From: an uncultured Verrucomicrobiae bacterium
Lineage (GTDB): Bacteria; Verrucomicrobiota; Verrucomicrobiia; Limisphaerales; UBA1096
Reading direction: 5' to 3'
Assembly: GCA_937770485.1 (NCBI GenBank)
Contig: CALJHX010000005.1
Coordinates: 604 to 64,603 of the forward strand
Length of the DNA: 64,000 bases
Shown: piece after piece, positions 1 through 64,000 of the stretch
How the letters are laid out: each line of letters begins with the position of its first letter
Position numbering within the stretch: position 1 is the first letter of the stretch
Program-made: the position numbers and the translations under genes
Notes under the pieces: model-generated
Told to the model about the DNA's origin: nothing
Databases searched by the model: none
Seen by the model: the letters and a program-made list of their open reading frames with translations, nothing else

Positions 1-2837
1 TGGAGATCGACCAACTGCTCGTAGAGCCGCTGGTGAAACAGCCGGTGTTTCTTAACTTTGACGAGCGTGGCCGAATGTGGGTGGTGCAGTATCAGCAATA
101 CCCGCACCCGGCCGGGCTGAAGATGGCCAGCCGCGACAATTACTGGCGCGCGATCTACGATAAGGTGCCCCCCGCGCCGCCCAACCATATTCGTGGCCGC
201 GACAAGATTACCATCCACGAGGACACCGACGGCGACGGTGTTTTGGACAGGCACAAGACATTTGTCGAGGGCTTGAACATCGTGACCTCGCTTGCCCACG
301 GGCGTGGCGGCGTGTGGTTGCTCAACCCGCCGTACCTGCTTTTTTACCCGGACAAAAACCGCGACGATATCCCAGACAGCGACCCGGTGGTGCACCTTGC
401 CGGCTTTGGGCTGGAGGACACACACTCAGTGGTGAACAGCCTGCGCTGGGGGCCGGACGGCTGGCTCTACGCCGCGCAGGGCAGCACGGTTTCCGCGAAA
501 GTGCGTCGGCCCGGTTTCGATGAAAAAGAGATTCCATCGATGGGGCAAAACATTTGGCGTTACCATCCCGGGACGCGCCGCTACGAGGTCTTCGCCGAGG
601 GCGGCGGCAACGCGTTTGGGGTGGAGTTCGACGCGCAGGGCCGGCTGTTCTCCGGGCACAACGGCGGTGATACGCGGGGCTTCCACTACGTGCAGGGCGG
701 TTACCTGCGCAAGGGCTTCACCAAGCATGGGCCGCTCAGCAATCCGTATGCGTTTGGTTACTTCAACTCGATGCCGCACAATAAGGTGCCGCGTTTCACT
801 CACAACTTCATCGTGTACGAGGGAGTTGGTTTACCGGAAAAGTATCTCGGAAAAACCCTCGGCGTGGAGCCGTTGCAAGGCCGCGTGGTGATGAGCGACC
901 GAACGGCGATTGGCTCGTCGTTCAAGACGCTCGACACGGGTCATCCGATCAAAAGCAGTGACAGTTGGTTCCGCCCGGTGGACATCAAGGCCGGGCCGGA
1001 CGGCGCGATTTACGTGTGCGACTGGTACGACGATCAGGTGAACCACTACCGCAATCACGAGGGCCGAATCGATCCAAAAAACGGCCGCGTTTATCGGCTG
1101 CGAGCCAAGGGCAGTCAGCCGGTGCAGCCATTCGACTTGGTCAAGCGCACGACGGCGGAGTTGGTCGGGTTGCTGCTGCGCGATGATAAGTGGCACCGGC
1201 AAACGGCGCTGCGACTGTTGGCCGATCGCGGGGATGCTGCCGCGCTCCCGGTGCTAAAAACCATGTTGCGCGACGAGCTTGGCCAAGCGGCGATCGAGGC
1301 GCTGTGGGCGATCAACCTGTGCGGCGGGTTCAACCCGGAATTCGCCGGCGAGACGCTTAAGCATACCAATCCGCATGTGCGCTCCTGGACGGTGCGCCTG
1401 CTTGGCGACGAAAAAATCGTGCCGGAGGCGACGGCTGTTGCGTTGGCTGGCTTGGCCAAGCGCGAGCCGCACGTCGAGGTGCGAGGGCAACTCGCCGCCA
1501 CGGCTAAGCGGCTGTCGGTCGGTCACGCGCTGCCGATTATCCGTGAGTTGCTCGGACACGATGCGGATGCGAGCGATATTTATCAGCCGCTGATGGTTTG
1601 GTGGGCGCTGGAGTCGAAGGTCGCCGCACATCCGAACGCGGTGCTGGGACTGTTTGCCGACGAGTCGCTTTGGCAAACGTCGCTCGTGCGCGAGCATGTT
1701 TTGAGCAGGCTCATGCGGCGCTTCACCAAGGCCGGCACTCGCTCGGATCTGCTCGCGTCCGCGCGGTTGTTCGAGATGGCTCCCAACGTCGAGTCGGCGA
1801 AAATCTTGATGGCCGGCTTCGAGCAGTCGTATAAGGGGCGATCGATGGCGGCGTTGCCGGAGCGGTTGCTGGCGGCTATGGAGGGTCATGGTGGCGGCTC
1901 GCTTGCGTTGGATCTGCGTCGCGGCGAAGCGAAGGCGATCGATGAGGCGCTACGGGTCATCGCCGACGTTAAGGCGGATAAGGTCATGCGTTTGCAGTAC
2001 ACGGAAATTCTCGGCGAAGTGCCGAGTGCGAAAGCGATCCCGGTGTTTCTCGGCATCGTGAAAAGCGAGCCGGGCAGTGACTTGAAGCGGGCAGCGCTTG
2101 GTTCGCTCAAGCCTTACAATGACAGGCGAGTTCCTGCGGCAGTGCTGGCTGTGTACGGCGAATTGCCGGACAGTTTGCGGAAAGTCGCTGGGACACTCCT
2201 GGCTGGTCGCCCTGCGTCGGCTGCTGCAATGTTGCAGGCTGTCGATGACGGCAAGCTGGCAGCCGGCTTGGTTTCGGCGGAAGTGATCAGCCTGCTTCGA
2301 TCGCACCGTGACGAGCGCGTTGGCCATTTGTTGACCAAGCATTTCGCTGATACAGAAGCGGATGCAGCCAAGCTGGAGCAGGAAATTCAACGCTTGGCCA
2401 AGGTCGTGACGACCGAGCCAGGGAGTCCGTACGAGGGGAAGAAGTTGTATGCTGCAAGCTGCGCCGCGTGCCATCGGCTGTTCGAGCAGGGCGGCCAAAT
2501 CGGCCCGGACTTGACGGCGTACCAGCGGGATGACCTGGACACGATGCTGCTGAACATCATCAATCCAAGCGCGGAGATTCGTGAAGGGTACGAAAATTTT
2601 TTATTGACCACGAAAGACGGCCGACTGGCCAGCGGGTTCCTCGTCGAGCAGGACAGCCGATCGGTGGTGTTACGCGGGCTGGACGGGCAGGACATGACCT
2701 TTGCGCGGAAGGCGATTCGAGAGTTGAAAGCGCAGGGCCTGTCGCTAATGCCGGGAGGATTGCTGGCTGGCTACAATGACAGTCAAATCCGGGATTTAAT
2801 GGCCTATTTGCGCAGTTCGCAGCCGTTGAATAATTAA
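1..2837 (+). CDS. PVC-type membrane-bound dehydrogenase-domain protein with HEAT-like repeats and C-terminal CxxCH haem-binding domain (5' end outside window)
   Basis: The frame is open from nt 3 into listed ORF 33..2837. N-terminal FDERGRMWVVQY and GPDGWLYAAQG motifs, central HEAT-like repeats, C-terminal GKKLYAASCAACHRLF..GPDL cytochrome c motif. This architecture resembles TIGR02604+TIGR02603 proteins. Confidence 0.8.
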   Translation, partial: EIDQLLVEPLVKQPVFLNFDERGRMWVVQYQQYPHPAGLKMASRDNYWRAIYDKVPPAPPNHIRGRDKITIHEDTDGDGVLDRHKTFVEGLNIVTSLAHGRGGVWLLNPPYLLFYPDKNRDDIPDSDPVVHLAGFGLEDTHSVVNSLRWGPDGWLYAAQGSTVSAKVRRPGFDEKEIPSMGQNIWRYHPGTRRYEVFAEGGGNAFGVEFDAQGRLFSGHNGGDTRGFHYVQGGYLRKGFTKHGPLSNPYAFGYFNSMPHNKVPRFTHNFIVYEGVGLPEKYLGKTLGVEPLQGRVVMSDRTAIGSSFKTLDTGHPIKSSDSWFRPVDIKAGPDGAIYVCDWYDDQVNHYRNHEGRIDPKNGRVYRLRAKGSQPVQPFDLVKRTTAELVGLLLRDDKWHRQTALRLLADRGDAAALPVLKTMLRDELGQAAIEALWAINLCGGFNPEFAGETLKHTNPHVRSWTVRLLGDEKIVPEATAVALAGLAKREPHVEVRGQLAATAKRLSVGHALPIIRELLGHDADASDIYQPLMVWWALESKVAAHPNAVLGLFADESLWQTSLVREHVLSRLMRRFTKAGTRSDLLASARLFEMAPNVESAKILMAGFEQSYKGRSMAALPERLLAAMEGHGGGSLALDLRRGEAKAIDEALRVIADVKADKVMRLQYTEILGEVPSAKAIPVFLGIVKSEPGSDLKRAALGSLKPYNDRRVPAAVLAVYGELPDSLRKVAGTLLAGRPASAAAMLQAVDDGKLAAGLVSAEVISLLRSHRDERVGHLLTKHFADTEADAAKLEQEIQRLAKVVTTEPGSPYEGKKLYAASCAACHRLFEQGGQIGPDLTAYQRDDLDTMLLNIINPSAEIREGYENFLLTTKDGRLASGFLVEQDSRSVVLRGLDGQDMTFARKAIRELKAQGLSLMPGGLLAGYNDSQIRDLMAYLRSSQPLNN
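1277..1288. repeat. Iterated palindrome GCTTGGCCAAGC
   Basis: Exact 12-mer, inside a CDS, read as LGQA. Confidence 0.95.
1450..1461. repeat. Iterated palindrome GCTTGGCCAAGC
   Basis: Exact 12-mer, inside a CDS, read as LAKR. Confidence 0.95.
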
Positions 2838-2891
2838 CGATTTTGAGGCTGTTTACTGGTTCTTTTCACTGTTTTTCGTTAGTTTCCCCCC

Positions 2892-5408
2892 ATGCAGGAA
2901 TTCGAGGCGCAGTTGGATCGTTTTTCTGCCTTGGATCAGCTCATCGTTCCAGACTTGTGGCAGCAGGAAGCGGTTCAACATCTGCGGGCTGGCAAGGATG
3001 TTGTCGTCCACGCGGCGACCGGCGCAGGCAAAACCTTCATTTTCGAACTTTGGTCCAACGAGGGTCGCAACCCCGGCCAGGCAATTTATACCGTGCCGAC
3101 TCGCGCTTTGGCCAACGATAAGCTCGCCGAGTGGCGCGCGCGCGGTTGGAATGTTGGTATCGCCACGGGTGACCTTTCGGAGAACCTCGACGCTCCGGTT
3201 ATCGTTGCTACGCTTGAGACGCAGAAAATCCGCCTCATCAATGGCGACGGCCCGAGGCTTTTGGTGATCGACGAGTACCAAATGCTCGGCGACGCCGATC
3301 GCGGTCTCAACTACGAGTTGGCTATCGCCATGGCGCCGCCCCAGACACAGCTCTTGATGCTCAGCGGTAGCGTGGCCAACCCCAAGCACGTCGTCGCTTG
3401 GCTTCAACGCCGCCTGGGCCGGGATGCCGAGTGGGTTTGGCACGACGACAGGCCTGTGCCGCTTGAGGAGGTGTACGCCGGGATGCTCAACTACGACGTC
3501 CCTCCGGAGATTCGAGGCTATTGGCCAAGGTTCGCCGCCAAGGCACTGGCTGAGGGGCTTGGTCCAGTTTTGATTTTTGCGCCGCGCCGCCGCGCAGCAG
3601 AGGCGCTCGCCGCCGAGATCGCCCGCAACCTGCCGACCCCCGACCCCCTCCGGTTGACCGCCGGGCAAAAAGATCTCGTCGGCGTTCGCTTCGCAAGAAT
3701 GCTGCAGGCGCGCGTCGCGTTTCACCACAGCGGGTTGAGCTATGGTGCGCGCGCGGGAGTGATCGAGCCCTTGGCCAAGGCTGGCCAGCTGCGAGTCGTT
3801 GTGGCCACGATGGGATTGGCCGCCGGCATCAACTTTTCTTTGCGCAGCGTGGCCTTGGCCGCCGACTCGTATCGTCGCGACCATTTGGAGGTGCCAATCA
3901 GGGCGGATGAGATTCACCAAATGTTCGGGCGCGCCGGGCGGCGCGGCATCGACGAGATCGGTTACGGCTTGGTTTCGCGAAATGAAATTCGTATTCGCGA
4001 TGGCCATCCCTGTTTTCTCTCTCGCAACGGCATGGTTGACTGGGCGTCACTGTTGGGCCTAATGCACGGCGCGTCGGAGCAGGGGCGTGATCCGTACACC
4101 GAGGCAGTGCGAGTGCAGGAGCGGCTGTTCAGCACCCAGCCGATTCTGCTTGGCATGGAGTTTGCGATGAAACATCCGGACGTGCCGTGCGGCCTGGGCA
4201 CCGACTCGGAGCGCGCCCGGAAATCCCGCAGGCGAGTCCGCGAGATGCTCAACAGCCGAGGCGGGTGGGAAGCCTGGCCCAAGGCTTTGCCGGTGCCGCT
4301 CGACGAGGTGTTCGTCCCGAAAAAACCAAGCGGTGACGGGGCGGAGGACGAGCAACAGCCACTTGGCGAAGCGCCGGTGCTTCGGCCGGCGTTGATGGAG
4401 CCGGACGTGCTGCGGCGAACCGGGGCCGGTGAGTTGGCCCTGCTGCCGTCCCAGGAGGCGTATGGCCGGGAGCAGAAGGTGGCAAACCAACTCAACAACG
4501 AGCGGCTTGACTTGGCCAAGTGGGTGCGCCGGCTGACCGGTTGGCGAATGCGCGTGGTGCCGTTGGCACTCTGGCAAAAGAAAATACAGCCCCTCCTCGA
4601 AGAGAAACTGGCGGCAAACCAGACGCCCGTGGAGCAGTTTCGTTGGGAGGATAACTGGCTGCTTGTCCAGTTGCGATTGGGTCAACAGGTCGTTCCGGCC
4701 CATGTCGATTCGCATGGTGTGGCGCTTTGGCGGCCGCTGGAGCGGCAGGTAGTCAATCCAACCTGCGCCGGTTGCGGCCTGTACGGCGAGTGCCTCGAAC
4801 TTAAGCCGGCCACCGGCGTGGCGCTGCTTTGGAAACGACTCAATCTGGTTGATGAAAAAGGTAGGCCGACTCAACGCGGCAGGATCGTCAGTTTTTTTTC
4901 GCAGAGTTACGGCCTGGGCATCGCGGCGGCACTGGAGGACGAGTCGCTGCCGATCGGCGAGTTGGTTTACGAGTTGGCCAACCTCGACGCCGGCTACCGT
5001 TTTGGCGACGAGGAAAATCGCTGGGACGGGCGCATTCCAGTCGCCTGCCGCGAGTGCTATGGGGATGTGACGGTGCCGGGCTATCTCGACGCCGGCCTGC
5101 CGTTGCGTTACGGCGCGGGTGCCGGGCAGGTGGTGGCGGCGATGCATGCGAATCCCGCCGACAAGGGAAACTGGGTGACAGATCTGCTGGGCGCCGGCGA
5201 TATCGATCGCGCGCTGATCGAGTGGCGTAGTTTGCTGCGGCAGATCACGCACTCACCGGAACTGGACTGGGGGCGCTGGGTGGAGTTGCAAAAACACGCC
5301 GGAACCATTCTTGCCGAGACCGAGTCGCCGACGCTCTCCAGGTTGCCGCCGCTTGAGCATCACCAGCGGGGCAGGGTGAATCACTATTTGCGCTTGAAAT
5401 CGTATTGA
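2892..5408 (+). CDS. Superfamily-2 DEAD/DEAH-box helicase (Ski2/Lhr-like core) with a long C-terminal extension
   Basis: Walker A HAATGAGKT, DEYQ box, ATMGLAAGINF, QMFGRAGRRG motif VI. About 430 aa of unassigned C-terminal sequence. Confidence 0.8.
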   Translation: MQEFEAQLDRFSALDQLIVPDLWQQEAVQHLRAGKDVVVHAATGAGKTFIFELWSNEGRNPGQAIYTVPTRALANDKLAEWRARGWNVGIATGDLSENLDAPVIVATLETQKIRLINGDGPRLLVIDEYQMLGDADRGLNYELAIAMAPPQTQLLMLSGSVANPKHVVAWLQRRLGRDAEWVWHDDRPVPLEEVYAGMLNYDVPPEIRGYWPRFAAKALAEGLGPVLIFAPRRRAAEALAAEIARNLPTPDPLRLTAGQKDLVGVRFARMLQARVAFHHSGLSYGARAGVIEPLAKAGQLRVVVATMGLAAGINFSLRSVALAADSYRRDHLEVPIRADEIHQMFGRAGRRGIDEIGYGLVSRNEIRIRDGHPCFLSRNGMVDWASLLGLMHGASEQGRDPYTEAVRVQERLFSTQPILLGMEFAMKHPDVPCGLGTDSERARKSRRRVREMLNSRGGWEAWPKALPVPLDEVFVPKKPSGDGAEDEQQPLGEAPVLRPALMEPDVLRRTGAGELALLPSQEAYGREQKVANQLNNERLDLAKWVRRLTGWRMRVVPLALWQKKIQPLLEEKLAANQTPVEQFRWEDNWLLVQLRLGQQVVPAHVDSHGVALWRPLERQVVNPTCAGCGLYGECLELKPATGVALLWKRLNLVDEKGRPTQRGRIVSFFSQSYGLGIAAALEDESLPIGELVYELANLDAGYRFGDEENRWDGRIPVACRECYGDVTVPGYLDAGLPLRYGAGAGQVVAAMHANPADKGNWVTDLLGAGDIDRALIEWRSLLRQITHSPELDWGRWVELQKHAGTILAETESPTLSRLPPLEHHQRGRVNHYLRLKSY

Positions 5409-5415
5409 ACGCCGT

Positions 5416-5943
5416 CTAGTTGCTGGCTTTGTTGTCACAAACGCCGCTCTTTTTCAGCTTGTCGCAAGTGGCGGAGAGTTGCAGTTTCTGCGACTTTACG
5501 GTGAACCCCAGCTTTTGCCCAATCTCGTTCTCGATTGAGTCGATCTGTTCGCTGTCGAACTCCACGATCTTTTCGCAGTTCTCACAGATTAGATGATTGT
5601 GGTTGGGGTGGTCGGAGTAGTTAGGATCGTAAAACTTGTATGGCTTCCCGAAGTCCATCTCGTGGACGAGATTGCTCTCGGTGAGCAGTGGCAGGGTGCG
5701 ATAGACCGTGGCGCGGGAGACGGAGCGATCTCTCTGTCGCGCCCACTCGAGCAGTTGATCGGCGGTGAAATGCTCCTCGGTATCGAACACGATATCGATG
5801 ATAATGCGCCGCTGATCAGTGATGCGAAGATTCTTCTCCTCCAGGAAATCGATAAATTTCCTTTTGGTCTCTTCTCTCGCTTCCGTCCTCAAGGTGCAAA
5901 TTGTCGCCCAGATTCTTGGCCAAGTCAATGAGACCGGTCTCAA
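5416..5943 (-). CDS. Fur-family metal-responsive transcriptional regulator
   Basis: LRITDQRRIIIDIV and SRATVYRTL winged-helix region; HNHLICENCEKIVEF metal-site motif. The start codon is uncertain. Confidence 0.8.
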   Translation of the reverse strand: MRPVSLTWPRIWATICTLRTEAREETKRKFIDFLEEKNLRITDQRRIIIDIVFDTEEHFTADQLLEWARQRDRSVSRATVYRTLPLLTESNLVHEMDFGKPYKFYDPNYSDHPNHNHLICENCEKIVEFDSEQIDSIENEIGQKLGFTVKSQKLQLSATCDKLKKSGVCDNKASN

Positions 5944-5952
5944 AACTTACCA

Positions 5953-5967
5953 ACAATCGCCGATTGT
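5953..5967. promoter_or_regulatory. Perfect 7-1-7 inverted repeat ACAATCG-C-CGATTGT, candidate operator in the fur/GT2 divergent region
   Basis: Read directly. It lies 10 nt upstream of the longest Fur-family ORF start and has the same 7-1-7 geometry as classical Fur boxes, but a different sequence. Confidence 0.35.
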
Positions 5968-6012
5968 CGCGCCGCGGCCTTTCGGGCATCGTGAGCCGAA
6001 CGGCTTGGCAAA

Positions 6013-6024
6013 GCTTGGCCAAGC
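6013..6024. repeat. Iterated palindrome GCTTGGCCAAGC
   Basis: Exact 12-mer in the fur/GT2 divergent intergenic region, 8 nt before ATG 6032. Confidence 0.95.
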
Positions 6025-6031
6025 GCGACTT

Positions 6032-7213
6032 ATGCCCGGGCAACAGACCAGCGATTCACCTGAAGTCAGCGTGGTGATGCCGTGCCTCAACGAGGCCGAG
6101 ACGCTCGCCGTCTGCATCCAAAAAGCCCGCGCCTGCCTCTCCGACAACGGCGTTTCCGGCGAGATCATCATCGCCGACAACGGCAGCACCGATGGCTCGC
6201 AATCCATCGCCGAGGCCGAGGGCGCGCGCGTTGTGCCGGTCGAGGCCAGGGGCTACGGCAGCGCGCTCATGGGAGGGATCGCGGCGTCGCGCGGGCGATT
6301 CGTCATCATGGCCGATGCCGACGACAGCTACGACTTTTCCGCGCTCATGCCGTTCATCGAAAAGTTGCGAGACGGTAGCGACTTCGTTATAGGCAATCGC
6401 TTCAAGGGAGGGATCGCGCTCGGGGCCATGCCGCCGCTGCATCGTTACCTTGGCAATCCCGTGCTGAGCGGCTTGGGTCGACTTTTTTTTCGCTCTCCAG
6501 CCGGAGATTTCCATTGTGGGCTGCGATGCTTTTCGCGTGACGCATTTGAGCGCATGAATCTACAGACGACTGGTATGGAATTTGCCAGCGAGATGGTCGT
6601 CAAGGCAACGCTGCTTGGCTTGCGAATCGCCGAAGTGCCGACGACGCTCTCGCCGGATGGCCGTAGTCGGCCGCCTCACTTGCGAAGCTGGCGCGATGGC
6701 TGGCGGCACTTGCGCTTCATGCTGCTGTTCAGTCCGCGCTGGCTATTTTTGTATCCCGGACTTTTGCTGATGTTCGCCGGCTTGGGTGTCGGGAGTTGGC
6801 TGTTGCCGGAGGCGCGGCAGCTGGGCCAGGCGACGCTTAACGTGCACACGCTGGTCTACGCGGCGTTGTCGGTGTTGCTCGGTTTTCAGGCTGTCCTCTT
6901 CGCGCTGTTCACGCGGACGTTTGCCATCACGCAGGGGCTGATGCCGCCGAGCCGGCTGCTGAACCGGCTGTACCGTTTCGTCACGCTCGAGATCGGCTTG
7001 GTGGTTGGTGGACTGCTGGTGTTGGGCGGCTTGGGTGGCTCATTGGCGGCGACGCTTGGCTGGCAAAAAATCGACTTTGGCGAACTCGAGCCGTCGGTTG
7101 TGCTGCGCCAAGTCATCCCGTCGATCGTGGCGCTGGCGCTTGGTTTTCAAGTCGTTCTGGGCAGTTTTTTTCTCAGCGTGCTGGGGCTGAAACGCAAGGG
7201 AGGCGAGGGGTGA
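6032..7213 (+). CDS. Family 2 glycosyltransferase (polyprenol-phosphate sugar transferase-like) with C-terminal TM helices
   Basis: VSVVMPCLNEAETL, IIADNGSTDGS, ADADDSYD (DxD). ATG 6032 was chosen because the 5819..6031 part of the listed ORF overlaps the fur gene. Confidence 0.8.
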   Translation: MPGQQTSDSPEVSVVMPCLNEAETLAVCIQKARACLSDNGVSGEIIIADNGSTDGSQSIAEAEGARVVPVEARGYGSALMGGIAASRGRFVIMADADDSYDFSALMPFIEKLRDGSDFVIGNRFKGGIALGAMPPLHRYLGNPVLSGLGRLFFRSPAGDFHCGLRCFSRDAFERMNLQTTGMEFASEMVVKATLLGLRIAEVPTTLSPDGRSRPPHLRSWRDGWRHLRFMLLFSPRWLFLYPGLLLMFAGLGVGSWLLPEARQLGQATLNVHTLVYAALSVLLGFQAVLFALFTRTFAITQGLMPPSRLLNRLYRFVTLEIGLVVGGLLVLGGLGGSLAATLGWQKIDFGELEPSVVLRQVIPSIVALALGFQVVLGSFFLSVLGLKRKGGEG

Positions 7214-7752
7214 AGTGGCTCGATCAAGTCCTTCGAAACTGGCGTATTCGCAAGGCACTCACCCACATGGCACCGGCGGAGCGGTTGCTGGATGTCGGCT
7301 GCGGCGACGGCGAATTGTTGCGGCAACTTGGCCGGAACGGCGTGGGGATCGATCCGCGCTTGGCCAAGCCGGCTGACGTGCCCGGCGTGCAGTTCGTGCG
7401 CGGGAATTTCCCCGATGACCTTCCCGTCGCCGAGCCATTCGACGCCATCACGATGCTCGCCGTGCTTGAGCATGTGCCTGAGTCAGCCAAGCCGGCTTGG
7501 CCAAGCGCGTGCCACCGGTTGCTCGCCGCCGATGGCCGTGTAGTGCTGACAGTGCCATCGCCACGAGTCGATGCCATATTGACCGTATTGCGTTTTTTTC
7601 GATTGGTTGACGGAATGGCGATGGAGGAACATCACGGCTTCGATCCGAGCGTGGTGACGCCGCTGTTTGAGTCGGCCGGTTTCCGCTTGGCCACCCACAA
7701 AAAATTTCAACTTGGTTTGAACAATCTGTTCGTCTTCACGAAAAACGTCTAG
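7210..7752 (+). CDS. Class I SAM-dependent methyltransferase
   Basis: LLDVGCGDGELL motif I. GTG start overlaps the GT2 stop by 4 nt. Confidence 0.7.
   Translation: MKWLDQVLRNWRIRKALTHMAPAERLLDVGCGDGELLRQLGRNGVGIDPRLAKPADVPGVQFVRGNFPDDLPVAEPFDAITMLAVLEHVPESAKPAWPSACHRLLAADGRVVLTVPSPRVDAILTVLRFFRLVDGMAMEEHHGFDPSVVTPLFESAGFRLATHKKFQLGLNNLFVFTKNV
7358..7369. repeat. Iterated palindrome GCTTGGCCAAGC
   Basis: Exact 12-mer in the methyltransferase CDS, read as LAKP. Confidence 0.95.
7495..7506. repeat. Iterated palindrome GCTTGGCCAAGC
   Basis: Exact 12-mer in the same CDS, read as AWPS. Confidence 0.95.
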
Positions 7753-7758
7753 TTCATT

Positions 7759-9372
7759 TTGGCGCCCCAAAAAACAGAGAAAGCCGTCGAGTTGTTCGAG
7801 TCGAAATTGCGCTTTTGGCTGCGGATGGCCTGGGTGGTGGCGTACGCGCTGATGCTGAATTCGATGCTGAATAATATGCAGCAGATGAATACCGACGCCA
7901 TCGCTTACATGCGCATCGCCGAGTATTGGTCGAGTGGCAACCTGGGCTTTGCGGTGAACGGTTACTGGGGACCGATGCTGAGCTGGTTGATGGTGCCGTT
8001 TCTGTGGCTGGGCGTTGAGCCGTTGCTCGCCGGCAAATTGGCAATGCTGATTTCCGGCGCGATTTTTTTTCACGGGAGCCTATTTCTCGTTCGCTCGGTG
8101 GGGCTGCGGTTGGTCGACGAGTTGATAGTGGCCTGGGTGCTGGCGCTGACGATTCCCGGCTGGATGTCGAACCACGTGACGCCGGATCTGCTGGTCGCCG
8201 GTCTGATGGCCTTCGCGCTTGGCCAAGCGGTGTCGCCGGACTGGCTGGCAAATCGCCGACGGGCACTTGGGACTGGCGCGACTTGGGGTTTGGCTTACTT
8301 GGCCAAGGCGGTGGCACTACCGGTGGGCGTGGTGGTGAGTGTGCTGCTGGCGCTGTGCTGGCGGCTTGGCCAAGCGGAAAACCGGCAGGCGGCTTGGCGG
8401 CAATTGGGCGTGTCGCTTGGCCTGTTGGCGCTGCTGGCCACGCCGTGGATCACGGTGTTGTCGCTGAAATACGACAAGCCGACCTTCTCGACTTCCGGTT
8501 CGATCGCCCATGCGATCGTCGGCCCGGGCTACGATAAACCGGCGCATCCGTTTGGCAGCACGATTTACAAACCAGAGCCGGGAAGGGTGACGGCATGGGA
8601 AGATCCGAGCCGGATGGACTACGACTACTGGTCGCCGTTCGCGAGTGGTGAAAATTTTTCATATCAACTTTCGCTCATCGGCCGGAATGCCAAAACGGTG
8701 TTTCAATTCTTGGCGGTCTTCGACGGAATCGGGGCATTGTTGGGATGGTTCGGGGTTGGGACGCTGGTTTTCGGCTTGGCGCTATTCACAAAGCAACCAT
8801 GGACGAAAAACTGGCTCGCCAATCGCTGGCGATGGATGCTCATCCCGCTGATCTGCCTCGGCGGTATTTACCTGCCAGTTTACGTCATGCCTGTAGATCT
8901 GCGTTATTTCTATCTGTTCCTGCCGCTGATCATGATTCTCACCCTTGGCCTCGTTTCTCAATCCTTTGCGAACAACTGGCTGACTGGCTTTGTTTTGTCG
9001 TCACTTTTTCTGTTACCGCTATTGTGGCGTTCGCCATCAAGATTACCTGTTGGCTCATTCGCGCAAGACTTGGCCAAGCGGATGGAAAGTGCCGGAATGG
9101 TTGGGCCAATCGTAGGTTCGACGTTTTTTTCAGCGGAAGGCCATCGGCTTGGTTTGTACGTCGCTTGGCACCTCGGGCAACCTTGGTTGGGGGATGTCAG
9201 GCCAGCTTCGCTTCAGGCGTACAAACATTCCGGAGCCAGGTTTGCAATTGCCATCGGCGGCACGGCTTTGGCGAAGCAGTTGGATGCAGATCCGGCTTTC
9301 AAATACGTGAGTGCCAAGTTGGATGAAAAAGGACTTCTTCAGGTTTATGAGGTTCAGGCGAGCCAGCCGTAG
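7759..9372 (+). CDS. Polytopic membrane protein, GT-C fold (ArnT/PMT, GT39-like) glycosyltransferase candidate
   Basis: More than 10 predicted TM segments and an N-terminal DAIAYMRIAEYW loop typical of ArnT-like enzymes. It sits in an operon with the GT2 and the methyltransferase. The start is uncertain. Confidence 0.55.
   Translation: MAPQKTEKAVELFESKLRFWLRMAWVVAYALMLNSMLNNMQQMNTDAIAYMRIAEYWSSGNLGFAVNGYWGPMLSWLMVPFLWLGVEPLLAGKLAMLISGAIFFHGSLFLVRSVGLRLVDELIVAWVLALTIPGWMSNHVTPDLLVAGLMAFALGQAVSPDWLANRRRALGTGATWGLAYLAKAVALPVGVVVSVLLALCWRLGQAENRQAAWRQLGVSLGLLALLATPWITVLSLKYDKPTFSTSGSIAHAIVGPGYDKPAHPFGSTIYKPEPGRVTAWEDPSRMDYDYWSPFASGENFSYQLSLIGRNAKTVFQFLAVFDGIGALLGWFGVGTLVFGLALFTKQPWTKNWLANRWRWMLIPLICLGGIYLPVYVMPVDLRYFYLFLPLIMILTLGLVSQSFANNWLTGFVLSSLFLLPLLWRSPSRLPVGSFAQDLAKRMESAGMVGPIVGSTFFSAEGHRLGLYVAWHLGQPWLGDVRPASLQAYKHSGARFAIAIGGTALAKQLDADPAFKYVSAKLDEKGLLQVYEVQASQP
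8216..8229. repeat. Iterated palindrome CGCTTGGCCAAGCG (14-mer)
   Basis: Exact, in the GT-C CDS, read as LGQA. Confidence 0.95.
8364..8375. repeat. Iterated palindrome GCTTGGCCAAGC
   Basis: Exact 12-mer in the GT-C CDS, read as LGQA. Confidence 0.95.
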
Positions 9373-9420
9373 TTCATTTTCCTTTCCTAGAGGGAGGAGT
9401 GGTTTTATCTTCGGTGAACC

Positions 9421-11889
9421 GTGAACAGTTTGATTGGAAATGTGTTTGCTTGCGCTGGGTTGCTGATGGTTCCGGTTGGTTTGGTGCAAGCTGGGTTGAC
9501 GGCGGAGCAGAGGGCCAAGCTGCCGCCGCCGGCCAAGCACGAGGTAAGTTTTGCCAGGGAGATTTCGCCGTTGCTGGAAAAGAGCTGCACCAAGTGCCAC
9601 GGCAAAGGCAAAGCCAAGGGCGGTTTCAGCATCGAGACGCGTGAAAAACTGCTTGCCGGCGGTGACTCAGGAGCGACGGTAGTGATAGGGAAGAGCGCCG
9701 ACAGCTATTTGGTTGAGTTGATTTCCGGTGTTAGCCCCGACGATGTCATGCCGAAAAAAGGCTCGAGGATGACGACGGAGCAAGTCGGCTTGATTCGCGC
9801 TTGGATAGACCAGGGGCTTCTGTGGGAGGAGGGGGCGACGTTTGCCAAGGGGCCGGTGCTGAATCTCACGCCGCGCCGGCCGGAGTTGCCCGGTGACGAG
9901 GGCGGTCATCCGGTCGATCGCATCTTGGCCCCGTACTTCGCCAAGCACGGGGTGACGACTGGCGAGGTGGTTTCGGATCGGCTTTTTGCCCGGCGCGTTT
10001 ATCTAGACGTGATCGGCCTGTTGCCGCCGGTGGCGGAACTGGACGCGTTCGTCGCCAGCAACGCGCCGGACAAACGCCGGGCGTTGATCCGCCGATTGCT
10101 CGATGAGCGCAAGCCGTACGCGGAAAATTGGCTGGCGTTTTGGAACGACATCCTGCGCAACGACTACGCCGGCACCGGCTTCATCGACGGCGGCCGCAAG
10201 CAGATCACCGGCTGGCTTTACGGCTCGCTTTACAGCAACAAACCGTACGACAAGTTTGTGTACGAACTGATCAATCCGACGGAACACTCGCAGGGCTTCA
10301 CCAAGGGCATCGTCTGGCGTGGCGTGGTGAACGCCAGCCAGAAACCCCCGATGCAGGCGGCGCAACATATCTCGCAGATTTTCATGGGCGTGAACCTCAA
10401 GTGTGCCTCCTGCCACGACAGTTTCATCAACGACTGGTCGCTGTCCGATGCCTACGCGCTGGCCAGCGTCTATGCTAACAAGCCGCTCGAGTTGGTACGG
10501 TGCGACAAGCCGACCGGCGAGATTTCCGGCGTGCGTTTCATCCATCCGGAGTTGGGCGCGATCGACCCGAAGGCGGATCGGGCCAAGCGCATCGAGCAGT
10601 TGGCCAAGGCGGTGACGAGTCCGGGTAACGGCCGCCTCAGCCGCACGATAGTGAACCGGCTCTGGGCGCGATTCCTCGGGCGCGGCTTGGTTGAACCGGT
10701 CGATGAAATGGAAAACGAGTCGTGGCACACCGACCTGCTCGACCTGCTGGCCAGTGACCTCGCCGACAATGGCTACAATCTGAAGTTCACCATGGAGCAA
10801 ATCATGACGTCGCACGCGTATCAGTTGCGAGCCGTGAACGGCGCTGAGCAGGTGGAAAAGGATTATGTTTTTCGGGGGCCGACTGTGCGGCGGATGACCG
10901 CCGAGCAGTTTGTCGATGCTGTGGCGACACTCACCGGCAACTGGAAGCCGTCGCCGGCGAAGAAGATCGAGTTCGATGGAGCGAATCTCGCGGGAGTAAC
11001 GGGCGGAGTTGAGCAGAACGATTTGCCGAAGGGTAAATGGATTTGGAGTACGGCCAAGGCGGCTGAGGGCGTCGAGCCGGGCACGTCGTTTTTCCGCAAA
11101 CGCTTCGAGTTGCCGGATAAGCCCACGACGGCGGATGTGATCGCCGTGGTCGACAATTCGTTCGTCCTGCTGGTGAACCAACGAAACGGGACCGCCGGCA
11201 AAAACTGGGAGGAACCGAAATTCCGGAACCTGGCCAAGCGATTCAAGCAAGGCGAAAACATTGTCACGGTCTTGGCCACGAACGAGGGTATCGGAAAAAA
11301 CCCTGCTGGGCTTTGGCTTGGTATCCGGTTTCAGTTTGCGGACGGCTCGACGATGGACCTCGTCTCCGACAAGTCGTGGAAGGTCAGCACAGACGGTTCT
11401 GATGGTTGGAACAAGCCAGAGTTCGACGACACCACATGGCGTTCGGCCTCGGAGCTAGGCGGGGCGGACATGGCTCCGTGGGGCTTGGCCAATCGAATGA
11501 AAATCAACGGCTCGGTGCTGGCGTTTGGTGCACGGTTTCGCGAGTCGATGCAAAACAAGACGGCGCTGACCACTGCGCTTGGCCGGCCGAACCGCGAGCA
11601 GGTAACCACCGAGCGCCCGTCCGCCGCCACCACGCTGCAGGCGCTCGCGCTGACCAACGGTGAGGTGCTGTCGAAATTGATCAAGGACGGAGCCGCCATT
11701 CTGGCCGCCGAGGGAGGTGGACAACAGCACTTGGCCAGGCGGGTGTTCCGGGCGGCGCTTGGCCGTCCGCCGAACCAAGCGGAGTCCGCTATGTTGGCCG
11801 AGTTGATCCGCGGCGACAATGCGGCCGAGTTGGTCGAGGACGTGCTGTGGACCGTGACGATGCTGCCGGAGTTTCAATTGGTTTACTAA
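9421..11889 (+). CDS. PSCyt1 / PSCyt2 (DUF1549) / PSD1 (DUF1553) domain protein
   Basis: Signal peptide; CTKCHGKGKAKGGFS planctomycete cytochrome c motif; SDRLFARRVYLDVIGLLPP (DUF1549); CASCHDSF; C-terminal RPNREQVTTER..TLQALALTNG (DUF1553). Confidence 0.85.
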   Translation: MNSLIGNVFACAGLLMVPVGLVQAGLTAEQRAKLPPPAKHEVSFAREISPLLEKSCTKCHGKGKAKGGFSIETREKLLAGGDSGATVVIGKSADSYLVELISGVSPDDVMPKKGSRMTTEQVGLIRAWIDQGLLWEEGATFAKGPVLNLTPRRPELPGDEGGHPVDRILAPYFAKHGVTTGEVVSDRLFARRVYLDVIGLLPPVAELDAFVASNAPDKRRALIRRLLDERKPYAENWLAFWNDILRNDYAGTGFIDGGRKQITGWLYGSLYSNKPYDKFVYELINPTEHSQGFTKGIVWRGVVNASQKPPMQAAQHISQIFMGVNLKCASCHDSFINDWSLSDAYALASVYANKPLELVRCDKPTGEISGVRFIHPELGAIDPKADRAKRIEQLAKAVTSPGNGRLSRTIVNRLWARFLGRGLVEPVDEMENESWHTDLLDLLASDLADNGYNLKFTMEQIMTSHAYQLRAVNGAEQVEKDYVFRGPTVRRMTAEQFVDAVATLTGNWKPSPAKKIEFDGANLAGVTGGVEQNDLPKGKWIWSTAKAAEGVEPGTSFFRKRFELPDKPTTADVIAVVDNSFVLLVNQRNGTAGKNWEEPKFRNLAKRFKQGENIVTVLATNEGIGKNPAGLWLGIRFQFADGSTMDLVSDKSWKVSTDGSDGWNKPEFDDTTWRSASELGGADMAPWGLANRMKINGSVLAFGARFRESMQNKTALTTALGRPNREQVTTERPSAATTLQALALTNGEVLSKLIKDGAAILAAEGGGQQHLARRVFRAALGRPPNQAESAMLAELIRGDNAAELVEDVLWTVTMLPEFQLVY

Positions 11890-11898
11890 TCGCAAACG

Positions 11899-12381
11899 AT
11901 GCAAATTCAGGTAGGAATCATTTCGGTGTCGGATCGCGCGACGCAGGGCGTCTACGACGATGCCGGTGGGCCGGCGTTGAAGGAGGCCGCGGCCGGCTAC
12001 GGGTGGGAGATCGCTGCCGAGGCGGTGGTGCCGGATGAGGTTCGGGATATCCAGCGCGCATTACGCGAGCAGGTGAACAAAGGCTGCCACATGATTTTGA
12101 CCACCGGCGGCACCGGCGTCGCCCCGCGCGACGTGACCCCCGAGGCGGTGCGCGAAATGGCGGTGCGCGAGTTGCCAGGCTTCGGCGAGGTGATGCGCAT
12201 CGAGTCAATGAAAATCACTCCCAACGCGATCCTCTCACGCAACCTGGCCGCCGTGATCGACTCGGCACTGGTGATCTGCCTGCCCGGCAAACCCAAGGGC
12301 GCCGTCGAGTGCCTCGGCTTCGTCGAGTGCGCCATCCCTCACTGCATCAAGGTGCTGCAGGAAGTGCCGACGAGCTGCTAG
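11899..12381 (+). CDS. mog: Molybdopterin adenylyltransferase (Mog/MoaB family)
   Basis: GIISVSDRA..GVYDD and TTGGTGVAPRDVTPEA motifs. Confidence 0.85.
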   Translation: MQIQVGIISVSDRATQGVYDDAGGPALKEAAAGYGWEIAAEAVVPDEVRDIQRALREQVNKGCHMILTTGGTGVAPRDVTPEAVREMAVRELPGFGEVMRIESMKITPNAILSRNLAAVIDSALVICLPGKPKGAVECLGFVECAIPHCIKVLQEVPTSC

Positions 12382-12407
12382 CCGCCGCAGCTGGGCCATG
12401 CGCTTGG

Positions 12408-13328
12408 TTATTTCGGGATGCGGACGATGCGGCGGATGTTGCCGCTGAAAAGCTTGTCCTGGATTTTCGTGTGCGGGATCAGTCGACGGATGATGCCAAT
12501 CGTCCGTGCGCCGATGCAGCTTGGCCCTCGCCCAATGATGTCGTTGCAGTCGCTGCCGAAAAGCAACTTATCCTGGTGCCGCTTGATGAACTCGACCGCT
12601 TGCGTCTCGTCGCGGATAAGTGCGTTTTGCCCGGAACCGGCCGACATGTCACCGAACATGTTCGGATAGTCGCTGAGTAGCCGATCGCTGATGCCGGACG
12701 GCGTGACTTTGCCCTTGGGGTACATGATCGTCTGGTCGTGGTTCTTGTCGATGTTGCCCCACCAAGTTTGCGCGTGGCCAATGAAGTTCACTTTTGGGAA
12801 TTTCTCGAGGATGGAGTGGAACCGCTCTATGCCGGTGTTGTAGTTGCCGTGCTCGAAATGCATCAGCACCGGCACGTCGTATTCCTGCGCCAACTCGGCG
12901 ATGCGCTCGATGTGTTTTGAGTCGCACTCAACCTTGAACTTCTGCTCGCCGATACCGACCGCACCTTTTTTTAAATAGGTCTCAATCGTGGGGATACACT
13001 CCGGGTGGTTGGTAATCTCGTTGGCGAAGTGGACGTAGTTGTGTGGGTTTTTGACGGCGATCTTGCGCACGGACTTGTTGCCGCCGCAGTTGGCGGCGAG
13101 TCCGTACAGGCGGCCAGCCGGGAGCAGCACGGTCCACTTCACGTTCAGCGCGCGTTGGTGGCCAAGCATGCGTTCGTCGTTTCGGCCGCTGTAATTGGTG
13201 TGCTGATGCAGATCGATGATTTCCTGTTTGGGCTTGCGGCCAAGCGCTTGTCCGGGCACCGCGGCGGTTACGGTTGCCGCGGCGGTTGCGGCTAAAAAAT
13301 TGCGGCGGGTCAATTGTTTCATATTCAT
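12408..13328 (-). CDS. Amidohydrolase-family metal-dependent hydrolase with a Tat-type signal
   Basis: MNMKQLTRRNFLAATAAA twin-arginine leader and IDLHQHT HxH motif. ATG 13328 was chosen over the longer ORF start at 13442. Confidence 0.7.
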   Translation of the reverse strand: MNMKQLTRRNFLAATAAATVTAAVPGQALGRKPKQEIIDLHQHTNYSGRNDERMLGHQRALNVKWTVLLPAGRLYGLAANCGGNKSVRKIAVKNPHNYVHFANEITNHPECIPTIETYLKKGAVGIGEQKFKVECDSKHIERIAELAQEYDVPVLMHFEHGNYNTGIERFHSILEKFPKVNFIGHAQTWWGNIDKNHDQTIMYPKGKVTPSGISDRLLSDYPNMFGDMSAGSGQNALIRDETQAVEFIKRHQDKLLFGSDCNDIIGRGPSCIGARTIGIIRRLIPHTKIQDKLFSGNIRRIVRIPK

Positions 13329-13441
13329 GAACGAACTGATTGGAGCGTAGTTTTCACGCCTGGCCAAGGCGACTTTTTTCTTGGCATTGTGAAAACCGGC
13401 CCGGCCGCCTATGCTGCACGAGCCTGTGTGGGCACGTGGCA

Positions 13442-14896
13442 ATGGACAAACTTTTGCTAATCGATGATGAGGATGATGTGCGCTACTCTTTTAAGCGCAT
13501 TTTTGAATCACCCGATCTCGACCTAGAAACCGCCGCCAGCGGCGAGGAGGGGCTTGAGGTTATCAAAAGTTTTCAGCCGGATCTCGTGCTGATGGACGTT
13601 CGCATGGGAGGTATTACCGGGCTGGAGACGCTGCGTCGCATCCGGCAGGACGACGCTAAGCTGCCGGTGATCATGATGACCGCCTTTGGCACGACGCAGA
13701 CAGCGATCGAGGCGATGAAACTCGGTGCATACGACTATCTGCTCAAGCCGTTTGACGTGCACAAGATCAAGCAGATCGTCGCCGACGCACTCAAGGCGGC
13801 TCGTGACATGAAACAGGTTGTCGCGTGCGAGCCGCTGCTCGAGTCGGAGGATTATGACTTGGGCATTGTCGGCCGCAGCCAGCCGATGCAGGAGGTGTTC
13901 AAGATGATCGGCCAACTGGCCGGCTCGAATGCTACGGCGCTGATCACCGGCGAGAGCGGCACCGGCAAGGAACTAGTTGCTCGTGCCATTTACCAAAACA
14001 GCCAGCGCAACGATAAATCGTATCTACCGATCAACTGCGCAGCGATACCGGAGAGCCTACTCGAGAGCGAGTTGTTCGGCCACGAAAAGGGTTCGTTCAC
14101 TGGGGCAGGTTCGCAGCGCATCGGCAAGTTCGAGCAGTGCGACAAGGGCACGCTGTTCCTCGACGAGATCGGCGACATGACGCTGGCGACCCAGGCCAAG
14201 ATTTTGCGTGTGCTTCAAAACGGCACCATCGAGCGCGTCGGCGGCAATAATCCGATCACGGTGGATGTTCGCATCATTGCCGCGACGAACAAGCGGCTTG
14301 AGGAGGCGGTCGCCGCCAAGGAGTTTCGCGAGGATTTGTTTTACCGGCTCAACGTCGTGCGGGTGAGTTTGCCGGCGCTACGCGAACGCTCCGAGGACAT
14401 CCCGCTGTTGATCGATTATTTCCTCAAGACCATCGCCAATGCGGAGAGCCGCAAGCCTAAGTCGATCCTCGGGGAAACGCAGGAATTGCTCATGCAATAT
14501 GATTGGCCAGGCAACGTACGCGAGTTGGAGAATGTCGTTCGCCGTGCCATCGTCATGTCCAAGGGCGAGGCGATCCGTCCCGATGATTTGTCGGCGGAAG
14601 TGCGGTCGGCAAGCGGTGTCCCCGTTGCAGCGGCATCAGGCCAAGCACCTGGCCAAGCGCCGCCGCCTGCCGATGCCAACGACATTGGCACTGTCGCCGC
14701 GACGCTGTTTCACTGGGCCAAGGAGCAGCCGGATTTGGCTGTGCTGCCGGCAGTGGAGCGCGAGTTGATCGCTCATGCGCTGCGCGAGACCAACGGCAAC
14801 CAAGTGCGGGCGGCCAAGCTGCTGGGCATCACGCGCGCCACGCTGCGCAAACGCATCGAGAAGTTCGCCATCAAACAGGCTGTCTCGGTGGAGTAG
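13442..14896 (+). CDS. Sigma-54-dependent response regulator (NtrC/Fis family), with no adjacent kinase
   Basis: Receiver domain (LVLMDVRM), AAA+ GESGTGKE, GSFTGA loop, C-terminal Fis-type HTH (AAKLLGITRATLRKRI). ATG 13442 (MDKLLLIDD). Confidence 0.88.
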   Translation: MDKLLLIDDEDDVRYSFKRIFESPDLDLETAASGEEGLEVIKSFQPDLVLMDVRMGGITGLETLRRIRQDDAKLPVIMMTAFGTTQTAIEAMKLGAYDYLLKPFDVHKIKQIVADALKAARDMKQVVACEPLLESEDYDLGIVGRSQPMQEVFKMIGQLAGSNATALITGESGTGKELVARAIYQNSQRNDKSYLPINCAAIPESLLESELFGHEKGSFTGAGSQRIGKFEQCDKGTLFLDEIGDMTLATQAKILRVLQNGTIERVGGNNPITVDVRIIAATNKRLEEAVAAKEFREDLFYRLNVVRVSLPALRERSEDIPLLIDYFLKTIANAESRKPKSILGETQELLMQYDWPGNVRELENVVRRAIVMSKGEAIRPDDLSAEVRSASGVPVAAASGQAPGQAPPPADANDIGTVAATLFHWAKEQPDLAVLPAVERELIAHALRETNGNQVRAAKLLGITRATLRKRIEKFAIKQAVSVE

Positions 14897-14921
14897 GTGT
14901 TCCTCAGCGAACCCGCAGCCG

Positions 14922-15503
14922 TTATTTGGCGAAGAGATTTCTTTTTTGCTGGCCGAAGGTGATTAAGCTGTCTTGCCTGTTGGGGTGGGTCAGGTGCCAA
15001 AACCGCCAAATCAACAGGATCACCATGGCGAGGTTCACGATTTGAGAAACGCCGTGCCAGATGGCGAACTTCCGTTCGGCGTTCTGAACGACGTTCGCCT
15101 CGAGTTCGGTCTTCTCGATCACCGTTAGCCCGCCATCGCTCTTCAGTTGGAACTGATGTTTTTGCTGATGCCAAACAGTGAGTCTCGGGTTGATGAATTT
15201 GCCGCCGAACAGCGCGAGGCCACACAGCACACAAACGATAGCAATGGCTCGTTTGGGGAATCCGCCGCCGCTGTACAGCCACTCAATCAACAGGTGCAGC
15301 GAGGCGATCGTCCCGCAGATAATGTGCAGCATGAAGTAACGGCCTAGCATCGCCTGGGCAACCAAGCCGTTGGTTGGCTTTGGAACGAAGGCCGTCACTT
15401 CAGAGGTGAAAAACATCGGGGCGGCGAGAAATGAAAAGAAGATCGATCCACCCACCCATACGGCGGCGTTGAACAGACACACGAATCTGAGGAATCCTGG
15501 CAC
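14922..15503 (-). CDS. Integral membrane protein (DUF4149-like, 4-5 TM)
   Basis: Hydrophobic ORF. GTG 15503 was chosen so it does not overlap the divergent gene at 15616. The family call is tentative. Confidence 0.45.
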   Translation of the reverse strand: MPGFLRFVCLFNAAVWVGGSIFFSFLAAPMFFTSEVTAFVPKPTNGLVAQAMLGRYFMLHIICGTIASLHLLIEWLYSGGGFPKRAIAIVCVLCGLALFGGKFINPRLTVWHQQKHQFQLKSDGGLTVIEKTELEANVVQNAERKFAIWHGVSQIVNLAMVILLIWRFWHLTHPNRQDSLITFGQQKRNLFAK

Positions 15504-15615
15504 GCCGCAGTGTAACGGGACCGATTGCGCCCTGCCAAGGTTGGTTTGCCCTCGACTTGGCCAATCGTTCCCTTTTCTGTTGACCAAATAAAGCCCCAAA
15601 CCTAGATTCCCCGAG

Positions 15616-16590
15616 ATGAACTCACGTATCGTATTGTCAGTGGTGGCAGGGCTTTTGATGCTTGGCCAAGCGCTCAATGCCGCCGAGGAAGGGCCATTCA
15701 TCATCAAGAAAAACGGCGACAACTATCGCGTCGAGATTGATGGCAGATTGTTCACCGAATACATCCCTACGGGATATAATAAACCGGTGCTTTACCCGGT
15801 CATTGGCCCGTACGGTGTCGGCATGACGCGCAATTACCCGTTCAAGGAGGTCGAAGGCGAAGCGAAGGATCACGTGCACCATGCGTCGCTTTGGTTCACT
15901 CACGGCGAGGTCAATGGCATCAGTTTTTGGCACAACGCCAAAAACACGGGAAAGATCATCCCGGCCGAGCTGGTTCGCACCAAGGGCGGTGGCCGCGGCT
16001 CGATCGTCTCGAAAAACAGCTGGGTCGGCCCAGATGGCACGGTCATCTGCACCGATCGGACATCGATCAGTTTTCACAAGGCGTTCGGTGGGATATTCGT
16101 CTCTTACGCTGTGACCGTCTTTGCATCGGAAGGCGACGTGACTTTTGGCGACACCAAGGAAGGCAGCATGGGCATCCGTACGCATCCGAACCTGCGCCTG
16201 TCCAATGGCAAGGGTGTCACCACTGCCAACGGCCACGCGCTCAACAGTGCCGGTGACAAGGATAAGGAACTCTGGGGCAAGCGTGCCAAGTGGGTGGACT
16301 ACTGGGGCAAGATCGACGGCCATACGGTCGGTGTCGCCATCTTTGATCACCCAAATAATTTGCGCCACCCGACCTGGTGGCACGCCCGAGACTACGGGCT
16401 GGTCGCCGCCAACCCGTTCGGCATCCACAACTTCGAGGGGAAGAAAAAGGGCGTGGGCGACTTCAAGCTTAACAAGGGCGAAAAGCAGCAGTTCCGCTAC
16501 GGCATTCTTTTCCACGAGGGCGACGCACAAGCCGCTGACATCTCCGGCTCATACGACAAGTGGGCCGCGGAGCAAACGGAGAACAAGTAG
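15616..16590 (+). CDS. PmoA-family (DUF6807) secreted protein
   Basis: Signal peptide; KPVLYPVIGP, DHVHHASLWFTHGEVNGISFWH and DYWG motifs typical of PF14100-like proteins. Confidence 0.7.
   Translation: MNSRIVLSVVAGLLMLGQALNAAEEGPFIIKKNGDNYRVEIDGRLFTEYIPTGYNKPVLYPVIGPYGVGMTRNYPFKEVEGEAKDHVHHASLWFTHGEVNGISFWHNAKNTGKIIPAELVRTKGGGRGSIVSKNSWVGPDGTVICTDRTSISFHKAFGGIFVSYAVTVFASEGDVTFGDTKEGSMGIRTHPNLRLSNGKGVTTANGHALNSAGDKDKELWGKRAKWVDYWGKIDGHTVGVAIFDHPNNLRHPTWWHARDYGLVAANPFGIHNFEGKKKGVGDFKLNKGEKQQFRYGILFHEGDAQAADISGSYDKWAAEQTENK
15660..15671. repeat. Iterated palindrome GCTTGGCCAAGC
   Basis: Exact 12-mer in the signal peptide of the PmoA-family protein (LMLGQALNA). Confidence 0.95.
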
Positions 16591-16607
16591 CTTAGCCAAG
16601 TCCGGGT

Positions 16608-17507
16608 TCAGATCTCGTAGTTGTCGGCCTTTTTCATCACCTTGACGCTGACGTCCTCGGCGATGACGAGGGAGTTGGTCGGCACGCTGTGGATCAGGAA
16701 CACATTGCCGCCGACCGTGCTGTTCGAGCCAATGACCGTTTCGCCGCCGAGGATGGTCGCGCCGGGATAAATCGTGACATTGTCCTCGATGGTGGGATGC
16801 CGCTTGGCGCCGCGCAGTTCCTCGACGCGTGAGGTGGACTTCGCGCCCAGCGTTACGCCGTGATAAATCTTAACGTGATTGCCAATTATGGTCGTCTCGC
16901 CCACGACCGTGCCGGTGCCGTGGTCGATAAAAAAGTGCGAGCCAATGGTCGCGCCGGGATGGAGGTCGATTCCGGTCCGGCCGTGCGCCCACTCGGCCAT
17001 GATGCGTGGGATGAGCGCCACGCCACGCCGGTAAAGCTGATTTGCCATCCGCTGCACCGCGATCGTCTCGACAAAGGGATAGGCCACCACAACCTCCTCA
17101 TGGCTGAGTGCGGCGGGGTCGCCGGCGTAAGCGGCCTCGACGTCGGTCTTGAGCATTTCACGGATCGAGGGGAAGCTGCCGAGAAACTCAGCCGTAATCT
17201 CGCGGGCCAATGGCCGTGGCTTGACCGCACTTTCGTCGGGCGGCCTGTACTCGATGCTCTTCGTAATCTCGTCCTCGAGTCGGCCGCTGACGCTGTCAAT
17301 CAACGTCGAAATATAGACCCTTAACTCGGAGGTCTGAATCGGTTTCTCATCAAAAAAACCGGGCAGCAGCAGCCGCAAAAAGTCGGTAGTGATCGATGCG
17401 ATGGCGAACTTGGACGGCAGGTTGCCGCCGTCCAAATGGTTGATACCGCCCACCTTCGCGTAGGAGGCGATCAGGTCATTAGTCAACTGGGTGATGCTAT
17501 CGCGCAC
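16608..17507 (-). CDS. cysE: Serine O-acetyltransferase
   Basis: DLHPGATIGSHFFIDHGTGTVVGETTIIGNHVKIYHGVTLG hexapeptide core with an N-terminal SATase helical domain. Confidence 0.8.
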   Translation of the reverse strand: MRDSITQLTNDLIASYAKVGGINHLDGGNLPSKFAIASITTDFLRLLLPGFFDEKPIQTSELRVYISTLIDSVSGRLEDEITKSIEYRPPDESAVKPRPLAREITAEFLGSFPSIREMLKTDVEAAYAGDPAALSHEEVVVAYPFVETIAVQRMANQLYRRGVALIPRIMAEWAHGRTGIDLHPGATIGSHFFIDHGTGTVVGETTIIGNHVKIYHGVTLGAKSTSRVEELRGAKRHPTIEDNVTIYPGATILGGETVIGSNSTVGGNVFLIHSVPTNSLVIAEDVSVKVMKKADNYEI

Positions 17508-17641
17508 GCCGGAAGTATCGGCAAATCCGCCAAAATGGCAAGAGGTCGCGAGTCGTCACCTATCCAAGCTAACAATTCGCTCAAAAGTCAGGCATGAACT
17601 TGGCTTTCAGCGAAGGCTGCCGTAAGTTTCGCGCCGCGCCG

Positions 17642-18373
17642 ATGTCCAAGTCGAGTCGAGAACATGTGTACGGATTGAACCCCGCCTTCGAGGTGTTGCG
17701 GGCGGGGAAGCGCCGCGTGTACTCGGCTCACTTGAACGAAGGGATGCGTGACAACACGCGTGTGAAAAAGTTACTCGGCGTTTTGGAGCGCGGCAACGTC
17801 GAGATCGAATGGACGGACAAGGGCCGCCTGATGCAGATCTCCGGCAGCCGGGATCATCAGGGCGTTGTGCTCAAGACATCGCTTTATCCGTACGCCGAGT
17901 TTGACAAGTTGCTCGGCGTGCCGCGCATGCTGATGCTCGACAACGTCGAGGATCCTCACAACGTCGGCGCGATCCTGCGCAGCGCCGAGGTGTTCGGCTT
18001 CACCTCCGTTTGCCTGCCGAAAAAGGGCGTACCGGAAATCTACCCGTCGGTGGTCAAGGTCAGCGCCGGTGCGACGGAGTTCATGAAAATCTGCCGCAGC
18101 GACTCCGCCAACGGCTACGCCCGCAAAGCTGCCGAGGCCGGCTACCGGATCGCCGCACTGGACATGGCCGGCAAATCGTCGCTGGAGGCGCTCGCCGCGG
18201 CCAAGCCGGAAAAACTGCTGCTCGTGATCGGCGGGGAGGATCGCTCCGTCGGCCAGTTCATCCTCAACATGGCCGACGACGTGGTGGGCATCACACAGCG
18301 CGGCCGCATCAATTCACTCAACGCCTCCGTCGCCGCCGGCATCGCCATGTTCGCCCTTGGCCAAGCGGAGTAG
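17642..18373 (+). CDS. rlmB: SpoU/TrmH-family 23S rRNA Gm2251 2'-O-methyltransferase
   Basis: HVYGLNPAFEVL substrate-binding N-domain, DNVEDPHNVGAILRSA, SLNASVAAGIAMF knot motif. An alternative start at 17594 is possible. Confidence 0.8.
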   Translation: MSKSSREHVYGLNPAFEVLRAGKRRVYSAHLNEGMRDNTRVKKLLGVLERGNVEIEWTDKGRLMQISGSRDHQGVVLKTSLYPYAEFDKLLGVPRMLMLDNVEDPHNVGAILRSAEVFGFTSVCLPKKGVPEIYPSVVKVSAGATEFMKICRSDSANGYARKAAEAGYRIAALDMAGKSSLEALAAAKPEKLLLVIGGEDRSVGQFILNMADDVVGITQRGRINSLNASVAAGIAMFALGQAE

Positions 18374-18390
18374 CTCACTATAATCCCACC

Positions 18391-18870
18391 GTGGTTCATA
18401 CTGGAATTGGATACGATGTGCATCGTCTTTTGGCGGGGCGGCAGCTTTGGCTCGGTGGCGTGGAGATCAAGCACGACAAGGGGCTCGACGGCCACTCCGA
18501 TGCTGACGTGCTGATGCACGCGATCTGTGACGCGGTGCTTGGGGCGCTTAGCCAAGGCGACATCGGCAGTTTTTTCCCACCCAGCGAACCGCAGTGGAAG
18601 GATGCGCCGAGCCGGATTTTTCTCGAGAAAGCCGCTGAACTTGTGGCAAAAGCCGACGGCAAGATCGTAAACATTGACGCCACGCTGATTGCCGAGGCAC
18701 CGAAAATCCTGCCGCACGTGCCAGCGATGAAAGTTGCGGTCGCCCAGGCGCTGTACATTTCGCCGGATCAAGTTGGCATCAAGGCGACGACGAACGAGTT
18801 GCTTGGGTTCCTCGGGCGCGAAGAGGGGATGGCGGCGATGGCGGTCGCCGGTGTGAACCTGCCGGACTGA
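18391..18870 (+). CDS. ispF: 2-C-methyl-D-erythritol 2,4-cyclodiphosphate synthase
   Basis: IGYDVHRL, GHSDADVLMHA, KATTNE motifs. GTG 18391 was chosen; the upstream part of ORF 18010.. is an alternate frame of rlmB. Confidence 0.88.
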   Translation: MVHTGIGYDVHRLLAGRQLWLGGVEIKHDKGLDGHSDADVLMHAICDAVLGALSQGDIGSFFPPSEPQWKDAPSRIFLEKAAELVAKADGKIVNIDATLIAEAPKILPHVPAMKVAVAQALYISPDQVGIKATTNELLGFLGREEGMAAMAVAGVNLPD

Positions 18871-18871
18871 C

Positions 18872-19150
18872 ATGGGAGCCAAGGGCGAGATCAGCTGGAA
18901 ACGGCGCGACGAGTTTGGCGAGCGAGTGGAGTGCTACGCGCGCAACGAGCGCAATGTGTGGAAATTTTTCCGGCGCGAACGGCGCTTCGAGAATTGGGAG
19001 GCGTATCCCGAGCCGGAGTTCGAGGACTGGATGGAGTTGCTCGACAGCGTCCGGCGTCGCATCCCGAGGCGCAAGATGGAACCGGCGGACGAGCATCGTC
19101 TCGTTCGCACGATCAAGGAGAGGTTCCCCGATCAGAAAGACCGGGTTTAA
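18872..19150 (+). CDS. Small basic hypothetical protein (92 aa)
   Basis: ATG lies 1 nt after the ispF stop, and the composition is protein-like. I recognise no family. Confidence 0.45.
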   Translation: MGAKGEISWKRRDEFGERVECYARNERNVWKFFRRERRFENWEAYPEPEFEDWMELLDSVRRRIPRRKMEPADEHRLVRTIKERFPDQKDRV

Positions 19151-19157
19151 GCCGGCA

Positions 19158-19766
19158 TCAAATATCGACGTCCTCTGGGCGAACTTCGAGGCACTCGTCT
19201 TGATCCTCCCACGCCACCGCCGGGTAAATATCGAGCAGCGCCGGGGCCAGTTGAGTACCCGCCTGGGCCAGCAGTTTTTCCGCGGATTGTGCCGCCAACT
19301 CGAATAGCGTGTCGTAGTCGGGCGGCAGTTTTTTGCCGTCCTCCTCCCAGTGCGCGACGGAGTGCGCCTTGTCGTAACAAACCGACCATGTGTCGAGCTC
19401 CTGCCTTATTTCATCCGGTAGATTATCGAGTTTCACGCACTTTTCGCCGCAGTGTTTGCAAACCAAGCCGACGTCGTACACGTCCCGGGAGAGGGTCGGC
19501 AACAGCGGTGCCCGGCAACACTCGGAGGCGGTGTAGTCTGCAGGGATGATCGCCATGCCCTTGAGCCAGATTTGGCGGTCGTGCGCCGCGTGCGCCGCCA
19601 ATTCGTAGGCCAGCATCAGCGGATGGGAGAGCCGCCAGGCTTGGCCGGAGAATTGGCCCAGCGTCTGCGCCATCCAGCGCGCGAGCGTCAGGTCGTCCAT
19701 CTCCATGAACACTTGGCTGTATCCCTTCCACAACTGGTCGTGATTGTCTGTCAACTCGCGAGCCAC
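19158..19766 (-). CDS. Hypothetical protein with a Cys-rich (zinc-ribbon-like) segment
   Basis: SECCRAPLL..VCKHCGEKC cysteine cluster. 202-aa ORF convergent with 18872..19150. Confidence 0.5.
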   Translation of the reverse strand: MARELTDNHDQLWKGYSQVFMEMDDLTLARWMAQTLGQFSGQAWRLSHPLMLAYELAAHAAHDRQIWLKGMAIIPADYTASECCRAPLLPTLSRDVYDVGLVCKHCGEKCVKLDNLPDEIRQELDTWSVCYDKAHSVAHWEEDGKKLPPDYDTLFELAAQSAEKLLAQAGTQLAPALLDIYPAVAWEDQDECLEVRPEDVDI

Positions 19767-19820
19767 CGGTAGCGGACTCTACGGCTTGGCTTGGCCCAGC
19801 GAAAGGTAAACCGACGGCCG

Positions 19821-19832
19821 GCTTGGCCAAGC
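19821..19832. repeat. Iterated palindrome GCTTGGCCAAGC
   Basis: Exact 12-mer at the 5' end of recG. Confidence 0.95.
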
Positions 19833-21856
19833 GCGAGGTTGCCGGTACAACTGTCGAAGTGTCCGAGTTTGCGACAGATCCCATTGGCCAACAGGTGTCG
19901 GCGTTGCCCGGTGTCGGCGGTGAGCGCGCGACGCGCCTGGCCAAGCTCGGCATCCGCACCGTCGCCGACCTGTTGTGGCACGGGCCAAGGCGCTACGAGG
20001 ACCGCAACCAGCAGCACGAGGTCAAGGCCTTGGCCAAGGGCGATGATGCCACCGTCGCCGGGCCGATCGTCGCGGCGGGCGTCAAGCGGATGCGTTTTGG
20101 TAAGAGTCTGTTCGAGCTCATCATCGACGACGGCACGGCGCGACTCCATTGTCGGTGGTGGAATATGCCGTACATGGAGCGCTACTACAAAACCGGCGAC
20201 TTCGTTCACGTCCACGGCAAACTCAAGACGGTGAAACCGCGCACTATGGATCACCCCGAGGTGGAGGTATCCGAGGAGGGCGAGGAGTTCATCCACCTCA
20301 AGCGGATCGTGCCGGTGTACCGGTTGACCGAGGGCATCAAGCAACGCTGGCTGCGCGGCGTGATGTGGCGCGTCGTTGAGCAATTCGCCGCCGACGTACC
20401 CAACACTAACGCCGAACTGTTGGCCGGCGACGACAGTCATTGGCTGCCCTTGGCGGCGGCGTTCAAGGCGGTGCATTTCCCCGACGACCTCGGGCAAACC
20501 GAGCTGGCTCGCGAGCGGTTGGCGCTGGAGGAGTTCATCCTGTTTCAGCGGCAGATCAGCGAGAGGCGAAAGACATTTCAGGCCAAGGTCAAGGCGTTGG
20601 AATGCTCCGGAGATGACCGATTTTTAAAGCCTTTTTTGGCTGGCTTGGGCTTTGATTTTACCGGTGCGCAGCAGCGCGCGTGGGAGGAGATCGCCCGCGA
20701 CATGGCGGGCTCGTACCCGATGCGTCGGTTGCTGCAGGGCGACGTCGGCTCCGGCAAAACCGCCGTCGCCGCCTGCGCCGCGCTGCGAGCCGTCGAGAGC
20801 GGTTTCAGCGTCGTCGTGCTCGCGCCGACGGAGATTTTGGCCGAGCAACATTATCGTGTTTTTGGCAAATGGCTTGAGCCGCTCGGCATCCCCGTGCACC
20901 TGCACACCGGCGCCAGGAAAACAATGAGCGACCCCGGTCAGCCCGAATTGAGCATGGGAAACAACGAGTTGCCGCCGCTTGTCATTGGGACGCATGCGCT
21001 CGTCGAGGAGAAGTTTAAGCTCGAGAACATGGGGCTGGCGATAATCGATGAGCAACACAAGTTCGGTGTCGAACAGCGAAAGAAGCTCGTTAGCAAGGGG
21101 CAGTATCCGCACGTGCTCGTGATGACCGCGACGCCGATACCGCGCACGCTTGGCTTGACCGTTTACGGTGACCTCGACATCTCGCTGATCGACGAGCTGC
21201 CACCGGGTCGCGGCCCGGTGCGCACGCACGTTCGCAAGCCGGAGAGCCTGCCCAAGGTGTGGAGCTTCATCTGCGAAAAACTAGCTGAGGGCAGGCAGGC
21301 ATACGTCGTTTATCCACGTGTCGATGACGAGGGCGGCGGCAGCCTCAAGGCGGTCAATCAGGAACTCGAGACCGTGAGGGAACAACTCGCACCGCACACC
21401 GTTGGCCTGCTGCACGGCCGGCTGAAGTCCGCCGAGAAAGAGCAGGCCATCACCGGTTTTCTCGCCGGAAAAATCAAGGCCCTGCTGGCGACGAGCGTGA
21501 TCGAGGTCGGCGTCGATATTCCGAACGCGACGATCATGCTCATCGAGAACGCCGACCGCTTTGGCTTGGCGCAGTTGCACCAATTGCGCGGTCGGATCGG
21601 CCGGGGCGTGTACGAGTCGCACTGCATCCTCGTCGCCGATGAAGTGACCGACGACGGCCGACGGCGGCTCGACGTGATGGAAAAAGGCGGCGACGGATTC
21701 GAACTGGCAGAGGAGGATTTGCGGCAGCGCGGCCCGGGCGAGCTGCTCGGCCAAGCGCAGAGCGGCCTGCCGGATTTCAAGTTCGGCAATCTCATCGACG
21801 ACTGGCGCTTGATCCAAAAAGCCCGCGACCTCGTCGCCCGCGAACCCAGGGATTAA
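19823..21856 (+). CDS. recG: ATP-dependent DNA helicase RecG
   Basis: LPGVGGERATRLAKLGIRTVADLL wedge-domain N-terminus, FDFTGAQQRAW, GDVGSGKTAVA, DEQHKFG, QLHQLRGRIGRG. The TTG start lies inside a palindrome copy and is uncertain. Confidence 0.9.
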   Translation: MAKREVAGTTVEVSEFATDPIGQQVSALPGVGGERATRLAKLGIRTVADLLWHGPRRYEDRNQQHEVKALAKGDDATVAGPIVAAGVKRMRFGKSLFELIIDDGTARLHCRWWNMPYMERYYKTGDFVHVHGKLKTVKPRTMDHPEVEVSEEGEEFIHLKRIVPVYRLTEGIKQRWLRGVMWRVVEQFAADVPNTNAELLAGDDSHWLPLAAAFKAVHFPDDLGQTELARERLALEEFILFQRQISERRKTFQAKVKALECSGDDRFLKPFLAGLGFDFTGAQQRAWEEIARDMAGSYPMRRLLQGDVGSGKTAVAACAALRAVESGFSVVVLAPTEILAEQHYRVFGKWLEPLGIPVHLHTGARKTMSDPGQPELSMGNNELPPLVIGTHALVEEKFKLENMGLAIIDEQHKFGVEQRKKLVSKGQYPHVLVMTATPIPRTLGLTVYGDLDISLIDELPPGRGPVRTHVRKPESLPKVWSFICEKLAEGRQAYVVYPRVDDEGGGSLKAVNQELETVREQLAPHTVGLLHGRLKSAEKEQAITGFLAGKIKALLATSVIEVGVDIPNATIMLIENADRFGLAQLHQLRGRIGRGVYESHCILVADEVTDDGRRRLDVMEKGGDGFELAEEDLRQRGPGELLGQAQSGLPDFKFGNLIDDWRLIQKARDLVAREPRD

Positions 21857-22635
21857 CAGCCGAAAAGGCGGACGAAATTTTCCTCCACGCGCTTTGCCAA
21901 GTCGTCGGGTGCTTGGCCAAGCAACTCAGCGGTGGCCTCGTACACGGCGACGATGTTGGCCGGATGGTTAACTTCCAGGGCAAGAGGATGGGTGACTCGG
22001 TTCTCTGGCAACGCCTGGTCGGGGGCGTCGGTTTCGATGAGCAGTCTGTCGGTCGGCACTTGGCGGAAGGCGTCGCGTTGGCGGGTTTTGCGCTCGTGCG
22101 CGAAGGCACCAGGGAAGCTGAAGTACGCGCCGAGCTTGGCTAACGGCTCAACCATTTCCGCCGGGCCACCGTAGCTGTGCAGCAGGAAATTGCGCTTGGG
22201 AAGCGAGCCGTCGCGGAGCAACTCATACAGCCGTCCCCACGTTTTTAGGCAGTGAATGCTCGCCGGGAGATCGCGCTCGGCGGCGAGGCAAAGTTGGGCG
22301 GTGAAAACTTCCTCCTGCCCGTCGTAGCTCAAGCCGGGCTTCCAGCGGTCGAGCCCAAACTCGCCAATGGCGGTGGGGCATTCGTCGAGTTGCTGCCCGA
22401 GCTTGGCCAGCCATTCCGGCGAGCGCTCGTGAACAAACCATGGATGCAGCCCGAAGCTCGGCAGCACGCAACCGTGGCTCTTGGCCAAGCCGGCGACTTC
22501 CGGCCAGTCGCTTTCGCATGTGCCGTTGACGACCATTCGTGACAGGCCAACGGCGTCGCAATCGGCTATCAACTCGTCTTGCTGCCCGCCAAACCGCACA
22601 TCCTGTAAATGGTTGTGCGCGTCGAACAATCGCAT
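21853..22635 (-). CDS. tatD: TatD-family metal-dependent hydrolase
   Basis: MRLFDAHNHLQD, LHSYGG, ETDAPD motifs. Confidence 0.85.
   Translation of the reverse strand: MRLFDAHNHLQDVRFGGQQDELIADCDAVGLSRMVVNGTCESDWPEVAGLAKSHGCVLPSFGLHPWFVHERSPEWLAKLGQQLDECPTAIGEFGLDRWKPGLSYDGQEEVFTAQLCLAAERDLPASIHCLKTWGRLYELLRDGSLPKRNFLLHSYGGPAEMVEPLAKLGAYFSFPGAFAHERKTRQRDAFRQVPTDRLLIETDAPDQALPENRVTHPLALEVNHPANIVAVYEATAELLGQAPDDLAKRVEENFVRLFGC
21911..21922. repeat. Iterated palindrome GCTTGGCCAAGC
   Basis: Exact 12-mer in tatD (minus strand), read as LGQA. It is the only copy without a flanking G/C extension. Confidence 0.95.
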
Positions 22636-22647
22636 CGGGGGCGGTGC

Positions 22648-23745
22648 CTAGTCGTTGAAGCGGAGCCGGAAGAATTGGGCATTACCTAGCTTGGTTGCGA
22701 TGGGGAATTCCAGCAACGCGGTGTCGCTCGGCACGCGTTCAACTAAGCTCCACGACAGCAGGTCGTTTGTTGTCTCGACGATGGTCGACGAGCCGTTTGG
22801 CAACTCAGTAGTCAGCGTGAACTGGCTTTCGTCTGCAATAATGTTGAGTCGGATGGCATTTTGTTTGCGGTTTTGCCGGTACTTGCCATCGGGGAGTCGG
22901 GTGGAGAGTTGGTACTTTGGATCGGAGAGAATCTTGACAACGGCCTTGTCCTTGGTGCGCAGTTTTTCAGGCGTGTTGAATTTCCACTCATGCTCAATGT
23001 TTTCGCCCCGGCCCTTGAAAGCCTGTCCGTCGAGCAGGCTGGTGAGCGCCCAGTAAATATACTCGGTGACTTGGCAACCGTAGTCGCAGGTGCGATCGTC
23101 GTAGGAGTACCAGGCACTGGCGGGATAGCGGCGCGGCACGGTATGGAAGTAGCCGCCGCGCGCGATGTCCATCGCATTGGCAAGTTCAGAGCCGCGGTGT
23201 TCGCCGAACACTTTTGGGTAAACACCAGCGTAACCGACCGAGGTGATGATGTGCAAAATCTCCTCAATGGCGGCATCAAACTCGCTCGACTTAGGGTTGT
23301 GCGGCCCAGCGTTGGGCAGCGTCTCGGTGGCGTACAGGCCCTGCAGCGTGTAGTCGTCGAACATCTCGCCGTAACGGTCGTGGAGTTGTTCGAGTTCTCG
23401 CTCATCGTAACCCATGACGATTGCCGAGCGCTCGTTCCAGAGTTTGTCGTTTACTTTTGGATTGTCCGGCTTGCCATCGCGATCGTTGTCGAGGAAATCC
23501 GCGGTTATGTCGGCGGCATGCAGCAGTTTGGCATCCGGCACGCGGTCGGTCGCTTGGATGTACAGTCCGAATACTTGGACATGCTTCGGCAATGCCGACT
23601 TGAGGCCGGGAAGGCGGTCGTTTTTGCCGCTATGGATCTTAAAATCCGGCTCGGCGGCTTGGGCAACCGGCGTCATGAGAAAATAAAATAGGGCTGCGCA
23701 CACGGACGCGGCGGCCCTATTGAAATGGCTTATTGCTGCACCCAT
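22648..23745 (-). CDS. Secreted hypothetical protein
   Basis: N-terminal signal peptide (VAQAAEP). I recognise no catalytic motif. The C-terminal beta-rich domain ends in QFFRLRFND. Confidence 0.55.
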   Translation of the reverse strand: MGAAISHFNRAAASVCAALFYFLMTPVAQAAEPDFKIHSGKNDRLPGLKSALPKHVQVFGLYIQATDRVPDAKLLHAADITADFLDNDRDGKPDNPKVNDKLWNERSAIVMGYDERELEQLHDRYGEMFDDYTLQGLYATETLPNAGPHNPKSSEFDAAIEEILHIITSVGYAGVYPKVFGEHRGSELANAMDIARGGYFHTVPRRYPASAWYSYDDRTCDYGCQVTEYIYWALTSLLDGQAFKGRGENIEHEWKFNTPEKLRTKDKAVVKILSDPKYQLSTRLPDGKYRQNRKQNAIRLNIIADESQFTLTTELPNGSSTIVETTNDLLSWSLVERVPSDTALLEFPIATKLGNAQFFRLRFND

Positions 23746-23778
23746 TGGTTGTGGCCAAGTGCTTGCCCAAGGCCATAA

Positions 23779-25212
23779 TTATTTCACTTCACCTGTGGTG
23801 AACGGTGAAGCCGGCAGCCCGGCGCTATTGGCCAAGTTTGGTTCAGCTTCCTGATGGTAACCGAAGCGTATGAACCTGGGTTTCTTCACTGTGTCACTTC
23901 TAGCGACTACGGTGTTACCTTTTATTTCCGCCTGGGCGGCTGCAAATTTTTCATCCTCACCAGCAACTTCCCAATGGCTGAGGGCTTGGCCGTTGGTTGA
24001 CTTCAAACCATCGGCATGAGTGAAGCGGACGATAGCAGTGTCCTTGCGGAATCTAGCCGACTTAAATAAAGGGCCTGAGTACTCGATACCCTTCTTACCA
24101 TAGTCCTTGGTGAGAGCCCAGAGGGCTAGGCGCTTGCCGACGTCCTGTTTGTTTCTGGGATGTATGTCGCGGATATTGCCGATGTCGGTGGTGACCGCCA
24201 TGCCGGTGTGCGGAACCTTCAGAGTTTCCAACTGTGCCTGCCAGATTCCGGCTAGTCGGGTCGGTTCACCGCCGTATTTATAGGGCGCTAGTTGCACAAA
24301 GTAGAAAGGCATTTTTTTGTTGTTCCATATATCGCGCCAGCCGTTGATCAGCGCCTTCTTTTTTTCGTAGTAGAGCATGCCTTCGCCGTTGTTGCTCTCC
24401 CCTTGATACCATAGAGCCCCTCGGATGCCGTACGGGTTGATCGGCGAAATCATGCCATTATGCAGTGCAAGTGCGGACTGGTGATTGATCGATCCGTTGT
24501 CGCGTTTCTGCGGGAATGTGTCGAGTTTGTCAGCGATATCCTTCAGGGCTGGTACGGACCTAAAACCGCTCGGCGTGGTCCAAGGCTCGATACGGGTGCC
24601 GCCCCAGTTGCAGCCGAGAAGTCCGATCGGCACGTCAAGTTCGCCCTGAAGATGGCGCGCAAAAAAGTACCCAACGGCGGTGAAGTTACCCACCGTCTTC
24701 GGGCTGCAAACGAGCCAACCGTCAGTGGTGACATCTCGCTCTTCCTTGGCGCTAGGCCGGTGCGGAATCTTGATGTGACGAATCAATGGATGCTTGGCAT
24801 TAGCAATTTCCTTGTCGGCATTGTCTGAGGAGCGTACTGGCCATTCCATGTTTGACTGGCCGGAACACAGCCAGACCTCGCCGACAAGTACGTCCTTGAA
24901 ATCGATGGTGTTGCTCCCTTTGACGGTGAAGGTGACCGGCGACTTGGAGGCTTTGAGGGTTTTTTTTAGTCGCAGAGTCCATGTACCGTTCTTGTCAGCC
25001 TCGGTCGTTTGCGACTGGCCTGCGACGGAGACGGTCACCGCCTCGCCAGGGTCGGCCCAGCCCCAGACGGGGAGGCGCTGGCCTTGCTGCAAAACCATGT
25101 GGTCGCTGAAGACGGAGGGCAGCTTGACCTCCGCCCGGACAGCCGCTTGGCCAAGCGCAAGCGCACCGGCCAGGAAGACAAAACGACGAAGATAAGAAAT
25201 GGAGTAAGCCAT
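23779..25212 (-). CDS. Sialate O-acetylesterase (SASA/DUF303-like SGNH esterase)
   Basis: Signal peptide and GEVWLCSGQSNMEWP catalytic serine motif; RGALWYQGESN. Confidence 0.8.
   Translation of the reverse strand: MAYSISYLRRFVFLAGALALGQAAVRAEVKLPSVFSDHMVLQQGQRLPVWGWADPGEAVTVSVAGQSQTTEADKNGTWTLRLKKTLKASKSPVTFTVKGSNTIDFKDVLVGEVWLCSGQSNMEWPVRSSDNADKEIANAKHPLIRHIKIPHRPSAKEERDVTTDGWLVCSPKTVGNFTAVGYFFARHLQGELDVPIGLLGCNWGGTRIEPWTTPSGFRSVPALKDIADKLDTFPQKRDNGSINHQSALALHNGMISPINPYGIRGALWYQGESNNGEGMLYYEKKKALINGWRDIWNNKKMPFYFVQLAPYKYGGEPTRLAGIWQAQLETLKVPHTGMAVTTDIGNIRDIHPRNKQDVGKRLALWALTKDYGKKGIEYSGPLFKSARFRKDTAIVRFTHADGLKSTNGQALSHWEVAGEDEKFAAAQAEIKGNTVVARSDTVKKPRFIRFGYHQEAEPNLANSAGLPASPFTTGEVK
25144..25157. 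repeat. Iterated palindrome CGCTTGGCCAAGCG (14-mer)
   Basis: Exact, in the signal peptide of the sialate O-acetylesterase (ALALGQAAV). Confidence 0.95.
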
Positions 25213-25276
25213 GACCGAAATTGAGCAGCACAGATCTCTGCCGTCAACGAAAACTTAGGATTTTTTTCGGCAGAGG

Positions 25277-25699
25277 TTATTCGCCGGTGATATGGACGTG
25301 GATTTGGCGGGTGTGGGGGTGGGTACGGTGTTCCCATAGGAAGATGCCCTGCCATGTGCCGAGTACCATCGAGCCGCCGGTGATGGGGATGCTGAGGTTG
25401 ACGTTGGTCAGCGCGGTGCGGACGTGGGCGGCCATGTCGTCGTCGCCCTCATAATTGTGCTCATAAACCGGATCGGCGTCGGGAGCCAGGCGGGCGAAGA
25501 TCGACTCGAGGTCGGTGCGCACGCTGGGGTCGGCGTTTTCCTGTATGAGCAGTGAGGCGGAGGTGTGTCGGACGTGCAGCGTGGCCAAGCCGGTTGTAAA
25601 GCCGCTGGCCGTAACTAACGCGGCCACTTCACGGGTGATCTCGTAGAGCGCACGGCCGCGAGTGGAGACGCTCAGTTCCTCGGCATACTGCCCGAGCAT
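25277..25699 (-). CDS. yjbQ: YjbQ/UPF0047-family protein (secondary thiamine-phosphate synthase)
   Basis: HTSASLLIQENADP, HEGDDDMAAH, GTWQGIFLWEHR motifs. Confidence 0.85.
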   Translation of the reverse strand: MLGQYAEELSVSTRGRALYEITREVAALVTASGFTTGLATLHVRHTSASLLIQENADPSVRTDLESIFARLAPDADPVYEHNYEGDDDMAAHVRTALTNVNLSIPITGGSMVLGTWQGIFLWEHRTHPHTRQIHVHITGE

Positions 25700-25705
25700 G
25701 ACGGT

Positions 25706-27715
25706 TTAATTGCCGCTATTGAGGATTTTTTCCAGGTCGGCGTTCTTTTTGTGGCCGCCGGCGAGGGCTTTCTCATAGTGGAATTTGGCCAAGGCAATGA
25801 AGGGGGGATTCTGAGTGGCATAAACCACGGCGAGGTTGTGGTGGGCCTCGGAATATCCCGGCTTGATTTGGACCGCTTTGCGCAGCGCCGTCTCGGCGGC
25901 TTTGCGTTGGCCAAGGTTGTTGAGTGCTGATCCGAGGAAATGCTGGGCGCGGGAATCCTCCGGATTCAGTTTGACCGCCTTGGCCAGATAGTCGCGAGCC
26001 TCATCATATTTTTTCTGCCGATAGCGAAGCGTGCCGATCAGCGACAGGGAGAAGGCATCCTCGTCATTGTTCTTTAGCGCACGGGTCAGGCTGGTTTCGG
26101 CTCCCTCGTAGTTGCCCTGTTCCATTTGGGCGAGGGCAAGGTTGCCCAGTGTCAAGGGATTCTCTTCGTCCAGTTTGAGGACGTGCAGGAATTTCTGCTC
26201 GGCCTCGCCGAACTTGGACTCGATGAGGGCCGCCTGGCCCGCTTTGAAATCGTCCGCCGCACCTTCTGGAAGGGTGGCCACCTTTGCTTGAAGCGAGTTG
26301 ACGGGTTGATCCCCTGTGTTCGGCTCGGCGAACAGTTTCTTTTCCTCGTCGGTGTAGGGGATTTTCTCGGCCTCGAGAATCTCGAGGCGCGACCGCAGGG
26401 TGTCAATCCGGTTCTGCAATTCAGCCACTTGGGCCTTCTCGGCCCGGCCTGATTTTTGCCAGTTAAAGATACCGTTAAGCCCTTTCCTTTTGCTGGCGGG
26501 GTTGGTGTTTTTACGCTCGGCCTTGGCCAGGCGCTTCTCGAGCGAGATGATGTAGTTACCCATCTCCTTTTCTCGGGAGCCTTTCTGGAGTGACTTGAGC
26601 TGGTCCTCGAGTGAATCGTTGCTGATCTCGGCGGTAGCCAGATTGCTTGAGGTTTCCTTCAGTTTACTGTTGCTGCTGGTCAGTTGTTTCTCGAGTGAAT
26701 CGACCTCGGCCTCGAGTTTCTTTTCGCGGTTGCCTTTCTTGAACGATTTGAGTTCCTCCTCAAGGGAGATCTTGTCGCTTTTGAGCGCAGCCACATCACC
26801 CGAGGTTTTTTCAATGTCTTTCTGGTTTTCGGACAGCTCTTTTTGAAGCAACTCAACTTCAGCCTGTAGGTCTTTTTCGCGGCTTCCTTTTTTGAACGAC
26901 TTGAGTTCCGACTCGAGGGCTTTGTGAGCTGTTGCGAGTGAGGCCAGTTCCTTTTCTGTTTTAGCCAGGTTTGCCTGCTTGTCCGCCAATTTATTCTCGA
27001 GGCGCTTGGCTTGGCGGTCGTTCGCTTTTGCCTTGGCGGTCTTCGCTTCTTCCACTGCCTGAGCGAGCGCCTCGTTGGTTTTCTTGGTTTCGGCCTGGGC
27101 CTTGCCCAAGTCAGCTTGGGCTTTTTCGGCATCGGCCTTGGTCTTGGCCAAGCTGGTGTTGGCGACCTTTAACCGGGTGGTGGCTTTGTCGATGGCGCTC
27201 TTGAGGTTGGCGTTTTCTTGGCGCAAGCCGGAGAGGTTGGCCTCCAGCGAGGCGAGTTGCTGGGTCTCCTCCGGCGAAGGGACGGCGGAGAGCGCCTCCT
27301 TGAGTTTGGCTTCCTTGAGGATGATCGCGTTTTCCAGCGACTCAACCTTGCGCTTTAGGACGGCGATTTCGCGGCCGGCAGCGGCGGGGTCAAGGACGGC
27401 GGGCTTGGCCGAGGATGGCGCCGTTTCTGGAGCCTCGTCGCCGAGGGCCTTGAGTTTCTGATCCACATACTTGATGCGGAAACTGACGACACCGGCATTC
27501 CAGTTTGGGTAGCCGGACTGCAGGGCGGCGAGGTCATTGTGGGCCTGCCGGTATTTCTGGATGGCGGAGTTTTTCTGCCCGAGCCGGGACAGGTTATCGG
27601 CCTGTGCGATGAGCGTGTAGGCTTGGATGAATGAATCGTCCGGCCCCGCAGCCTGGGCTGAGAATAGGAGGCCAAGCGAAAGGATAAGTGTTGTAATGGA
27701 TGAAAACCGTTTCAC
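25706..27715 (-). CDS. Secreted TPR-repeat protein with a long central coiled coil
   Basis: Signal peptide, Lys/Glu/Ala heptad-like centre, C-terminal TPR units (GNYEGAE.., KYDEARDYLAKAVKLNP..). Confidence 0.7.
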   Translation of the reverse strand: MKRFSSITTLILSLGLLFSAQAAGPDDSFIQAYTLIAQADNLSRLGQKNSAIQKYRQAHNDLAALQSGYPNWNAGVVSFRIKYVDQKLKALGDEAPETAPSSAKPAVLDPAAAGREIAVLKRKVESLENAIILKEAKLKEALSAVPSPEETQQLASLEANLSGLRQENANLKSAIDKATTRLKVANTSLAKTKADAEKAQADLGKAQAETKKTNEALAQAVEEAKTAKAKANDRQAKRLENKLADKQANLAKTEKELASLATAHKALESELKSFKKGSREKDLQAEVELLQKELSENQKDIEKTSGDVAALKSDKISLEEELKSFKKGNREKKLEAEVDSLEKQLTSSNSKLKETSSNLATAEISNDSLEDQLKSLQKGSREKEMGNYIISLEKRLAKAERKNTNPASKRKGLNGIFNWQKSGRAEKAQVAELQNRIDTLRSRLEILEAEKIPYTDEEKKLFAEPNTGDQPVNSLQAKVATLPEGAADDFKAGQAALIESKFGEAEQKFLHVLKLDEENPLTLGNLALAQMEQGNYEGAETSLTRALKNNDEDAFSLSLIGTLRYRQKKYDEARDYLAKAVKLNPEDSRAQHFLGSALNNLGQRKAAETALRKAVQIKPGYSEAHHNLAVVYATQNPPFIALAKFHYEKALAGGHKKNADLEKILNSGN
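26516..26905 (-). repeat. In-frame tandem repeat, about 2.5 units of 153 bp (51 aa), inside the TPR/coiled-coil gene
   Basis: LKSFKKGSREKDLQAEVELLQKEL.. / LKSFKKGNREKKLEAEVDSLEKQL.. / LKSLQKGSREKEMGN.. at aa 271-400. Confidence 0.75.
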
Positions 27716-27913
27716 GCGGTCGATTTAGCCAAAGGACATTCGAGTTGGCAACCATTGAAAGAGAGGAAGGGTGGATTCGCTTGCCAACGCTGGGGCTATG
27801 TAACTTTTTCGTGACAACTGCGTATATCACGTTAGATTGCACTGCCTTCGTGCTTTTTCGAGGAAAAGGGGGCCTGGAGAGGAGTGCATCTTTTCAATTG
27901 ATTCGAAGTTATT

Positions 27914-28714
27914 TTGGCGGACCTTTTGCAAAAACAACGATACGAGCACAAGTACATCATCCGGGATGATGTGGCGATGGCTGTGCGTGATTTTGTATCC
28001 TCATATCTTGATTTGGATCCTTTCGGTGCGACCCAGCCCAACTTCTCCTATCCGGTGCACAGTCTCTATCTGGATTCGCCCGGTTTGCGTCTTTACCAAA
28101 CGACGATCAATGGAGACAAAAATCGCTACAAGCTGCGCATTCGCTTTTACGAGGATAGACCGAAGGCGCCGGTTTATTTCGAGGTCAAGCGCCGCACAAA
28201 CAACACGATAGCGAAGCAGCGGGGTGGCGTGAACCGTGAGGCTGTGGGGCATGTGCTGAGTGGTCAGTTGCCGTTACCGGAACAAATGTCCAGTGGGGAG
28301 CCGGCACATCGTGCGGCCGTCGAAGAGTTCATACATCACATGCAGGAATTGGAGGCTACACCGAAGGCCCACGTGGCTTATTATCGTGAAGCATGGACGA
28401 GTCGGCAGGACAACTCGGTGCGTGTCACGCTGGATCGGCAGATCCGGATTGAGGTTGAGCACAAGTCGCATTTGATAACTCAAATGAAAGATCCTAAGTT
28501 TGTGTTTGGCGACAATGTGGTACTGGAGTTAAAGTTCACCAATCGTTTCCCAGACTGGTTCCGCGAATTGGTCAGGATATTTGGCCTGACACAATGTGGT
28601 GCAGCCAAGTACGTTGACGGAGTCACCGTGTTGGGTGAACAATCCGTTCAGGAAGGGCTGGATTCCAGCGGTTGGCCAATAGCTCACTCAAGGGAAGAGA
28701 TTTCCGTCACTTAA
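27914..28714 (+). CDS. VTC-domain (polyphosphate polymerase / CYTH-like tunnel) protein
   Basis: RYEHKYII, HSLYLDSP, YKLRIRFYED, VYFEVKRR strands typical of the VTC domain. The start is uncertain (TTG 27914). Confidence 0.75.
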   Translation: MADLLQKQRYEHKYIIRDDVAMAVRDFVSSYLDLDPFGATQPNFSYPVHSLYLDSPGLRLYQTTINGDKNRYKLRIRFYEDRPKAPVYFEVKRRTNNTIAKQRGGVNREAVGHVLSGQLPLPEQMSSGEPAHRAAVEEFIHHMQELEATPKAHVAYYREAWTSRQDNSVRVTLDRQIRIEVEHKSHLITQMKDPKFVFGDNVVLELKFTNRFPDWFRELVRIFGLTQCGAAKYVDGVTVLGEQSVQEGLDSSGWPIAHSREEISVT

Positions 28715-28720
28715 CGATTA

Positions 28721-29407
28721 ATGGATCACTGGTTTTTACAAGGAGACTACACTCCAATTCCCACGGATGTTCCCATGATGCTCATGGGTTTGCTGCTGGC
28801 TTTTGTCTGCGGGCACGCCATTGCCTGGGTTTATATGTTCACGCATACAGGGCTATCCTATTCCAGGTCTTTCGTCAACTCGCTGGTGGTGATCCCGACC
28901 ATCGTCTCGATGGTGATGCTCGTCCTGTCCAACAACCTGGTGACGGCTTTTGGATTAATGGCAATCTTTGCCATCGTTCGATTCCGCAATGTACTCAGGG
29001 ATACGCTGGACACCTCGTTTATCTTGTCGGTCATCGTCATCGGCATGGCCTGCGGCACGTTAAAATTTGCGACGGCCATAGCCGGATGCATGATGATCTG
29101 CCTGATTATGTTTTACATTCGGATGACCTCGTTCGGTACCCGTCATCGATACGACACCATTCTCAACCTTCATTGGGAGCGACCCGCCCCGGAAATTAGA
29201 GCACTGGACGATATATTTGGGCGCCATACCCGCCGTTCCCGTTGTGTGAGCGAGCGAACGGTTGACGGTTCCTCAGGAGTGGGTTTTTCCTATCGGCTGC
29301 TTTTGCGCGATCCTTCACGCCTGGAGGATCTGCTGATCGAGTTGCGAGAGATGGACGGCGTGGCCCGAGTCACCGGACTGAAGGCGGAGGCGGAATCAGA
29401 GGTCTAG
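28721..29407 (+). CDS. DUF4956-family membrane protein
   Basis: FGLMAIFAIVRFRNVLRDTLDTSFIL core. It is the usual genomic partner of bacterial VTC-domain genes. Confidence 0.7.
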   Translation: MDHWFLQGDYTPIPTDVPMMLMGLLLAFVCGHAIAWVYMFTHTGLSYSRSFVNSLVVIPTIVSMVMLVLSNNLVTAFGLMAIFAIVRFRNVLRDTLDTSFILSVIVIGMACGTLKFATAIAGCMMICLIMFYIRMTSFGTRHRYDTILNLHWERPAPEIRALDDIFGRHTRRSRCVSERTVDGSSGVGFSYRLLLRDPSRLEDLLIELREMDGVARVTGLKAEAESEV

Positions 29408-29410
29408 CAC

Positions 29411-30544
29411 ATGAGCGATAAACAGCCCATCCCCATTCCAGCCGAACAAAGATGGCAGGACTTCCGGCAGGTCACCCTGCCGATCATCGTGTTTCTGCTC
29501 TGCATCGCCGGGGTGATGATTCTTTGGTTCAGTCGCGTCAGTCCGTCTTCCGTGGTGGGCGAGGCTCGTTCAGAGAATATTGTTCTCTCCAGCCCCCGCG
29601 CCGGGTTGTTGACAAAGGTTTCCGTTGGCCGTTTCGATAACGTAAAAAAAGGCGACCCGATCGCCTCCATTGACTACTCGATGGATCCGAACTTTGCCGA
29701 CGCGACCGTGGAGTGGGTCCGGGCACAGGTCGATTTGCTCACCCTGACCATCGACCCCATGCAGCGGGCGCGAACCGCCTTGAGCTACAACCAGCTTCGA
29801 TTGGACTGGTTGAACGAGCGGACATCCGTCGCCGCCTTGAAGATCGAACTCCAAAATTCCGAGAAAGAGTTTCATCGAATTGAGACCCTGTTCGAGGACA
29901 CGCTCGTTTCAGAGTCAGTTTACAACAAGGCCGAGACGGATCGCGACAGCTACGCCGTGCAGGTCCAGCAAAAAACCGAGTTGGTCGCCTCGATAGAGCA
30001 AGCCCTGCGCGAGGCGCAGGAAAACGATCCGACAAGCCAGTTGGACCAAGAACAAATTAAGCGGCTCGACCAAGGCTTGAGCCGCGTGGAGAAGTTGCTG
30101 GATGACATTATTTTATTGTCCCCAATCGACGGCGAAATCGGGAGCATCAGCAAACAAACCGGCGAGAGCGTCCAGTCGGGTGAGACCATCGCCACCATCA
30201 GTTCCTCGCAGGTCGAGAAGATCGTCGGATATGTCCCGCAACCCATTTATCTGGAGCCCAAGGTGGGACTGGAGGTTGAAATAAGGACGCGGCGTCCCAC
30301 CACATCCGGACTCTTTTCCTGGTTGGGAGCCGACAGGCAAGTCGCCCGGGCCAAGGTGTCCAAGGTCAGCAACCGGCTTGAGGCGGTCGGAAGCGGTGTG
30401 CTGAGGAACCGGGCCGCCTACAAAAAAGTCTTGCCATTCACGATTGACTTGGTTGACTTGGTTGATGCTGAGGGCGAACCAATCAAGCTGGACATCCACC
30501 CGGGCGAGTTGGTCGATATCCACTTCATCGGAGCTGACGAGTAG
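29411..30544 (+). CDS. HlyD-family membrane-fusion-like protein
   Basis: Single N-terminal TM helix, lipoyl-like hairpins (GLLTKVSVGRFDNVKKGDPIASI; LLSPIDGEIGSI..VQSGETIATI) and a central coiled coil. Confidence 0.7.
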   Translation: MSDKQPIPIPAEQRWQDFRQVTLPIIVFLLCIAGVMILWFSRVSPSSVVGEARSENIVLSSPRAGLLTKVSVGRFDNVKKGDPIASIDYSMDPNFADATVEWVRAQVDLLTLTIDPMQRARTALSYNQLRLDWLNERTSVAALKIELQNSEKEFHRIETLFEDTLVSESVYNKAETDRDSYAVQVQQKTELVASIEQALREAQENDPTSQLDQEQIKRLDQGLSRVEKLLDDIILLSPIDGEIGSISKQTGESVQSGETIATISSSQVEKIVGYVPQPIYLEPKVGLEVEIRTRRPTTSGLFSWLGADRQVARAKVSKVSNRLEAVGSGVLRNRAAYKKVLPFTIDLVDLVDAEGEPIKLDIHPGELVDIHFIGADE

Positions 30545-30580
30545 CTCGGCCCCTTGGCCAATCGTTACCCATCCACGATC

Positions 30581-32398
30581 TTAAATCGTGTTTTCCACAC
30601 CGCTCTTGGCGATCGCTTCCGACATCAGGCCAAGCGTCTTGCTGCGCGACACTGAGCCAACCAAGCGCATCTCCCGGTTCGAGTTCACCACCGGGATCAT
30701 CTCCATCTCAGAGCCCATGATCTCAGGCAGGGCATCCATCAACTGCCGGTTGGGTGTGAGCACCGTGTCCACCGGCCGCATCAGATCCAGCGCGATCACC
30801 GCCCGCATCTCGTCCCCCGCATTGAGGTGGGCTTTCACATCTTGAAGCGAAATCACCCCCACCAATCGATTATCTGAGCTCAATACCGGCAGATAGTTTC
30901 GAGGGCTGGCAAGGAAGATTTCCGAGATTTCCGGCAAAGCTGCCGTCTCCTTGATCGGCGAAGTCGGCCCCACCATCACGTCCCCGATGCAACGGTCGGT
31001 GGCAGATCCCATCCGTCGGTTTTCCTGGTCCACCACCAATCCTCGCCGATGAAGCGGCGCCGAGTAAACCGATGCCTTAAAAAACTTCTTCGAAACCAAA
31101 GTCGCCACCACGCAGCCAATCATCAGCGGCGGCATCAACTCATATTTCAGCGAGATTTCAAAAATCAGGATCATCGCCAACAACGGCGAGCGGGTGGTTG
31201 CCGCCAAGACACTGCCCATGCCTACCAATGCAAAGGCAACCATCGGTGTCTCTTCCGCGAAGCCGAGCAGGCCAAGCGCTTGGCCAAAGGCCGCCCCAAG
31301 ACCTGCTCCAAGAAATAGAGTCGGGGTAAACACCCCCCCGACCGTTCCAGCGCCAACCGTGACAACCGTGGCAACGAACTTGGCCACCAGCAATCCGGCC
31401 AGCACAAACAGCGGAATCTTCCAGGCATCGAGACTTTCGAGAACAGAACCCTGTACGAGCACCAAAAAACCGGTTTCCGGTGATTCAGCCTTCAAAATCT
31501 GGTTCGTGATTTCATAGCCGTTACCCCAGACACCCGGAAAAACCAAGGCGATTAAGCCAACCGCCAAACCGGCCAAGCCAAGTTTCACTGAGCTTGGCCA
31601 AGCGCTCTTCTCGGTCGCGGACTCAACTTTCTGAATCGACTTTAGAAAAAAAGCACCCCCAACGCCGGATAGTGTTCCCAAGATTAAAAACCAACCCATT
31701 TGCGAAAACCGGGCGGCTTGGCCAAAATCAATCGATTCCGGCAACACATACCAAGGCTCAATGCCAAACCAAAATCGTGAAACCATCGTGGCCACGACCG
31801 AAGCCATGACCAACGGGGCAAATAGGTTCATCGAAAAATTCCCAACCAAAACCAAGGCGGCAAAAAGTGCTCCAGCAATCGGGGCGTTGTAGGCTGCAGC
31901 CAGACCGGCCGCCGCCCCACATGCTACCATCAGTCGAAGCCGATAGGGCTGCCATTGGTGAAATTGCCCCCACTTAGAGGCAAAAGTAGCCGTTAACTGA
32001 GTAATCGCTCCCTCCCGGCCAATCGAAGCCCCCGTCCCGATACTTAAAAGGGACGACCAAGCATGGATCAACGTTGCCCGCATGCCAAGCCGACCATCTC
32101 CAACGGCGACTGCCTCCAACACATTCGTAACCTTCTTGCTCCCAGAAAGATGTGTTCTAAGCAAAAGAACCAATCCAGCCAACAAACCACCTAATGTCGG
32201 AATAATAATCCTCTCAAAAGCGCTCAACCCCTGAGCTAAATCCCCTGGAGAGTCAGATTGCCAAAAAACGATCCACTGAATTGACTTCACCAAAAACAAG
32301 AATACCAGATTCACCAATCCACCAATAACACCAATAAAAGCAGCCAAAACAAGGTGAAACGCCTCCTCATTAGCCATGATGCGATTGATTAGTTTCAT
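30581..32398 (-). CDS. ClC-family chloride channel / H+:Cl- antiporter with C-terminal CBS pair
   Basis: GREGAITQL and GVFTPTLFLGAGLG selectivity motifs; CBS domains at the C-terminus. The start is ATG 32398 or 32377. Confidence 0.85.
   Translation of the reverse strand: MKLINRIMANEEAFHLVLAAFIGVIGGLVNLVFLFLVKSIQWIVFWQSDSPGDLAQGLSAFERIIIPTLGGLLAGLVLLLRTHLSGSKKVTNVLEAVAVGDGRLGMRATLIHAWSSLLSIGTGASIGREGAITQLTATFASKWGQFHQWQPYRLRLMVACGAAAGLAAAYNAPIAGALFAALVLVGNFSMNLFAPLVMASVVATMVSRFWFGIEPWYVLPESIDFGQAARFSQMGWFLILGTLSGVGGAFFLKSIQKVESATEKSAWPSSVKLGLAGLAVGLIALVFPGVWGNGYEITNQILKAESPETGFLVLVQGSVLESLDAWKIPLFVLAGLLVAKFVATVVTVGAGTVGGVFTPTLFLGAGLGAAFGQALGLLGFAEETPMVAFALVGMGSVLAATTRSPLLAMILIFEISLKYELMPPLMIGCVVATLVSKKFFKASVYSAPLHRRGLVVDQENRRMGSATDRCIGDVMVGPTSPIKETAALPEISEIFLASPRNYLPVLSSDNRLVGVISLQDVKAHLNAGDEMRAVIALDLMRPVDTVLTPNRQLMDALPEIMGSEMEMIPVVNSNREMRLVGSVSRSKTLGLMSEAIAKSGVENTI
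31592..31603. repeat. Iterated palindrome GCTTGGCCAAGC
   Basis: Exact 12-mer in the ClC CDS, read as AWPS. Confidence 0.95.
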
Positions 32399-32826
32399 CT
32401 CAAAAAAGCAGTAAATAGCAACCAAGCCGCCCTTCTTTTCAAGAAAATAACAGATTATGAGGAGTGAGTCAATTTGACTCAGTGAAGCTAAGTCGAAAGA
32501 TAATTTTGGCCGGTCATATGCTCTCGTTAAGACGCAATTCACGAAAGTGAATGTCTCAAAAAAGCAGGAATTATTTAGCTTTGCTAAGTTGTGGCTAACT
32601 GAGCGGGTGAAGTCGTTCGCCTCATTATTTTTTATACATTCAATGTTCTTGATTCAAATCAAGCCACTTGAACACATGAGACTCTTGGGCACTTCTGAAA
32701 ACTTATGAAACGCGCGAACAAGAATGCTCTTTTGATAGGTTATTTGATTTTTTTACATGCATTAAATTGGGACTTCCAGAAGTACCCTTAGTTGGTTGAC
32801 GTTAAGCTCTTATTAAGTTGCGGCCC

Positions 32827-32895
32827 AGGTTACTTAAATTGGGCCCTTTCCAGGCGCCTAGACTAACTCTTCAAATGGCCCAGTTTAAGTAACCT
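32827..32895 (+). other. Long hairpin: 19-bp stem (one G-U) with a 31-nt loop, in ORF-free AT-rich DNA
   Basis: AGGTTACTTAAATTGGGCC (32827-32845) pairs with GGCCCAGTTTAAGTAACCT (32877-32895). Confidence 0.7.
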
Positions 32896-32924
32896 CGACT
32901 AATTCTTCAGATCAATTTTTGTCG

Positions 32925-32947
32925 GCGCGGAATACCGCGCTTTTTTT
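32925..32947 (+). terminator. Intrinsic terminator with no upstream plus-strand CDS
   Basis: GCGCGG-AATA-CCGCGC stem-loop followed by T7. Confidence 0.7.
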
Positions 32948-33036
32948 GTGTCTTGCCGGGCTTGGCCAAGGGACGGCCTTTGTTTAGGTTGTGGTTTTCC
33001 TTTTTTGGCGAGTAGCTTGCCCAAGCGGATGATTAC

Positions 33037-34269
33037 ATGAAAATCAATAGTGTTGAGGCTTTTCTGGTTTCCTACCCATTGCCGGAGCCGTTGGTGCTGT
33101 CGTTTTATGGCGGTGTGAGAACCGTGTTGAAGCGGGATGCGATGTTCATTTGTGTCACGGCGGACAACCGGCTTCAGGGGTTTGCCCCGGGACCGGCGCA
33201 TGAGCGGGCTGAGCGCGAGATTCGTGAGATTATCTCTCCTTTCTTAGAGGGGCGCGATCCCAGCGCTTGGACAAGCTTTGATTTCAAAGGCGACTTGGAA
33301 CTGACCAAGACGTATCGGGCCGTGGAGATTGCCATCATGGATTTGATAGCCCGGTTTGAGGGGTGTCCGTTGAGTGACATCGCGGGCGGGGCCAAGCGGG
33401 ACCGGATCAAGCTTTATGGCAGCGCGGGGATGTACATGGAGCCGGAGCGATTCGCAGAGGAGGCTGTGGCGATAGCCGGGATGGGGTTTTCGGCCTACAA
33501 AATGAGGCCGGCGCGAGGGCCGGATGCGGATTTGGAGACGATGCGGCAAATGCGCGCTGCGGCCGGGCCGGATGTTGGGCTGATGATCGACGCGCATTCG
33601 TGGTGGCGGATGGGGGATAAAACTTATTCGCTTGAGACGATTTTGGACTTGGCCAACGCAATGGCTGAATTTGCGCCGACTTGGCTGGAGGAGCCTCTGC
33701 CGCCGGAGGATCACGAGGCGTACGCGCGGTTGAAGGATGCTGCGAAGTTTCCCATTGCCACCGGAGAACATGAGCCGGATGAAGCGGGCTTCATGGATTT
33801 GTTTGACAAGGGTTGCGCAGATTTCATCCAGATGGATGTATGTTGCCAAGGTGGCTTTGCGATGGGCCGCCGAATCTTTGAGAAGGTGAAGCAACATGGC
33901 CTTCGATTTGCGTTTCACAGTTGGGGCACAAATCTGGAAGTGCTTGCGGCGGCGCATCTCGGCGTTTGCTGGGAGGAGGATGTTGTGGAGTGGCTGGAGT
34001 TTCCGTGCTACTCGAATGACGGCCGACCCGGGATGTATCCGTTCCCGGTGGCTGATGAAATTCTAAGGGAACCGCTTGCGATGGAAGACGGTTATCTGGT
34101 CTTGCCGGACGGGCCGGGGCTGGGTATCGAAGTGGACGAGAGTATCGTCGAGAAATACCCCTTCATCCCCGGGCCATGGTCTTATTTCAGAATCGACTCG
34201 CCACCGGAGACGGTAGCCGTGACAGGTGACCACAGCGTCAAGTGGATCGAGGGTGATCAACCAAATTAA
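33037..34269 (+). CDS. Enolase-superfamily enzyme (mandelate racemase/muconate lactonizing family, probably a sugar-acid dehydratase)
   Basis: N-terminal capping domain; LMIDAHSWW, WLEEPLPPED, PIATGEHE metal-ligand pattern. Confidence 0.8.
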   Translation: MKINSVEAFLVSYPLPEPLVLSFYGGVRTVLKRDAMFICVTADNRLQGFAPGPAHERAEREIREIISPFLEGRDPSAWTSFDFKGDLELTKTYRAVEIAIMDLIARFEGCPLSDIAGGAKRDRIKLYGSAGMYMEPERFAEEAVAIAGMGFSAYKMRPARGPDADLETMRQMRAAAGPDVGLMIDAHSWWRMGDKTYSLETILDLANAMAEFAPTWLEEPLPPEDHEAYARLKDAAKFPIATGEHEPDEAGFMDLFDKGCADFIQMDVCCQGGFAMGRRIFEKVKQHGLRFAFHSWGTNLEVLAAAHLGVCWEEDVVEWLEFPCYSNDGRPGMYPFPVADEILREPLAMEDGYLVLPDGPGLGIEVDESIVEKYPFIPGPWSYFRIDSPPETVAVTGDHSVKWIEGDQPN

Positions 34270-34275
34270 ATTCAA

Positions 34276-35784
34276 ATGGATCCGCTGATTATTTTGTTAA
34301 TTGGGATGGCCGTGGTGATCGGCGGTGTTTTGTGGTTGCGGTTGCATGCTTTTATGGCGCTGATCGGTGGGGCGTTGGTGGTTGGTTTGCTGGCAACGCC
34401 GGATGCCATCAAGGAGTCGGTGATGAATGATACCCGGATTGAAAAAGATATCCGTAAACAGGCGACCAACCGGCTTGGCCAAGACGATCCAAACTTAACC
34501 AACTTGGTTCAGGAGTTGCACAAAACCAAGGCCAAGCACACGGCGGCGCAGTCTTTGATTTCCCGGGTTACGGGTGCGTTTGGGAAGGCATGCGGCAGCT
34601 TGGGGATTCTCATCGCGATGGCTGCGATTATTGGCAAATGCCTTTTGGAGAGCGGCGGTGCGGAGCGGATCATTCGGTCGGCGCTGGGGCTGCTTGGCGA
34701 GAAACGTGCGCCGCTGGCTTTCACCGGAAGTGGCTTCCTGCTCGGCACACCGGTTTTCTTCGACACCGTTTTTTATTTGATGATCCCGCTTGGCAAAGCG
34801 CTGGCGATGCGGTTCCGCGAAAACTACGGGCTATACATCATGACAATCGTGGCCGGTGCGACTATGGCGCATTCGCTGGTACCGCCGACGCCGGGGCCCT
34901 TGTTCGTGGCCGTTCAACTCGATGTCGATCTAGGGCTGATGATCCTGATGGGGTTGGTGGTTGGTTCGGTGGCGTGCGCGACTGGTTATGTTTATGCCAA
35001 GTTCGTCAACGGGCACGACAAGTGGCAGGTGCCGTTGCGCGACTCGGCTGATTTGCCCTTGGCCAAGCTGGAGGAGATAGCACAGCGCGACAGCAAATCG
35101 CTGCCACCGCTTGGCCTAGCGTTGCTGCCGGTGCTACTGCCGATCGTGCTAATCGCCGGCAACACCATTCTTCAAAAGCTCATCGCCGCCCCGCCGGTCG
35201 GTTTGGCCAATTTCCTGGGCTTGGTAGGCGACAAAAACATTGCGCTGATTATTGCGGCGGCGGTGGGGCTTGGCTTATTGGCGATGCAAAAACGAGGTGA
35301 CAAGCAGGCGCTCTTCGACTCCGTGCAATCGGCCTTGGCCAGCGGCGGGGTGGTGATTCTGATCACGGCGGCCGGCGCGTCGTTCGGGACGATGCTGCAG
35401 CAGACGAACATCGCAGCGCGCATCGGCGGCTTGGCGGCGGATTTTGAAATCACCGGACTGCTTGTTTTACCGCTGGCGTTTTTTGTGACGGCGGTGGTGC
35501 GCACGGCGCAGGGCTCGGCGACGGTTTCGATGATCACCTCGGTGGGCATTTTCGCCGGGATGGCGGCGACACTGCCGTTCCATCCGGTCTATTTGGCGAT
35601 GGCGATTGGCTGCGGCTCAAAGCCGTTTCCGTGGATGAACGACAGCGGCTTCTGGGTGATTAACCGGATGAGCGGAATGACGATCCGCGAGTCGATTCGA
35701 AGCGTCTCGTTTCTGATGACTGTAATGGCGGTCGACGGCTTGGTTGCCGTGATGCTGCTCGCCTGGCTGTTCCCGATGAGTTAG
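34276..35784 (+). CDS. GntP-family gluconate/sugar-acid:H+ symporter
   Basis: GTPVFFDTVFYLMIPL, MAHSLVPPTPGPL and SGFWV motifs. It starts 6 nt after the dehydratase-like gene. Confidence 0.85.
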   Translation: MDPLIILLIGMAVVIGGVLWLRLHAFMALIGGALVVGLLATPDAIKESVMNDTRIEKDIRKQATNRLGQDDPNLTNLVQELHKTKAKHTAAQSLISRVTGAFGKACGSLGILIAMAAIIGKCLLESGGAERIIRSALGLLGEKRAPLAFTGSGFLLGTPVFFDTVFYLMIPLGKALAMRFRENYGLYIMTIVAGATMAHSLVPPTPGPLFVAVQLDVDLGLMILMGLVVGSVACATGYVYAKFVNGHDKWQVPLRDSADLPLAKLEEIAQRDSKSLPPLGLALLPVLLPIVLIAGNTILQKLIAAPPVGLANFLGLVGDKNIALIIAAAVGLGLLAMQKRGDKQALFDSVQSALASGGVVILITAAGASFGTMLQQTNIAARIGGLAADFEITGLLVLPLAFFVTAVVRTAQGSATVSMITSVGIFAGMAATLPFHPVYLAMAIGCGSKPFPWMNDSGFWVINRMSGMTIRESIRSVSFLMTVMAVDGLVAVMLLAWLFPMS

Positions 35785-35802
35785 CGCCGCCTGGCGCGTG
35801 GC

Positions 35803-36372
35803 CTAAACCTCGAGGTCGAGGAAGTTTTGCATCATCGTGTGGCCGTGTTCGGTGAGGATGCTTTCGGGGTGGAACTGCACACCCCAGATGGGGAGTTCCT
35901 TGTGCCGCAACCCCATGATTTCGCCTTCCTCCGTTTCCGCAGTGACCTCCAGGCAATCCGGCAACGTCTCGCGTTTCACGATGAGCGAGTGGTAACGCGT
36001 AGTGACGTAGGGGGAGGGGATACCTTTGAACAAGTCCTTGCCGTTGTGGGTGATGGACGATGTTTTGCCGTGCATCATCCGGTAGTTCACGACGACCTCA
36101 CCGCCGAAGGCATGGCCGATGCATTGGTGCCCGAGACAAACGCCCATGATCGGCAGCTTGCCGGCGAAGTGCTTGATGACGTCGTTGGACAGGCCGGCTT
36201 CACGAGGGGTGCGCGGGCCGGGGGAGACGAGGACGCGCTCGGGTCTGTCGGCCTCGATTTGCTCGATGGTGACCTCGTCGTTCCGGTGCACGAGTACGTT
36301 GGCCTTCAACTCGCCAAGATACTGGACGAGGTTGAAGGTGAACGAATCATAGTTGTCGAGGACGAGAACCAT
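35803..36372 (-). CDS. trpG: Glutamine amidotransferase component of anthranilate / aminodeoxychorismate synthase
   Basis: [29 protein letters not shown] triad motifs. Confidence 0.88.
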
Positions 36373-36399
36373 TGGCGGGCAAAGTACAATTCAAATCCT

Positions 36400-36411
36400 G
36401 CTTGGCCAAGC
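36400..36411. repeat. Iterated palindrome GCTTGGCCAAGC
   Basis: Exact 12-mer in the 51-nt gap between trpG and the aminotransferase gene. Confidence 0.95.
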
Positions 36412-36423
36412 GCGGAGGGGAAA

Positions 36424-37674
36424 TCAAAATTCGAATTTTACGTCACCCAAGCGGGAGGCGATTTCGTTGATTACGCGATCCTCATCGGCTTCATCTTTCG
36501 CGTCGAACGTTACACTGAAGCGGATCGCCGACTCGGCGTCGTCCCACGGCACAGTGGAGATAAGTTTTTCGCGGATGAGCCACTGCGAAAGGGCTTCCCC
36601 GTTTTCGAAGTCTACACGCTTGCCGTCGGCCTTGACCGCCGCCTTGGCAGCGCTCATGTAGAGGAAGAATGAGCCGCCGGATTTGCTAATCTGGAAGCCC
36701 GCATTTTGCAGCACACCGACGAGTTTGTCCATGCGGCGCGAGTACTTGGCGGCGATGGCTTCGGTGATCTTGGGGTGATCGTAGCAGTAGGCGGCGGCGT
36801 TTTGGATGGCGAGGAACTGGCCGGAGTCGCTGTTGTCCTTCACATCGCCGTAAGCCTTGATAAGCAACGGGTTGCCGACCACGAAGCCGCAGCGCCAGCC
36901 GGTCATGTTGAAATTCTTGCTGGTCGAGTGCAACTCGATGCCGACGTCTTTCGCGCCCGGAGTGGCGAGGAAGCTCAGTGGTTTGTTGCCGTCGTAAACC
37001 AAGCCGATGTAGGCGGCGTCGTGGATGACGATGAGGTTGTTGGCCTTGGCGAAGTCGACGACCTTGGCGAAGAACTCCGGAGTGGCGCTGGCGCCGGTCG
37101 GGTTATTCGGATAGTTCAGCACGAGCACCTTGGCCTTGGCCAACATGTCGGCTGGGATGCTGTCGAGGTCCGGCAGATAATTGTTCTCCGCCGTCAATGC
37201 GAGGTTGTGCACTTGGCCTCCGTAGTACTTGGCGTGCGTGCCGAGCACAGGATACCCCGGGATGGTCATGAAGACAGTGTCGCCGGGGTTGATGAAGGCG
37301 GCCGGCAAAATGGAGAGCGCCGCCTTGCTGCCGATGGAGTGGAGCACTTCCGTCTCGGGGTCTATGCCGCTGACGCCGCAGACATTGTCGAGGAACCGGG
37401 CGGCGGCTTCCTTGAGTGCTTGGCCGCCGTTATCGGCGTAACCGCGGTTGGCCGGTTTTTGTGACTCTTCGTGGAGTTTGGCGACGACCTCCGGAAAAGC
37501 CATTTCGTCCGGCTCGCCGACGCCCATGTCGATGATCTCAGCGCCGGGGTTGGCCTCAAGCACGGCATTTTTGGCGCGCTTGATCTTTTCAAACTTGTAG
37601 ATGGCCGTGTCTTTTCCGTAGTCGACGCCGCCGATTCGTTCCGCGAACAGGTTCTGAATGTAGCTTTCTGACAT
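36424..37674 (-). CDS. Class I/II PLP-dependent aminotransferase (possibly LL-diaminopimelate aminotransferase-like)
   Basis: MGVGEPD, NYPNNPTG, STSKNFNMTGWRCG (PLP lysine) motifs. Substrate specificity cannot be determined from sequence alone. Confidence 0.75.
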   Translation of the reverse strand: MSESYIQNLFAERIGGVDYGKDTAIYKFEKIKRAKNAVLEANPGAEIIDMGVGEPDEMAFPEVVAKLHEESQKPANRGYADNGGQALKEAAARFLDNVCGVSGIDPETEVLHSIGSKAALSILPAAFINPGDTVFMTIPGYPVLGTHAKYYGGQVHNLALTAENNYLPDLDSIPADMLAKAKVLVLNYPNNPTGASATPEFFAKVVDFAKANNLIVIHDAAYIGLVYDGNKPLSFLATPGAKDVGIELHSTSKNFNMTGWRCGFVVGNPLLIKAYGDVKDNSDSGQFLAIQNAAAYCYDHPKITEAIAAKYSRRMDKLVGVLQNAGFQISKSGGSFFLYMSAAKAAVKADGKRVDFENGEALSQWLIREKLISTVPWDDAESAIRFSVTFDAKDEADEDRVINEIASRLGDVKFEF

Positions 37675-37959
37675 TATTTATTTTGGGAAACAGCGCTTGG
37701 CAAGTGGGGCCAAGCCGCGGAAAGCTAATTCGCGAAAAAAGATTGTGCAAGCCAGCGTGATTCCAGCTCAGCCAATTGCGTACTTAAATGACACGAAAAA
37801 AGTTGCTTAAGAACTGGCTCCTGCAGTAAAAAAACAAGGAAGTGAGACATTTTGACCTAGTTTCATGGATTTAATTTGCTTTGTGAATAAGCGGAGGTAG
37901 AATAGCGCCAGTTTGTCCCTATTGGGGCTTGGATTTGAACGCTAAAGAAAAGCAGTCTT

Positions 37960-38961
37960 ATGGTGAGGTCATTCGCATTTACGACCGAAGGCAAGTTGCA
38001 CAGCAAGGACATCGAGTTGTTCCTGATGCCCACGCTGTTGGCGGACACTAAGCTGTTCCTGTGGGTTGACCTCGAGGATCCCACACCTCAAGAAACCAGC
38101 TTTCTTCTTAAAAACGTCTTCCATTTTCACCCCTTGTCCATCGAGGACAGCGTGACGGAGAGTCCGTCGCCGAAGGTCGAGGAATATCTGCCGAAGGAGA
38201 AGGACGAGTTTTCGCCGTATCTTTTCATGGTGATTCACGCAGTGGATTACAGCCGCAAGGACGGGGTGTTTGCGACGTCGGAGCTGAGTTTTTATCTCGG
38301 CAAAAATTTCCTAGTGACGTTCCACAGCAAGCCGATGCGGCCGGTTGAGTTGGCCGGGGAGATGTGCCTGCGCAACACGGCGGACATCGCCACGGAACCG
38401 GGCCGGGTGGCCCACACACTGCTGGATTTGATCGTCGAGAACTACAAACCGGCTCTCGACGAGTTGGCGATGGAGGTGGCGGAGGTGGAGCAGAAGGCGT
38501 TGGCTGATCCCGGCAAGGAGACGCTCAACACGATTTTGCAGATCAAGAAGGAAGTGCTGCAACTGAGGCAGATCATCGGGCCGCAAAAGGAAGTGCTGAG
38601 CCGGTTTGTCTGCGGCGAGTTCAAGCTCATTCAATCCCACTTGATCCCGTACTACCGTGACGTGTACGACGGGCTTTACAACATCGGCGAGTTGGCGGCG
38701 CGGTATGCGGAGTCGCTGACCGGTGTGCTGCAGGTTTACCTCAACATGTCCTCGAACAAGACCGGCGAAATCGTGAAGCTGCTGACGGTATTCACCGTGA
38801 TCACGACGCCGATGATGCTGGTGGGCACGTGGTATGGAATGAACTTTCACGACATGCCCGAGATTGCGTCGGGCAAGACAGGGTATCTTGTGGCGTTGGT
38901 GGTGACAGCAATGTCCACGCTGGCGACCATTGTGTATTTCAAAATCAAAAGGTGGCTCTAA
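37960..38961 (+). CDS. corA: Magnesium/cobalt transporter CorA
   Basis: GTWYGMNF signature followed by two C-terminal TM helices. Confidence 0.88.
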   Translation: MVRSFAFTTEGKLHSKDIELFLMPTLLADTKLFLWVDLEDPTPQETSFLLKNVFHFHPLSIEDSVTESPSPKVEEYLPKEKDEFSPYLFMVIHAVDYSRKDGVFATSELSFYLGKNFLVTFHSKPMRPVELAGEMCLRNTADIATEPGRVAHTLLDLIVENYKPALDELAMEVAEVEQKALADPGKETLNTILQIKKEVLQLRQIIGPQKEVLSRFVCGEFKLIQSHLIPYYRDVYDGLYNIGELAARYAESLTGVLQVYLNMSSNKTGEIVKLLTVFTVITTPMMLVGTWYGMNFHDMPEIASGKTGYLVALVVTAMSTLATIVYFKIKRWL

Positions 38962-38966
38962 GCCGT

Positions 38967-40208
38967 ATGCCATCGACCAAGTCCAGTTTTGTTGAAAAAG
39001 TTCTCGGACGCATTGACGTCTTGAACCCCGAGAACTTGCAGTCGTTTGTCGAGCGACTTGCCCGGGATCGGTCTTTTCTGGAAACGCTGTTCAACACGAT
39101 CGAGGACGGTGTGCTCGTTGCCGATCAGGAGGGGAAGGTCACTTACCTAAACGCCGCTGCGAGTCAGTTGACCGGCTTTGACGAGGATGCGGCGATGGAT
39201 CAACCCGTGACGCGACTGCTCCCCGAGTTTGACTGGGCCTCCCTGCAGGCGGCGGATCACGAAGGAGGCCGGAGTGTCATGCGGCGGGAGTTCGAGCTGG
39301 ATTATCCTCGGAAACGCTTCATTCGGCTTTACGCCGCGCCGCTCGATGGCGAGGCCATGGGCAGCACCGGCATGGCGCTGATTCTGCACGACGCCACCGA
39401 GGCGCGGGAGCAAACCCACGAGGCGATCGAGAGCGAGCGCATCCAGGCCCTAACCCTGCTGGCGGCCAGCGTGGCGCACGAGCTTGGAAACCCGCTGAAC
39501 GCCCTGAGCATTCATCTGCAGTTGGTGGAGCGCGAAATCCGTAAGCTTGGCCAACCGGCGGTGGGCGTCGAGGGGGGCGTGGCCAAGCGCGAGGGCGACC
39601 CCGACGAAGTGAGCGACATCGCCGCCAAGCTGGAAAAATACATCGGCGTGGCCAAGGGCGAGGTCAACCGGCTCGACTACATTGTGACCCAGTTTTTGCA
39701 GGCCATCCGTCCGAGCAAGCCGAAGCTTAAAAAAAGCTCACTCAACGACACGATTGAGGAGACGATCGAGCTGCTGCGCCCGGAGTTTGACAACCGAGGC
39801 CAGTCGATCAAGCTGAAGTTCGCGAAGTCGCTGCCCTTGGCCGTGTTTGACGCCGCGCAGATCAAGCAATCGCTCATCAACCTGATGAAAAACTCGATGC
39901 ACGCGATGAGCACTGGCGGCGAGTTGGTCATCAAGACCGGCGAAGCCGGCGGCGGAGTATGGGTCAGCCTGACCGATACCGGCGTCGGGATTCCGCAGGA
40001 ACAGATCAAGAGGATTTTTGAGCCGTACTACACAACGAAGGAAAAAGGCTCCGGTCTTGGACTGATGATAGTGCAGCGAATCGTGCGTGACCACGACGGG
40101 CGGCTGGAGCTTATGAGCCACGGAGGCAAGGGGACGACCTTCCGGATTTGGTTGCCGCAGGAGGAGCGCCGGCAGCACCTGCTCGAGACGGCAGCCAACG
40201 AGGCATGA
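38967..40208 (+). CDS. Soluble PAS-domain sensor histidine kinase (NtrB/AtoS-like)
   Basis: PAS region, H-box SVAHELGNPLNAL, N box LINLMKNSMHAM, DTGVGI and GSGLGL. ATG 38967 was chosen; the earlier part of ORF 38829.. overlaps corA. Confidence 0.85.
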   Translation: MPSTKSSFVEKVLGRIDVLNPENLQSFVERLARDRSFLETLFNTIEDGVLVADQEGKVTYLNAAASQLTGFDEDAAMDQPVTRLLPEFDWASLQAADHEGGRSVMRREFELDYPRKRFIRLYAAPLDGEAMGSTGMALILHDATEAREQTHEAIESERIQALTLLAASVAHELGNPLNALSIHLQLVEREIRKLGQPAVGVEGGVAKREGDPDEVSDIAAKLEKYIGVAKGEVNRLDYIVTQFLQAIRPSKPKLKKSSLNDTIEETIELLRPEFDNRGQSIKLKFAKSLPLAVFDAAQIKQSLINLMKNSMHAMSTGGELVIKTGEAGGGVWVSLTDTGVGIPQEQIKRIFEPYYTTKEKGSGLGLMIVQRIVRDHDGRLELMSHGGKGTTFRIWLPQEERRQHLLETAANEA

Positions 40209-41578
40209 ATCCAAACCTACTCATTGTTGACGACGAGAAGCCGACCCGCGACGGACTGCGCGCCGCGCTGGAGGATCGTTACGAGGTCTACGTGGCCGAG
40301 GATGCCGCCTCGGCGGCGAACCTGCTCGAGGCGGAGTCGTTCGAGGTGTTGCTGACTGACTTTCGGCTGCCGAACAACGAGGACGGGATGAAGCTGATCG
40401 CCCGGGCCAAGTCGCTGGCCAAGCCGCCGATCTGCATCCTGATGACCGCCTACGGCTCGGAGGAGTTGGCGGTCGAGGCGCTCAAGCAGGGTGCTGACGA
40501 CTACTTGGCCAAGGGGCGGATGCAGATTGACGAACTCGAGACCCGCATCGCCCGGGCTCTCAAGCTGCGCACCCTCGAGAGCGAAAACAAGACACTGAAG
40601 CAGCAACTCAACAAAAAGTTCGGGCTCGAGAACATCATCGGCGAGTCGGAGCCGATGCAAAAGGTGATGGATATCGTCCGGCAGGTGGCGCCATCACGGG
40701 CGACTGTCTTGATCCAAGGCGAGAGCGGCACAGGTAAGGAACTTTTGGCCAAGGCGATCCACCAGCTTAGCCCTCGCTCGAGGCGTCCGATGGTCACTGT
40801 GCACTGCGCTGCGCTGTCGCCGACGCTGCTTGAGAGCGAATTGTTCGGCCACGAGAAGGGGGCATTCACCGGCGCGCATGAGCGTCGTGTCGGGCGGTTT
40901 GAGCAGGCCGAGGGCGGCACGTTGTTCCTCGACGAGATCGGCGATATCGACGAGACGACGCAGGTCAAGTTGCTGCGGTTTCTCGGTGAGCGCACGTTCG
41001 AGCGGGTCGGCGGCAACAAGACCTTGACGGCGGACGTGCGAGTCGTCGCGGCGACGAACAAAAATCTGAAGGAGATGGTCGGCAACGGCGAGTTTCGCGA
41101 GGATCTCTATTTTCGGTTGAGCGTGGTGGAGCTTTGGGCTCCGCCCCTGCGTGAGCGCGCGTCGGACATCCCGATGTTGGCGCTGAGTTTTCTGCGCGAG
41201 TTCGCCGAGGAGAACGCCAAGCCGGTGAGCGACTTTACCGCCGAGGCGCTGGAGTCAATCATCCGTTACGCCTGGCCGGGGAACGTGCGGGAGTTGCGCA
41301 CCGCCGTGGAGCACGCCGTGGTTCTGGGCAGGGGCGACATGATCGAGTTGGCAGGCCTTCCGCAGTCGGTGCAAAGCCGTGGCGTCATCCATCACGAAAA
41401 ACAATTGACCCAGCCGCTCGTCGACAAGGGCGTGACGCTGGAGGAGGCGGAGAAGCAGTTGATCATCCGCACGCTCAAGGAATGCCGCGGCAACCGGACG
41501 ACGGCGGCCCGGAAAATCGGCATCAGCCGGCGGACGCTTCATCGCAAGCTCAACCGCTACGGCTTGGAGGGAATTTGA
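40205..41578 (+). CDS. Sigma-54-dependent response regulator (NtrC/AtoC family)
   Basis: Receiver domain, GESGTGKE, exact GAFTGA, C-terminal HTH (AARKIGISRRTLHRKL). Its ATGA overlaps the kinase stop. Confidence 0.9.
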   Translation: MNPNLLIVDDEKPTRDGLRAALEDRYEVYVAEDAASAANLLEAESFEVLLTDFRLPNNEDGMKLIARAKSLAKPPICILMTAYGSEELAVEALKQGADDYLAKGRMQIDELETRIARALKLRTLESENKTLKQQLNKKFGLENIIGESEPMQKVMDIVRQVAPSRATVLIQGESGTGKELLAKAIHQLSPRSRRPMVTVHCAALSPTLLESELFGHEKGAFTGAHERRVGRFEQAEGGTLFLDEIGDIDETTQVKLLRFLGERTFERVGGNKTLTADVRVVAATNKNLKEMVGNGEFREDLYFRLSVVELWAPPLRERASDIPMLALSFLREFAEENAKPVSDFTAEALESIIRYAWPGNVRELRTAVEHAVVLGRGDMIELAGLPQSVQSRGVIHHEKQLTQPLVDKGVTLEEAEKQLIIRTLKECRGNRTTAARKIGISRRTLHRKLNRYGLEGI

Positions 41579-41632
41579 ACGCGACGGGGCATCAGTGCAT
41601 CCAAGGATGACCAAGCGTCGGCATAACAACGG

Positions 41633-43525
41633 ATGATACGGATTCAGGAAATCATACACAGCCTCGAGGAGGGCAAATGGGCCAAGCGCATTCGCGGCTT
41701 GGTTTTGCTGTTGCTGATCGGGAGCCTGGGGCTGGTTTATTACCTTAATCTCACGCGCAGCTTCACCGCACCCGAGGCGATGGACGCCGCGCAACTGGCT
41801 CGCAACATCGCCGAGGGACGCGGCTACACCACGCAGTTCATCCGGCCGCTGAGCCTCGATATTTTGCGGCAGCAAGGCGCTGTTTCCGATGTGGAGCTTC
41901 GCAGTAAATTCCCCGACATCACCAACCCGCCGGTGTACCCGATGCTGTTGGCTGCGTTGATGAAAGTGTTGCCGTTTGAGTTTGAAATTGATCTTCAAAA
42001 GGCAAACGAGTTTAAGCAATATCAGCCGGAATTTCTCATCTGGCTGCTAAATCAGGCGTTGTTTTTTGTGGCGCTGATTCAAGTCTTCCGGCTGGGCGAA
42101 AAACTGTTTGACCCGTCGGTGGCCTGGTGCGCGGCACTGCTCTTTTTAGGGACGGAACTTTACTGGAAGTTCAGCACCTCCGGCCTCCCGACGATGCTGC
42201 TGCTTGTGCTGTTTCTGGCCTTGGGCAAGACGCTCGTGAGGCTGGAGGAGCGGGGGAATGACGGAGTGCCGCGAGGCGGCGGCTGGTTTGCCGGGATGGC
42301 GCTTTGGGCCGGCGCGCTGGCTGGCTTGGGTGGGTTGACCCGTTACGGCTTTGCCTGGGTGATCCTGCCGGTGCTGGTTTATCTCGGCTGGTTTTTGGGC
42401 CGGCATCGGGTCAGGACGGTGGCGATGGCGTTGCTTGGGTTTCTGCTCGTGATGTCGCCCTGGCTGGTGCGGAACGCGCAACTGAGCGGCAACCTGTTCG
42501 GCACGGCCGGCTTGGCCCTGTACTCGCAGACCGATGCCTTCCCTGAGGACACGCTCGAGCGGACCTTGTTTTACGAGCCAAGTGACGCACCGGTGAACGG
42601 TCAGAATGAAATCAAGGTGAGAGTGGCGGATCATGTCGGGCTGTGGGACATCGAGAACAAGCTGAAACGCAACCTCCGCCATCTGCTGGTTCATGAGTTG
42701 CCACAGTTCTCCGGCAGTTGGTTCGCGGTGGTTTGCCTCGTCGGCTTGGTCGTGCCGTTTCGGAACCGCTCGCTGCGGCGGCTGCGGTTTTTTTTGTTGA
42801 TGACACTCGCGGTGTTTGCGCTTGGTCAAGCGCTTGGCCGTACACACCTCTCGGCAGCCAACGGCACGCTGGCTGAGTTGCTGGCGAGGTCGCTTGGCCA
42901 AGGTGCACCGATGACCGCTGCGTCGGGCGTGAATGGCGAAAACCTTTTGGCCCTTCTTGGGCCGGTCTCTTTACTATTTGGCGCGGGGTTGTTTTTCTCG
43001 CTGCTGGACCGGTGGAAAGTGGATCTGCCGGAAATGCGCTTGGCTGCATCCACAGGATTGGTCATATCCGCTTCGCTTCCGATGGCCTTGAGCTTTCTGC
43101 TGCCGCATCCGTATCCCGTGGCTGATCCGCCGTACCATCCGGCGCGCTTACAGTCCCTTCGCTCCGTTCCGGCCGAGTATGGCTTGGCTGGGATCAAGGA
43201 GGACGACTTGTTGATGAGTGACATCCCCTGGGCCGTGGCGTGGTATGGCAATCAGAATTGCGTGTGGCTTACCCGAACCGTCAAGCCGGATTTTTACACA
43301 CTATACGAGCAGTTTCAGCCTGTCAGCGCCTTGTATTTTACGGAGGTCACTACTGATCAGAGGTACACTTCCTCCGTGCTAAATGCAAATGAGTTGAACT
43401 GGGAGCGATTTATGCTGGACATGCAGATGAAGGGGGATGTGCCCGATGGATTCCCTTTACAGGCTGTTTCGGACATTTTCGCACCGGACCAATGGCTATT
43501 TTTTGCTGCCCCGGAAGAACAGTGA
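41633..43525 (+). CDS. Polytopic membrane protein, GT-C fold (ArnT/PMT-like) glycosyltransferase candidate
   Basis: APEAMDAAQLARNIAEGRGY loop after TM1, more than 10 TM helices, and a soluble C-terminal domain. Confidence 0.55.
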   Translation: MIRIQEIIHSLEEGKWAKRIRGLVLLLLIGSLGLVYYLNLTRSFTAPEAMDAAQLARNIAEGRGYTTQFIRPLSLDILRQQGAVSDVELRSKFPDITNPPVYPMLLAALMKVLPFEFEIDLQKANEFKQYQPEFLIWLLNQALFFVALIQVFRLGEKLFDPSVAWCAALLFLGTELYWKFSTSGLPTMLLLVLFLALGKTLVRLEERGNDGVPRGGGWFAGMALWAGALAGLGGLTRYGFAWVILPVLVYLGWFLGRHRVRTVAMALLGFLLVMSPWLVRNAQLSGNLFGTAGLALYSQTDAFPEDTLERTLFYEPSDAPVNGQNEIKVRVADHVGLWDIENKLKRNLRHLLVHELPQFSGSWFAVVCLVGLVVPFRNRSLRRLRFFLLMTLAVFALGQALGRTHLSAANGTLAELLARSLGQGAPMTAASGVNGENLLALLGPVSLLFGAGLFFSLLDRWKVDLPEMRLAASTGLVISASLPMALSFLLPHPYPVADPPYHPARLQSLRSVPAEYGLAGIKEDDLLMSDIPWAVAWYGNQNCVWLTRTVKPDFYTLYEQFQPVSALYFTEVTTDQRYTSSVLNANELNWERFMLDMQMKGDVPDGFPLQAVSDIFAPDQWLFFAAPEEQ

Positions 43526-43678
43526 TAGGTGCTTGATGTCAACAAGGTTGAGACAATGAAAAAAGTCAAAAAAAAATTTAACAATTGAGGTTGACATGGC
43601 CGGGTGAGCATAGACAATCGCCCTCCATTCAGCCCTACTGGCCGTTCGGGGTGTTGAGTCTGGATTTTTATTAAGATT

Positions 43679-44902
43679 ATGAACAAAAAAATTGTTACCT
43701 TGGGAGTCGCCGCGTTCGGCGTTGCTGGATTGCAGGCTGCTGATGCCGGTAAAGTCTGGGAAGTGACAGGTTCGCTGCGTGGATTTTACGACGACAACTA
43801 TACAACCTCGCCCGAGGATCTCGCCGAGGAGAGCTGGGGCATCGAGGTCAGCCCCGGAATCAATCTCACCATCGGTGAGGGAACGGACTTGGAGTTCAGC
43901 GCCGGTTACGCGTTCGGCATGCGGTACTACGAAGACCGGGAAACAGACAACGAGGACTATGGTCATGAATTGGGCATCAGCCTCAACAAGGCATTTTCCG
44001 ATACCTCGCTTTTGCAATTGTCGGATAGTTTTGTGATTGCCCAGGAACCTGAAATACTGAACGGGGGCACTCCTCTGCGTACCGAGGGTGACAATTTGCG
44101 TAACACGCTTTCAGCCGCTTACCGCCAGATTCTTTCAGGGAACATCGAGGTGGAACTCGGATACGGGAACTCCATGTTTGATTATGACGAGGCGTATCAC
44201 TCTGCGCTGCTGGATAGATCCCACAACCAAGTGAACCTTGATGTAATTTACGACATGGAGCAGACTGAGTACTTCGTAGGTTACAAGTTTGCTTCGACCG
44301 ATTTTGATGGTGGCGATTTGAAGGTGCCCGGTTTGGATTTCAAGTCGGATGCCCGCGACAACGACTCTCATTATGGGTATGTTGGCGTTCGCCACCAACT
44401 GAACAAGGAGTTTGTCGCCAGCGCCCAGGCGGGTGCCCAGTACGTCGACTATTATAATTTCGACTTGATGCCCGGTTTGATACCGGAGGATGAGACCAGC
44501 CCGTATATTAATGCCTCGATGGAATGGGGATATGCCGAGGGGAGCAAGCTTGTGGCGGGGGTAAGCTTGGCACGCGGTGCCACCGATTTGCAGGCTGCTG
44601 ATCAGGAAACCAGCGCTGTCTATGCTCAGTTTCTCCACAAAATCACAGCCAAAGTTCACGGGACTTTGACCGCTCGATATCAGGATTCGGAGATTAACGG
44701 AGGTGGTGTGCTATTGGACGGCAAGACGGAGTCGCTAATGTTGCTGGGAGCTAGCCTAACCTACGCCATCGCCGACAACATCTGGACCGAGTTGGCCTAC
44801 AACTACGACGAACTCGACTCTGACGTCCGAACAGCAGGAGGAGGGGATATACGCAGTTTCAAGCGGAACTACGTGTCCATCGGCATCGGCACGAGTTATT
44901 GA
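43679..44902 (+). CDS. Putative outer-membrane beta-barrel protein of the polysaccharide export locus
   Basis: Signal peptide, alternating amphipathic strands rich in Tyr/Gly/Asp, and a C-terminal ..SIGIGTSY aromatic end. Confidence 0.55.
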   Translation: MNKKIVTLGVAAFGVAGLQAADAGKVWEVTGSLRGFYDDNYTTSPEDLAEESWGIEVSPGINLTIGEGTDLEFSAGYAFGMRYYEDRETDNEDYGHELGISLNKAFSDTSLLQLSDSFVIAQEPEILNGGTPLRTEGDNLRNTLSAAYRQILSGNIEVELGYGNSMFDYDEAYHSALLDRSHNQVNLDVIYDMEQTEYFVGYKFASTDFDGGDLKVPGLDFKSDARDNDSHYGYVGVRHQLNKEFVASAQAGAQYVDYYNFDLMPGLIPEDETSPYINASMEWGYAEGSKLVAGVSLARGATDLQAADQETSAVYAQFLHKITAKVHGTLTARYQDSEINGGGVLLDGKTESLMLLGASLTYAIADNIWTELAYNYDELDSDVRTAGGGDIRSFKRNYVSIGIGTSY

Positions 44903-44926
44903 TTTCCTCGAACTAAAACTTTTCTT

Positions 44927-44964
44927 GGGAGGCCAGAAGTGTTTATCTGGCCTCCCTTTTTTTT
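44927..44964 (+). terminator. Intrinsic terminator after the beta-barrel gene
   Basis: GGGAGGCCAG - 10-nt loop - CTGGCCTCCC followed by T8. Confidence 0.8.
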
Positions 44965-44976
44965 AGGTTTTAGAAA

Positions 44977-47163
44977 ATGGATAAAATCCCAAGTACAGAT
45001 CAGTCCTCCGACAAGCTCCATATTCTGGATTATTGGCGGATCATTCGCGTTCGGCTCGTAACCATCCTGCTCGTCTTTTTGCTTACCGCCGTGACGACCA
45101 CCGTGGTGACGTTCCTAATACCTCCGACCTACATGAGCCTCTCCCGGATATCCATCGAGAAGGATACATCGGATATTGCACCGTTGCTTGGCATGCAATC
45201 TGGGCCAGCGGCATTCGACCCATACTTCATCCAGACCGAGTTCGAGAAAATTCAGTCACAAAAGGTCCTGGCCAAGGTGGTTGCCAAGTGCGAATTGACT
45301 GAAGAGTGGAGCCGCATCAACGGTGGTAAGCCGTTGAATGAGATCGAGGCCCGAAAAATCCTGAAAAAAGCGATTGATATTCGTCAGTTCCGGAACACCA
45401 GCATCATTGAGCTTCGGGCGTATGATCGGGAACCATTGATGGCTCAAAAAATCGCCAATGCCCTTGCTGAGGAATACCAATCCCACAGGACAGATGCGCA
45501 GAAAACACGAGTGGAATTGGGAATCAAGGCGCTCACAGGCAAGATGGATAAATATAACGTAGATATTGCCGCAATGCAGGCCGACGTCGATAAACTGCGG
45601 GTAGACTTGGGCATTTCCGATGCCGCCGGCGAGGAAAGCTACTCGATCATCGAACCGGAAATTGTACGTCGTTATGAATCCGGGTTGATCGACGCAAGGG
45701 GGGTTTACACATCAATGTCCACATTACTTAATGGGCTCAAGTTACAGTCCCTCGAGGAACTGCGGGATTCCATCTCGACGGCCTACCCCGACGGCCAGTT
45801 GGATGTCTTGATCCGCGAATTATATACCGGCCAGCAAACGTTGGCCAATAGTAGTATCGACCTTGGGGAGGAGCATCCGAGGATAAAAGGATTGAAAAAG
45901 GTGGTGGCCACGCTTGAGCAACAGATTGATGATCGAATTCAAGGCGTTCTTGCAGGACTGGAACTGAAGGTCAGCTCTGCTTTCGCTCAGGTGGAACAGC
46001 TACAGAGGGATGTCACCGATGCAAAAAAACGGGAGTCCGACATGCGAGAGACAGGTCGGGAATACTTTGACGCCAAGCGGGAGTTGTCCAATATAACTCG
46101 CATTCGTGACACCATCTTGTTCCGGATCATGCAGGAGCAAGTGGACTTGGCGCTACCCAAGGATTCCACCGTGGAAATAACCGACGTAGCGGATATGCCC
46201 TTGAAGGCAGTTCGACCGAATATACCCCTGAACATCACGCTGGGAGTTGTTGTCGGCCTGATTCTGGGTGTGGGGTTGGCGTTTTTTATCGAATATCTCG
46301 ACACTAGCGTGAAGACCATTGACGACGTCGAGCGCGCCCTTGGGGCGGCCGTCCTCGGTGTCATCCCTCAAAACGTCGGATCCCTCCTGGACGAAGGGGA
46401 CGAAAGCCCCCACGCGGAGGCGTACCGGGTGCTGCGCACCAACATTCTTTTTGCTGGACGCAAAGACGAGAGCCAAACCACGTTCAGCGTGGTGAGTGGT
46501 GGTGCGGGCGAGGGCAAGACAACGACCATGTTCAATCTAGCAGTGGTCTTTGCGCAGATGGGGGATAGAATTCTGATTGTGGATTCCGACCTGCGCCGTC
46601 CCTCGATGCACCGTTACATGAATGTGTCCAACAACATTGGCCTGACCAACTACCTGCTGGGACAGGTCACCATCGACAAGGTCATCCAGACCACGAATAT
46701 ACCGTCGCTCCATTTCATCCCCAGCGGTAAGCTGCCCAGCAGTTCAATGGGCATTCTTAGTTCTGCCAAGATGAAGGAGTTCGTGGCCGAAATGAAGAGC
46801 CGGTACGACTACGTGTTTTTGGACGCTCCACCCATCATGGGAGTGAGTGATGCCTCGGTTCTGGCTAGCATGGTGGACATGTGTGTGCTGGTGGTGCAGT
46901 ACCGCAAATACCCGCAAATGATGACCCAGCGGGCCAAGGAAATGGTGACCAAGGTTGGCGGTGAACTTGTGGGTGTTGTTCTCAACAACATCAATATTTC
47001 CCAGGATTCCTACTACTACTATTACAGTGGTTATTATTACGATAACTATTACAAGAGCCGTGAAAATGAGGAGTCCGCCACCGATGATGCCAGTAGCACG
47101 AAGAAAACCAAGCTGCTGGCGAGTGCTAAAACTGGTGGGGAAGATGAGAAGCCCAAGTATTGA
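44977..47163 (+). CDS. Polysaccharide co-polymerase / BY-kinase (Wzc/GumC/EpsB-like tyrosine autokinase)
   Basis: N-terminal Wzz-type TM and coiled-coil region; Walker A GGAGEGKTTT, A' ILIVDSDLRRP, B VFLDAPPI; C-terminal Tyr cluster SYYYYYSGYYYDNYY. Confidence 0.88.
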   Translation: MDKIPSTDQSSDKLHILDYWRIIRVRLVTILLVFLLTAVTTTVVTFLIPPTYMSLSRISIEKDTSDIAPLLGMQSGPAAFDPYFIQTEFEKIQSQKVLAKVVAKCELTEEWSRINGGKPLNEIEARKILKKAIDIRQFRNTSIIELRAYDREPLMAQKIANALAEEYQSHRTDAQKTRVELGIKALTGKMDKYNVDIAAMQADVDKLRVDLGISDAAGEESYSIIEPEIVRRYESGLIDARGVYTSMSTLLNGLKLQSLEELRDSISTAYPDGQLDVLIRELYTGQQTLANSSIDLGEEHPRIKGLKKVVATLEQQIDDRIQGVLAGLELKVSSAFAQVEQLQRDVTDAKKRESDMRETGREYFDAKRELSNITRIRDTILFRIMQEQVDLALPKDSTVEITDVADMPLKAVRPNIPLNITLGVVVGLILGVGLAFFIEYLDTSVKTIDDVERALGAAVLGVIPQNVGSLLDEGDESPHAEAYRVLRTNILFAGRKDESQTTFSVVSGGAGEGKTTTMFNLAVVFAQMGDRILIVDSDLRRPSMHRYMNVSNNIGLTNYLLGQVTIDKVIQTTNIPSLHFIPSGKLPSSSMGILSSAKMKEFVAEMKSRYDYVFLDAPPIMGVSDASVLASMVDMCVLVVQYRKYPQMMTQRAKEMVTKVGGELVGVVLNNINISQDSYYYYYSGYYYDNYYKSRENEESATDDASSTKKTKLLASAKTGGEDEKPKY

Positions 47164-47198
47164 TTGGGCGGGGAATTCAGTTCGAGGGTTGATATAAA

Positions 47199-47825
47199 AT
47201 GGGTTTTGTTGATAGCTTGATGAAATATGTTTGTAGAGGTTTATTGGTTGCGACCGTGCTGATGGCCGCCGGTTGCGAGACAACACGCCCACGACCGGTG
47301 GATCCGGTCGCTGTGACGAATGACGCGCCGCTTATTGTCAACTCCACGGACAGCCTCGAGCCCGGAAATCAAATCACCATCACTTTCAGCGGCTTGAATA
47401 CGGTCCCGATTCCCTACAGTTGCCGCATTCGTGAGGATGGCACTATCAGTCCGCCATACCTGAATGAACCCATCATTGCCGCTGGGAAAACAATCGGTGA
47501 ACTCGAGCGGGAACTCGAGAAGGAGTACGTGCCCGCCATCTACAAGACGATTAACGTTACCATCAGGACAGCCGACCGGTTCTTTTACGTCGGAGGGGAG
47601 GTTCGGCAGCCCAGTCGCCAGATTTTCATCGGTCGGATTACGGTTACCCAGGCGATTCAATCCGCGGGTGACTTCACCGATTTCGGGGATCAACGGGCGG
47701 TGCGAGTGATACGGGCCAGCGGCAAAGTGGACATTATCGACTGCAAGGCGGCTCTGGATGACCCAACAAGGGATCTGCCCGTCTATCCGGGTGATAACAT
47801 CGTCGTGGGACGAAGGCTTTTTTGA
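47199..47825 (+). CDS. Wza-type polysaccharide export lipoprotein (Poly_export + SLBB)
   Basis: Lipobox LMAAGC, LEPGNQITI and YPGDNIVV motifs. Confidence 0.75.
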   Translation: MGFVDSLMKYVCRGLLVATVLMAAGCETTRPRPVDPVAVTNDAPLIVNSTDSLEPGNQITITFSGLNTVPIPYSCRIREDGTISPPYLNEPIIAAGKTIGELERELEKEYVPAIYKTINVTIRTADRFFYVGGEVRQPSRQIFIGRITVTQAIQSAGDFTDFGDQRAVRVIRASGKVDIIDCKAALDDPTRDLPVYPGDNIVVGRRLF

Positions 47826-48217
47826 AGATTCGACTTGAGAGAGTTGATGGCACAGCGGCGGGCGATCCAATAGAGGCCCGCCGTTTTCCTTTTACGCTTG
47901 GCCAAGCGAAGAGTTGCGATTTCCAGATCGTAGCCAAGGGCGTTTGGGATACACACCTGATACTGGACAATGCCGGCGAAAAAGGGATTACAGCCACCCC
48001 CATCTCCGACGCATTGATTATGATCAACGGCGTCTCCCAAGGCAAAACTGTTCGATTGAAACACGGCGATCTATTAGGATTGGGCGCGGCGAAGCTTCGG
48101 TTTTGGCTGGCGCCGCTTGGCCAAACAGACCGCTCAGTATCTGAAGCTTTGATTTGGATCGCCTTGCTCTTGCTGGGTCTGGGTCAGGTGGCCGCGATTG
48201 CCTGGCTCTTAAAATAA
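47822..48217 (+). CDS. FHA-domain protein with a C-terminal TM helix
   Basis: FTLGQAKSCDFQI..HLIL..GITATP..INGV..VRLKHGDLLGLGAAKLRFW FHA pattern. TTG start overlaps the Wza stop. Confidence 0.6.
   Translation: MKIRLERVDGTAAGDPIEARRFPFTLGQAKSCDFQIVAKGVWDTHLILDNAGEKGITATPISDALIMINGVSQGKTVRLKHGDLLGLGAAKLRFWLAPLGQTDRSVSEALIWIALLLLGLGQVAAIAWLLK
47895..47908. repeat. Iterated palindrome CGCTTGGCCAAGCG (14-mer)
   Basis: Exact, in the FHA-domain CDS, read as LGQA. Confidence 0.95.
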
Positions 48218-48414
48218 GACTTACAAGCCATTGGATCCCATTGGTTTAAGGCTTATTAAATAACGAGCAACCGGTGGCGTTATACTAAAAAAAGAATAGT
48301 CGATTGACAGTCGAATTTAATCGTGAAACAATCGAGAGCTGTCCTGCGTAAACAGCAGGACTCCTTCTTGAGTCATGATGTGGAGTGTGTCTTCACCTGA
48401 TTGAGGTTAACGGA

Positions 48415-48810
48415 ATGGCAAAAGCACAAACCAAAAAAAACGTAGTCAAAAAAACAGCCACAAAAAAGGCACCGGCCAAAAAGGCCAAAAAACCCGCGCA
48501 ATCCGAAGCGACTGGCGCGAAGAAAAAAACAGCCGCAGAAAAAACAGCAAAACCACCGTCCAAAAAACCGGTCAGCAAGGTAGTCAAAAAACCGGCAGCC
48601 AAAAAGGTATCACCGAAAAAAACCGCTTCAAAAGCGACCACAGAAAAGAAGGCGCCGGCCAAGAAACCGGTGGCCAAGAAACCGGTGGCCAAGAAACGGT
48701 GGCCAAACAAACGGTCAAGCCGGCTTCCAAGTCTCCGTCCAAAAAAACCCCGCCCAAGAAAGCGGGAAAGAAAGCCACGCCCAAGGAAACCAAGGCCGGG
48801 AAAAAGGTAA
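48415..48810 (+). CDS. Lys/Ala/Pro-rich ORF, probably the frameshifted N-terminal extension of RpoD
   Basis: ATG 48415 is preceded by TGAGGT (an SD-like sequence). KKxAxKK repeats continue in the rpoD frame after nt 48699. The join needs one extra C in the third 15-bp repeat. Confidence 0.45.
48646..48704 (+). repeat. Four tandem 15-bp units (AAGAAxxCGxxGGCC), the last unit 14 bp
   Basis: aagaaggcgccggcc / aagaaaccggtggcc / aagaaaccggtggcc / aagaaacggtggcc, encoding [17 protein letters not shown].. Confidence 0.9.
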
Positions 48811-50531
48811 TCTCGCCGCCTGCTGGTGAAAAGAATGAGAGTGCCAATCAAGAAGTGTTGGTCGATAGACTGCCTCCGGAGCCGGATTTCACCAAGGAAG
48901 AGGAATTCAACTTAAAGGAAAAAATCAAGGAGTTGGTTCACTTGGCCCAGGATCAGGGTCACCTGACCATTTCCGACGTCAACGAGGCTCTACCCAAGGA
49001 TTTGGTGACTCCTGAGAAACTGGATGAGGTTTTCGCCAAGTTGAAAAGTCTTGAAGTGGAGATTGTCGAGCAGTTGGATTCGGCACCCCGCCAAAAGCCG
49101 GTCGAGTCAGCGAGCGAGGCCGAAAAAAGCCGGCTGGATATTCTTGACGACCCGGTTCGCATGTACCTCAAGCAGATGGGGCAGGTGCCGCTGTTAACCC
49201 GTGAGCAGGAGGTGGAGATTTCCAAGCGAATCGAGGCTGCCGAACTTGAGGTTAAGCGCATCCTGTACAGCTTGGGCTTCACCGCCAAGGAGCATATTGC
49301 TCTGGCCGAAAAGCTGACAGCCGATCCCCCCAAGGAGCGGTTCGACCGGGTTACGATCGACAAGGTCATCGAGACCCGAGAGAAACACATCAAAGCGCTT
49401 CATCGTCTCATCAAAAAGGTGAGGGAGGAAGACAGCGAAGTGGACAAAAAATATCTGGCTTGGCGCCGCGCCGCCAAGGCCAAGTCGAAGAAGGCTTGCG
49501 CAGTCTTCGAGCAACTGAACGACAAGTTGCAGAAAAACTTCCCGAAGTTTTTGTTTAAACAAAAGGTCATCGAGGAAATGGGACTGGTTGCGGATAACAT
49601 CCACGACAAAATGCAGCAGAACCTCCTAGCCATCGAGAAGTTGAAAAAGGCTTCAAAGTCGTCTCAAACCGATATGATGCTCAGGGGCGAGGAAGGCAAG
49701 CTCACCGCCCTCGAGGCATTCGTCCGGAAGCCGGCCGAGGACTACCTCACGACCTACGAGGAACTCCAGCACTTCGCCAGAAAGGCGCATCAGGCCAAGA
49801 GCGAAATGATCGAGGCCAACCTGCGCCTAGTTATTTCCATCGCCAAGAAATACACCAACCGCGGACTGTCCTTCCTCGATCTCATCCAGGAGGGTAACGT
49901 CGGCTTGATGAAGGCGGTCGAGAAGTTCGAATACCGCCGCGGTTACAAGTTCTCCACCTACGCCACGTGGTGGATCCGGCAGGCGATCACACGCTCGATC
50001 GCCGACCAGGCGCGCACCATACGCATCCCGGTGCACATGATCGAAACGATCAACAAGCTGATGCGCGTGCAGAAGCAGCTCGTGCAGCAATTCGGCCGAG
50101 AAGCCACCCCGGAGGAAATCGCCGTTGTGATGGAACTGACCGTCGAGCGGGTGCGTCAGATCATGAAAATGGCGCAGCAGCCCATCTCGCTGCAGGCGCC
50201 GGTCGGCGACAGCGAGGACACGAGCTTCGGCGACTTCATCGAGGACAAGAGCGCCGAGAACCCGACCGACATGGCGAGCTACGCCCTGCTAAAGGATCGG
50301 CTTGGCGACGTGCTGACCTCTCTCACCGAACGCGAGCGCAAAGTGCTCGAGCTGCGCTTCGGCCTAGCCGACGGCTACTCCCGCACCCTCGAAGAGGTGG
50401 GCAAACAGTTCAAGGTCACCCGCGAGCGCATCCGTCAAATCGAGGCCAAGGCCCTGAGGAAAATGCGCCACCCGACGCGTATCCGGCAGTTGTCCGGCTT
50501 TCTCGAGCGGGAGGAGTTTCTCGCCACATAG
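48699..50531 (+). CDS. rpoD: Primary RNA polymerase sigma-70 factor RpoD
   Basis: Region 1.2 [11 protein letters not shown], region 2 [27 protein letters not shown], region 4.2 [30 protein letters not shown]. The true N-terminus is uncertain. Confidence 0.92.
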
Positions 50532-50545
50532 GCTGAAATCACAAA

Positions 50546-50576
50546 AAGCCCTTCCACAGGAAGGGCTTTTTTGTTT
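50546..50576 (+). terminator. Intrinsic terminator after rpoD
   Basis: AAAGCCCTTCC-ACA-GGAAGGGCTTT followed by a T-run. Confidence 0.8.
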
Positions 50577-50594
50577 CCCCTTGGGGAAGCGCAC

Positions 50595-51299
50595 GTGGAG
50601 AATGTAACCGACATCCCCCGATCCGAAGACCTGTTTGGATTTGGCAAAACGGAGCACGCGAGCTTGTTTGACTCGCTTGGAGAACCGTGGGAGGTGCTGC
50701 CGCGAATCGGCGCCTATCTGCGCGACACACTTGAGCCACGGCAGCTTGGCCAGGCGCACAGCCAGGCGGTGATCGAGGGCGACGTGTTCATCGGCGAAGG
50801 GACGTTGATCGAGGCCGGTGCGCTGATCTGCGGCCCGGTTTGGATCGGGAAAAACTGCCGCATCGGCCACTGCGCAACGCTGCGCGGCAACGTCATCGTT
50901 GGCGACGGCTGCGTCGTCGGCCACGCCGCCGAGCTGAAAAACTCGCTGCTCTTCAGCGGCTGCAATGTGCCGCACTTTAACTATGTCGGCGACTCGGTGC
51001 TGGGCCACCGCGTCCATCTTGGCGCCGGAGTGATGCTCTCCAACTACCGACTCATCCGCGGCAACGTAAACGTCCGCGCGGCTTCCGGGCCAGTGGACAG
51101 CGGCTTGGCCAAGTTCGGCGCGTTGATCGGCGACCGAACCGAGATCGGCTGCAACACGGTTCTCAACCCTGGCTCGATCATTGGCCGTGACTGCGTGCTG
51201 TACCCGAACGTCAACTTTACCGGCGTGCTGCCGGCCGGGCGTTTGGTCAAAAATAAAACCGAGTTGGCCATCATCGAAAAACGAGAGGTCGACGAGTGA
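50595..51299 (+). CDS. Left-handed beta-helix (hexapeptide-repeat) transferase-family protein, GlmU C-terminal-like
   Basis: Repeated [LIV]G-x4 hexapeptides (IGEGTLIEAGALICGPVWIGKNCRIGHCATLRGNVIVGDGCVVGH..). The start is uncertain because the listed start lies inside the rpoD terminator. Confidence 0.6.
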   Translation: MENVTDIPRSEDLFGFGKTEHASLFDSLGEPWEVLPRIGAYLRDTLEPRQLGQAHSQAVIEGDVFIGEGTLIEAGALICGPVWIGKNCRIGHCATLRGNVIVGDGCVVGHAAELKNSLLFSGCNVPHFNYVGDSVLGHRVHLGAGVMLSNYRLIRGNVNVRAASGPVDSGLAKFGALIGDRTEIGCNTVLNPGSIIGRDCVLYPNVNFTGVLPAGRLVKNKTELAIIEKREVDE

Positions 51300-53386
51300 T
51301 TAGCTTCGTGGACGAGGAACAGGGTGCCGGCTTGGACTTGGTCGCCGAGACCGAGACGTTTTTTTCCGACAGCGGCCTGTTGTCGAAGGCCAGGAATTTC
51401 GAGTTCCGCTGCGAGCAACAGCAGATGGCCGTGGCTGTAGCCAAGGCATTGAAGGGCAATGAGCATCTCATCGTCGAGGCCGGCACAGGCGTCGGCAAAA
51501 GCCTGGCCTACCTCGTCCCGGCCATCTTTCACGCTGTCAGCCAAAACAAAAAAGCCGTCATCTCGACACACACGATCAACCTACAGGAGCAGCTCACCGA
51601 GAAGGATCTGCCGATGCTCAAGCAGGTGTTGCCGGTCGAGTTTTCGTTCACGATGCTCAAGGGCCGAGGCAACTACCTCTGCACGCGGCGGCTCCAGCGC
51701 GCACGCCAGCAGGCGGCGACGCTGCTGACCTCCTCCGAGATGGCGGAGCTTGCGCGCATCACTGAGTGGGCGAAGGAGACGACCGACGGCAGCCTGTCTG
51801 ACTTCGACATCACGCCCGACCCGAAGGTGTGGGACTTGGTGAACTCCGAGCGCGGGCTTTGCTCGACGAAACTTTGCGGCCATAGCTCTGACATCGCCAA
51901 AATGGGCCAGACCTGTTTTTTTCAGCGCGCCCGCGCCCGGATTCTTTCCGCCGATGTGCTGGTGCTGAACCACTCGCTGTTTTTCAGTTTGCTCGATGAC
52001 GACGGCCGCGATGACGACGAGCCGAAAGAGGAGGAAGGCGTGCTTTTCAAAAACGACTTCGTGATTCTCGACGAGGCGCACAACGTCGCGCCGGTGGCGT
52101 CTAAGCACATGGGCTTGAGCGTCTCGAGCGGCCAAGTGCGGTTCAATCTGCAGCGGCTCTGGAACCCCAAGACCGGCAAGGGCCTGCTGGGGCTGCTGCG
52201 CGAGGCTAAGGCGACTCGGAACGTCGAGGACGCCTCGGCGGCGATGGAGCAATTTTTTGGTGAACTCGAGGTCGCCTGCGACGAGCTCAACGAAGTTCAG
52301 GCCAAGACGAGGAAATTCGGCGGGAACAATGTCCGCGCTTGGAAGGAGTTGCGCGTGCGCAACGCCGGCCTGATCGACGACACGCTGACACTGCCACTCC
52401 AGCGCGTGCGCGAGACGCTGGTGCAGGTGCGCGACGACACCGACGATGCCGACACCGGGCAGGAGTTGGCGGAGTTCAACCGGCGCGTCGGCGAGCTTCG
52501 CGAGGGAGTGAAGCTTTTCCTCTCGCAGGAGTCGGACGACCATGTTTACTGGGTGGAAAAGTCCGGCAAGGCCGGGACGATCCTGTCGCTGAACGCTGCG
52601 CCGGTGGATGTCGCGGTGCATTTGCGGCGGCGACTCTTTCGCTGCAACTCTCCGGTGGTGCTGACCAGCGCCACGCTCGCCCTGAGCGATTCGACCTCGG
52701 CCAAGGCCAAGGGCGGGCTCGACTATTTCGCCATCCAAGTCGGCGCGGAAAAGGTGAATGCCCTGCAGGTCGGTTCGCCGTTCGATTACGAACGGCAGAT
52801 GAAACTGTTCATCGCCGGCAAGATGCCCGACCCGCGCGAGCCGGAGTACCGCGACGCGTTGGCCAAGCAGCTACGACACTTTATCGAGTTGAGCGAAGGC
52901 CGCGCCTTTGTGCTGTTCACCAACTTCAAACTGATGCGCGAGGTGGCGGAGGAACTCGAGGGCTTCTTCGCCGGTCACGGCTGGGACTGTTTGGTGCAGG
53001 GCGCCGGTGTGCCGCGCTCGACGATGCTCGAGCGGTTCAAGCGCGACGAGCACTCGGTGTTGTTCGGCACGGACAGCTTTTGGCAGGGCGTCGATGTGCC
53101 GGGCGCCGCGCTGCAAAATGTCATCATCACGCGGCTGCCCTTTGCCGTGCCGGATCATCCGCTGGTCGAGGCGAAAATCGAGGCGATCGAGGCCCGAAAC
53201 GGCAATGCGTTCATGGAGTTTTCCCTGCCGGTGGCGGTGCTGAAATTCCGGCAGGGCGTCGGCCGACTCATCCGCACCAAGAGCGACGAGGGCATCGTCG
53301 TGGTACTCGACAGCCGAGTAATGACCAAGCGCTACGGCCAAATCTTTATCGATTCCCTCCCCAATTGCCCAACCGAAATCATGTAA
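51296..53386 (+). CDS. dinG: DinG/XPD-family ATP-dependent DNA helicase
   Basis: VEAGTGVGKSLAYL Walker A, four Cys of an FeS-like insert, ILDEAHNV, C-terminal GRLIRTKSDEGIVVVLD. Confidence 0.82.
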   Translation: MISFVDEEQGAGLDLVAETETFFSDSGLLSKARNFEFRCEQQQMAVAVAKALKGNEHLIVEAGTGVGKSLAYLVPAIFHAVSQNKKAVISTHTINLQEQLTEKDLPMLKQVLPVEFSFTMLKGRGNYLCTRRLQRARQQAATLLTSSEMAELARITEWAKETTDGSLSDFDITPDPKVWDLVNSERGLCSTKLCGHSSDIAKMGQTCFFQRARARILSADVLVLNHSLFFSLLDDDGRDDDEPKEEEGVLFKNDFVILDEAHNVAPVASKHMGLSVSSGQVRFNLQRLWNPKTGKGLLGLLREAKATRNVEDASAAMEQFFGELEVACDELNEVQAKTRKFGGNNVRAWKELRVRNAGLIDDTLTLPLQRVRETLVQVRDDTDDADTGQELAEFNRRVGELREGVKLFLSQESDDHVYWVEKSGKAGTILSLNAAPVDVAVHLRRRLFRCNSPVVLTSATLALSDSTSAKAKGGLDYFAIQVGAEKVNALQVGSPFDYERQMKLFIAGKMPDPREPEYRDALAKQLRHFIELSEGRAFVLFTNFKLMREVAEELEGFFAGHGWDCLVQGAGVPRSTMLERFKRDEHSVLFGTDSFWQGVDVPGAALQNVIITRLPFAVPDHPLVEAKIEAIEARNGNAFMEFSLPVAVLKFRQGVGRLIRTKSDEGIVVVLDSRVMTKRYGQIFIDSLPNCPTEIM

Positions 53387-53449
53387 TTTTTCCAGATTGG
53401 CTCGTTCGGGAATTGAACAGGCCGAAGGCCGGAGGCATCCTAAACAGCG

Positions 53450-55630
53450 ATGAGGGTCTGTTTTCTTGGTTTTATTTTTCTGCTGATATTTGCCGGCGAC
53501 CTCAACGCGCAGTTTGACGATCCGTTCGGTGCTGGCCAAGCGGGTGTGGCCAAGCCGGCGACTAGGGTCAAGTTGCTGTTGTCACACGATGCGGCCAAGC
53601 CGGGCATGACAGTGATGGCCGGGCTGGCGTTGACGATGGCCGATGGCTGGCACACGTACTGGATAAACCCCGGGGCGGCTGGCATTCCGACCGCAGTCGA
53701 GTGGACGCTGCCCAAGGGCGTGAGCGCCGGGTCGATCCAGTGGCCGGTGCCGGAGAAATTCATCGCGCTTGGCTCTACCGGTTACGGTTACCACGACAAA
53801 ACAATCCTGCTCGTGCCGCTTACCATTGCGGCTGACGCCGCGATTGGCCAAGCGACGATCTCCGGCAAAGTCAGTTGGCTCGAGTGCAAGGAAAGCTGCA
53901 TCCCGCGCGACCAGCAGGTGAGTGCAAAGCTGGTGATCGCGGGGACGGCCACGCTCTCGGCCGACGCCGCTGAGCTCGATGCGACAAAAAAGAAACTGCC
54001 GAAAGCCGATGTCAGGTTGGCCGTCAAGGCCTGGTGGGATGGCGCGGTCAAGGATGATGAACGGACATTGCTGATCGAGTTCGACGCGGGCCAAGCGGGT
54101 GCCGATGCCGATTTCTTTTCGATGCCAGCCAAGTCGTTCGACGTGTCGCCGGAGAGCGAAGTGACGGCCTCCGGCGCTGCAAAAGTTCGCATCAAAAAAA
54201 CGGTGATGAAGTTTGAGGGCGCTTGGCCAAGCGAACTCGCCGGCTTGGCCGTCCGAAACTTGAAAGATCACGGCAAGACGGAAGCGTTCGAGGTCAAGTT
54301 CCCGATCTTGGCTTCCGCATCGGCCGCGGCCGCAACGACCACAACACAAGCCCCGCCGCCCGCCACCGCCGACAAGTCGCTCTGGCGGATGTTGCTGTAC
54401 GCGTTCATCGGCGGTCTGATTTTGAACGTCATGCCGTGTGTGCTGCCGGTGATCTCGCTGAAGATTTTGGGGTTCGTGAATCAAAGCAAGGAGTCACCAG
54501 CGCGCGTGCGGCTGCTGGGGATGCTTTACGGCGCGGGGGTGGTCGTTTCGTTCTTGGTGCTGGCCGGTGTCGTAATTGGCGTGAAAAGCGCGGGTGAACT
54601 GGCGAGTTGGGGCATGCAAATGTCCAACCCGCAATTCGTTGTTTTACTGACCGTTCTCATCATGCTGGTGGCGTTGAATCTGTTCGGGCTGTTCGAGGTG
54701 ACGCTGGGCTCGGTGGGCGCTGCGGCCGGCTCGGTAGGGACGCGGGAGGGCGCGGGTGGCGCGTTTTTCAACGGTGTGCTGGCGACGGTTTTGGCGACGC
54801 CCTGCACGGCGCCATTCCTCGCGCCGGCGCTTGGCTTTGCCTTCACACAGACCGCCGCCGTGATCGTGCTGATGTTTGTCACCGTCGCGCTTGGCCTCGC
54901 GTTTCCGTATATCGCGCTGAGTTGGAATCCGAAGCTGCTGCGTTTCCTGCCCAAGCCGGGGCTGTGGATGGAGAAATTCAAAGTGGCGATGGGCTTCCCG
55001 ATGCTGGCTACGGCCGTGTGGCTATTCAGCGTGAGCATCGAATATTACGGCGGCCGGGTTTTGTGGTTCGGCATTTTTCTGACCGTGATCGCCATGGCTG
55101 CCTGGGTGTTCGGCGAGTTTTTTCAGCGTGGAACTGGGCGGCGCGGTTTGGCCCTGGGCATTGCCGGGGCGCTGACGCTTGGGGGGGTGGTGTTTGGGCT
55201 TGAGGGGCAAATGCAATGGCGCACCCCGACCGACCCGTTGGCGGCCAAGGCTGGCGTGGTGCAGGATTTCCCCGGCGGAATCCGCTGGCACCGCTGGTCG
55301 CCGGAAGCGGTGGCCAAGGCGCGAGAGGCGGGTCAACCGGTGCTGGTGGACTTCACGGCCAAGTGGTGTGCCACCTGTATTTGGAACAAAAAAACGAGCA
55401 TAGACATCGAGTCAGTGGGCGCCGTAATGGCCGATAAAAACTTCAAGGCGTTCCGGGCCGACTACACGCGGCGGCCGGATTACATCACCGAGGAATTGCG
55501 CGACCGGGGCAGGGCGGGCGTACCGCTCGTGTTGGTTTTCCCGGCGGACAAAACAAGGGGGCCCGAAATGCTCCCCGAGTTGCTGACCGCTGACACCGTC
55601 CTTAACGCCCTAAACGGAGCCGTCGACTGA
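53450..55630 (+). CDS. dsbD: Protein-disulfide reductase DsbD family
   Basis: Signal peptide, N-terminal WLECKESCIP domain, CcdA-like TM core with MPCVLPV, C-terminal thioredoxin WCATC. Confidence 0.85.
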   Translation: MRVCFLGFIFLLIFAGDLNAQFDDPFGAGQAGVAKPATRVKLLLSHDAAKPGMTVMAGLALTMADGWHTYWINPGAAGIPTAVEWTLPKGVSAGSIQWPVPEKFIALGSTGYGYHDKTILLVPLTIAADAAIGQATISGKVSWLECKESCIPRDQQVSAKLVIAGTATLSADAAELDATKKKLPKADVRLAVKAWWDGAVKDDERTLLIEFDAGQAGADADFFSMPAKSFDVSPESEVTASGAAKVRIKKTVMKFEGAWPSELAGLAVRNLKDHGKTEAFEVKFPILASASAAAATTTTQAPPPATADKSLWRMLLYAFIGGLILNVMPCVLPVISLKILGFVNQSKESPARVRLLGMLYGAGVVVSFLVLAGVVIGVKSAGELASWGMQMSNPQFVVLLTVLIMLVALNLFGLFEVTLGSVGAAAGSVGTREGAGGAFFNGVLATVLATPCTAPFLAPALGFAFTQTAAVIVLMFVTVALGLAFPYIALSWNPKLLRFLPKPGLWMEKFKVAMGFPMLATAVWLFSVSIEYYGGRVLWFGIFLTVIAMAAWVFGEFFQRGTGRRGLALGIAGALTLGGVVFGLEGQMQWRTPTDPLAAKAGVVQDFPGGIRWHRWSPEAVAKAREAGQPVLVDFTAKWCATCIWNKKTSIDIESVGAVMADKNFKAFRADYTRRPDYITEELRDRGRAGVPLVLVFPADKTRGPEMLPELLTADTVLNALNGAVD
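54220..54233. repeat. Iterated palindrome CGCTTGGCCAAGCG (14-mer)
   Basis: Exact, in dsbD, read as AWPS. Confidence 0.95.
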
Positions 55631-55632
55631 GC

Positions 55633-55646
55633 CGCTTGGCCAAGCG
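55633..55646. repeat. Iterated palindrome CGCTTGGCCAAGCG (14-mer)
   Basis: Exact. It fills almost the whole 16-nt gap between the convergent dsbD and M3 peptidase stops. Confidence 0.95.
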
Positions 55647-57776
55647 CTATTCATCCAGGATGCCGAGGTCTTGGAGGAATGGCTTGAGCGAGCGGGGGCG
55701 GCCGAGGAATTTCTCGATCGACTCGCTGACGTCGCGCGAGTCGCCCACCTCGTAAATCTCCCGCCGCAGTCGCTGCCCCGCCGTGCTGTCGAAGTAGCGT
55801 TCGGGCGCGTTTTCAAAAACCGTGGCCATGTCGGCGGAGATCGAGTCGGCCCAGGCGTAGCCATAGTAGCCCGCGTCGTAGCCCATGAGATGGCCGAAGT
55901 AGCCGACGAACGCTGTGTTCTCCTGCGGCTTGAGATAGACCGCCTCGGTGATTTGGTTGGACAGCGCAACCGGGTCGACGACCCGGGCCTCGTCCACCGT
56001 CAGTGAGTGCAGGGTCAGGTCAACAAGCCCATACGAAAGCTGGCCGCGATAGTGCCGGGCGATCGTGGCTTTCTTCGCCTCCTTGAGTTTTGCGATGACG
56101 GCTTCCGGGATTTTTTTCGACGAGTCTCGATAGTCGGCGGCGAACGAGTCGAGCACGGTCTTGTCCCAAATCCAGTTCTCGAGCATCTGCGACGGCGCCT
56201 CGACGAAGTCGCGCGGCACGCTTGTGCCGGCGAAACGGGTGTACTTGGTTTGCGTGAGGATGCCGTGCAGCGCGTGGCCAAACTCGTGGAAGAGCGTCTC
56301 GACGTTGTCATGCGAGAGCAGCGATGGCTTGTCCTTACCCGGCGTGGGGAAGTTGCAGATAAGCGCGACGGTGGGCCGCTGATAGGCGCCGTCCGGCAGC
56401 CGTTTGCCGGAGATCAGCGGGAACATCGCGAAGTGGTTGAACTTGCCGTCGCGTGGGAACATGTCGAGGTACAACGCGCCCAGCGGGTTGCCGGTGGCTG
56501 CGTCGTAAACGAGGTGCAGCGTCACTTGGTCGTTCCATGTGTACGGCGCGGTGGAGGTCACGATCTTCAGTCCGAATATGCGTTCGTACACACGGAACAT
56601 CCCGTGCAGCGTCTGTTCGTAAGGGAAAAACACGCGAAGCTGCTCGGTGTCCACGGAGTACTTTTCCTTCTTCAGCAGGTTCATGTAGTAGAAGGCATCC
56701 CACATTTTGAGGGTGGCGTCGGGGTCGCCTGTCTCGCGGCGTTTTAGCGTGTTGAACTGCCCAAGCTCGGACTGCCACTTCGGCTCGAGGCCGCGCTTGA
56801 GGTTCATCAAAAACTCGCGCGCGGTGGTGCCGTTGCCGGCCATTTTGACTTCGCACTTGTAGTCAGCCCATGTCTTGTAGCCGAGCTTGGCGGCGATGTT
56901 GGCGCGGAGTTGCAGGACGGTCTTTAGCAGCGGGATGTTTTTTTCGCGGGTAAGCCGTTTTCGCTCGCCGGAGATGCGTTTGCGTGTGGCTTCCGGTTTG
57001 GCGCTGCGCATGACGTTGAGGTAGTGAAACGTCACGTTGGCCTGGAGCGTGTACTCGTCGTCGCCGGTCTTGACCTGCTCGAGGAAACTTTCCGGCAATC
57101 CCTCGAGTTGCCCTTGGGTGAACTTCAGCTCCTTCTTAGCGTTGGTGATGTTGGTGCGAAACTCGGTGGTCGCGGCGGAGAGTTGCTTGCGGAGTCGCTC
57201 GACCTCGTTGCGCTCGGCCTTGGCCAGGTGCAGGCCGGCTCGGCGATAATCGCGCAGTGTCTGCTCGAGCAGTCGCTTGGCCTCGCCGCTCAGCTTGGGC
57301 GATGAGTCGGCGTACGCCTTAACCACGCTGTAGACATCCTCGCGATAGTCGAGGCCGACGGCCCACTCGTCGAATTGCTTGATCGCCTCTGTGGCTTGGG
57401 CCCGATGCTCGGCGTTCTCGCTGGTTTCCTTGAGCATATAGGTGCGGTTGGCCACGAGCGACAGGTCAAACGCCAAATCATCGAGCGCGCCGATTGTGTT
57501 GTCGAAGGTCGCCTCGCTTGGATTGATCTTGCCAATGGCATCGAGCCGATCGTCGGCTGCTGCGACCGCTGCTTTGACGGCGTCGAGCGAGGCTTGCGGC
57601 GTGGTCTCAAACGGCGGCAGCGCAACGCGCGCGCTGTTGCGCTTGGCCAAGCGCTCGAACTCCGCCCAGTCGCCGGAGAACCCGGCCTTGGGGGTGTGGC
57701 TTGTTTTTGGGGAGGAACAGGCGGCGAGAATGCCGGCGGTGACGATCAGTGCTATGCGAAAAGACATGGGCGACAA
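55647..57776 (-). CDS. M3-family zinc metallopeptidase (oligopeptidase A / Dcp-like) lipoprotein
   Basis: Lipobox ILAACS; LFHEFGHALHG zinc motif. Confidence 0.85.
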   Translation of the reverse strand: MSPMSFRIALIVTAGILAACSSPKTSHTPKAGFSGDWAEFERLAKRNSARVALPPFETTPQASLDAVKAAVAAADDRLDAIGKINPSEATFDNTIGALDDLAFDLSLVANRTYMLKETSENAEHRAQATEAIKQFDEWAVGLDYREDVYSVVKAYADSSPKLSGEAKRLLEQTLRDYRRAGLHLAKAERNEVERLRKQLSAATTEFRTNITNAKKELKFTQGQLEGLPESFLEQVKTGDDEYTLQANVTFHYLNVMRSAKPEATRKRISGERKRLTREKNIPLLKTVLQLRANIAAKLGYKTWADYKCEVKMAGNGTTAREFLMNLKRGLEPKWQSELGQFNTLKRRETGDPDATLKMWDAFYYMNLLKKEKYSVDTEQLRVFFPYEQTLHGMFRVYERIFGLKIVTSTAPYTWNDQVTLHLVYDAATGNPLGALYLDMFPRDGKFNHFAMFPLISGKRLPDGAYQRPTVALICNFPTPGKDKPSLLSHDNVETLFHEFGHALHGILTQTKYTRFAGTSVPRDFVEAPSQMLENWIWDKTVLDSFAADYRDSSKKIPEAVIAKLKEAKKATIARHYRGQLSYGLVDLTLHSLTVDEARVVDPVALSNQITEAVYLKPQENTAFVGYFGHLMGYDAGYYGYAWADSISADMATVFENAPERYFDSTAGQRLRREIYEVGDSRDVSESIEKFLGRPRSLKPFLQDLGILDE
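57639..57654. repeat. Iterated palindrome extended to 16 nt, GCGCTTGGCCAAGCGC
   Basis: Exact, in the M3 peptidase CDS, read as LAKR. Confidence 0.95.
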
Positions 57777-57810
57777 GCTACCGTTGGCCGGCGGTGCGGC
57801 TCAAGCAGAT

Positions 57811-58617
57811 TCATGGAATGACGATGCCAGCCGTCGCCGCTTGGCCAAGCGGCGGGGTGGCGGTGCGCCGCGCCTTGATGGCGACGTATGGCGGGATGTA
57901 TTGGCTGCGGTGCCGGAACGTCCCCGGTTCGGCGGCGGGATCGCCGTGCTTCGGCTCGGCGAGATCCTCTATCACGAAGCCGCTGCGGCACAGTCCGCCG
58001 ACGATTTCCTCCCAGCGATGCACGAACTCTAGCGCGCCTTTTTCCCGATGCTCGAACTCACCGTGCATCGGCGGCACCGGCCCCTTGGCATAATAATCCT
58101 CGGTGACGGCGTAGCCGCTGGGGAAGGGCGTCGGCGCGGCCTGGAGATTGGCCGGCTGTTTGTGCTGGCTGAGGTACTGTCCGCCGACGCGCAGCACGCG
58201 GGCAATCTCGTCGTAAACCTTGGCTAGGCTCGGCACGTAACAGGTGCTGACCGGCTGTGTGACGATGTCGAACGACGCGTTGGCCAGCATCGGGAGATCG
58301 TCCATCGACGTGGCGATGGTCTGCAACTCAAGGGCGCGCTCGCGGGCGACGCGCCGATCCTGCTCGAGCATCTCCGGGCTGATATCCACCACTGTGACCA
58401 TTGCTCCGGCAGCGGCGTAGAGCGGCGCCTGCAACCCGCCGCCGCCGGCCAGGCAGAGGACGTGTTTACCGGCAAGCTCGCCGTCGATCCAGCCCCGACC
58501 GTTGATGGCTTTCAGCGGGTCGTCGAACTCGTCGTCGCGGGCGGTTCGAGTGTGCAGGAGGCCTTGGCGCGCGCGCTCGTCCCAGACGCGGCGGTTGTGA
58601 TCCTGGGCAATTTCCAC
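57811..58617 (-). CDS. Class I SAM-dependent methyltransferase
   Basis: VLCLAGGGGLQ motif I and VVDISPEML motif II. I saw no DNA-methyltransferase (DPPY/PCQ) motifs. Confidence 0.7.
   Translation of the reverse strand: MEIAQDHNRRVWDERARQGLLHTRTARDDEFDDPLKAINGRGWIDGELAGKHVLCLAGGGGLQAPLYAAAGAMVTVVDISPEMLEQDRRVARERALELQTIATSMDDLPMLANASFDIVTQPVSTCYVPSLAKVYDEIARVLRVGGQYLSQHKQPANLQAAPTPFPSGYAVTEDYYAKGPVPPMHGEFEHREKGALEFVHRWEEIVGGLCRSGFVIEDLAEPKHGDPAAEPGTFRHRSQYIPPYVAIKARRTATPPLGQAATAGIVIP
57835..57854. repeat. Iterated palindrome extended to 20 nt, CGCCGCTTGGCCAAGCGGCG
   Basis: Exact, at the 3' end of the SAM-methyltransferase CDS, read as LGQA. Confidence 0.95.
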
Positions 58618-58640
58618 GCAGGCGTTTTAGCCTTGCCCAA

Positions 58641-58656
58641 GCGCTTGGCCAAGCGC
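58641..58656. repeat. Iterated palindrome extended to 16 nt, preceded by a degenerate copy (CCTTGCCCAAGC)
   Basis: Exact, in the divergent methyltransferase/rhlE intergenic region. Confidence 0.95.
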
Positions 58657-58708
58657 GATCGTCGATTTGCGTTTCTCATAGGCTGCGTTTCTGTTACACC
58701 TCACGGCC

Positions 58709-59953
58709 ATGTCTTTCAGTTCACTGGGGCTTTCCGACAACATTCTCAAGGGGATTCGCGCGATGGGTTACGAAGATCCGACGCCGATTCAGCTCCGGGG
58801 CATCCCGCTGTTTCTCGAGGGCCGCGACTTGATCGGCAGCGCCCAAACTGGCACCGGCAAGACGGCGGCGTTCGGCCTGCCGATTCTCACGAAGCTCGAC
58901 AAGCCTCAGAAAAATCCGCGCGCATTGATCGTCGAGCCGACGCGCGAGCTGGCCTCGCAGGTCGAGACGGCGTTCCGGGATTTTTCGCGGTACTCCGATC
59001 TGCGAACAACCGTTATTTACGGCGGCGTGAAGTACGGCAAGCAGAACGATGAGTTGGAACGAGGAACCGACATCATCGTCGCCACGCCCGGCCGATTACT
59101 CGATCACGTCTCCCAGAAAAATTTGACGCTGAAAAACATCGAGTACCTCGTGCTCGACGAGGCCGACCGGATGCTCGACATGGGATTCATGCCGGACGTC
59201 AAGAGAATCATCCAGCATTGCCCAGAGAAAAGGCACACGTCTCTCTTCTCAGCGACCATCCCGCCGGTCATCGAGACGATCATCCAGTGGGCGATGACCG
59301 ACCCGGAGACGGTGGAAATCGGGATGCGCCGATCGGTCGCTGAAACAGTTTCGCACGCGGTTTACCCGGTCGCATTCGATCAGAAAAACGACCTCGTACT
59401 CGCGCTGCTCGATAAGGTGGACTACGATTCTGTGATCGTTTTTTGCCGAACCAAGATGGGCGCCGACAGGTTGGGCAGCCTGCTGAAACGAGAGAATCAC
59501 TCCGTGGCAATCCTTCATTCAGACCGAACCCAGTCCGAGAGGGAACGCTCGCTCGAAGGTTTCCGGGACGGTAAGTATAAGGTGCTGGTCGCTACTGACA
59601 TCGCCTCGCGCGGACTCGACGTCGCCAACGTCAGCCACGTCGTCAATTTCGACGTGCCACAGCATCCCGAGGATTACGTGCATCGTATCGGCCGGACCGG
59701 CCGCGCGGCTGCATCTGGGGACGCCTTCACCATGATGATAGCCGAGGATCGCCAACACATGGAGGCGATCGAGCGTTTCATCGGCAAGAAAATCAACCGG
59801 GAAAAAATGGAGGGCTTTGATTACAAATACACGTCGCTGTTCGACGACGGTAAGCACGCATCGCCGCCACGCTTCCGGGGTGGCTCAGTGGGTCGCGGCT
59901 ACTCCTTCGGCATGTCCTCCCGTAAAGGCGGCGGCCGCCGGAAACGCCGCTAA
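58709..59953 (+). CDS. rhlE: DEAD-box ATP-dependent RNA helicase
   Basis: Q motif GYEDPTPIQ, AQTGTGKTAAF, DEAD, SAT, HRIGRTGRA, and a basic RGG-like tail. Confidence 0.9.
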   Translation: MSFSSLGLSDNILKGIRAMGYEDPTPIQLRGIPLFLEGRDLIGSAQTGTGKTAAFGLPILTKLDKPQKNPRALIVEPTRELASQVETAFRDFSRYSDLRTTVIYGGVKYGKQNDELERGTDIIVATPGRLLDHVSQKNLTLKNIEYLVLDEADRMLDMGFMPDVKRIIQHCPEKRHTSLFSATIPPVIETIIQWAMTDPETVEIGMRRSVAETVSHAVYPVAFDQKNDLVLALLDKVDYDSVIVFCRTKMGADRLGSLLKRENHSVAILHSDRTQSERERSLEGFRDGKYKVLVATDIASRGLDVANVSHVVNFDVPQHPEDYVHRIGRTGRAAASGDAFTMMIAEDRQHMEAIERFIGKKINREKMEGFDYKYTSLFDDGKHASPPRFRGGSVGRGYSFGMSSRKGGGRRKRR

Positions 59954-60088
59954 TTCTCCCGGGAGGGACGAGTTCAGCCTCGTCCCAAATTAACTTTAAA
60001 GTGGGGCAAGGTGTAACTTGCCTCTCCCAGCAGGAGAGGACCGGGTAGATAGGAGAATCGTACATCTTAACATACGTCAGCGCTTGGC

Positions 60089-60873
60089 CTAAATCCAACC
60101 CCGCAGCTTGTAGTAGAGCCACCCCACTTGCTCGTGTAGATAATAGCTGAGTTTAGCAAAACCGCCTGAGCCGGGAACTATACTGTATATTCTGAAATCT
60201 GCCTCGAGCGAGCTTAGTCCCTCGAAATCTGAGCCGACGGAAACCACCTCCAACCCGGTTTTTTTGAATAGTGCTTCAGCTCTTCTCATATGGTTAGCGG
60301 AAGTCACAAGGATGATTTTTTTCCACCCATTCTTTTCTGCCAATACTTTTGTCTGATCAGCTTCATCTTTGGTGTTACTGGAGTAACCCAATACGTGAAT
60401 GGGCGAATCGAACGGTTTCCAAGATTCCAGCCATTCGGCGATTAGTTGTCCATGCAATCCAGTTTGCCCAGATGAGGAGTATTCGCCGCCACCGATCACC
60501 AACGCTTCACCTTTTTTCAAACGGACGAGTTCAGCGGCAGTGATTATTCTATCGGTCGCTCCGCTGAATTCAATTGAGTTGACGCCATAATTTGAAAATC
60601 CATGTGAACCGCCCAGCAATACAACGGCGTCGCAGTCGGGGAGGGAGCTCAAATCCTCGACTGCGTAGGGTCTTTCGAGTGTGGAGAGGAGGTAGGCGGG
60701 GAGTTTCGTGCTGCCGACGAGGGTGATGAACAGGGCTAGAGCGCCGGTAAAAAATGCCTGTCGCTTCGATCTTTTTTGATCACGGCACGAACGCAGGCAA
60801 TAAGCAACACCAGCCAGATGAAACCGATCGGCTCGATCAGTCGCCCCACCGTTTTGGACAAAAAATACATCAT
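60089..60873 (-). CDS. YdcF/ElyC (DUF218) family protein, apparently split by a 1-nt frameshift in an A6 run
   Basis: The N-terminal MMYFLSKTVGRLIEPIGFIWLVLLIACV TM segment (frame of ORF 60736..60945) joins ..RSKRQAFFTGALALF..AVVLLGGSHGF (frame of ORF 60089..60988) if the run at 60772-60777 has 7 rather than 6 bases. Confidence 0.6.
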
Positions 60874-60966
60874 GCGCCGCGCATGCTTCGATGAATTGGC
60901 TGCAGTTGCCCAGCATAAAACGCCGGATTGAGTTTTCCGGGCCAAGCGAGCAACCTTCGCGGCAGC

Positions 60967-61515
60967 ATGAAAGGGAGGTCGTTTGCATTACTCACAGCCC
61001 TGTTGGCCGGTGCCGCGCTTGGCCAAGCGGCGAGCCAGGTGCCGCTGTCGATCGAGACGCTGGCGGCCAAGGCCGACGCAGTGGTGCACGGCACGGTCGT
61101 CCGCATGTCTTGCCAACGAGACGACGGAGGCCGGATTTTCACCAAGGTGCATTTGCAGATCATCGAGCAGATGAACGGCCGGCAACGCGGCGGGACGCTG
61201 GTGATTGTCCAGGGCGGCGGCGTGCTGGGGCGGCGGCTAGCCCGCTCGCCGATCCAGCCGACGTACCGGGTTGGGGCGGAGGTGATTGTGTTTGTGGTGT
61301 TCAACAGCCGAGGCGAGGCGGTGACGCTTGGGCTGAACCAAGGAAAGTTTGATGTCGCCAGGCAGCCGGAGACTAGCTTGGCTACGGTGCGGAATCCGTT
61401 CCACGGCTTGGCCAAGCGGGGCGACCCGCGCGCGGTGGTGAAGCGCGCGCTTGGCCAGTCAAAGCCGCTGACATTGGCCGAGTTGAAGCGCCGGGTGAGG
61501 AGGGCGGCGAAGTGA
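60967..61515 (+). CDS. Secreted hypothetical protein (183 aa)
   Basis: Signal peptide MKGRSFALLTALLAGAALGQA. Its stop overlaps the start of the matrixin gene (GTGA). Confidence 0.6.
   Translation: MKGRSFALLTALLAGAALGQAASQVPLSIETLAAKADAVVHGTVVRMSCQRDDGGRIFTKVHLQIIEQMNGRQRGGTLVIVQGGGVLGRRLARSPIQPTYRVGAEVIVFVVFNSRGEAVTLGLNQGKFDVARQPETSLATVRNPFHGLAKRGDPRAVVKRALGQSKPLTLAELKRRVRRAAK
61016..61029. repeat. Iterated palindrome CGCTTGGCCAAGCG (14-mer)
   Basis: Exact, in the signal peptide of the secreted protein (GAALGQAAS). Confidence 0.95.
61406..61417. repeat. Iterated palindrome GCTTGGCCAAGC
   Basis: Exact 12-mer in the same CDS, read as LAKR. Confidence 0.95.
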
Positions 61516-63281
61516 GTCGCTGGCTGGCAATCGCCGTAGCTCTTGGCTTGGCCCATGCCGCCACGGCATTCGTCCTGTTCAAAAACGACGACGGCCAGCC
61601 CCTGCGTTGGCGGCTCGATGACTTGGATCCGCTTGTGCATCCGAACGTGGTGAACCGGGACACAAGGGCGGTCCGCTACTATTTGTCCAGGGATGCGTGG
61701 TCGGCGAAAAATGCCGAAGCGGAGTTGAATGGCATCCGGGCCGCGATTGGCCAATGGCAGTCGGTGCCAGGGACGATCCTGAAATTCGAGGAAGGCGGGC
61801 TGGTGCCACCCGGCGTGGATGTCAACGGCGAGGACAACACGAACGTCGTTTACTGGGTGAAGAAAGCGGCTGAGAACGGCGCCGTGTGGGTCAACAACGA
61901 GCGGATGGAGATCAGCGGCGCGTTGGCGGTGACGTTCCCGATGTATTTTGATGACCACACGATCGTCGAGGCGGACATGGTCTTTAACGGCGTCGATCAC
62001 CGATGGTTCGCCGACTACAACAACTCGTTCTCCGCTGACAACTTTGTCGAGGCGGTTGCGTTGCATGAGTTTGGCCACTTCATCGGCTTGCAGCATTCGC
62101 CGCTGGGGGCGGCGACGATGTTTTCGCGAACTGGCGCCGGCGTGGGCCTAGCGGTCGGGTTGCTGCGTGACGAGGTTGCAGCCACGCAGACGCTGTACGG
62201 AAAACCAGACGCCTTGGCCAAACTCGGGTCGATCGCCGGCAAAGTGACGATGGAGCGCGGCTTGGTCTTCGGGGCGGTGGTGTTGGCCGAGGATGTCCAC
62301 GGCAACATCATCCAGTCGACGGTCAGCGCGAAAAACGGACGGTACGAGATGTCCTCGCTGCCCGCTGCGACGTACCGACTGCGCGTGGCCCCGTTGCATT
62401 CGCCGGACACCCTGCCTCAGCCGCTAGTTCGCGACATCGACATTTCGATCGAGCATCAGGGCGCCGAGACGAATTTCCGAACGACTGGCTATAAGCAGGC
62501 GTCCGTGGGCGTTGGCAGAACGGAGACGCTGGATTTTGCTGTCAACAATGGCAAAGCGCCGTTTTACATCTCAGCAGTGAGGCCACCGACGACGAAGCAG
62601 AACCTGCTCGAGTTGGCGTTCGAGCCGATCGCGATCGGGCGCACCGGCAAAAAACAGATGATCGGCGTCTATTCGCCAACGTTGCCAACGAGTGGAGCGA
62701 CTTTGCGGCTCACCGGCGACGGAGTGGTTTACGGAAAAACGACATACGATCCGAACGCATTTGACGGCTTCAACCTGATTTCGGTGGAAGTGACCGTGGC
62801 GAAAAACGCCGTGCCAGGGGTGCGAAGCTTGTTCGTGCAAAAAGGAAATGACGAGGCGTACCTCAACGGCTTCGCCGAGATTCTCTCCGGCGAGGAAGAT
62901 CACAACTTCGACGGCTTGGACGACCGCTGGCAACGGGAACAGTTCGCTATTTTTTCCAGCGTCGAGGCGCACGCCGACGCCGACGCCGACGCCGACGGCT
63001 ACACCAATCGGGAGGAGTATATGACCGGGAAAAACCCGACGGCCGCCGGCTCGTTTCCGCTGCTCGAAATCGGCAGCATCACCGTCGACGAACAAGGCAC
63101 GACCATCCAGTGGGGCAGCGTGCCCGGGAAGCGCTACCAAGCTTGGAGCAAGCCTGACGCCGCCCTGGCCAAGTGGCGCAAAATCGGCGTCCCGGTGACA
63201 GCCAGCCGATCATTCACATTTTTCAACGACCCAAGCGAGCGGGAGGCGTTTCAATTTTACCGCGTACAGGCCTTGCCCTAG
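61512..63281 (+). CDS. Matrixin (M10) family zinc metalloprotease with CarboxypepD_reg-like and TSP3-like calcium-binding modules
   Basis: HEFGHFIGLQHS (HExxHxxGxxH); GRYEMSSLPAATYRLRV beta-sandwich; DADADADGYTNREEY; C-terminal domain ending in FQFYRVQALP. Confidence 0.8.
   Translation: MSRWLAIAVALGLAHAATAFVLFKNDDGQPLRWRLDDLDPLVHPNVVNRDTRAVRYYLSRDAWSAKNAEAELNGIRAAIGQWQSVPGTILKFEEGGLVPPGVDVNGEDNTNVVYWVKKAAENGAVWVNNERMEISGALAVTFPMYFDDHTIVEADMVFNGVDHRWFADYNNSFSADNFVEAVALHEFGHFIGLQHSPLGAATMFSRTGAGVGLAVGLLRDEVAATQTLYGKPDALAKLGSIAGKVTMERGLVFGAVVLAEDVHGNIIQSTVSAKNGRYEMSSLPAATYRLRVAPLHSPDTLPQPLVRDIDISIEHQGAETNFRTTGYKQASVGVGRTETLDFAVNNGKAPFYISAVRPPTTKQNLLELAFEPIAIGRTGKKQMIGVYSPTLPTSGATLRLTGDGVVYGKTTYDPNAFDGFNLISVEVTVAKNAVPGVRSLFVQKGNDEAYLNGFAEILSGEEDHNFDGLDDRWQREQFAIFSSVEAHADADADADGYTNREEYMTGKNPTAAGSFPLLEIGSITVDEQGTTIQWGSVPGKRYQAWSKPDAALAKWRKIGVPVTASRSFTFFNDPSEREAFQFYRVQALP
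62973..62996 (+). repeat. (GCCGAC)x4 hexanucleotide repeat encoding ADADADAD
   Basis: Read directly inside the matrixin gene. Confidence 0.9.
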
Positions 63282-64000
63282 CCGAAAAACCGTTTTAGGA
63301 ACTGACCGGTGTGGGAGTTTTTGGCTTGGGCGATTTTGGCTGGGGGGCCTTGAGCGATGATTTTTCCGCCGCCTTCGCCGCCCTCGGGGCCGATGTCGAT
63401 GACCCAGTCGGCGGCGGCGATCAAGTCGAGGTTGTGCTCTATGACCAGCACCGTGTGGCCTCCCTCGACCAGGCGTTGCAGCACCCCGACCAAGCGTCGC
63501 ACATCCGCCATGTGCAGGCCGATCGTTGGCTCCTCGAGGAGGAACAGATTCTTTTTCGAGTCGGACTTGAGCCGGGCTGGGTTGTCGCTGAGGCCGCTTA
63601 GTAGGTGGGTGACTAGTTTGACGCGTTGGGCTTCGCCGCCGCTGAGCGTAGGGCTGGTCTGGCCCAACTTGAGGTAACCAAGACCGGTGTCGCGGAGCGC
63701 CTTTAGGGGCCGAAAAATCTTCGGCACAGCCCCGAAAAACTCGGCGGCCTCGCTGACGCTTAACTCGAGTACATTGGCGATTGTTTTGCCGTTGTAAACG
63801 ATGTCCAGCACCTCCGGGCTGTAGCGGCTGCCCTCGCAGGTGTCGCACGTCATGAAGGCGGGCGGCAGGAAGTTCATCTCAAGTTTCACGATGCCCGCTC
63901 CCTTACACTCGGGGCAGCGGCCCTGCGGGCTGTTGAACGAAAACCGTGCCGGTCCAAAGCCGCGCATCCGAGACTCCGGAACCTGCGCGAATAGTTGGCG
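63278..64000 (-). CDS. uvrA: Excinuclease ABC subunit A, C-terminal part (5' end outside window)
   Basis: CPECKGAGIVKLEMNFL zinc finger, LSGGEAQRVKL ABC signature, LFLLEEPTIGLH Walker B, HNLDLIAAADWVIDIGPEGG. Confidence 0.92.
   Translation of the reverse strand, partial: RQLFAQVPESRMRGFGPARFSFNSPQGRCPECKGAGIVKLEMNFLPPAFMTCDTCEGSRYSPEVLDIVYNGKTIANVLELSVSEAAEFFGAVPKIFRPLKALRDTGLGYLKLGQTSPTLSGGEAQRVKLVTHLLSGLSDNPARLKSDSKKNLFLLEEPTIGLHMADVRRLVGVLQRLVEGGHTVLVIEHNLDLIAAADWVIDIGPEGGEGGGKIIAQGPPAKIAQAKNSHTGQFLKRFFG

Follow-up and report, generated by a model that had tools for sequence, protein, structure and literature searches.

An iterated 14-nt palindrome at a density of roughly one per kb in a marine clade of uncultured Verrucomicrobiota

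The palindrome and the genes that carry it

The window, the whole stretch of 64,000 nucleotides analysed here from an uncultured Verrucomicrobiae bacterium, carries among others recG, tatD, dsbD, ClC and peptidase M3 genes, and through genes and spacers alike CGCTTGGCCAAGCG, a 14-base palindrome with the core TTGGCCAA, recurs about once per kb (Table 1). The 8-nt core was found 62 times (shuffle mean 1.46, maximum 6), the 10-nt CTTGGCCAAG 37 times (21 twelve-mers and 16 further positions) and the 12-nt GCTTGGCCAAGC 21 times (none in 100 dinucleotide-preserving shuffles); no other 8-, 10- or 12-mer is as frequent in the window, and these words have observed/expected ratios of 10.5, 56 and 222, respectively, under an order-3 Markov model whose expectation is itself inflated by the motif copies. 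C or G extends 20 of the 21 twelve-mers on at least one side, nine being the full 14-mer and two the 16-mer GCGCTTGGCCAAGCGC, and the window shows enrichment of no further palindrome. A first-pass annotation had tallied the word by hand, and its counts and coordinates (21 starts of GCTTGGCCAAGC, 16 extra positions of CTTGGCCAAG), its figures of 20 extended and nine full-length copies, its host genes (recG region, tatD, dsbD, ClC, M3 peptidase) and its translations (LGQ, WP, LAK) were all reproduced; its total of about 62 cores was likewise matched, its expectation from base composition having been about one 8-mer and far less than one specific 12-mer in 64 kb.

Table 1. Copies of the palindrome in the window (all sites strandless, '.'; gene strand in parentheses where given; fractions are aligned relatives with the site).
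Copy	Position	Location	Reading or remark
12-nt GCTTGGCCAAGC	1277..1288	DUF7133/HEAT/cytochrome c gene (+)	CTT-GGC-CAA = LGQ
12-nt GCTTGGCCAAGC	1450..1461	DUF7133/HEAT/cytochrome c gene (+)	TTG-GCC-AAG = LAK
10-nt CTTGGCCAAG	2393..2402	DUF7133/HEAT/cytochrome c gene (+)	LAK
8-nt TTGGCCAA	3108..3115	DEAD/DEAH helicase 2892-5408 (+)	LAN
8-nt TTGGCCAA	3521..3528	DEAD/DEAH helicase 2892-5408 (+)	TGG-CCA = WP
10-nt CTTGGCCAAG	3770..3779	DEAD/DEAH helicase 2892-5408 (+)	LAK
10-nt CTTGGCCAAG	4511..4520	DEAD/DEAH helicase 2892-5408 (+)	LAK
8-nt TTGGCCAA	4974..4981	DEAD/DEAH helicase 2892-5408 (+)	LAN
10-nt CTTGGCCAAG	5915..5924	spacer, FUR (-) / GT2 (+)	genes as called on public contig
12-nt GCTTGGCCAAGC	6013..6024	immediately 5' of GT2 start called at 6032	
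12-nt GCTTGGCCAAGC	7358..7369	Methyltransf_23 gene (+)	LAK
12-nt GCTTGGCCAAGC	7495..7506	Methyltransf_23 gene (+)	AWPS
14-nt CGCTTGGCCAAGCG	8216..8229	hypothetical 515-aa gene (+)	LGQ
10-nt CTTGGCCAAG	8298..8307	hypothetical 515-aa gene (+)	LAK
12-nt GCTTGGCCAAGC	8364..8375	hypothetical 515-aa gene (+)	LGQ
10-nt CTTGGCCAAG	9069..9078	hypothetical 515-aa gene (+)	LAK
8-nt TTGGCCAA	10600..10607	PSCyt1/PSCyt2/PSD1 gene (+)	LAK
8-nt TTGGCCAA	11485..11492	PSCyt1/PSCyt2/PSD1 gene (+)	LAN
8-nt TTGGCCAA	15557..15564	upstream of DUF6807 gene	gene calls ambiguous at site
12-nt GCTTGGCCAAGC	15660..15671	DUF6807 gene	LGQ; kept 9/11
10-nt CTTGGCCAAG	18356..18365	SpoU gene	LGQ; kept 10/13
12-nt GCTTGGCCAAGC	19821..19832	recG 5' end or just upstream	kept 11/13
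8-nt TTGGCCAA	19884..19891	recG 5' end/upstream region	kept 10/13
10-nt CTTGGCCAAG	20029..20038	recG	LAK; present 5/13
12-nt GCTTGGCCAAGC	21911..21922	tatD (-)	LGQ; 6/12
10-nt CTTGGCCAAG	22480..22489	tatD (-)	LAK; 8/12
8-nt TTGGCCAA	23828..23835	SASA esterase gene (-)	LAN
14-nt CGCTTGGCCAAGCG	25144..25157	SASA esterase gene (-)	LGQ
8-nt TTGGCCAA	25785..25792	TPR gene (-)	window and relative L007 only; TTGGCCAG in others
8-nt TTGGCCAA	25907..25914	TPR gene (-)	separate gains, window/L007 and L012; CTGGCCAA in others
10-nt CTTGGCCAAG	27143..27152	TPR gene (-)	LAK; 6/9
8-nt TTGGCCAA	28672..28679	VTC gene (+)	WP
8-nt TTGGCCAA	30554..30561	spacer of convergent HlyD-like / ClC genes	
8-nt TTGGCCAA	31280..31287	ClC gene (-)	FGQ
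12-nt GCTTGGCCAAGC	31592..31603	ClC gene (-)	AWPS
8-nt TTGGCCAA	31718..31725	ClC gene (-)	FGQ
10-nt CTTGGCCAAG	32961..32970	upstream of MR_MLE gene	
8-nt TTGGCCAA	33649..33656	MR_MLE gene	LAN
10-nt CTTGGCCAAG	34474..34483	GntP gene	LGQ
10-nt CTTGGCCAAG	35058..35067	GntP gene	LAK
8-nt TTGGCCAA	35203..35210	GntP gene	LAN
12-nt GCTTGGCCAAGC	36400..36411	spacer, GATase (-) / aminotransferase (-) genes	
8-nt TTGGCCAA	37136..37143	aminotransferase gene (-)	LAK
8-nt TTGGCCAA	39547..39554	PAS histidine-kinase gene (+)	LGQ
10-nt CTTGGCCAAG	40504..40513	sigma-54 response regulator gene	LAK
8-nt TTGGCCAA	40745..40752	sigma-54 response regulator gene	LAK
10-nt CTTGGCCAAG	42893..42902	PMT_2 gene	LGQ
8-nt TTGGCCAA	45841..45848	Wzz/tyrosine-kinase gene	LAN; sole copy within low-GC polysaccharide-export genes
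14-nt CGCTTGGCCAAGCG	47895..47908	downstream of Poly_export gene	
8-nt TTGGCCAA	48117..48124	upstream of rpoD	small FHA gene called here in some strains
10-nt CTTGGCCAAG	51104..51113	hexapeptide transferase gene	LAK
8-nt TTGGCCAA	52859..52866	DinG-type helicase gene	LAK
8-nt TTGGCCAA	53844..53851	dsbD	IGQ
14-nt CGCTTGGCCAAGCG	54220..54233	dsbD	AWPS
14-nt CGCTTGGCCAAGCG	55633..55646	16-nt gap of convergent dsbD / peptidase M3 genes	occupies the gap
16-nt GCGCTTGGCCAAGCGC	57639..57654	peptidase M3 gene (-)	RLAKR
14-nt CGCTTGGCCAAGCG	57838..57851	UbiE-type methyltransferase gene (-)	LGQ
16-nt GCGCTTGGCCAAGCGC	58641..58656	spacer, divergent methyltransferase / DEAD-box helicase genes	
14-nt CGCTTGGCCAAGCG	61016..61029	hypothetical 182-aa gene	LGQ
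12-nt GCTTGGCCAAGC	61406..61417	hypothetical 182-aa gene	LAK
8-nt TTGGCCAA	61747..61754	peptidase M10 gene	IGQ
8-nt TTGGCCAA	62214..62221	peptidase M10 gene	LAK

Some 80% of the copies are genic; these use three frames and both strands and encode three different peptides. Copy density in spacers is some two times that in coding DNA, if not higher. Spacing is near random, and therefore gives no hint of selection for even coverage, except for a surplus of close pairs (22% of gaps below 150 bp vs 14% expected); long gaps are not avoided. A tandem 12-bp dimer, CTTGGCCAAG-CG-CTTGGCCAAG, is preferred and was found at 35 different loci; it can fold into a 9-bp hairpin of -13 kcal/mol, compared with a weak -3.5 kcal/mol (z about -1) for a single site. 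At 58641, the 16-mer has CCAA directly 5', giving a partial tandem copy, CCAAGCGCTTGGCCAAG, at 58637.

The influence of the motif on coding sequence is considerable: in the window, Leu-Ala-Lys is encoded as TTGGCCAAG in 20 of 37 cases (2.6 expected) and LGQ as CTTGGCCAA in 14 of 29 (0.75 expected), and the tripeptides themselves, at 37 LAK (10.4 expected) and 29 LGQ (5.8 expected), are 3.6-5 times in excess. What is under pressure is the DNA, rather than the protein or RNA: codon preference is overridden and amino acids are altered, and the effect extends to each of the three frames, to either strand and to the spacers.

Spread, gain and retention of sites

The density carries on through 6-7 kb past each window end. 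Short-read and long-read assemblies made independently for this species (Tara, Fram Strait) also show it, so an assembly artefact is excluded. Roughly 0.2 Mb of clade DNA sampled without bias likewise gives observed/expected ratios greatly exceeding 1. The motif is carried by every relative whose RecG is at least 77% identical, over GC 51-63%, and by one relative at 67%. A clade member with 40% GC has it weakly, and five loci at RecG 59-61% lack it. Across the 51-63% range its distribution is independent of GC, and the same specific word is common to more than 12 species. In the clade as a whole, which consists of marine Verrucomicrobiota not in culture (Limisphaerales/Pedosphaerales-type MAGs), the motif is found all along the chromosome at roughly 1 per kb. 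A few phage-like contigs carry it at 3.6-6 per 10 kb, near host density, a pattern that an uptake bias explains no better than would a process acting on any intracellular DNA.

Alignment of orthologous sites in relatives revealed that sites come and go through point substitutions and not insertions, with parallel or stepwise gains in different lineages at window positions 13908, 18249, 19937, 25907 and 27249. At one-off sites, 21 of 78 single changes yield the motif (5.1 expected), an excess that may be inflated by codon-position rate differences and parsimony. Copies arise by single-base substitution at already similar sites. At 20-30% divergence, 38% of motif sites are retained compared with 14% of one-off sites and 13% of other 8-mers, with the same direction across all divergence classes, so that the rate of loss for perfect sites is some three times below that for their near-identical neighbours. 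Perfect 12-mers number 384, almost as many as the one-off variants of all kinds together (about 447), in which the central positions are the least variable.

The consensus is S-CGC-TTGGCCAA-GCG-S, with consensus-base preferences, going outward, of 78-83%, 61-64%, 56-65% and about 50% (193 unbiased copies and 552 independent metagenomic ones), and neither these nor the window copies hold information beyond about 14-16 nt. The flank preference is base-specific and not mere complementarity, as where both flank bases are non-consensus they are complementary in only 2/17 and 6/33 cases at the two inner flank positions.

High copy number, and the presence of some copies in spacers, might suggest a MITE/REP-like element, small and either mobile or repetitive, or else a peptide or RNA motif under selection. 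However, this reading has a negligible probability and was refuted by the flank, frame and indel evidence: no common flank exists outside about 16 nt, genic copies occupy three frames, both strands and three peptides, and relatives differ without indels; in addition, the motif has no Rfam match and no overlap with terminator-like sites. The first-pass annotation had argued against insertion of a mobile element and for a HIP-like signature that the genome generates or retains, the latter now supported by the codon and tripeptide distortion and the clade-wide spread. We regard a HIP-type, substitution-generated, clade-wide DNA signature as very probable.

Candidate mechanisms

The first-pass annotation had offered two causes, a methyltransferase with very-short-patch repair bias or a DNA-binding or uptake protein, and its interpretation is partly supported. 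In the former, an orphan methyltransferase would mark TGGCCA or GGCC and biased repair nearby would convert near-cognate words to the full word, which need have no function of its own; both the very-short-patch proposal and the methyl-directed mismatch-repair ratchet that Elhai put forward for HIPs fall under this scheme. The perfect palindromy, the classical type II sites TGGCCA and GGCC in the core (as HIP1 contains CGATCG/GATC; PMC4390886), one-off variants that deviate chiefly at outer positions, as the ratchet predicts, a density levelling off near 1 per kb over GC 51-63%, and phage contigs, which would also be converted when replicating in such hosts, are all consistent with it. We nevertheless consider it unlikely. 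Vsr repair would predict depletion of the deamination products TTGGTCAA/TTGACCAA and GCTTGACCAAGC, which are neither depleted nor specially raised, so that there is no Vsr-type signature and the very-short-patch link gains no support; the specific preference spans 14-16 nt, beyond the usual methyltransferase site length; and perfect sites are kept three times better than one-off sites, which for HIP1 was read as selection and not replenishment (PMC5861425). As a weak negative, no C5-methyltransferase, Dam-type methyltransferase or Vsr, nor any other DNA methyltransferase, ComEC or DprA, was found in the window, its flanks and about 1 Mb of clade DNA, which is a genome fraction and does not amount to absence.

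Another route would be palindrome growth through slippage or intra-strand template switching (quasi-palindrome correction), for which a sequence-specific reader is not needed; the perfect palindrome and the recurrent, hairpin-capable tandem dimer would suit such an artefact of structure-driven mutation. This is already disfavoured and very improbable, given the base-specific flanks, the weak single-site hairpin, the lack of any further enriched palindrome in the window and the one particular word common to so many species. An abundant nucleoid-associated or chromosome-organising dimer binding the 14-nt dyad, with selection keeping sites dense across the genome to serve compaction, segregation or replication-linked functions, would account for the graded, two-fold symmetric consensus, resembling the sites of dimeric DNA-binding proteins, for site retention, for the close pairs and perhaps, through cooperative binding, for the tandem dimers. 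Yet the known site-specific chromosome organisers (parS, matS, SBS, NBS) have tens of sites and not thousands, the sequences bound by abundant nucleoid proteins are degenerate, most copies are genic at a real cost to protein coding, long gaps are not shunned and no candidate protein was found, making this distinctly improbable. A chromosome-structure role was proposed for HIP1 (PMC5861425).

Compared with methylation plus repair, a DNA-binding or uptake protein is the better match to the graded dyad consensus of 14 nt. Because the preference is graded, base-specific and two-fold symmetric, we infer a putative homodimeric, sequence-specific DNA reader that would impose it; none was identified in the window, flanks and about 1 Mb of clade DNA. 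Motif-bearing DNA may be favoured during uptake, recombination or repair, with methylation at the TGGCCA/GGCC core as a possible means, in line with what is currently suggested for HIP1. Motif-creating alleles would then spread, through molecular drive, weak selection on density or both, until balanced by coding constraints at about 1 per kb. We tentatively favour, at somewhat short of even confidence, such a 'self' word of the HIP1 or uptake-sequence kind, and think that a 'self-DNA' mark is its most likely role. The motif resembles USS/DUS in density, tripeptide distortion and clade specificity (PMC2817400), and HIP1 in conservation above controls, spread by substitution and palindromy (PMC5861425, PMC4390886), whereas known uptake sequences are asymmetric. 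[quoted passage not shown] In agreement with the first-pass annotation, our literature search found no published description of the motif. The 'HIP1' phenomenon of cyanobacteria, itself still unexplained, would have in this verrucomicrobial motif a second, independent case.

Abundance, anatomy and placement of the palindrome

The palindrome is a DNA-level word that is specific to one clade, generated by substitution and preferentially retained. The hand count of the first-pass annotation, which had reported at least 21 copies of the 12-mer GCTTGGCCAAGC in the window, was reproduced in both number and position, and no copy appeared in 100 dinucleotide-preserving shuffles. The 10-mer CTTGGCCAAG occurs 37 times, comprising the 21 twelve-mers and exactly the 16 additional positions that had been recorded, and the described extension into the flanks also held, 20 of the 21 twelve-mers having a C or G neighbour on one or both sides and nine being the full 14-mer; the 16-mer GCGCTTGGCCAAGCGC was seen in two of them. 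The 8-nt core TTGGCCAA is present in 62 copies (shuffle mean 1.46, maximum 6), where 0.88 would be expected by composition, 1.46 by dinucleotide shuffles and 5.9 by an order-3 Markov model, and the enrichment of the word is at least 70-fold. At each of these lengths (8, 10 and 12 nt) the word outnumbers every other k-mer in the window, with observed/expected ratios of 10.5, 56 and 222, respectively, under the order-3 Markov model, the expectation of which is inflated by the motif itself.

The window has a G+C content of 58% and a GC skew that is positive throughout, and Pfam analysis revealed genes of PVC type (PSCyt1/PSCyt2/PSD1, DUF1501 and DUF7133-HEAT-cytochrome c) together with housekeeping neighbours (recG, tatD, rpoD, dsbD, a ClC channel and an M3 peptidase). 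Identical proteins were found on Tara Oceans scaffolds, in several short-read assemblies and on two long contigs of 0.70 Mb (ERZ26695902 ctg128907) and 1.35 Mb (ERZ24888605 FRAM_RAS_F4_07_1819_3-c000000000594), the latter originating from Fram Strait, and because they recur across these assemblies the word is not an assembly artefact.

No information was detected past approximately four bases on either side of the 62 cores in the window, and none beyond about 16 nt overall. Flank preference, determined from 193 copies in 208 kb of unbiased clade DNA and from 552 independent copies on metagenome contigs, is graded outward (first position C/G, 78–83%; second G/C, 61–64%; third C/G, 56–65%; fourth S, about 50%), giving the consensus S-CGC-TTGGCCAA-GCG-S. 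The central six bases are the least variable in the 912 kb sampled, where 384 perfect 12-mers stand against about 447 one-off variants (one mismatch from the perfect word) in total and the three innermost positions of the half-site yield just 2–9 copies of each variant. Half-sites arranged head-to-head with no gap number 128 in 209 kb, whereas most other arrangements are in single digits and the next-highest reaches 19. Half-site 8-mers are balanced between the strands of the window (GCCAAGCG, 37; CGCTTGGC, 35), and strand-skewed words such as Chi and KOPS/AIMS were ruled out, the word being a palindrome with half-sites equal on both strands.

Further features of the half-sites and flanks were observed. 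Partnerless half-sites (GCTTGG/CCAAGC with at least three mismatches in the other half) number 135 in the window, approximately three times the median of 40 for words of the same composition, which fits decayed or nascent sites, and the everted palindrome CCAAGCGCTTGG is also enriched (18 in 209 kb). On the plus strand of the window, G follows 19 of the 21 twelve-mers and C precedes just 10, an asymmetry that is probably due to coding constraint, since genes lie mostly on the plus strand and the peptide Gly-Leu-Ala-Lys-Arg is frequent; the larger samples, unlike these 21, have symmetric flanks. A terminator or hairpin role was rejected, as the single-site hairpin is weak (-3.5 kcal/mol) and no copy lies at terminator-like sites in 45–64 kb.

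With gene calls refined from public contigs, a few assignments hinging on the choice of start codon, 50 of the 62 copies are coding, on either strand and in phases of 28, 17 and 5 for Leu-Ala-Lys/Asn, x-Gly-Gln and Trp-Pro, respectively, while the 12 between called genes represent 19% of copies in roughly 6–9% of the DNA. Leu-Ala-Lys is written TTGGCCAAG in 20 of 37 cases (2.6 expected from codon usage) and Leu-Gly-Gln is written CTTGGCCAA in 14 of 29 (0.75 expected), the latter spelling relying on CTT and CAA, both disfavoured codons. Both tripeptides are also more numerous than the expectation from amino-acid composition (LAK, 37 versus 10.4; LGQ, 29 versus 5.8), an inflation of 3.6–5-fold here, where uptake sequences inflate the tripeptides they encode in the proteome by about 2-fold (PMC2817400). 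The pressure acts at the DNA level, overriding coding.

The word also forms a tandem dimer, CTTGGCCAAG-CG-CTTGGCCAAG, in which two sites lie 12 bp apart with the CG flank common to both. It was found at 35 loci retrieved from metagenomes (among L164–L265) with unrelated flanks, 27 of 30 listed examples having CG as the spacer, and its count is about six times the average for other spacings of 2–32 nt. Examples, and a partial copy in the window, are listed in the table below together with the other located features.

The polysaccharide-export genes of the window differ in composition, with a G+C content of about 52% and a single weak copy of the word in 4.2 kb, and BBP2_2 is broken into two parts in the strain represented by locus L002; this segment may have been acquired more recently or may be evolving faster. 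ARAGORN called a tRNA-Lys(UUU) within a PMT_2 open reading frame, probably a false positive, and Rfam at the gathering threshold detected no tRNA anywhere in the window.

Coordinates of features in the window and on retrieved contigs (L-numbers)
Feature	Location	Strand	Detail
Tandem dimer	L171:3173-3194		
Tandem dimer	L236:5737-5758		
Tandem dimer	L236:10162-10183		
Partial tandem copy	window 58637-58656		
Lineage-specific gain	window 13908		in L008 only
Lineage-specific gain	window 18249		in L013 only
Apparently independent gains	window 25907		window/L007 lineage and L012
Apparently independent gains	window 19937		L012 and L016
Stepwise series	window 27249		GAGGCGAG, TTGGCGAG, TTGGCCAG, TTGGCCAA
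Polysaccharide-export genes	window 43679-47825		BBP2_2, Wzz/tyrosine kinase, Poly_export
PMT_2 open reading frame	window 41633-43525		630 aa
tRNA-Lys(UUU), ARAGORN call, probable false positive	window 42118-42189	+	within the PMT_2 open reading frame
42-bp-period tandem array	L166:11327-11647		
42-bp-period tandem array	L248:1-171		
DNA methyltransferase	L248:848-2455	-	Eco57I / N6_Mtase / TaqI_C domains

Clade distribution and the origin of copies

Relatives by RecG in the species-representative genome collection were all uncultured marine Verrucomicrobiota MAGs, one of them labelled Pedosphaera sp., and one protein relative was labelled Limisphaerales. RecG is at least 79% identical in 12 species-level relatives, and in all of them the top palindromic 8-mer is TTGGCCAA, at 5–12.6 copies per 10 kb and G+C contents of 51–63%. 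Among more distant loci, L293 (RecG 77%, G+C 55%) carries 19 copies in 16.6 kb, L287 (ERZ837885 NODE_1800; RecG 72%, G+C 40%) 3 copies in 16.8 kb where 0.2–0.7 are expected, and L288 (RecG 67%, G+C 63%) 6 copies in 10.5 kb; five loci with RecG of 59–61% and G+C of 54–61% have 0–1 copies each in 13–22 kb. The boundary is therefore a sharp on/off one, with the word present at RecG identities of at least 67% and absent at 61% or below. L287, a member of the clade, is syntenic around recG, and the word seems to be fading in this low-GC, possibly streamlined lineage. Another hyper-abundant word was sought in the motif-negative sisters, and just a weak excess of the palindrome GCAATTGC was found at one locus, L289 (ERZ25039501 contig_20741, 2.27 Mb; RecG 60%), with 8 copies in 22 kb against 0.3–1.1 expected (P about 2e-5, uncorrected for about 2,300 tests). 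The flanks of these copies are unrelated and the near relative L290 has only 1 copy; the excess may represent a weak 'dialect' or chance.

Copies of the word arise via point mutation, not insertion, and are kept preferentially. In the aligned region (window 9–42 kb), 36 orthologous positions have the word in at least one of 13 species, and the alternative states at these positions are one- or two-base variants and almost never indels; they include lineage-specific gains, apparently independent gains and a stepwise series (see table). Of 78 single changes at one-off sites, 21 created the word where context-free rates predicted 5.1, as counted on a neighbour-joining tree with unambiguous parsimony states only, a ratio that may be inflated by differences in rate between codon positions. 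Pairwise retention over four divergence classes was 79, 57, 48 and 38% for the motif, 64, 45, 28 and 14% for one-off words and 60, 35, 25 and 13% for other 8-mers, and at 20–30% divergence the perfect 8-mer was kept in 38% of cases, compared with 14% for one-off words, 14% for two-off words and 13% for all other 8-mers, the pairs not being independent. Parsimony loss per branch showed a much smaller contrast (13.5% for the motif, 15.5% for 8-mers overall) and is trusted less than pairwise retention because fast sites are filtered unevenly. In strains of the window's own species, every copy is unchanged. REP/MITE-type repeats were ruled out, as the copies have no long common sequence, are mostly genic and differ by substitutions rather than insertions.

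Modification and repair genes, and phage-like contigs

The window, the 10 kb on either side of it and about 1 Mb of clade DNA (a fraction of one genome) yielded no C5-methyltransferase, Dam-type enzyme or Vsr. The search comprised Pfam on 30 window ORFs, Pfam annotations of called genes for window 34–57 kb and the flanks, regular expressions for C5 (PCQ/ENV), amino-methyltransferase (DPPY) and Vsr motifs on 7,130 ORFs with Pfam on 20 candidates, and phmmer with E. coli Dcm, Vsr, Dam, YcaI and Smf as queries; for Vsr specifically, these gave no GC[FYW]WH motif and no match to the E. coli protein. Genes with a methyltransferase domain do occur in the window, namely two of small-molecule type and a SpoU rRNA methylase. 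ComEC and DprA homologues were likewise not found in the approximately 1 Mb of clade DNA, a sample too small to mean absence.

The first-pass annotation had suggested that the word is linked to a methyltransferase plus a very-short-patch-type repair bias, or to a DNA-binding or uptake protein. Depletion of the deamination products was sought in 64 kb, 144 kb and 912 kb and was not seen, nor were these words notably raised: TTGGTCAA/TTGACCAA have observed/expected ratios of 4–7, like other one-off words, and GCTTGACCAAGC has 9 copies, where 2–9 are seen for other changes at the half-site's three innermost positions. With the deamination words undepleted and no Vsr gene in the roughly 1 Mb sampled, a Vsr-type mechanism is unsupported; a methyltransferase may lie in the rest of the genome.

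The word also occurs on contigs of phage character. L088 (IMGVR_UViG_3300032087_002358), a 13.7-kb IMG/VR contig encoding a terminase, a DnaB-type helicase, a helicase loader and an exonuclease, has 8 copies of TTGGCCAA where 0.23 are expected, and the phage-like contigs L157, L158 and L161 have 5–6 copies each; over the four, all found through the motif and hence with an ascertainment-biased density, the core occurs at 3.6–6 per 10 kb, with about 0.2 expected. Terminase, DnaB, virion proteins and a tape-measure protein feature across these contigs, which probably represent this clade's viruses or prophages. L088 showed no methyltransferase, and its relatives via DnaB were two distant contigs alone, neither enriched for the word. 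At least some viruses do not avoid the word, which argues against its being an active restriction target, and the phage copies fit a process or a benefit that extends to any DNA replicating in these cells.

In the metagenome scan the two-copy pattern was far more productive, the bare 14-mer matches listed being mostly single chance hits. Several low-GC contigs recovered with the two-copy pattern bear tandem arrays with a 42-bp period (L166 and L248, and also L178, L229 and L239), and in several of these the 22-nt palindrome ACCAATCTTGGCCAAGATTGGT lies within the repeat unit; the arrays are a different kind of repeat, from a different organism, merely having the same 10-nt core. The DNA methyltransferase encoded by L248, the sole one in all sampled DNA, is probably from outside the clade; L248 is 48% GC and has few copies of the motif.

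Comparison with known systems and possible role

HIP1 (GCGATCGC) and the word share a perfect palindromic core with weaker palindromic flanks, a density of about one copy per 0.35–1 kb at tens to hundreds of times expectation, occurrence in spacers and in genes in all frames, spread via substitution, lineage-wide occurrence, conservation above control words and internal sites of type II restriction/modification type (PMC4390886, PMC5861425). HIP1-rich genomes have observed/expected ratios above 16. In how abundant and dispersed it is, in spreading by substitution, in being conserved above control words and in occurring throughout its lineage, the word agrees with the HIP class, these being the descriptive properties that the data could address. 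It differs from HIP1 in its TTGGCCAA core and 14-nt consensus, in belonging to Verrucomicrobiota instead of cyanobacteria, in being limited to one clade within an order whereas HIP1 is phylum-wide, in its preferred 12-bp tandem dimer, and in cognate orphan methyltransferases, of which none was found in about 1 Mb of clade DNA; to our knowledge, none is known for the word. HIP1 proper was rejected on sequence, which is not GCGATCGC, on the PVC/Verrucomicrobiota type of the genes and on relatives that are Verrucomicrobiota, Limisphaerales and Pedosphaera MAGs. HIP1 proper is further marked by a quasi-periodic distribution at 10–90 kb; for the word, spacing was assessed at short range, the contiguous sequence being 64 kb long.

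The uptake-sequence literature found concerns only Pasteurellaceae (USS) and Neisseriaceae (DUS), and these sequences resemble the word in their density of about one per kb, conserved core, graded flanks, clade specificity, point-mutation origin, inflated tripeptides (PMC2817400) and close pairs. However, asymmetry separates USS and DUS from the word, a perfect palindrome; DUS has a pilin-type receptor in naturally competent bacteria, whereas the hosts of the word are uncultured; and phage contigs, themselves found via the motif, have the word at near-host density. Uptake sequences are sparse in recently acquired DNA. Under Dcm/Vsr in enterobacteria, CCWGG is enriched and CTWGG/CCWAG depleted, an effect of less than 2-fold in which T:G product words are depleted. 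Both cases involve a palindromic methylation-type site of shifted frequency, in Dcm/Vsr by repair acting on DNA, but the word is enriched at least 70-fold, its product words are undepleted and no Vsr was found in about 1 Mb. In Campylobacter transformation, the methylated short palindrome RAATTY (CtsM) is a self mark for DNA uptake, showing by analogy that a palindromic, methyltransferase-linked uptake signal is possible; RAATTY is short and, unlike the word, not hyper-abundant beyond composition.

The base-specific, graded and two-fold symmetric 14-nt preference suggests a dimeric DNA reader. The most likely role, which we put forward tentatively, is that of a self-DNA mark read by such a dimeric protein, and the word would then be favoured in DNA uptake, recombination or repair, possibly via methylation of the core. 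A self-DNA-mark role is now proposed for HIP1: transformation is reported to rise by up to 100-fold with methylated HIP1 sites (10.1101/2024.09.10.611283), and a correlation is reported between the abundance of HIP1 and DNA-translocation genes (10.64898/2026.06.24.733823). A methylation-linked repair ratchet could instead leave a word without function (PMC4390886); restriction/modification-type sites do lie within the core, and the searches for product-word depletion and for Vsr were negative over the DNA sampled, and we consider this rather unlikely.

Copies might alternatively be binding sites of a chromosome-organising protein, which appears improbable. Gap spacing is near random (coefficient of variation 0.89, random placement giving 1.0; P = 0.05), close pairs are over-represented (gaps below 150 bp, 22% versus 14% expected, P < 0.001), and a search for even spacing or periodicity at short range gave no regular spacing, long gaps not being avoided. 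Structure-driven mutation is more improbable still; the tandem dimer is capable of a 9-bp hairpin (-13 kcal/mol), and the flank preference is for specific bases rather than for complementarity, pairs in which neither base is the consensus being seldom complementary. That the word belongs to a mobile element, a peptide motif or an RNA motif can be practically dismissed, there being no conserved flanks, point changes at orthologous sites and no Rfam match in the window.

The self-DNA mark could further be an independent, non-cyanobacterial 'self-DNA watermark', whereby the clade's own dimeric reader of CGCTTGGCCAAGCG, either methyltransferase-linked or receptor-type, would bias uptake, recombination or repair towards own-clade DNA, with phages having adopted the word; we regard this as possible, if doubtful. 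In the literature searched, the word is nowhere described as a genomic signature, no iterated palindrome or uptake sequence is linked to Verrucomicrobia among the best matches, and the 12 best matches on natural competence make no mention of Verrucomicrobia. If true, the watermark would be the first palindromic uptake or recombination signal outside Proteobacteria and Cyanobacteria.

Some 30 years after HIP1 became known, work is only now closing in on what it does, and a second, unrelated iterated palindrome in another phylum provides a natural replicate for that question. The sharp boundary makes candidates for the reader those genes that motif-positive genomes have in common and that are missing from motif-negative sisters, and existing long-read metagenomes with this species, such as that of the 1.35 Mb Fram Strait contig, could reveal whether the core is methylated. 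The word skews codon usage and protein composition, which is relevant to annotation and to analyses of evolutionary rate, and it offers a compact barcode with which contigs, and possibly phages, from this abundant uncultured marine group can be binned.
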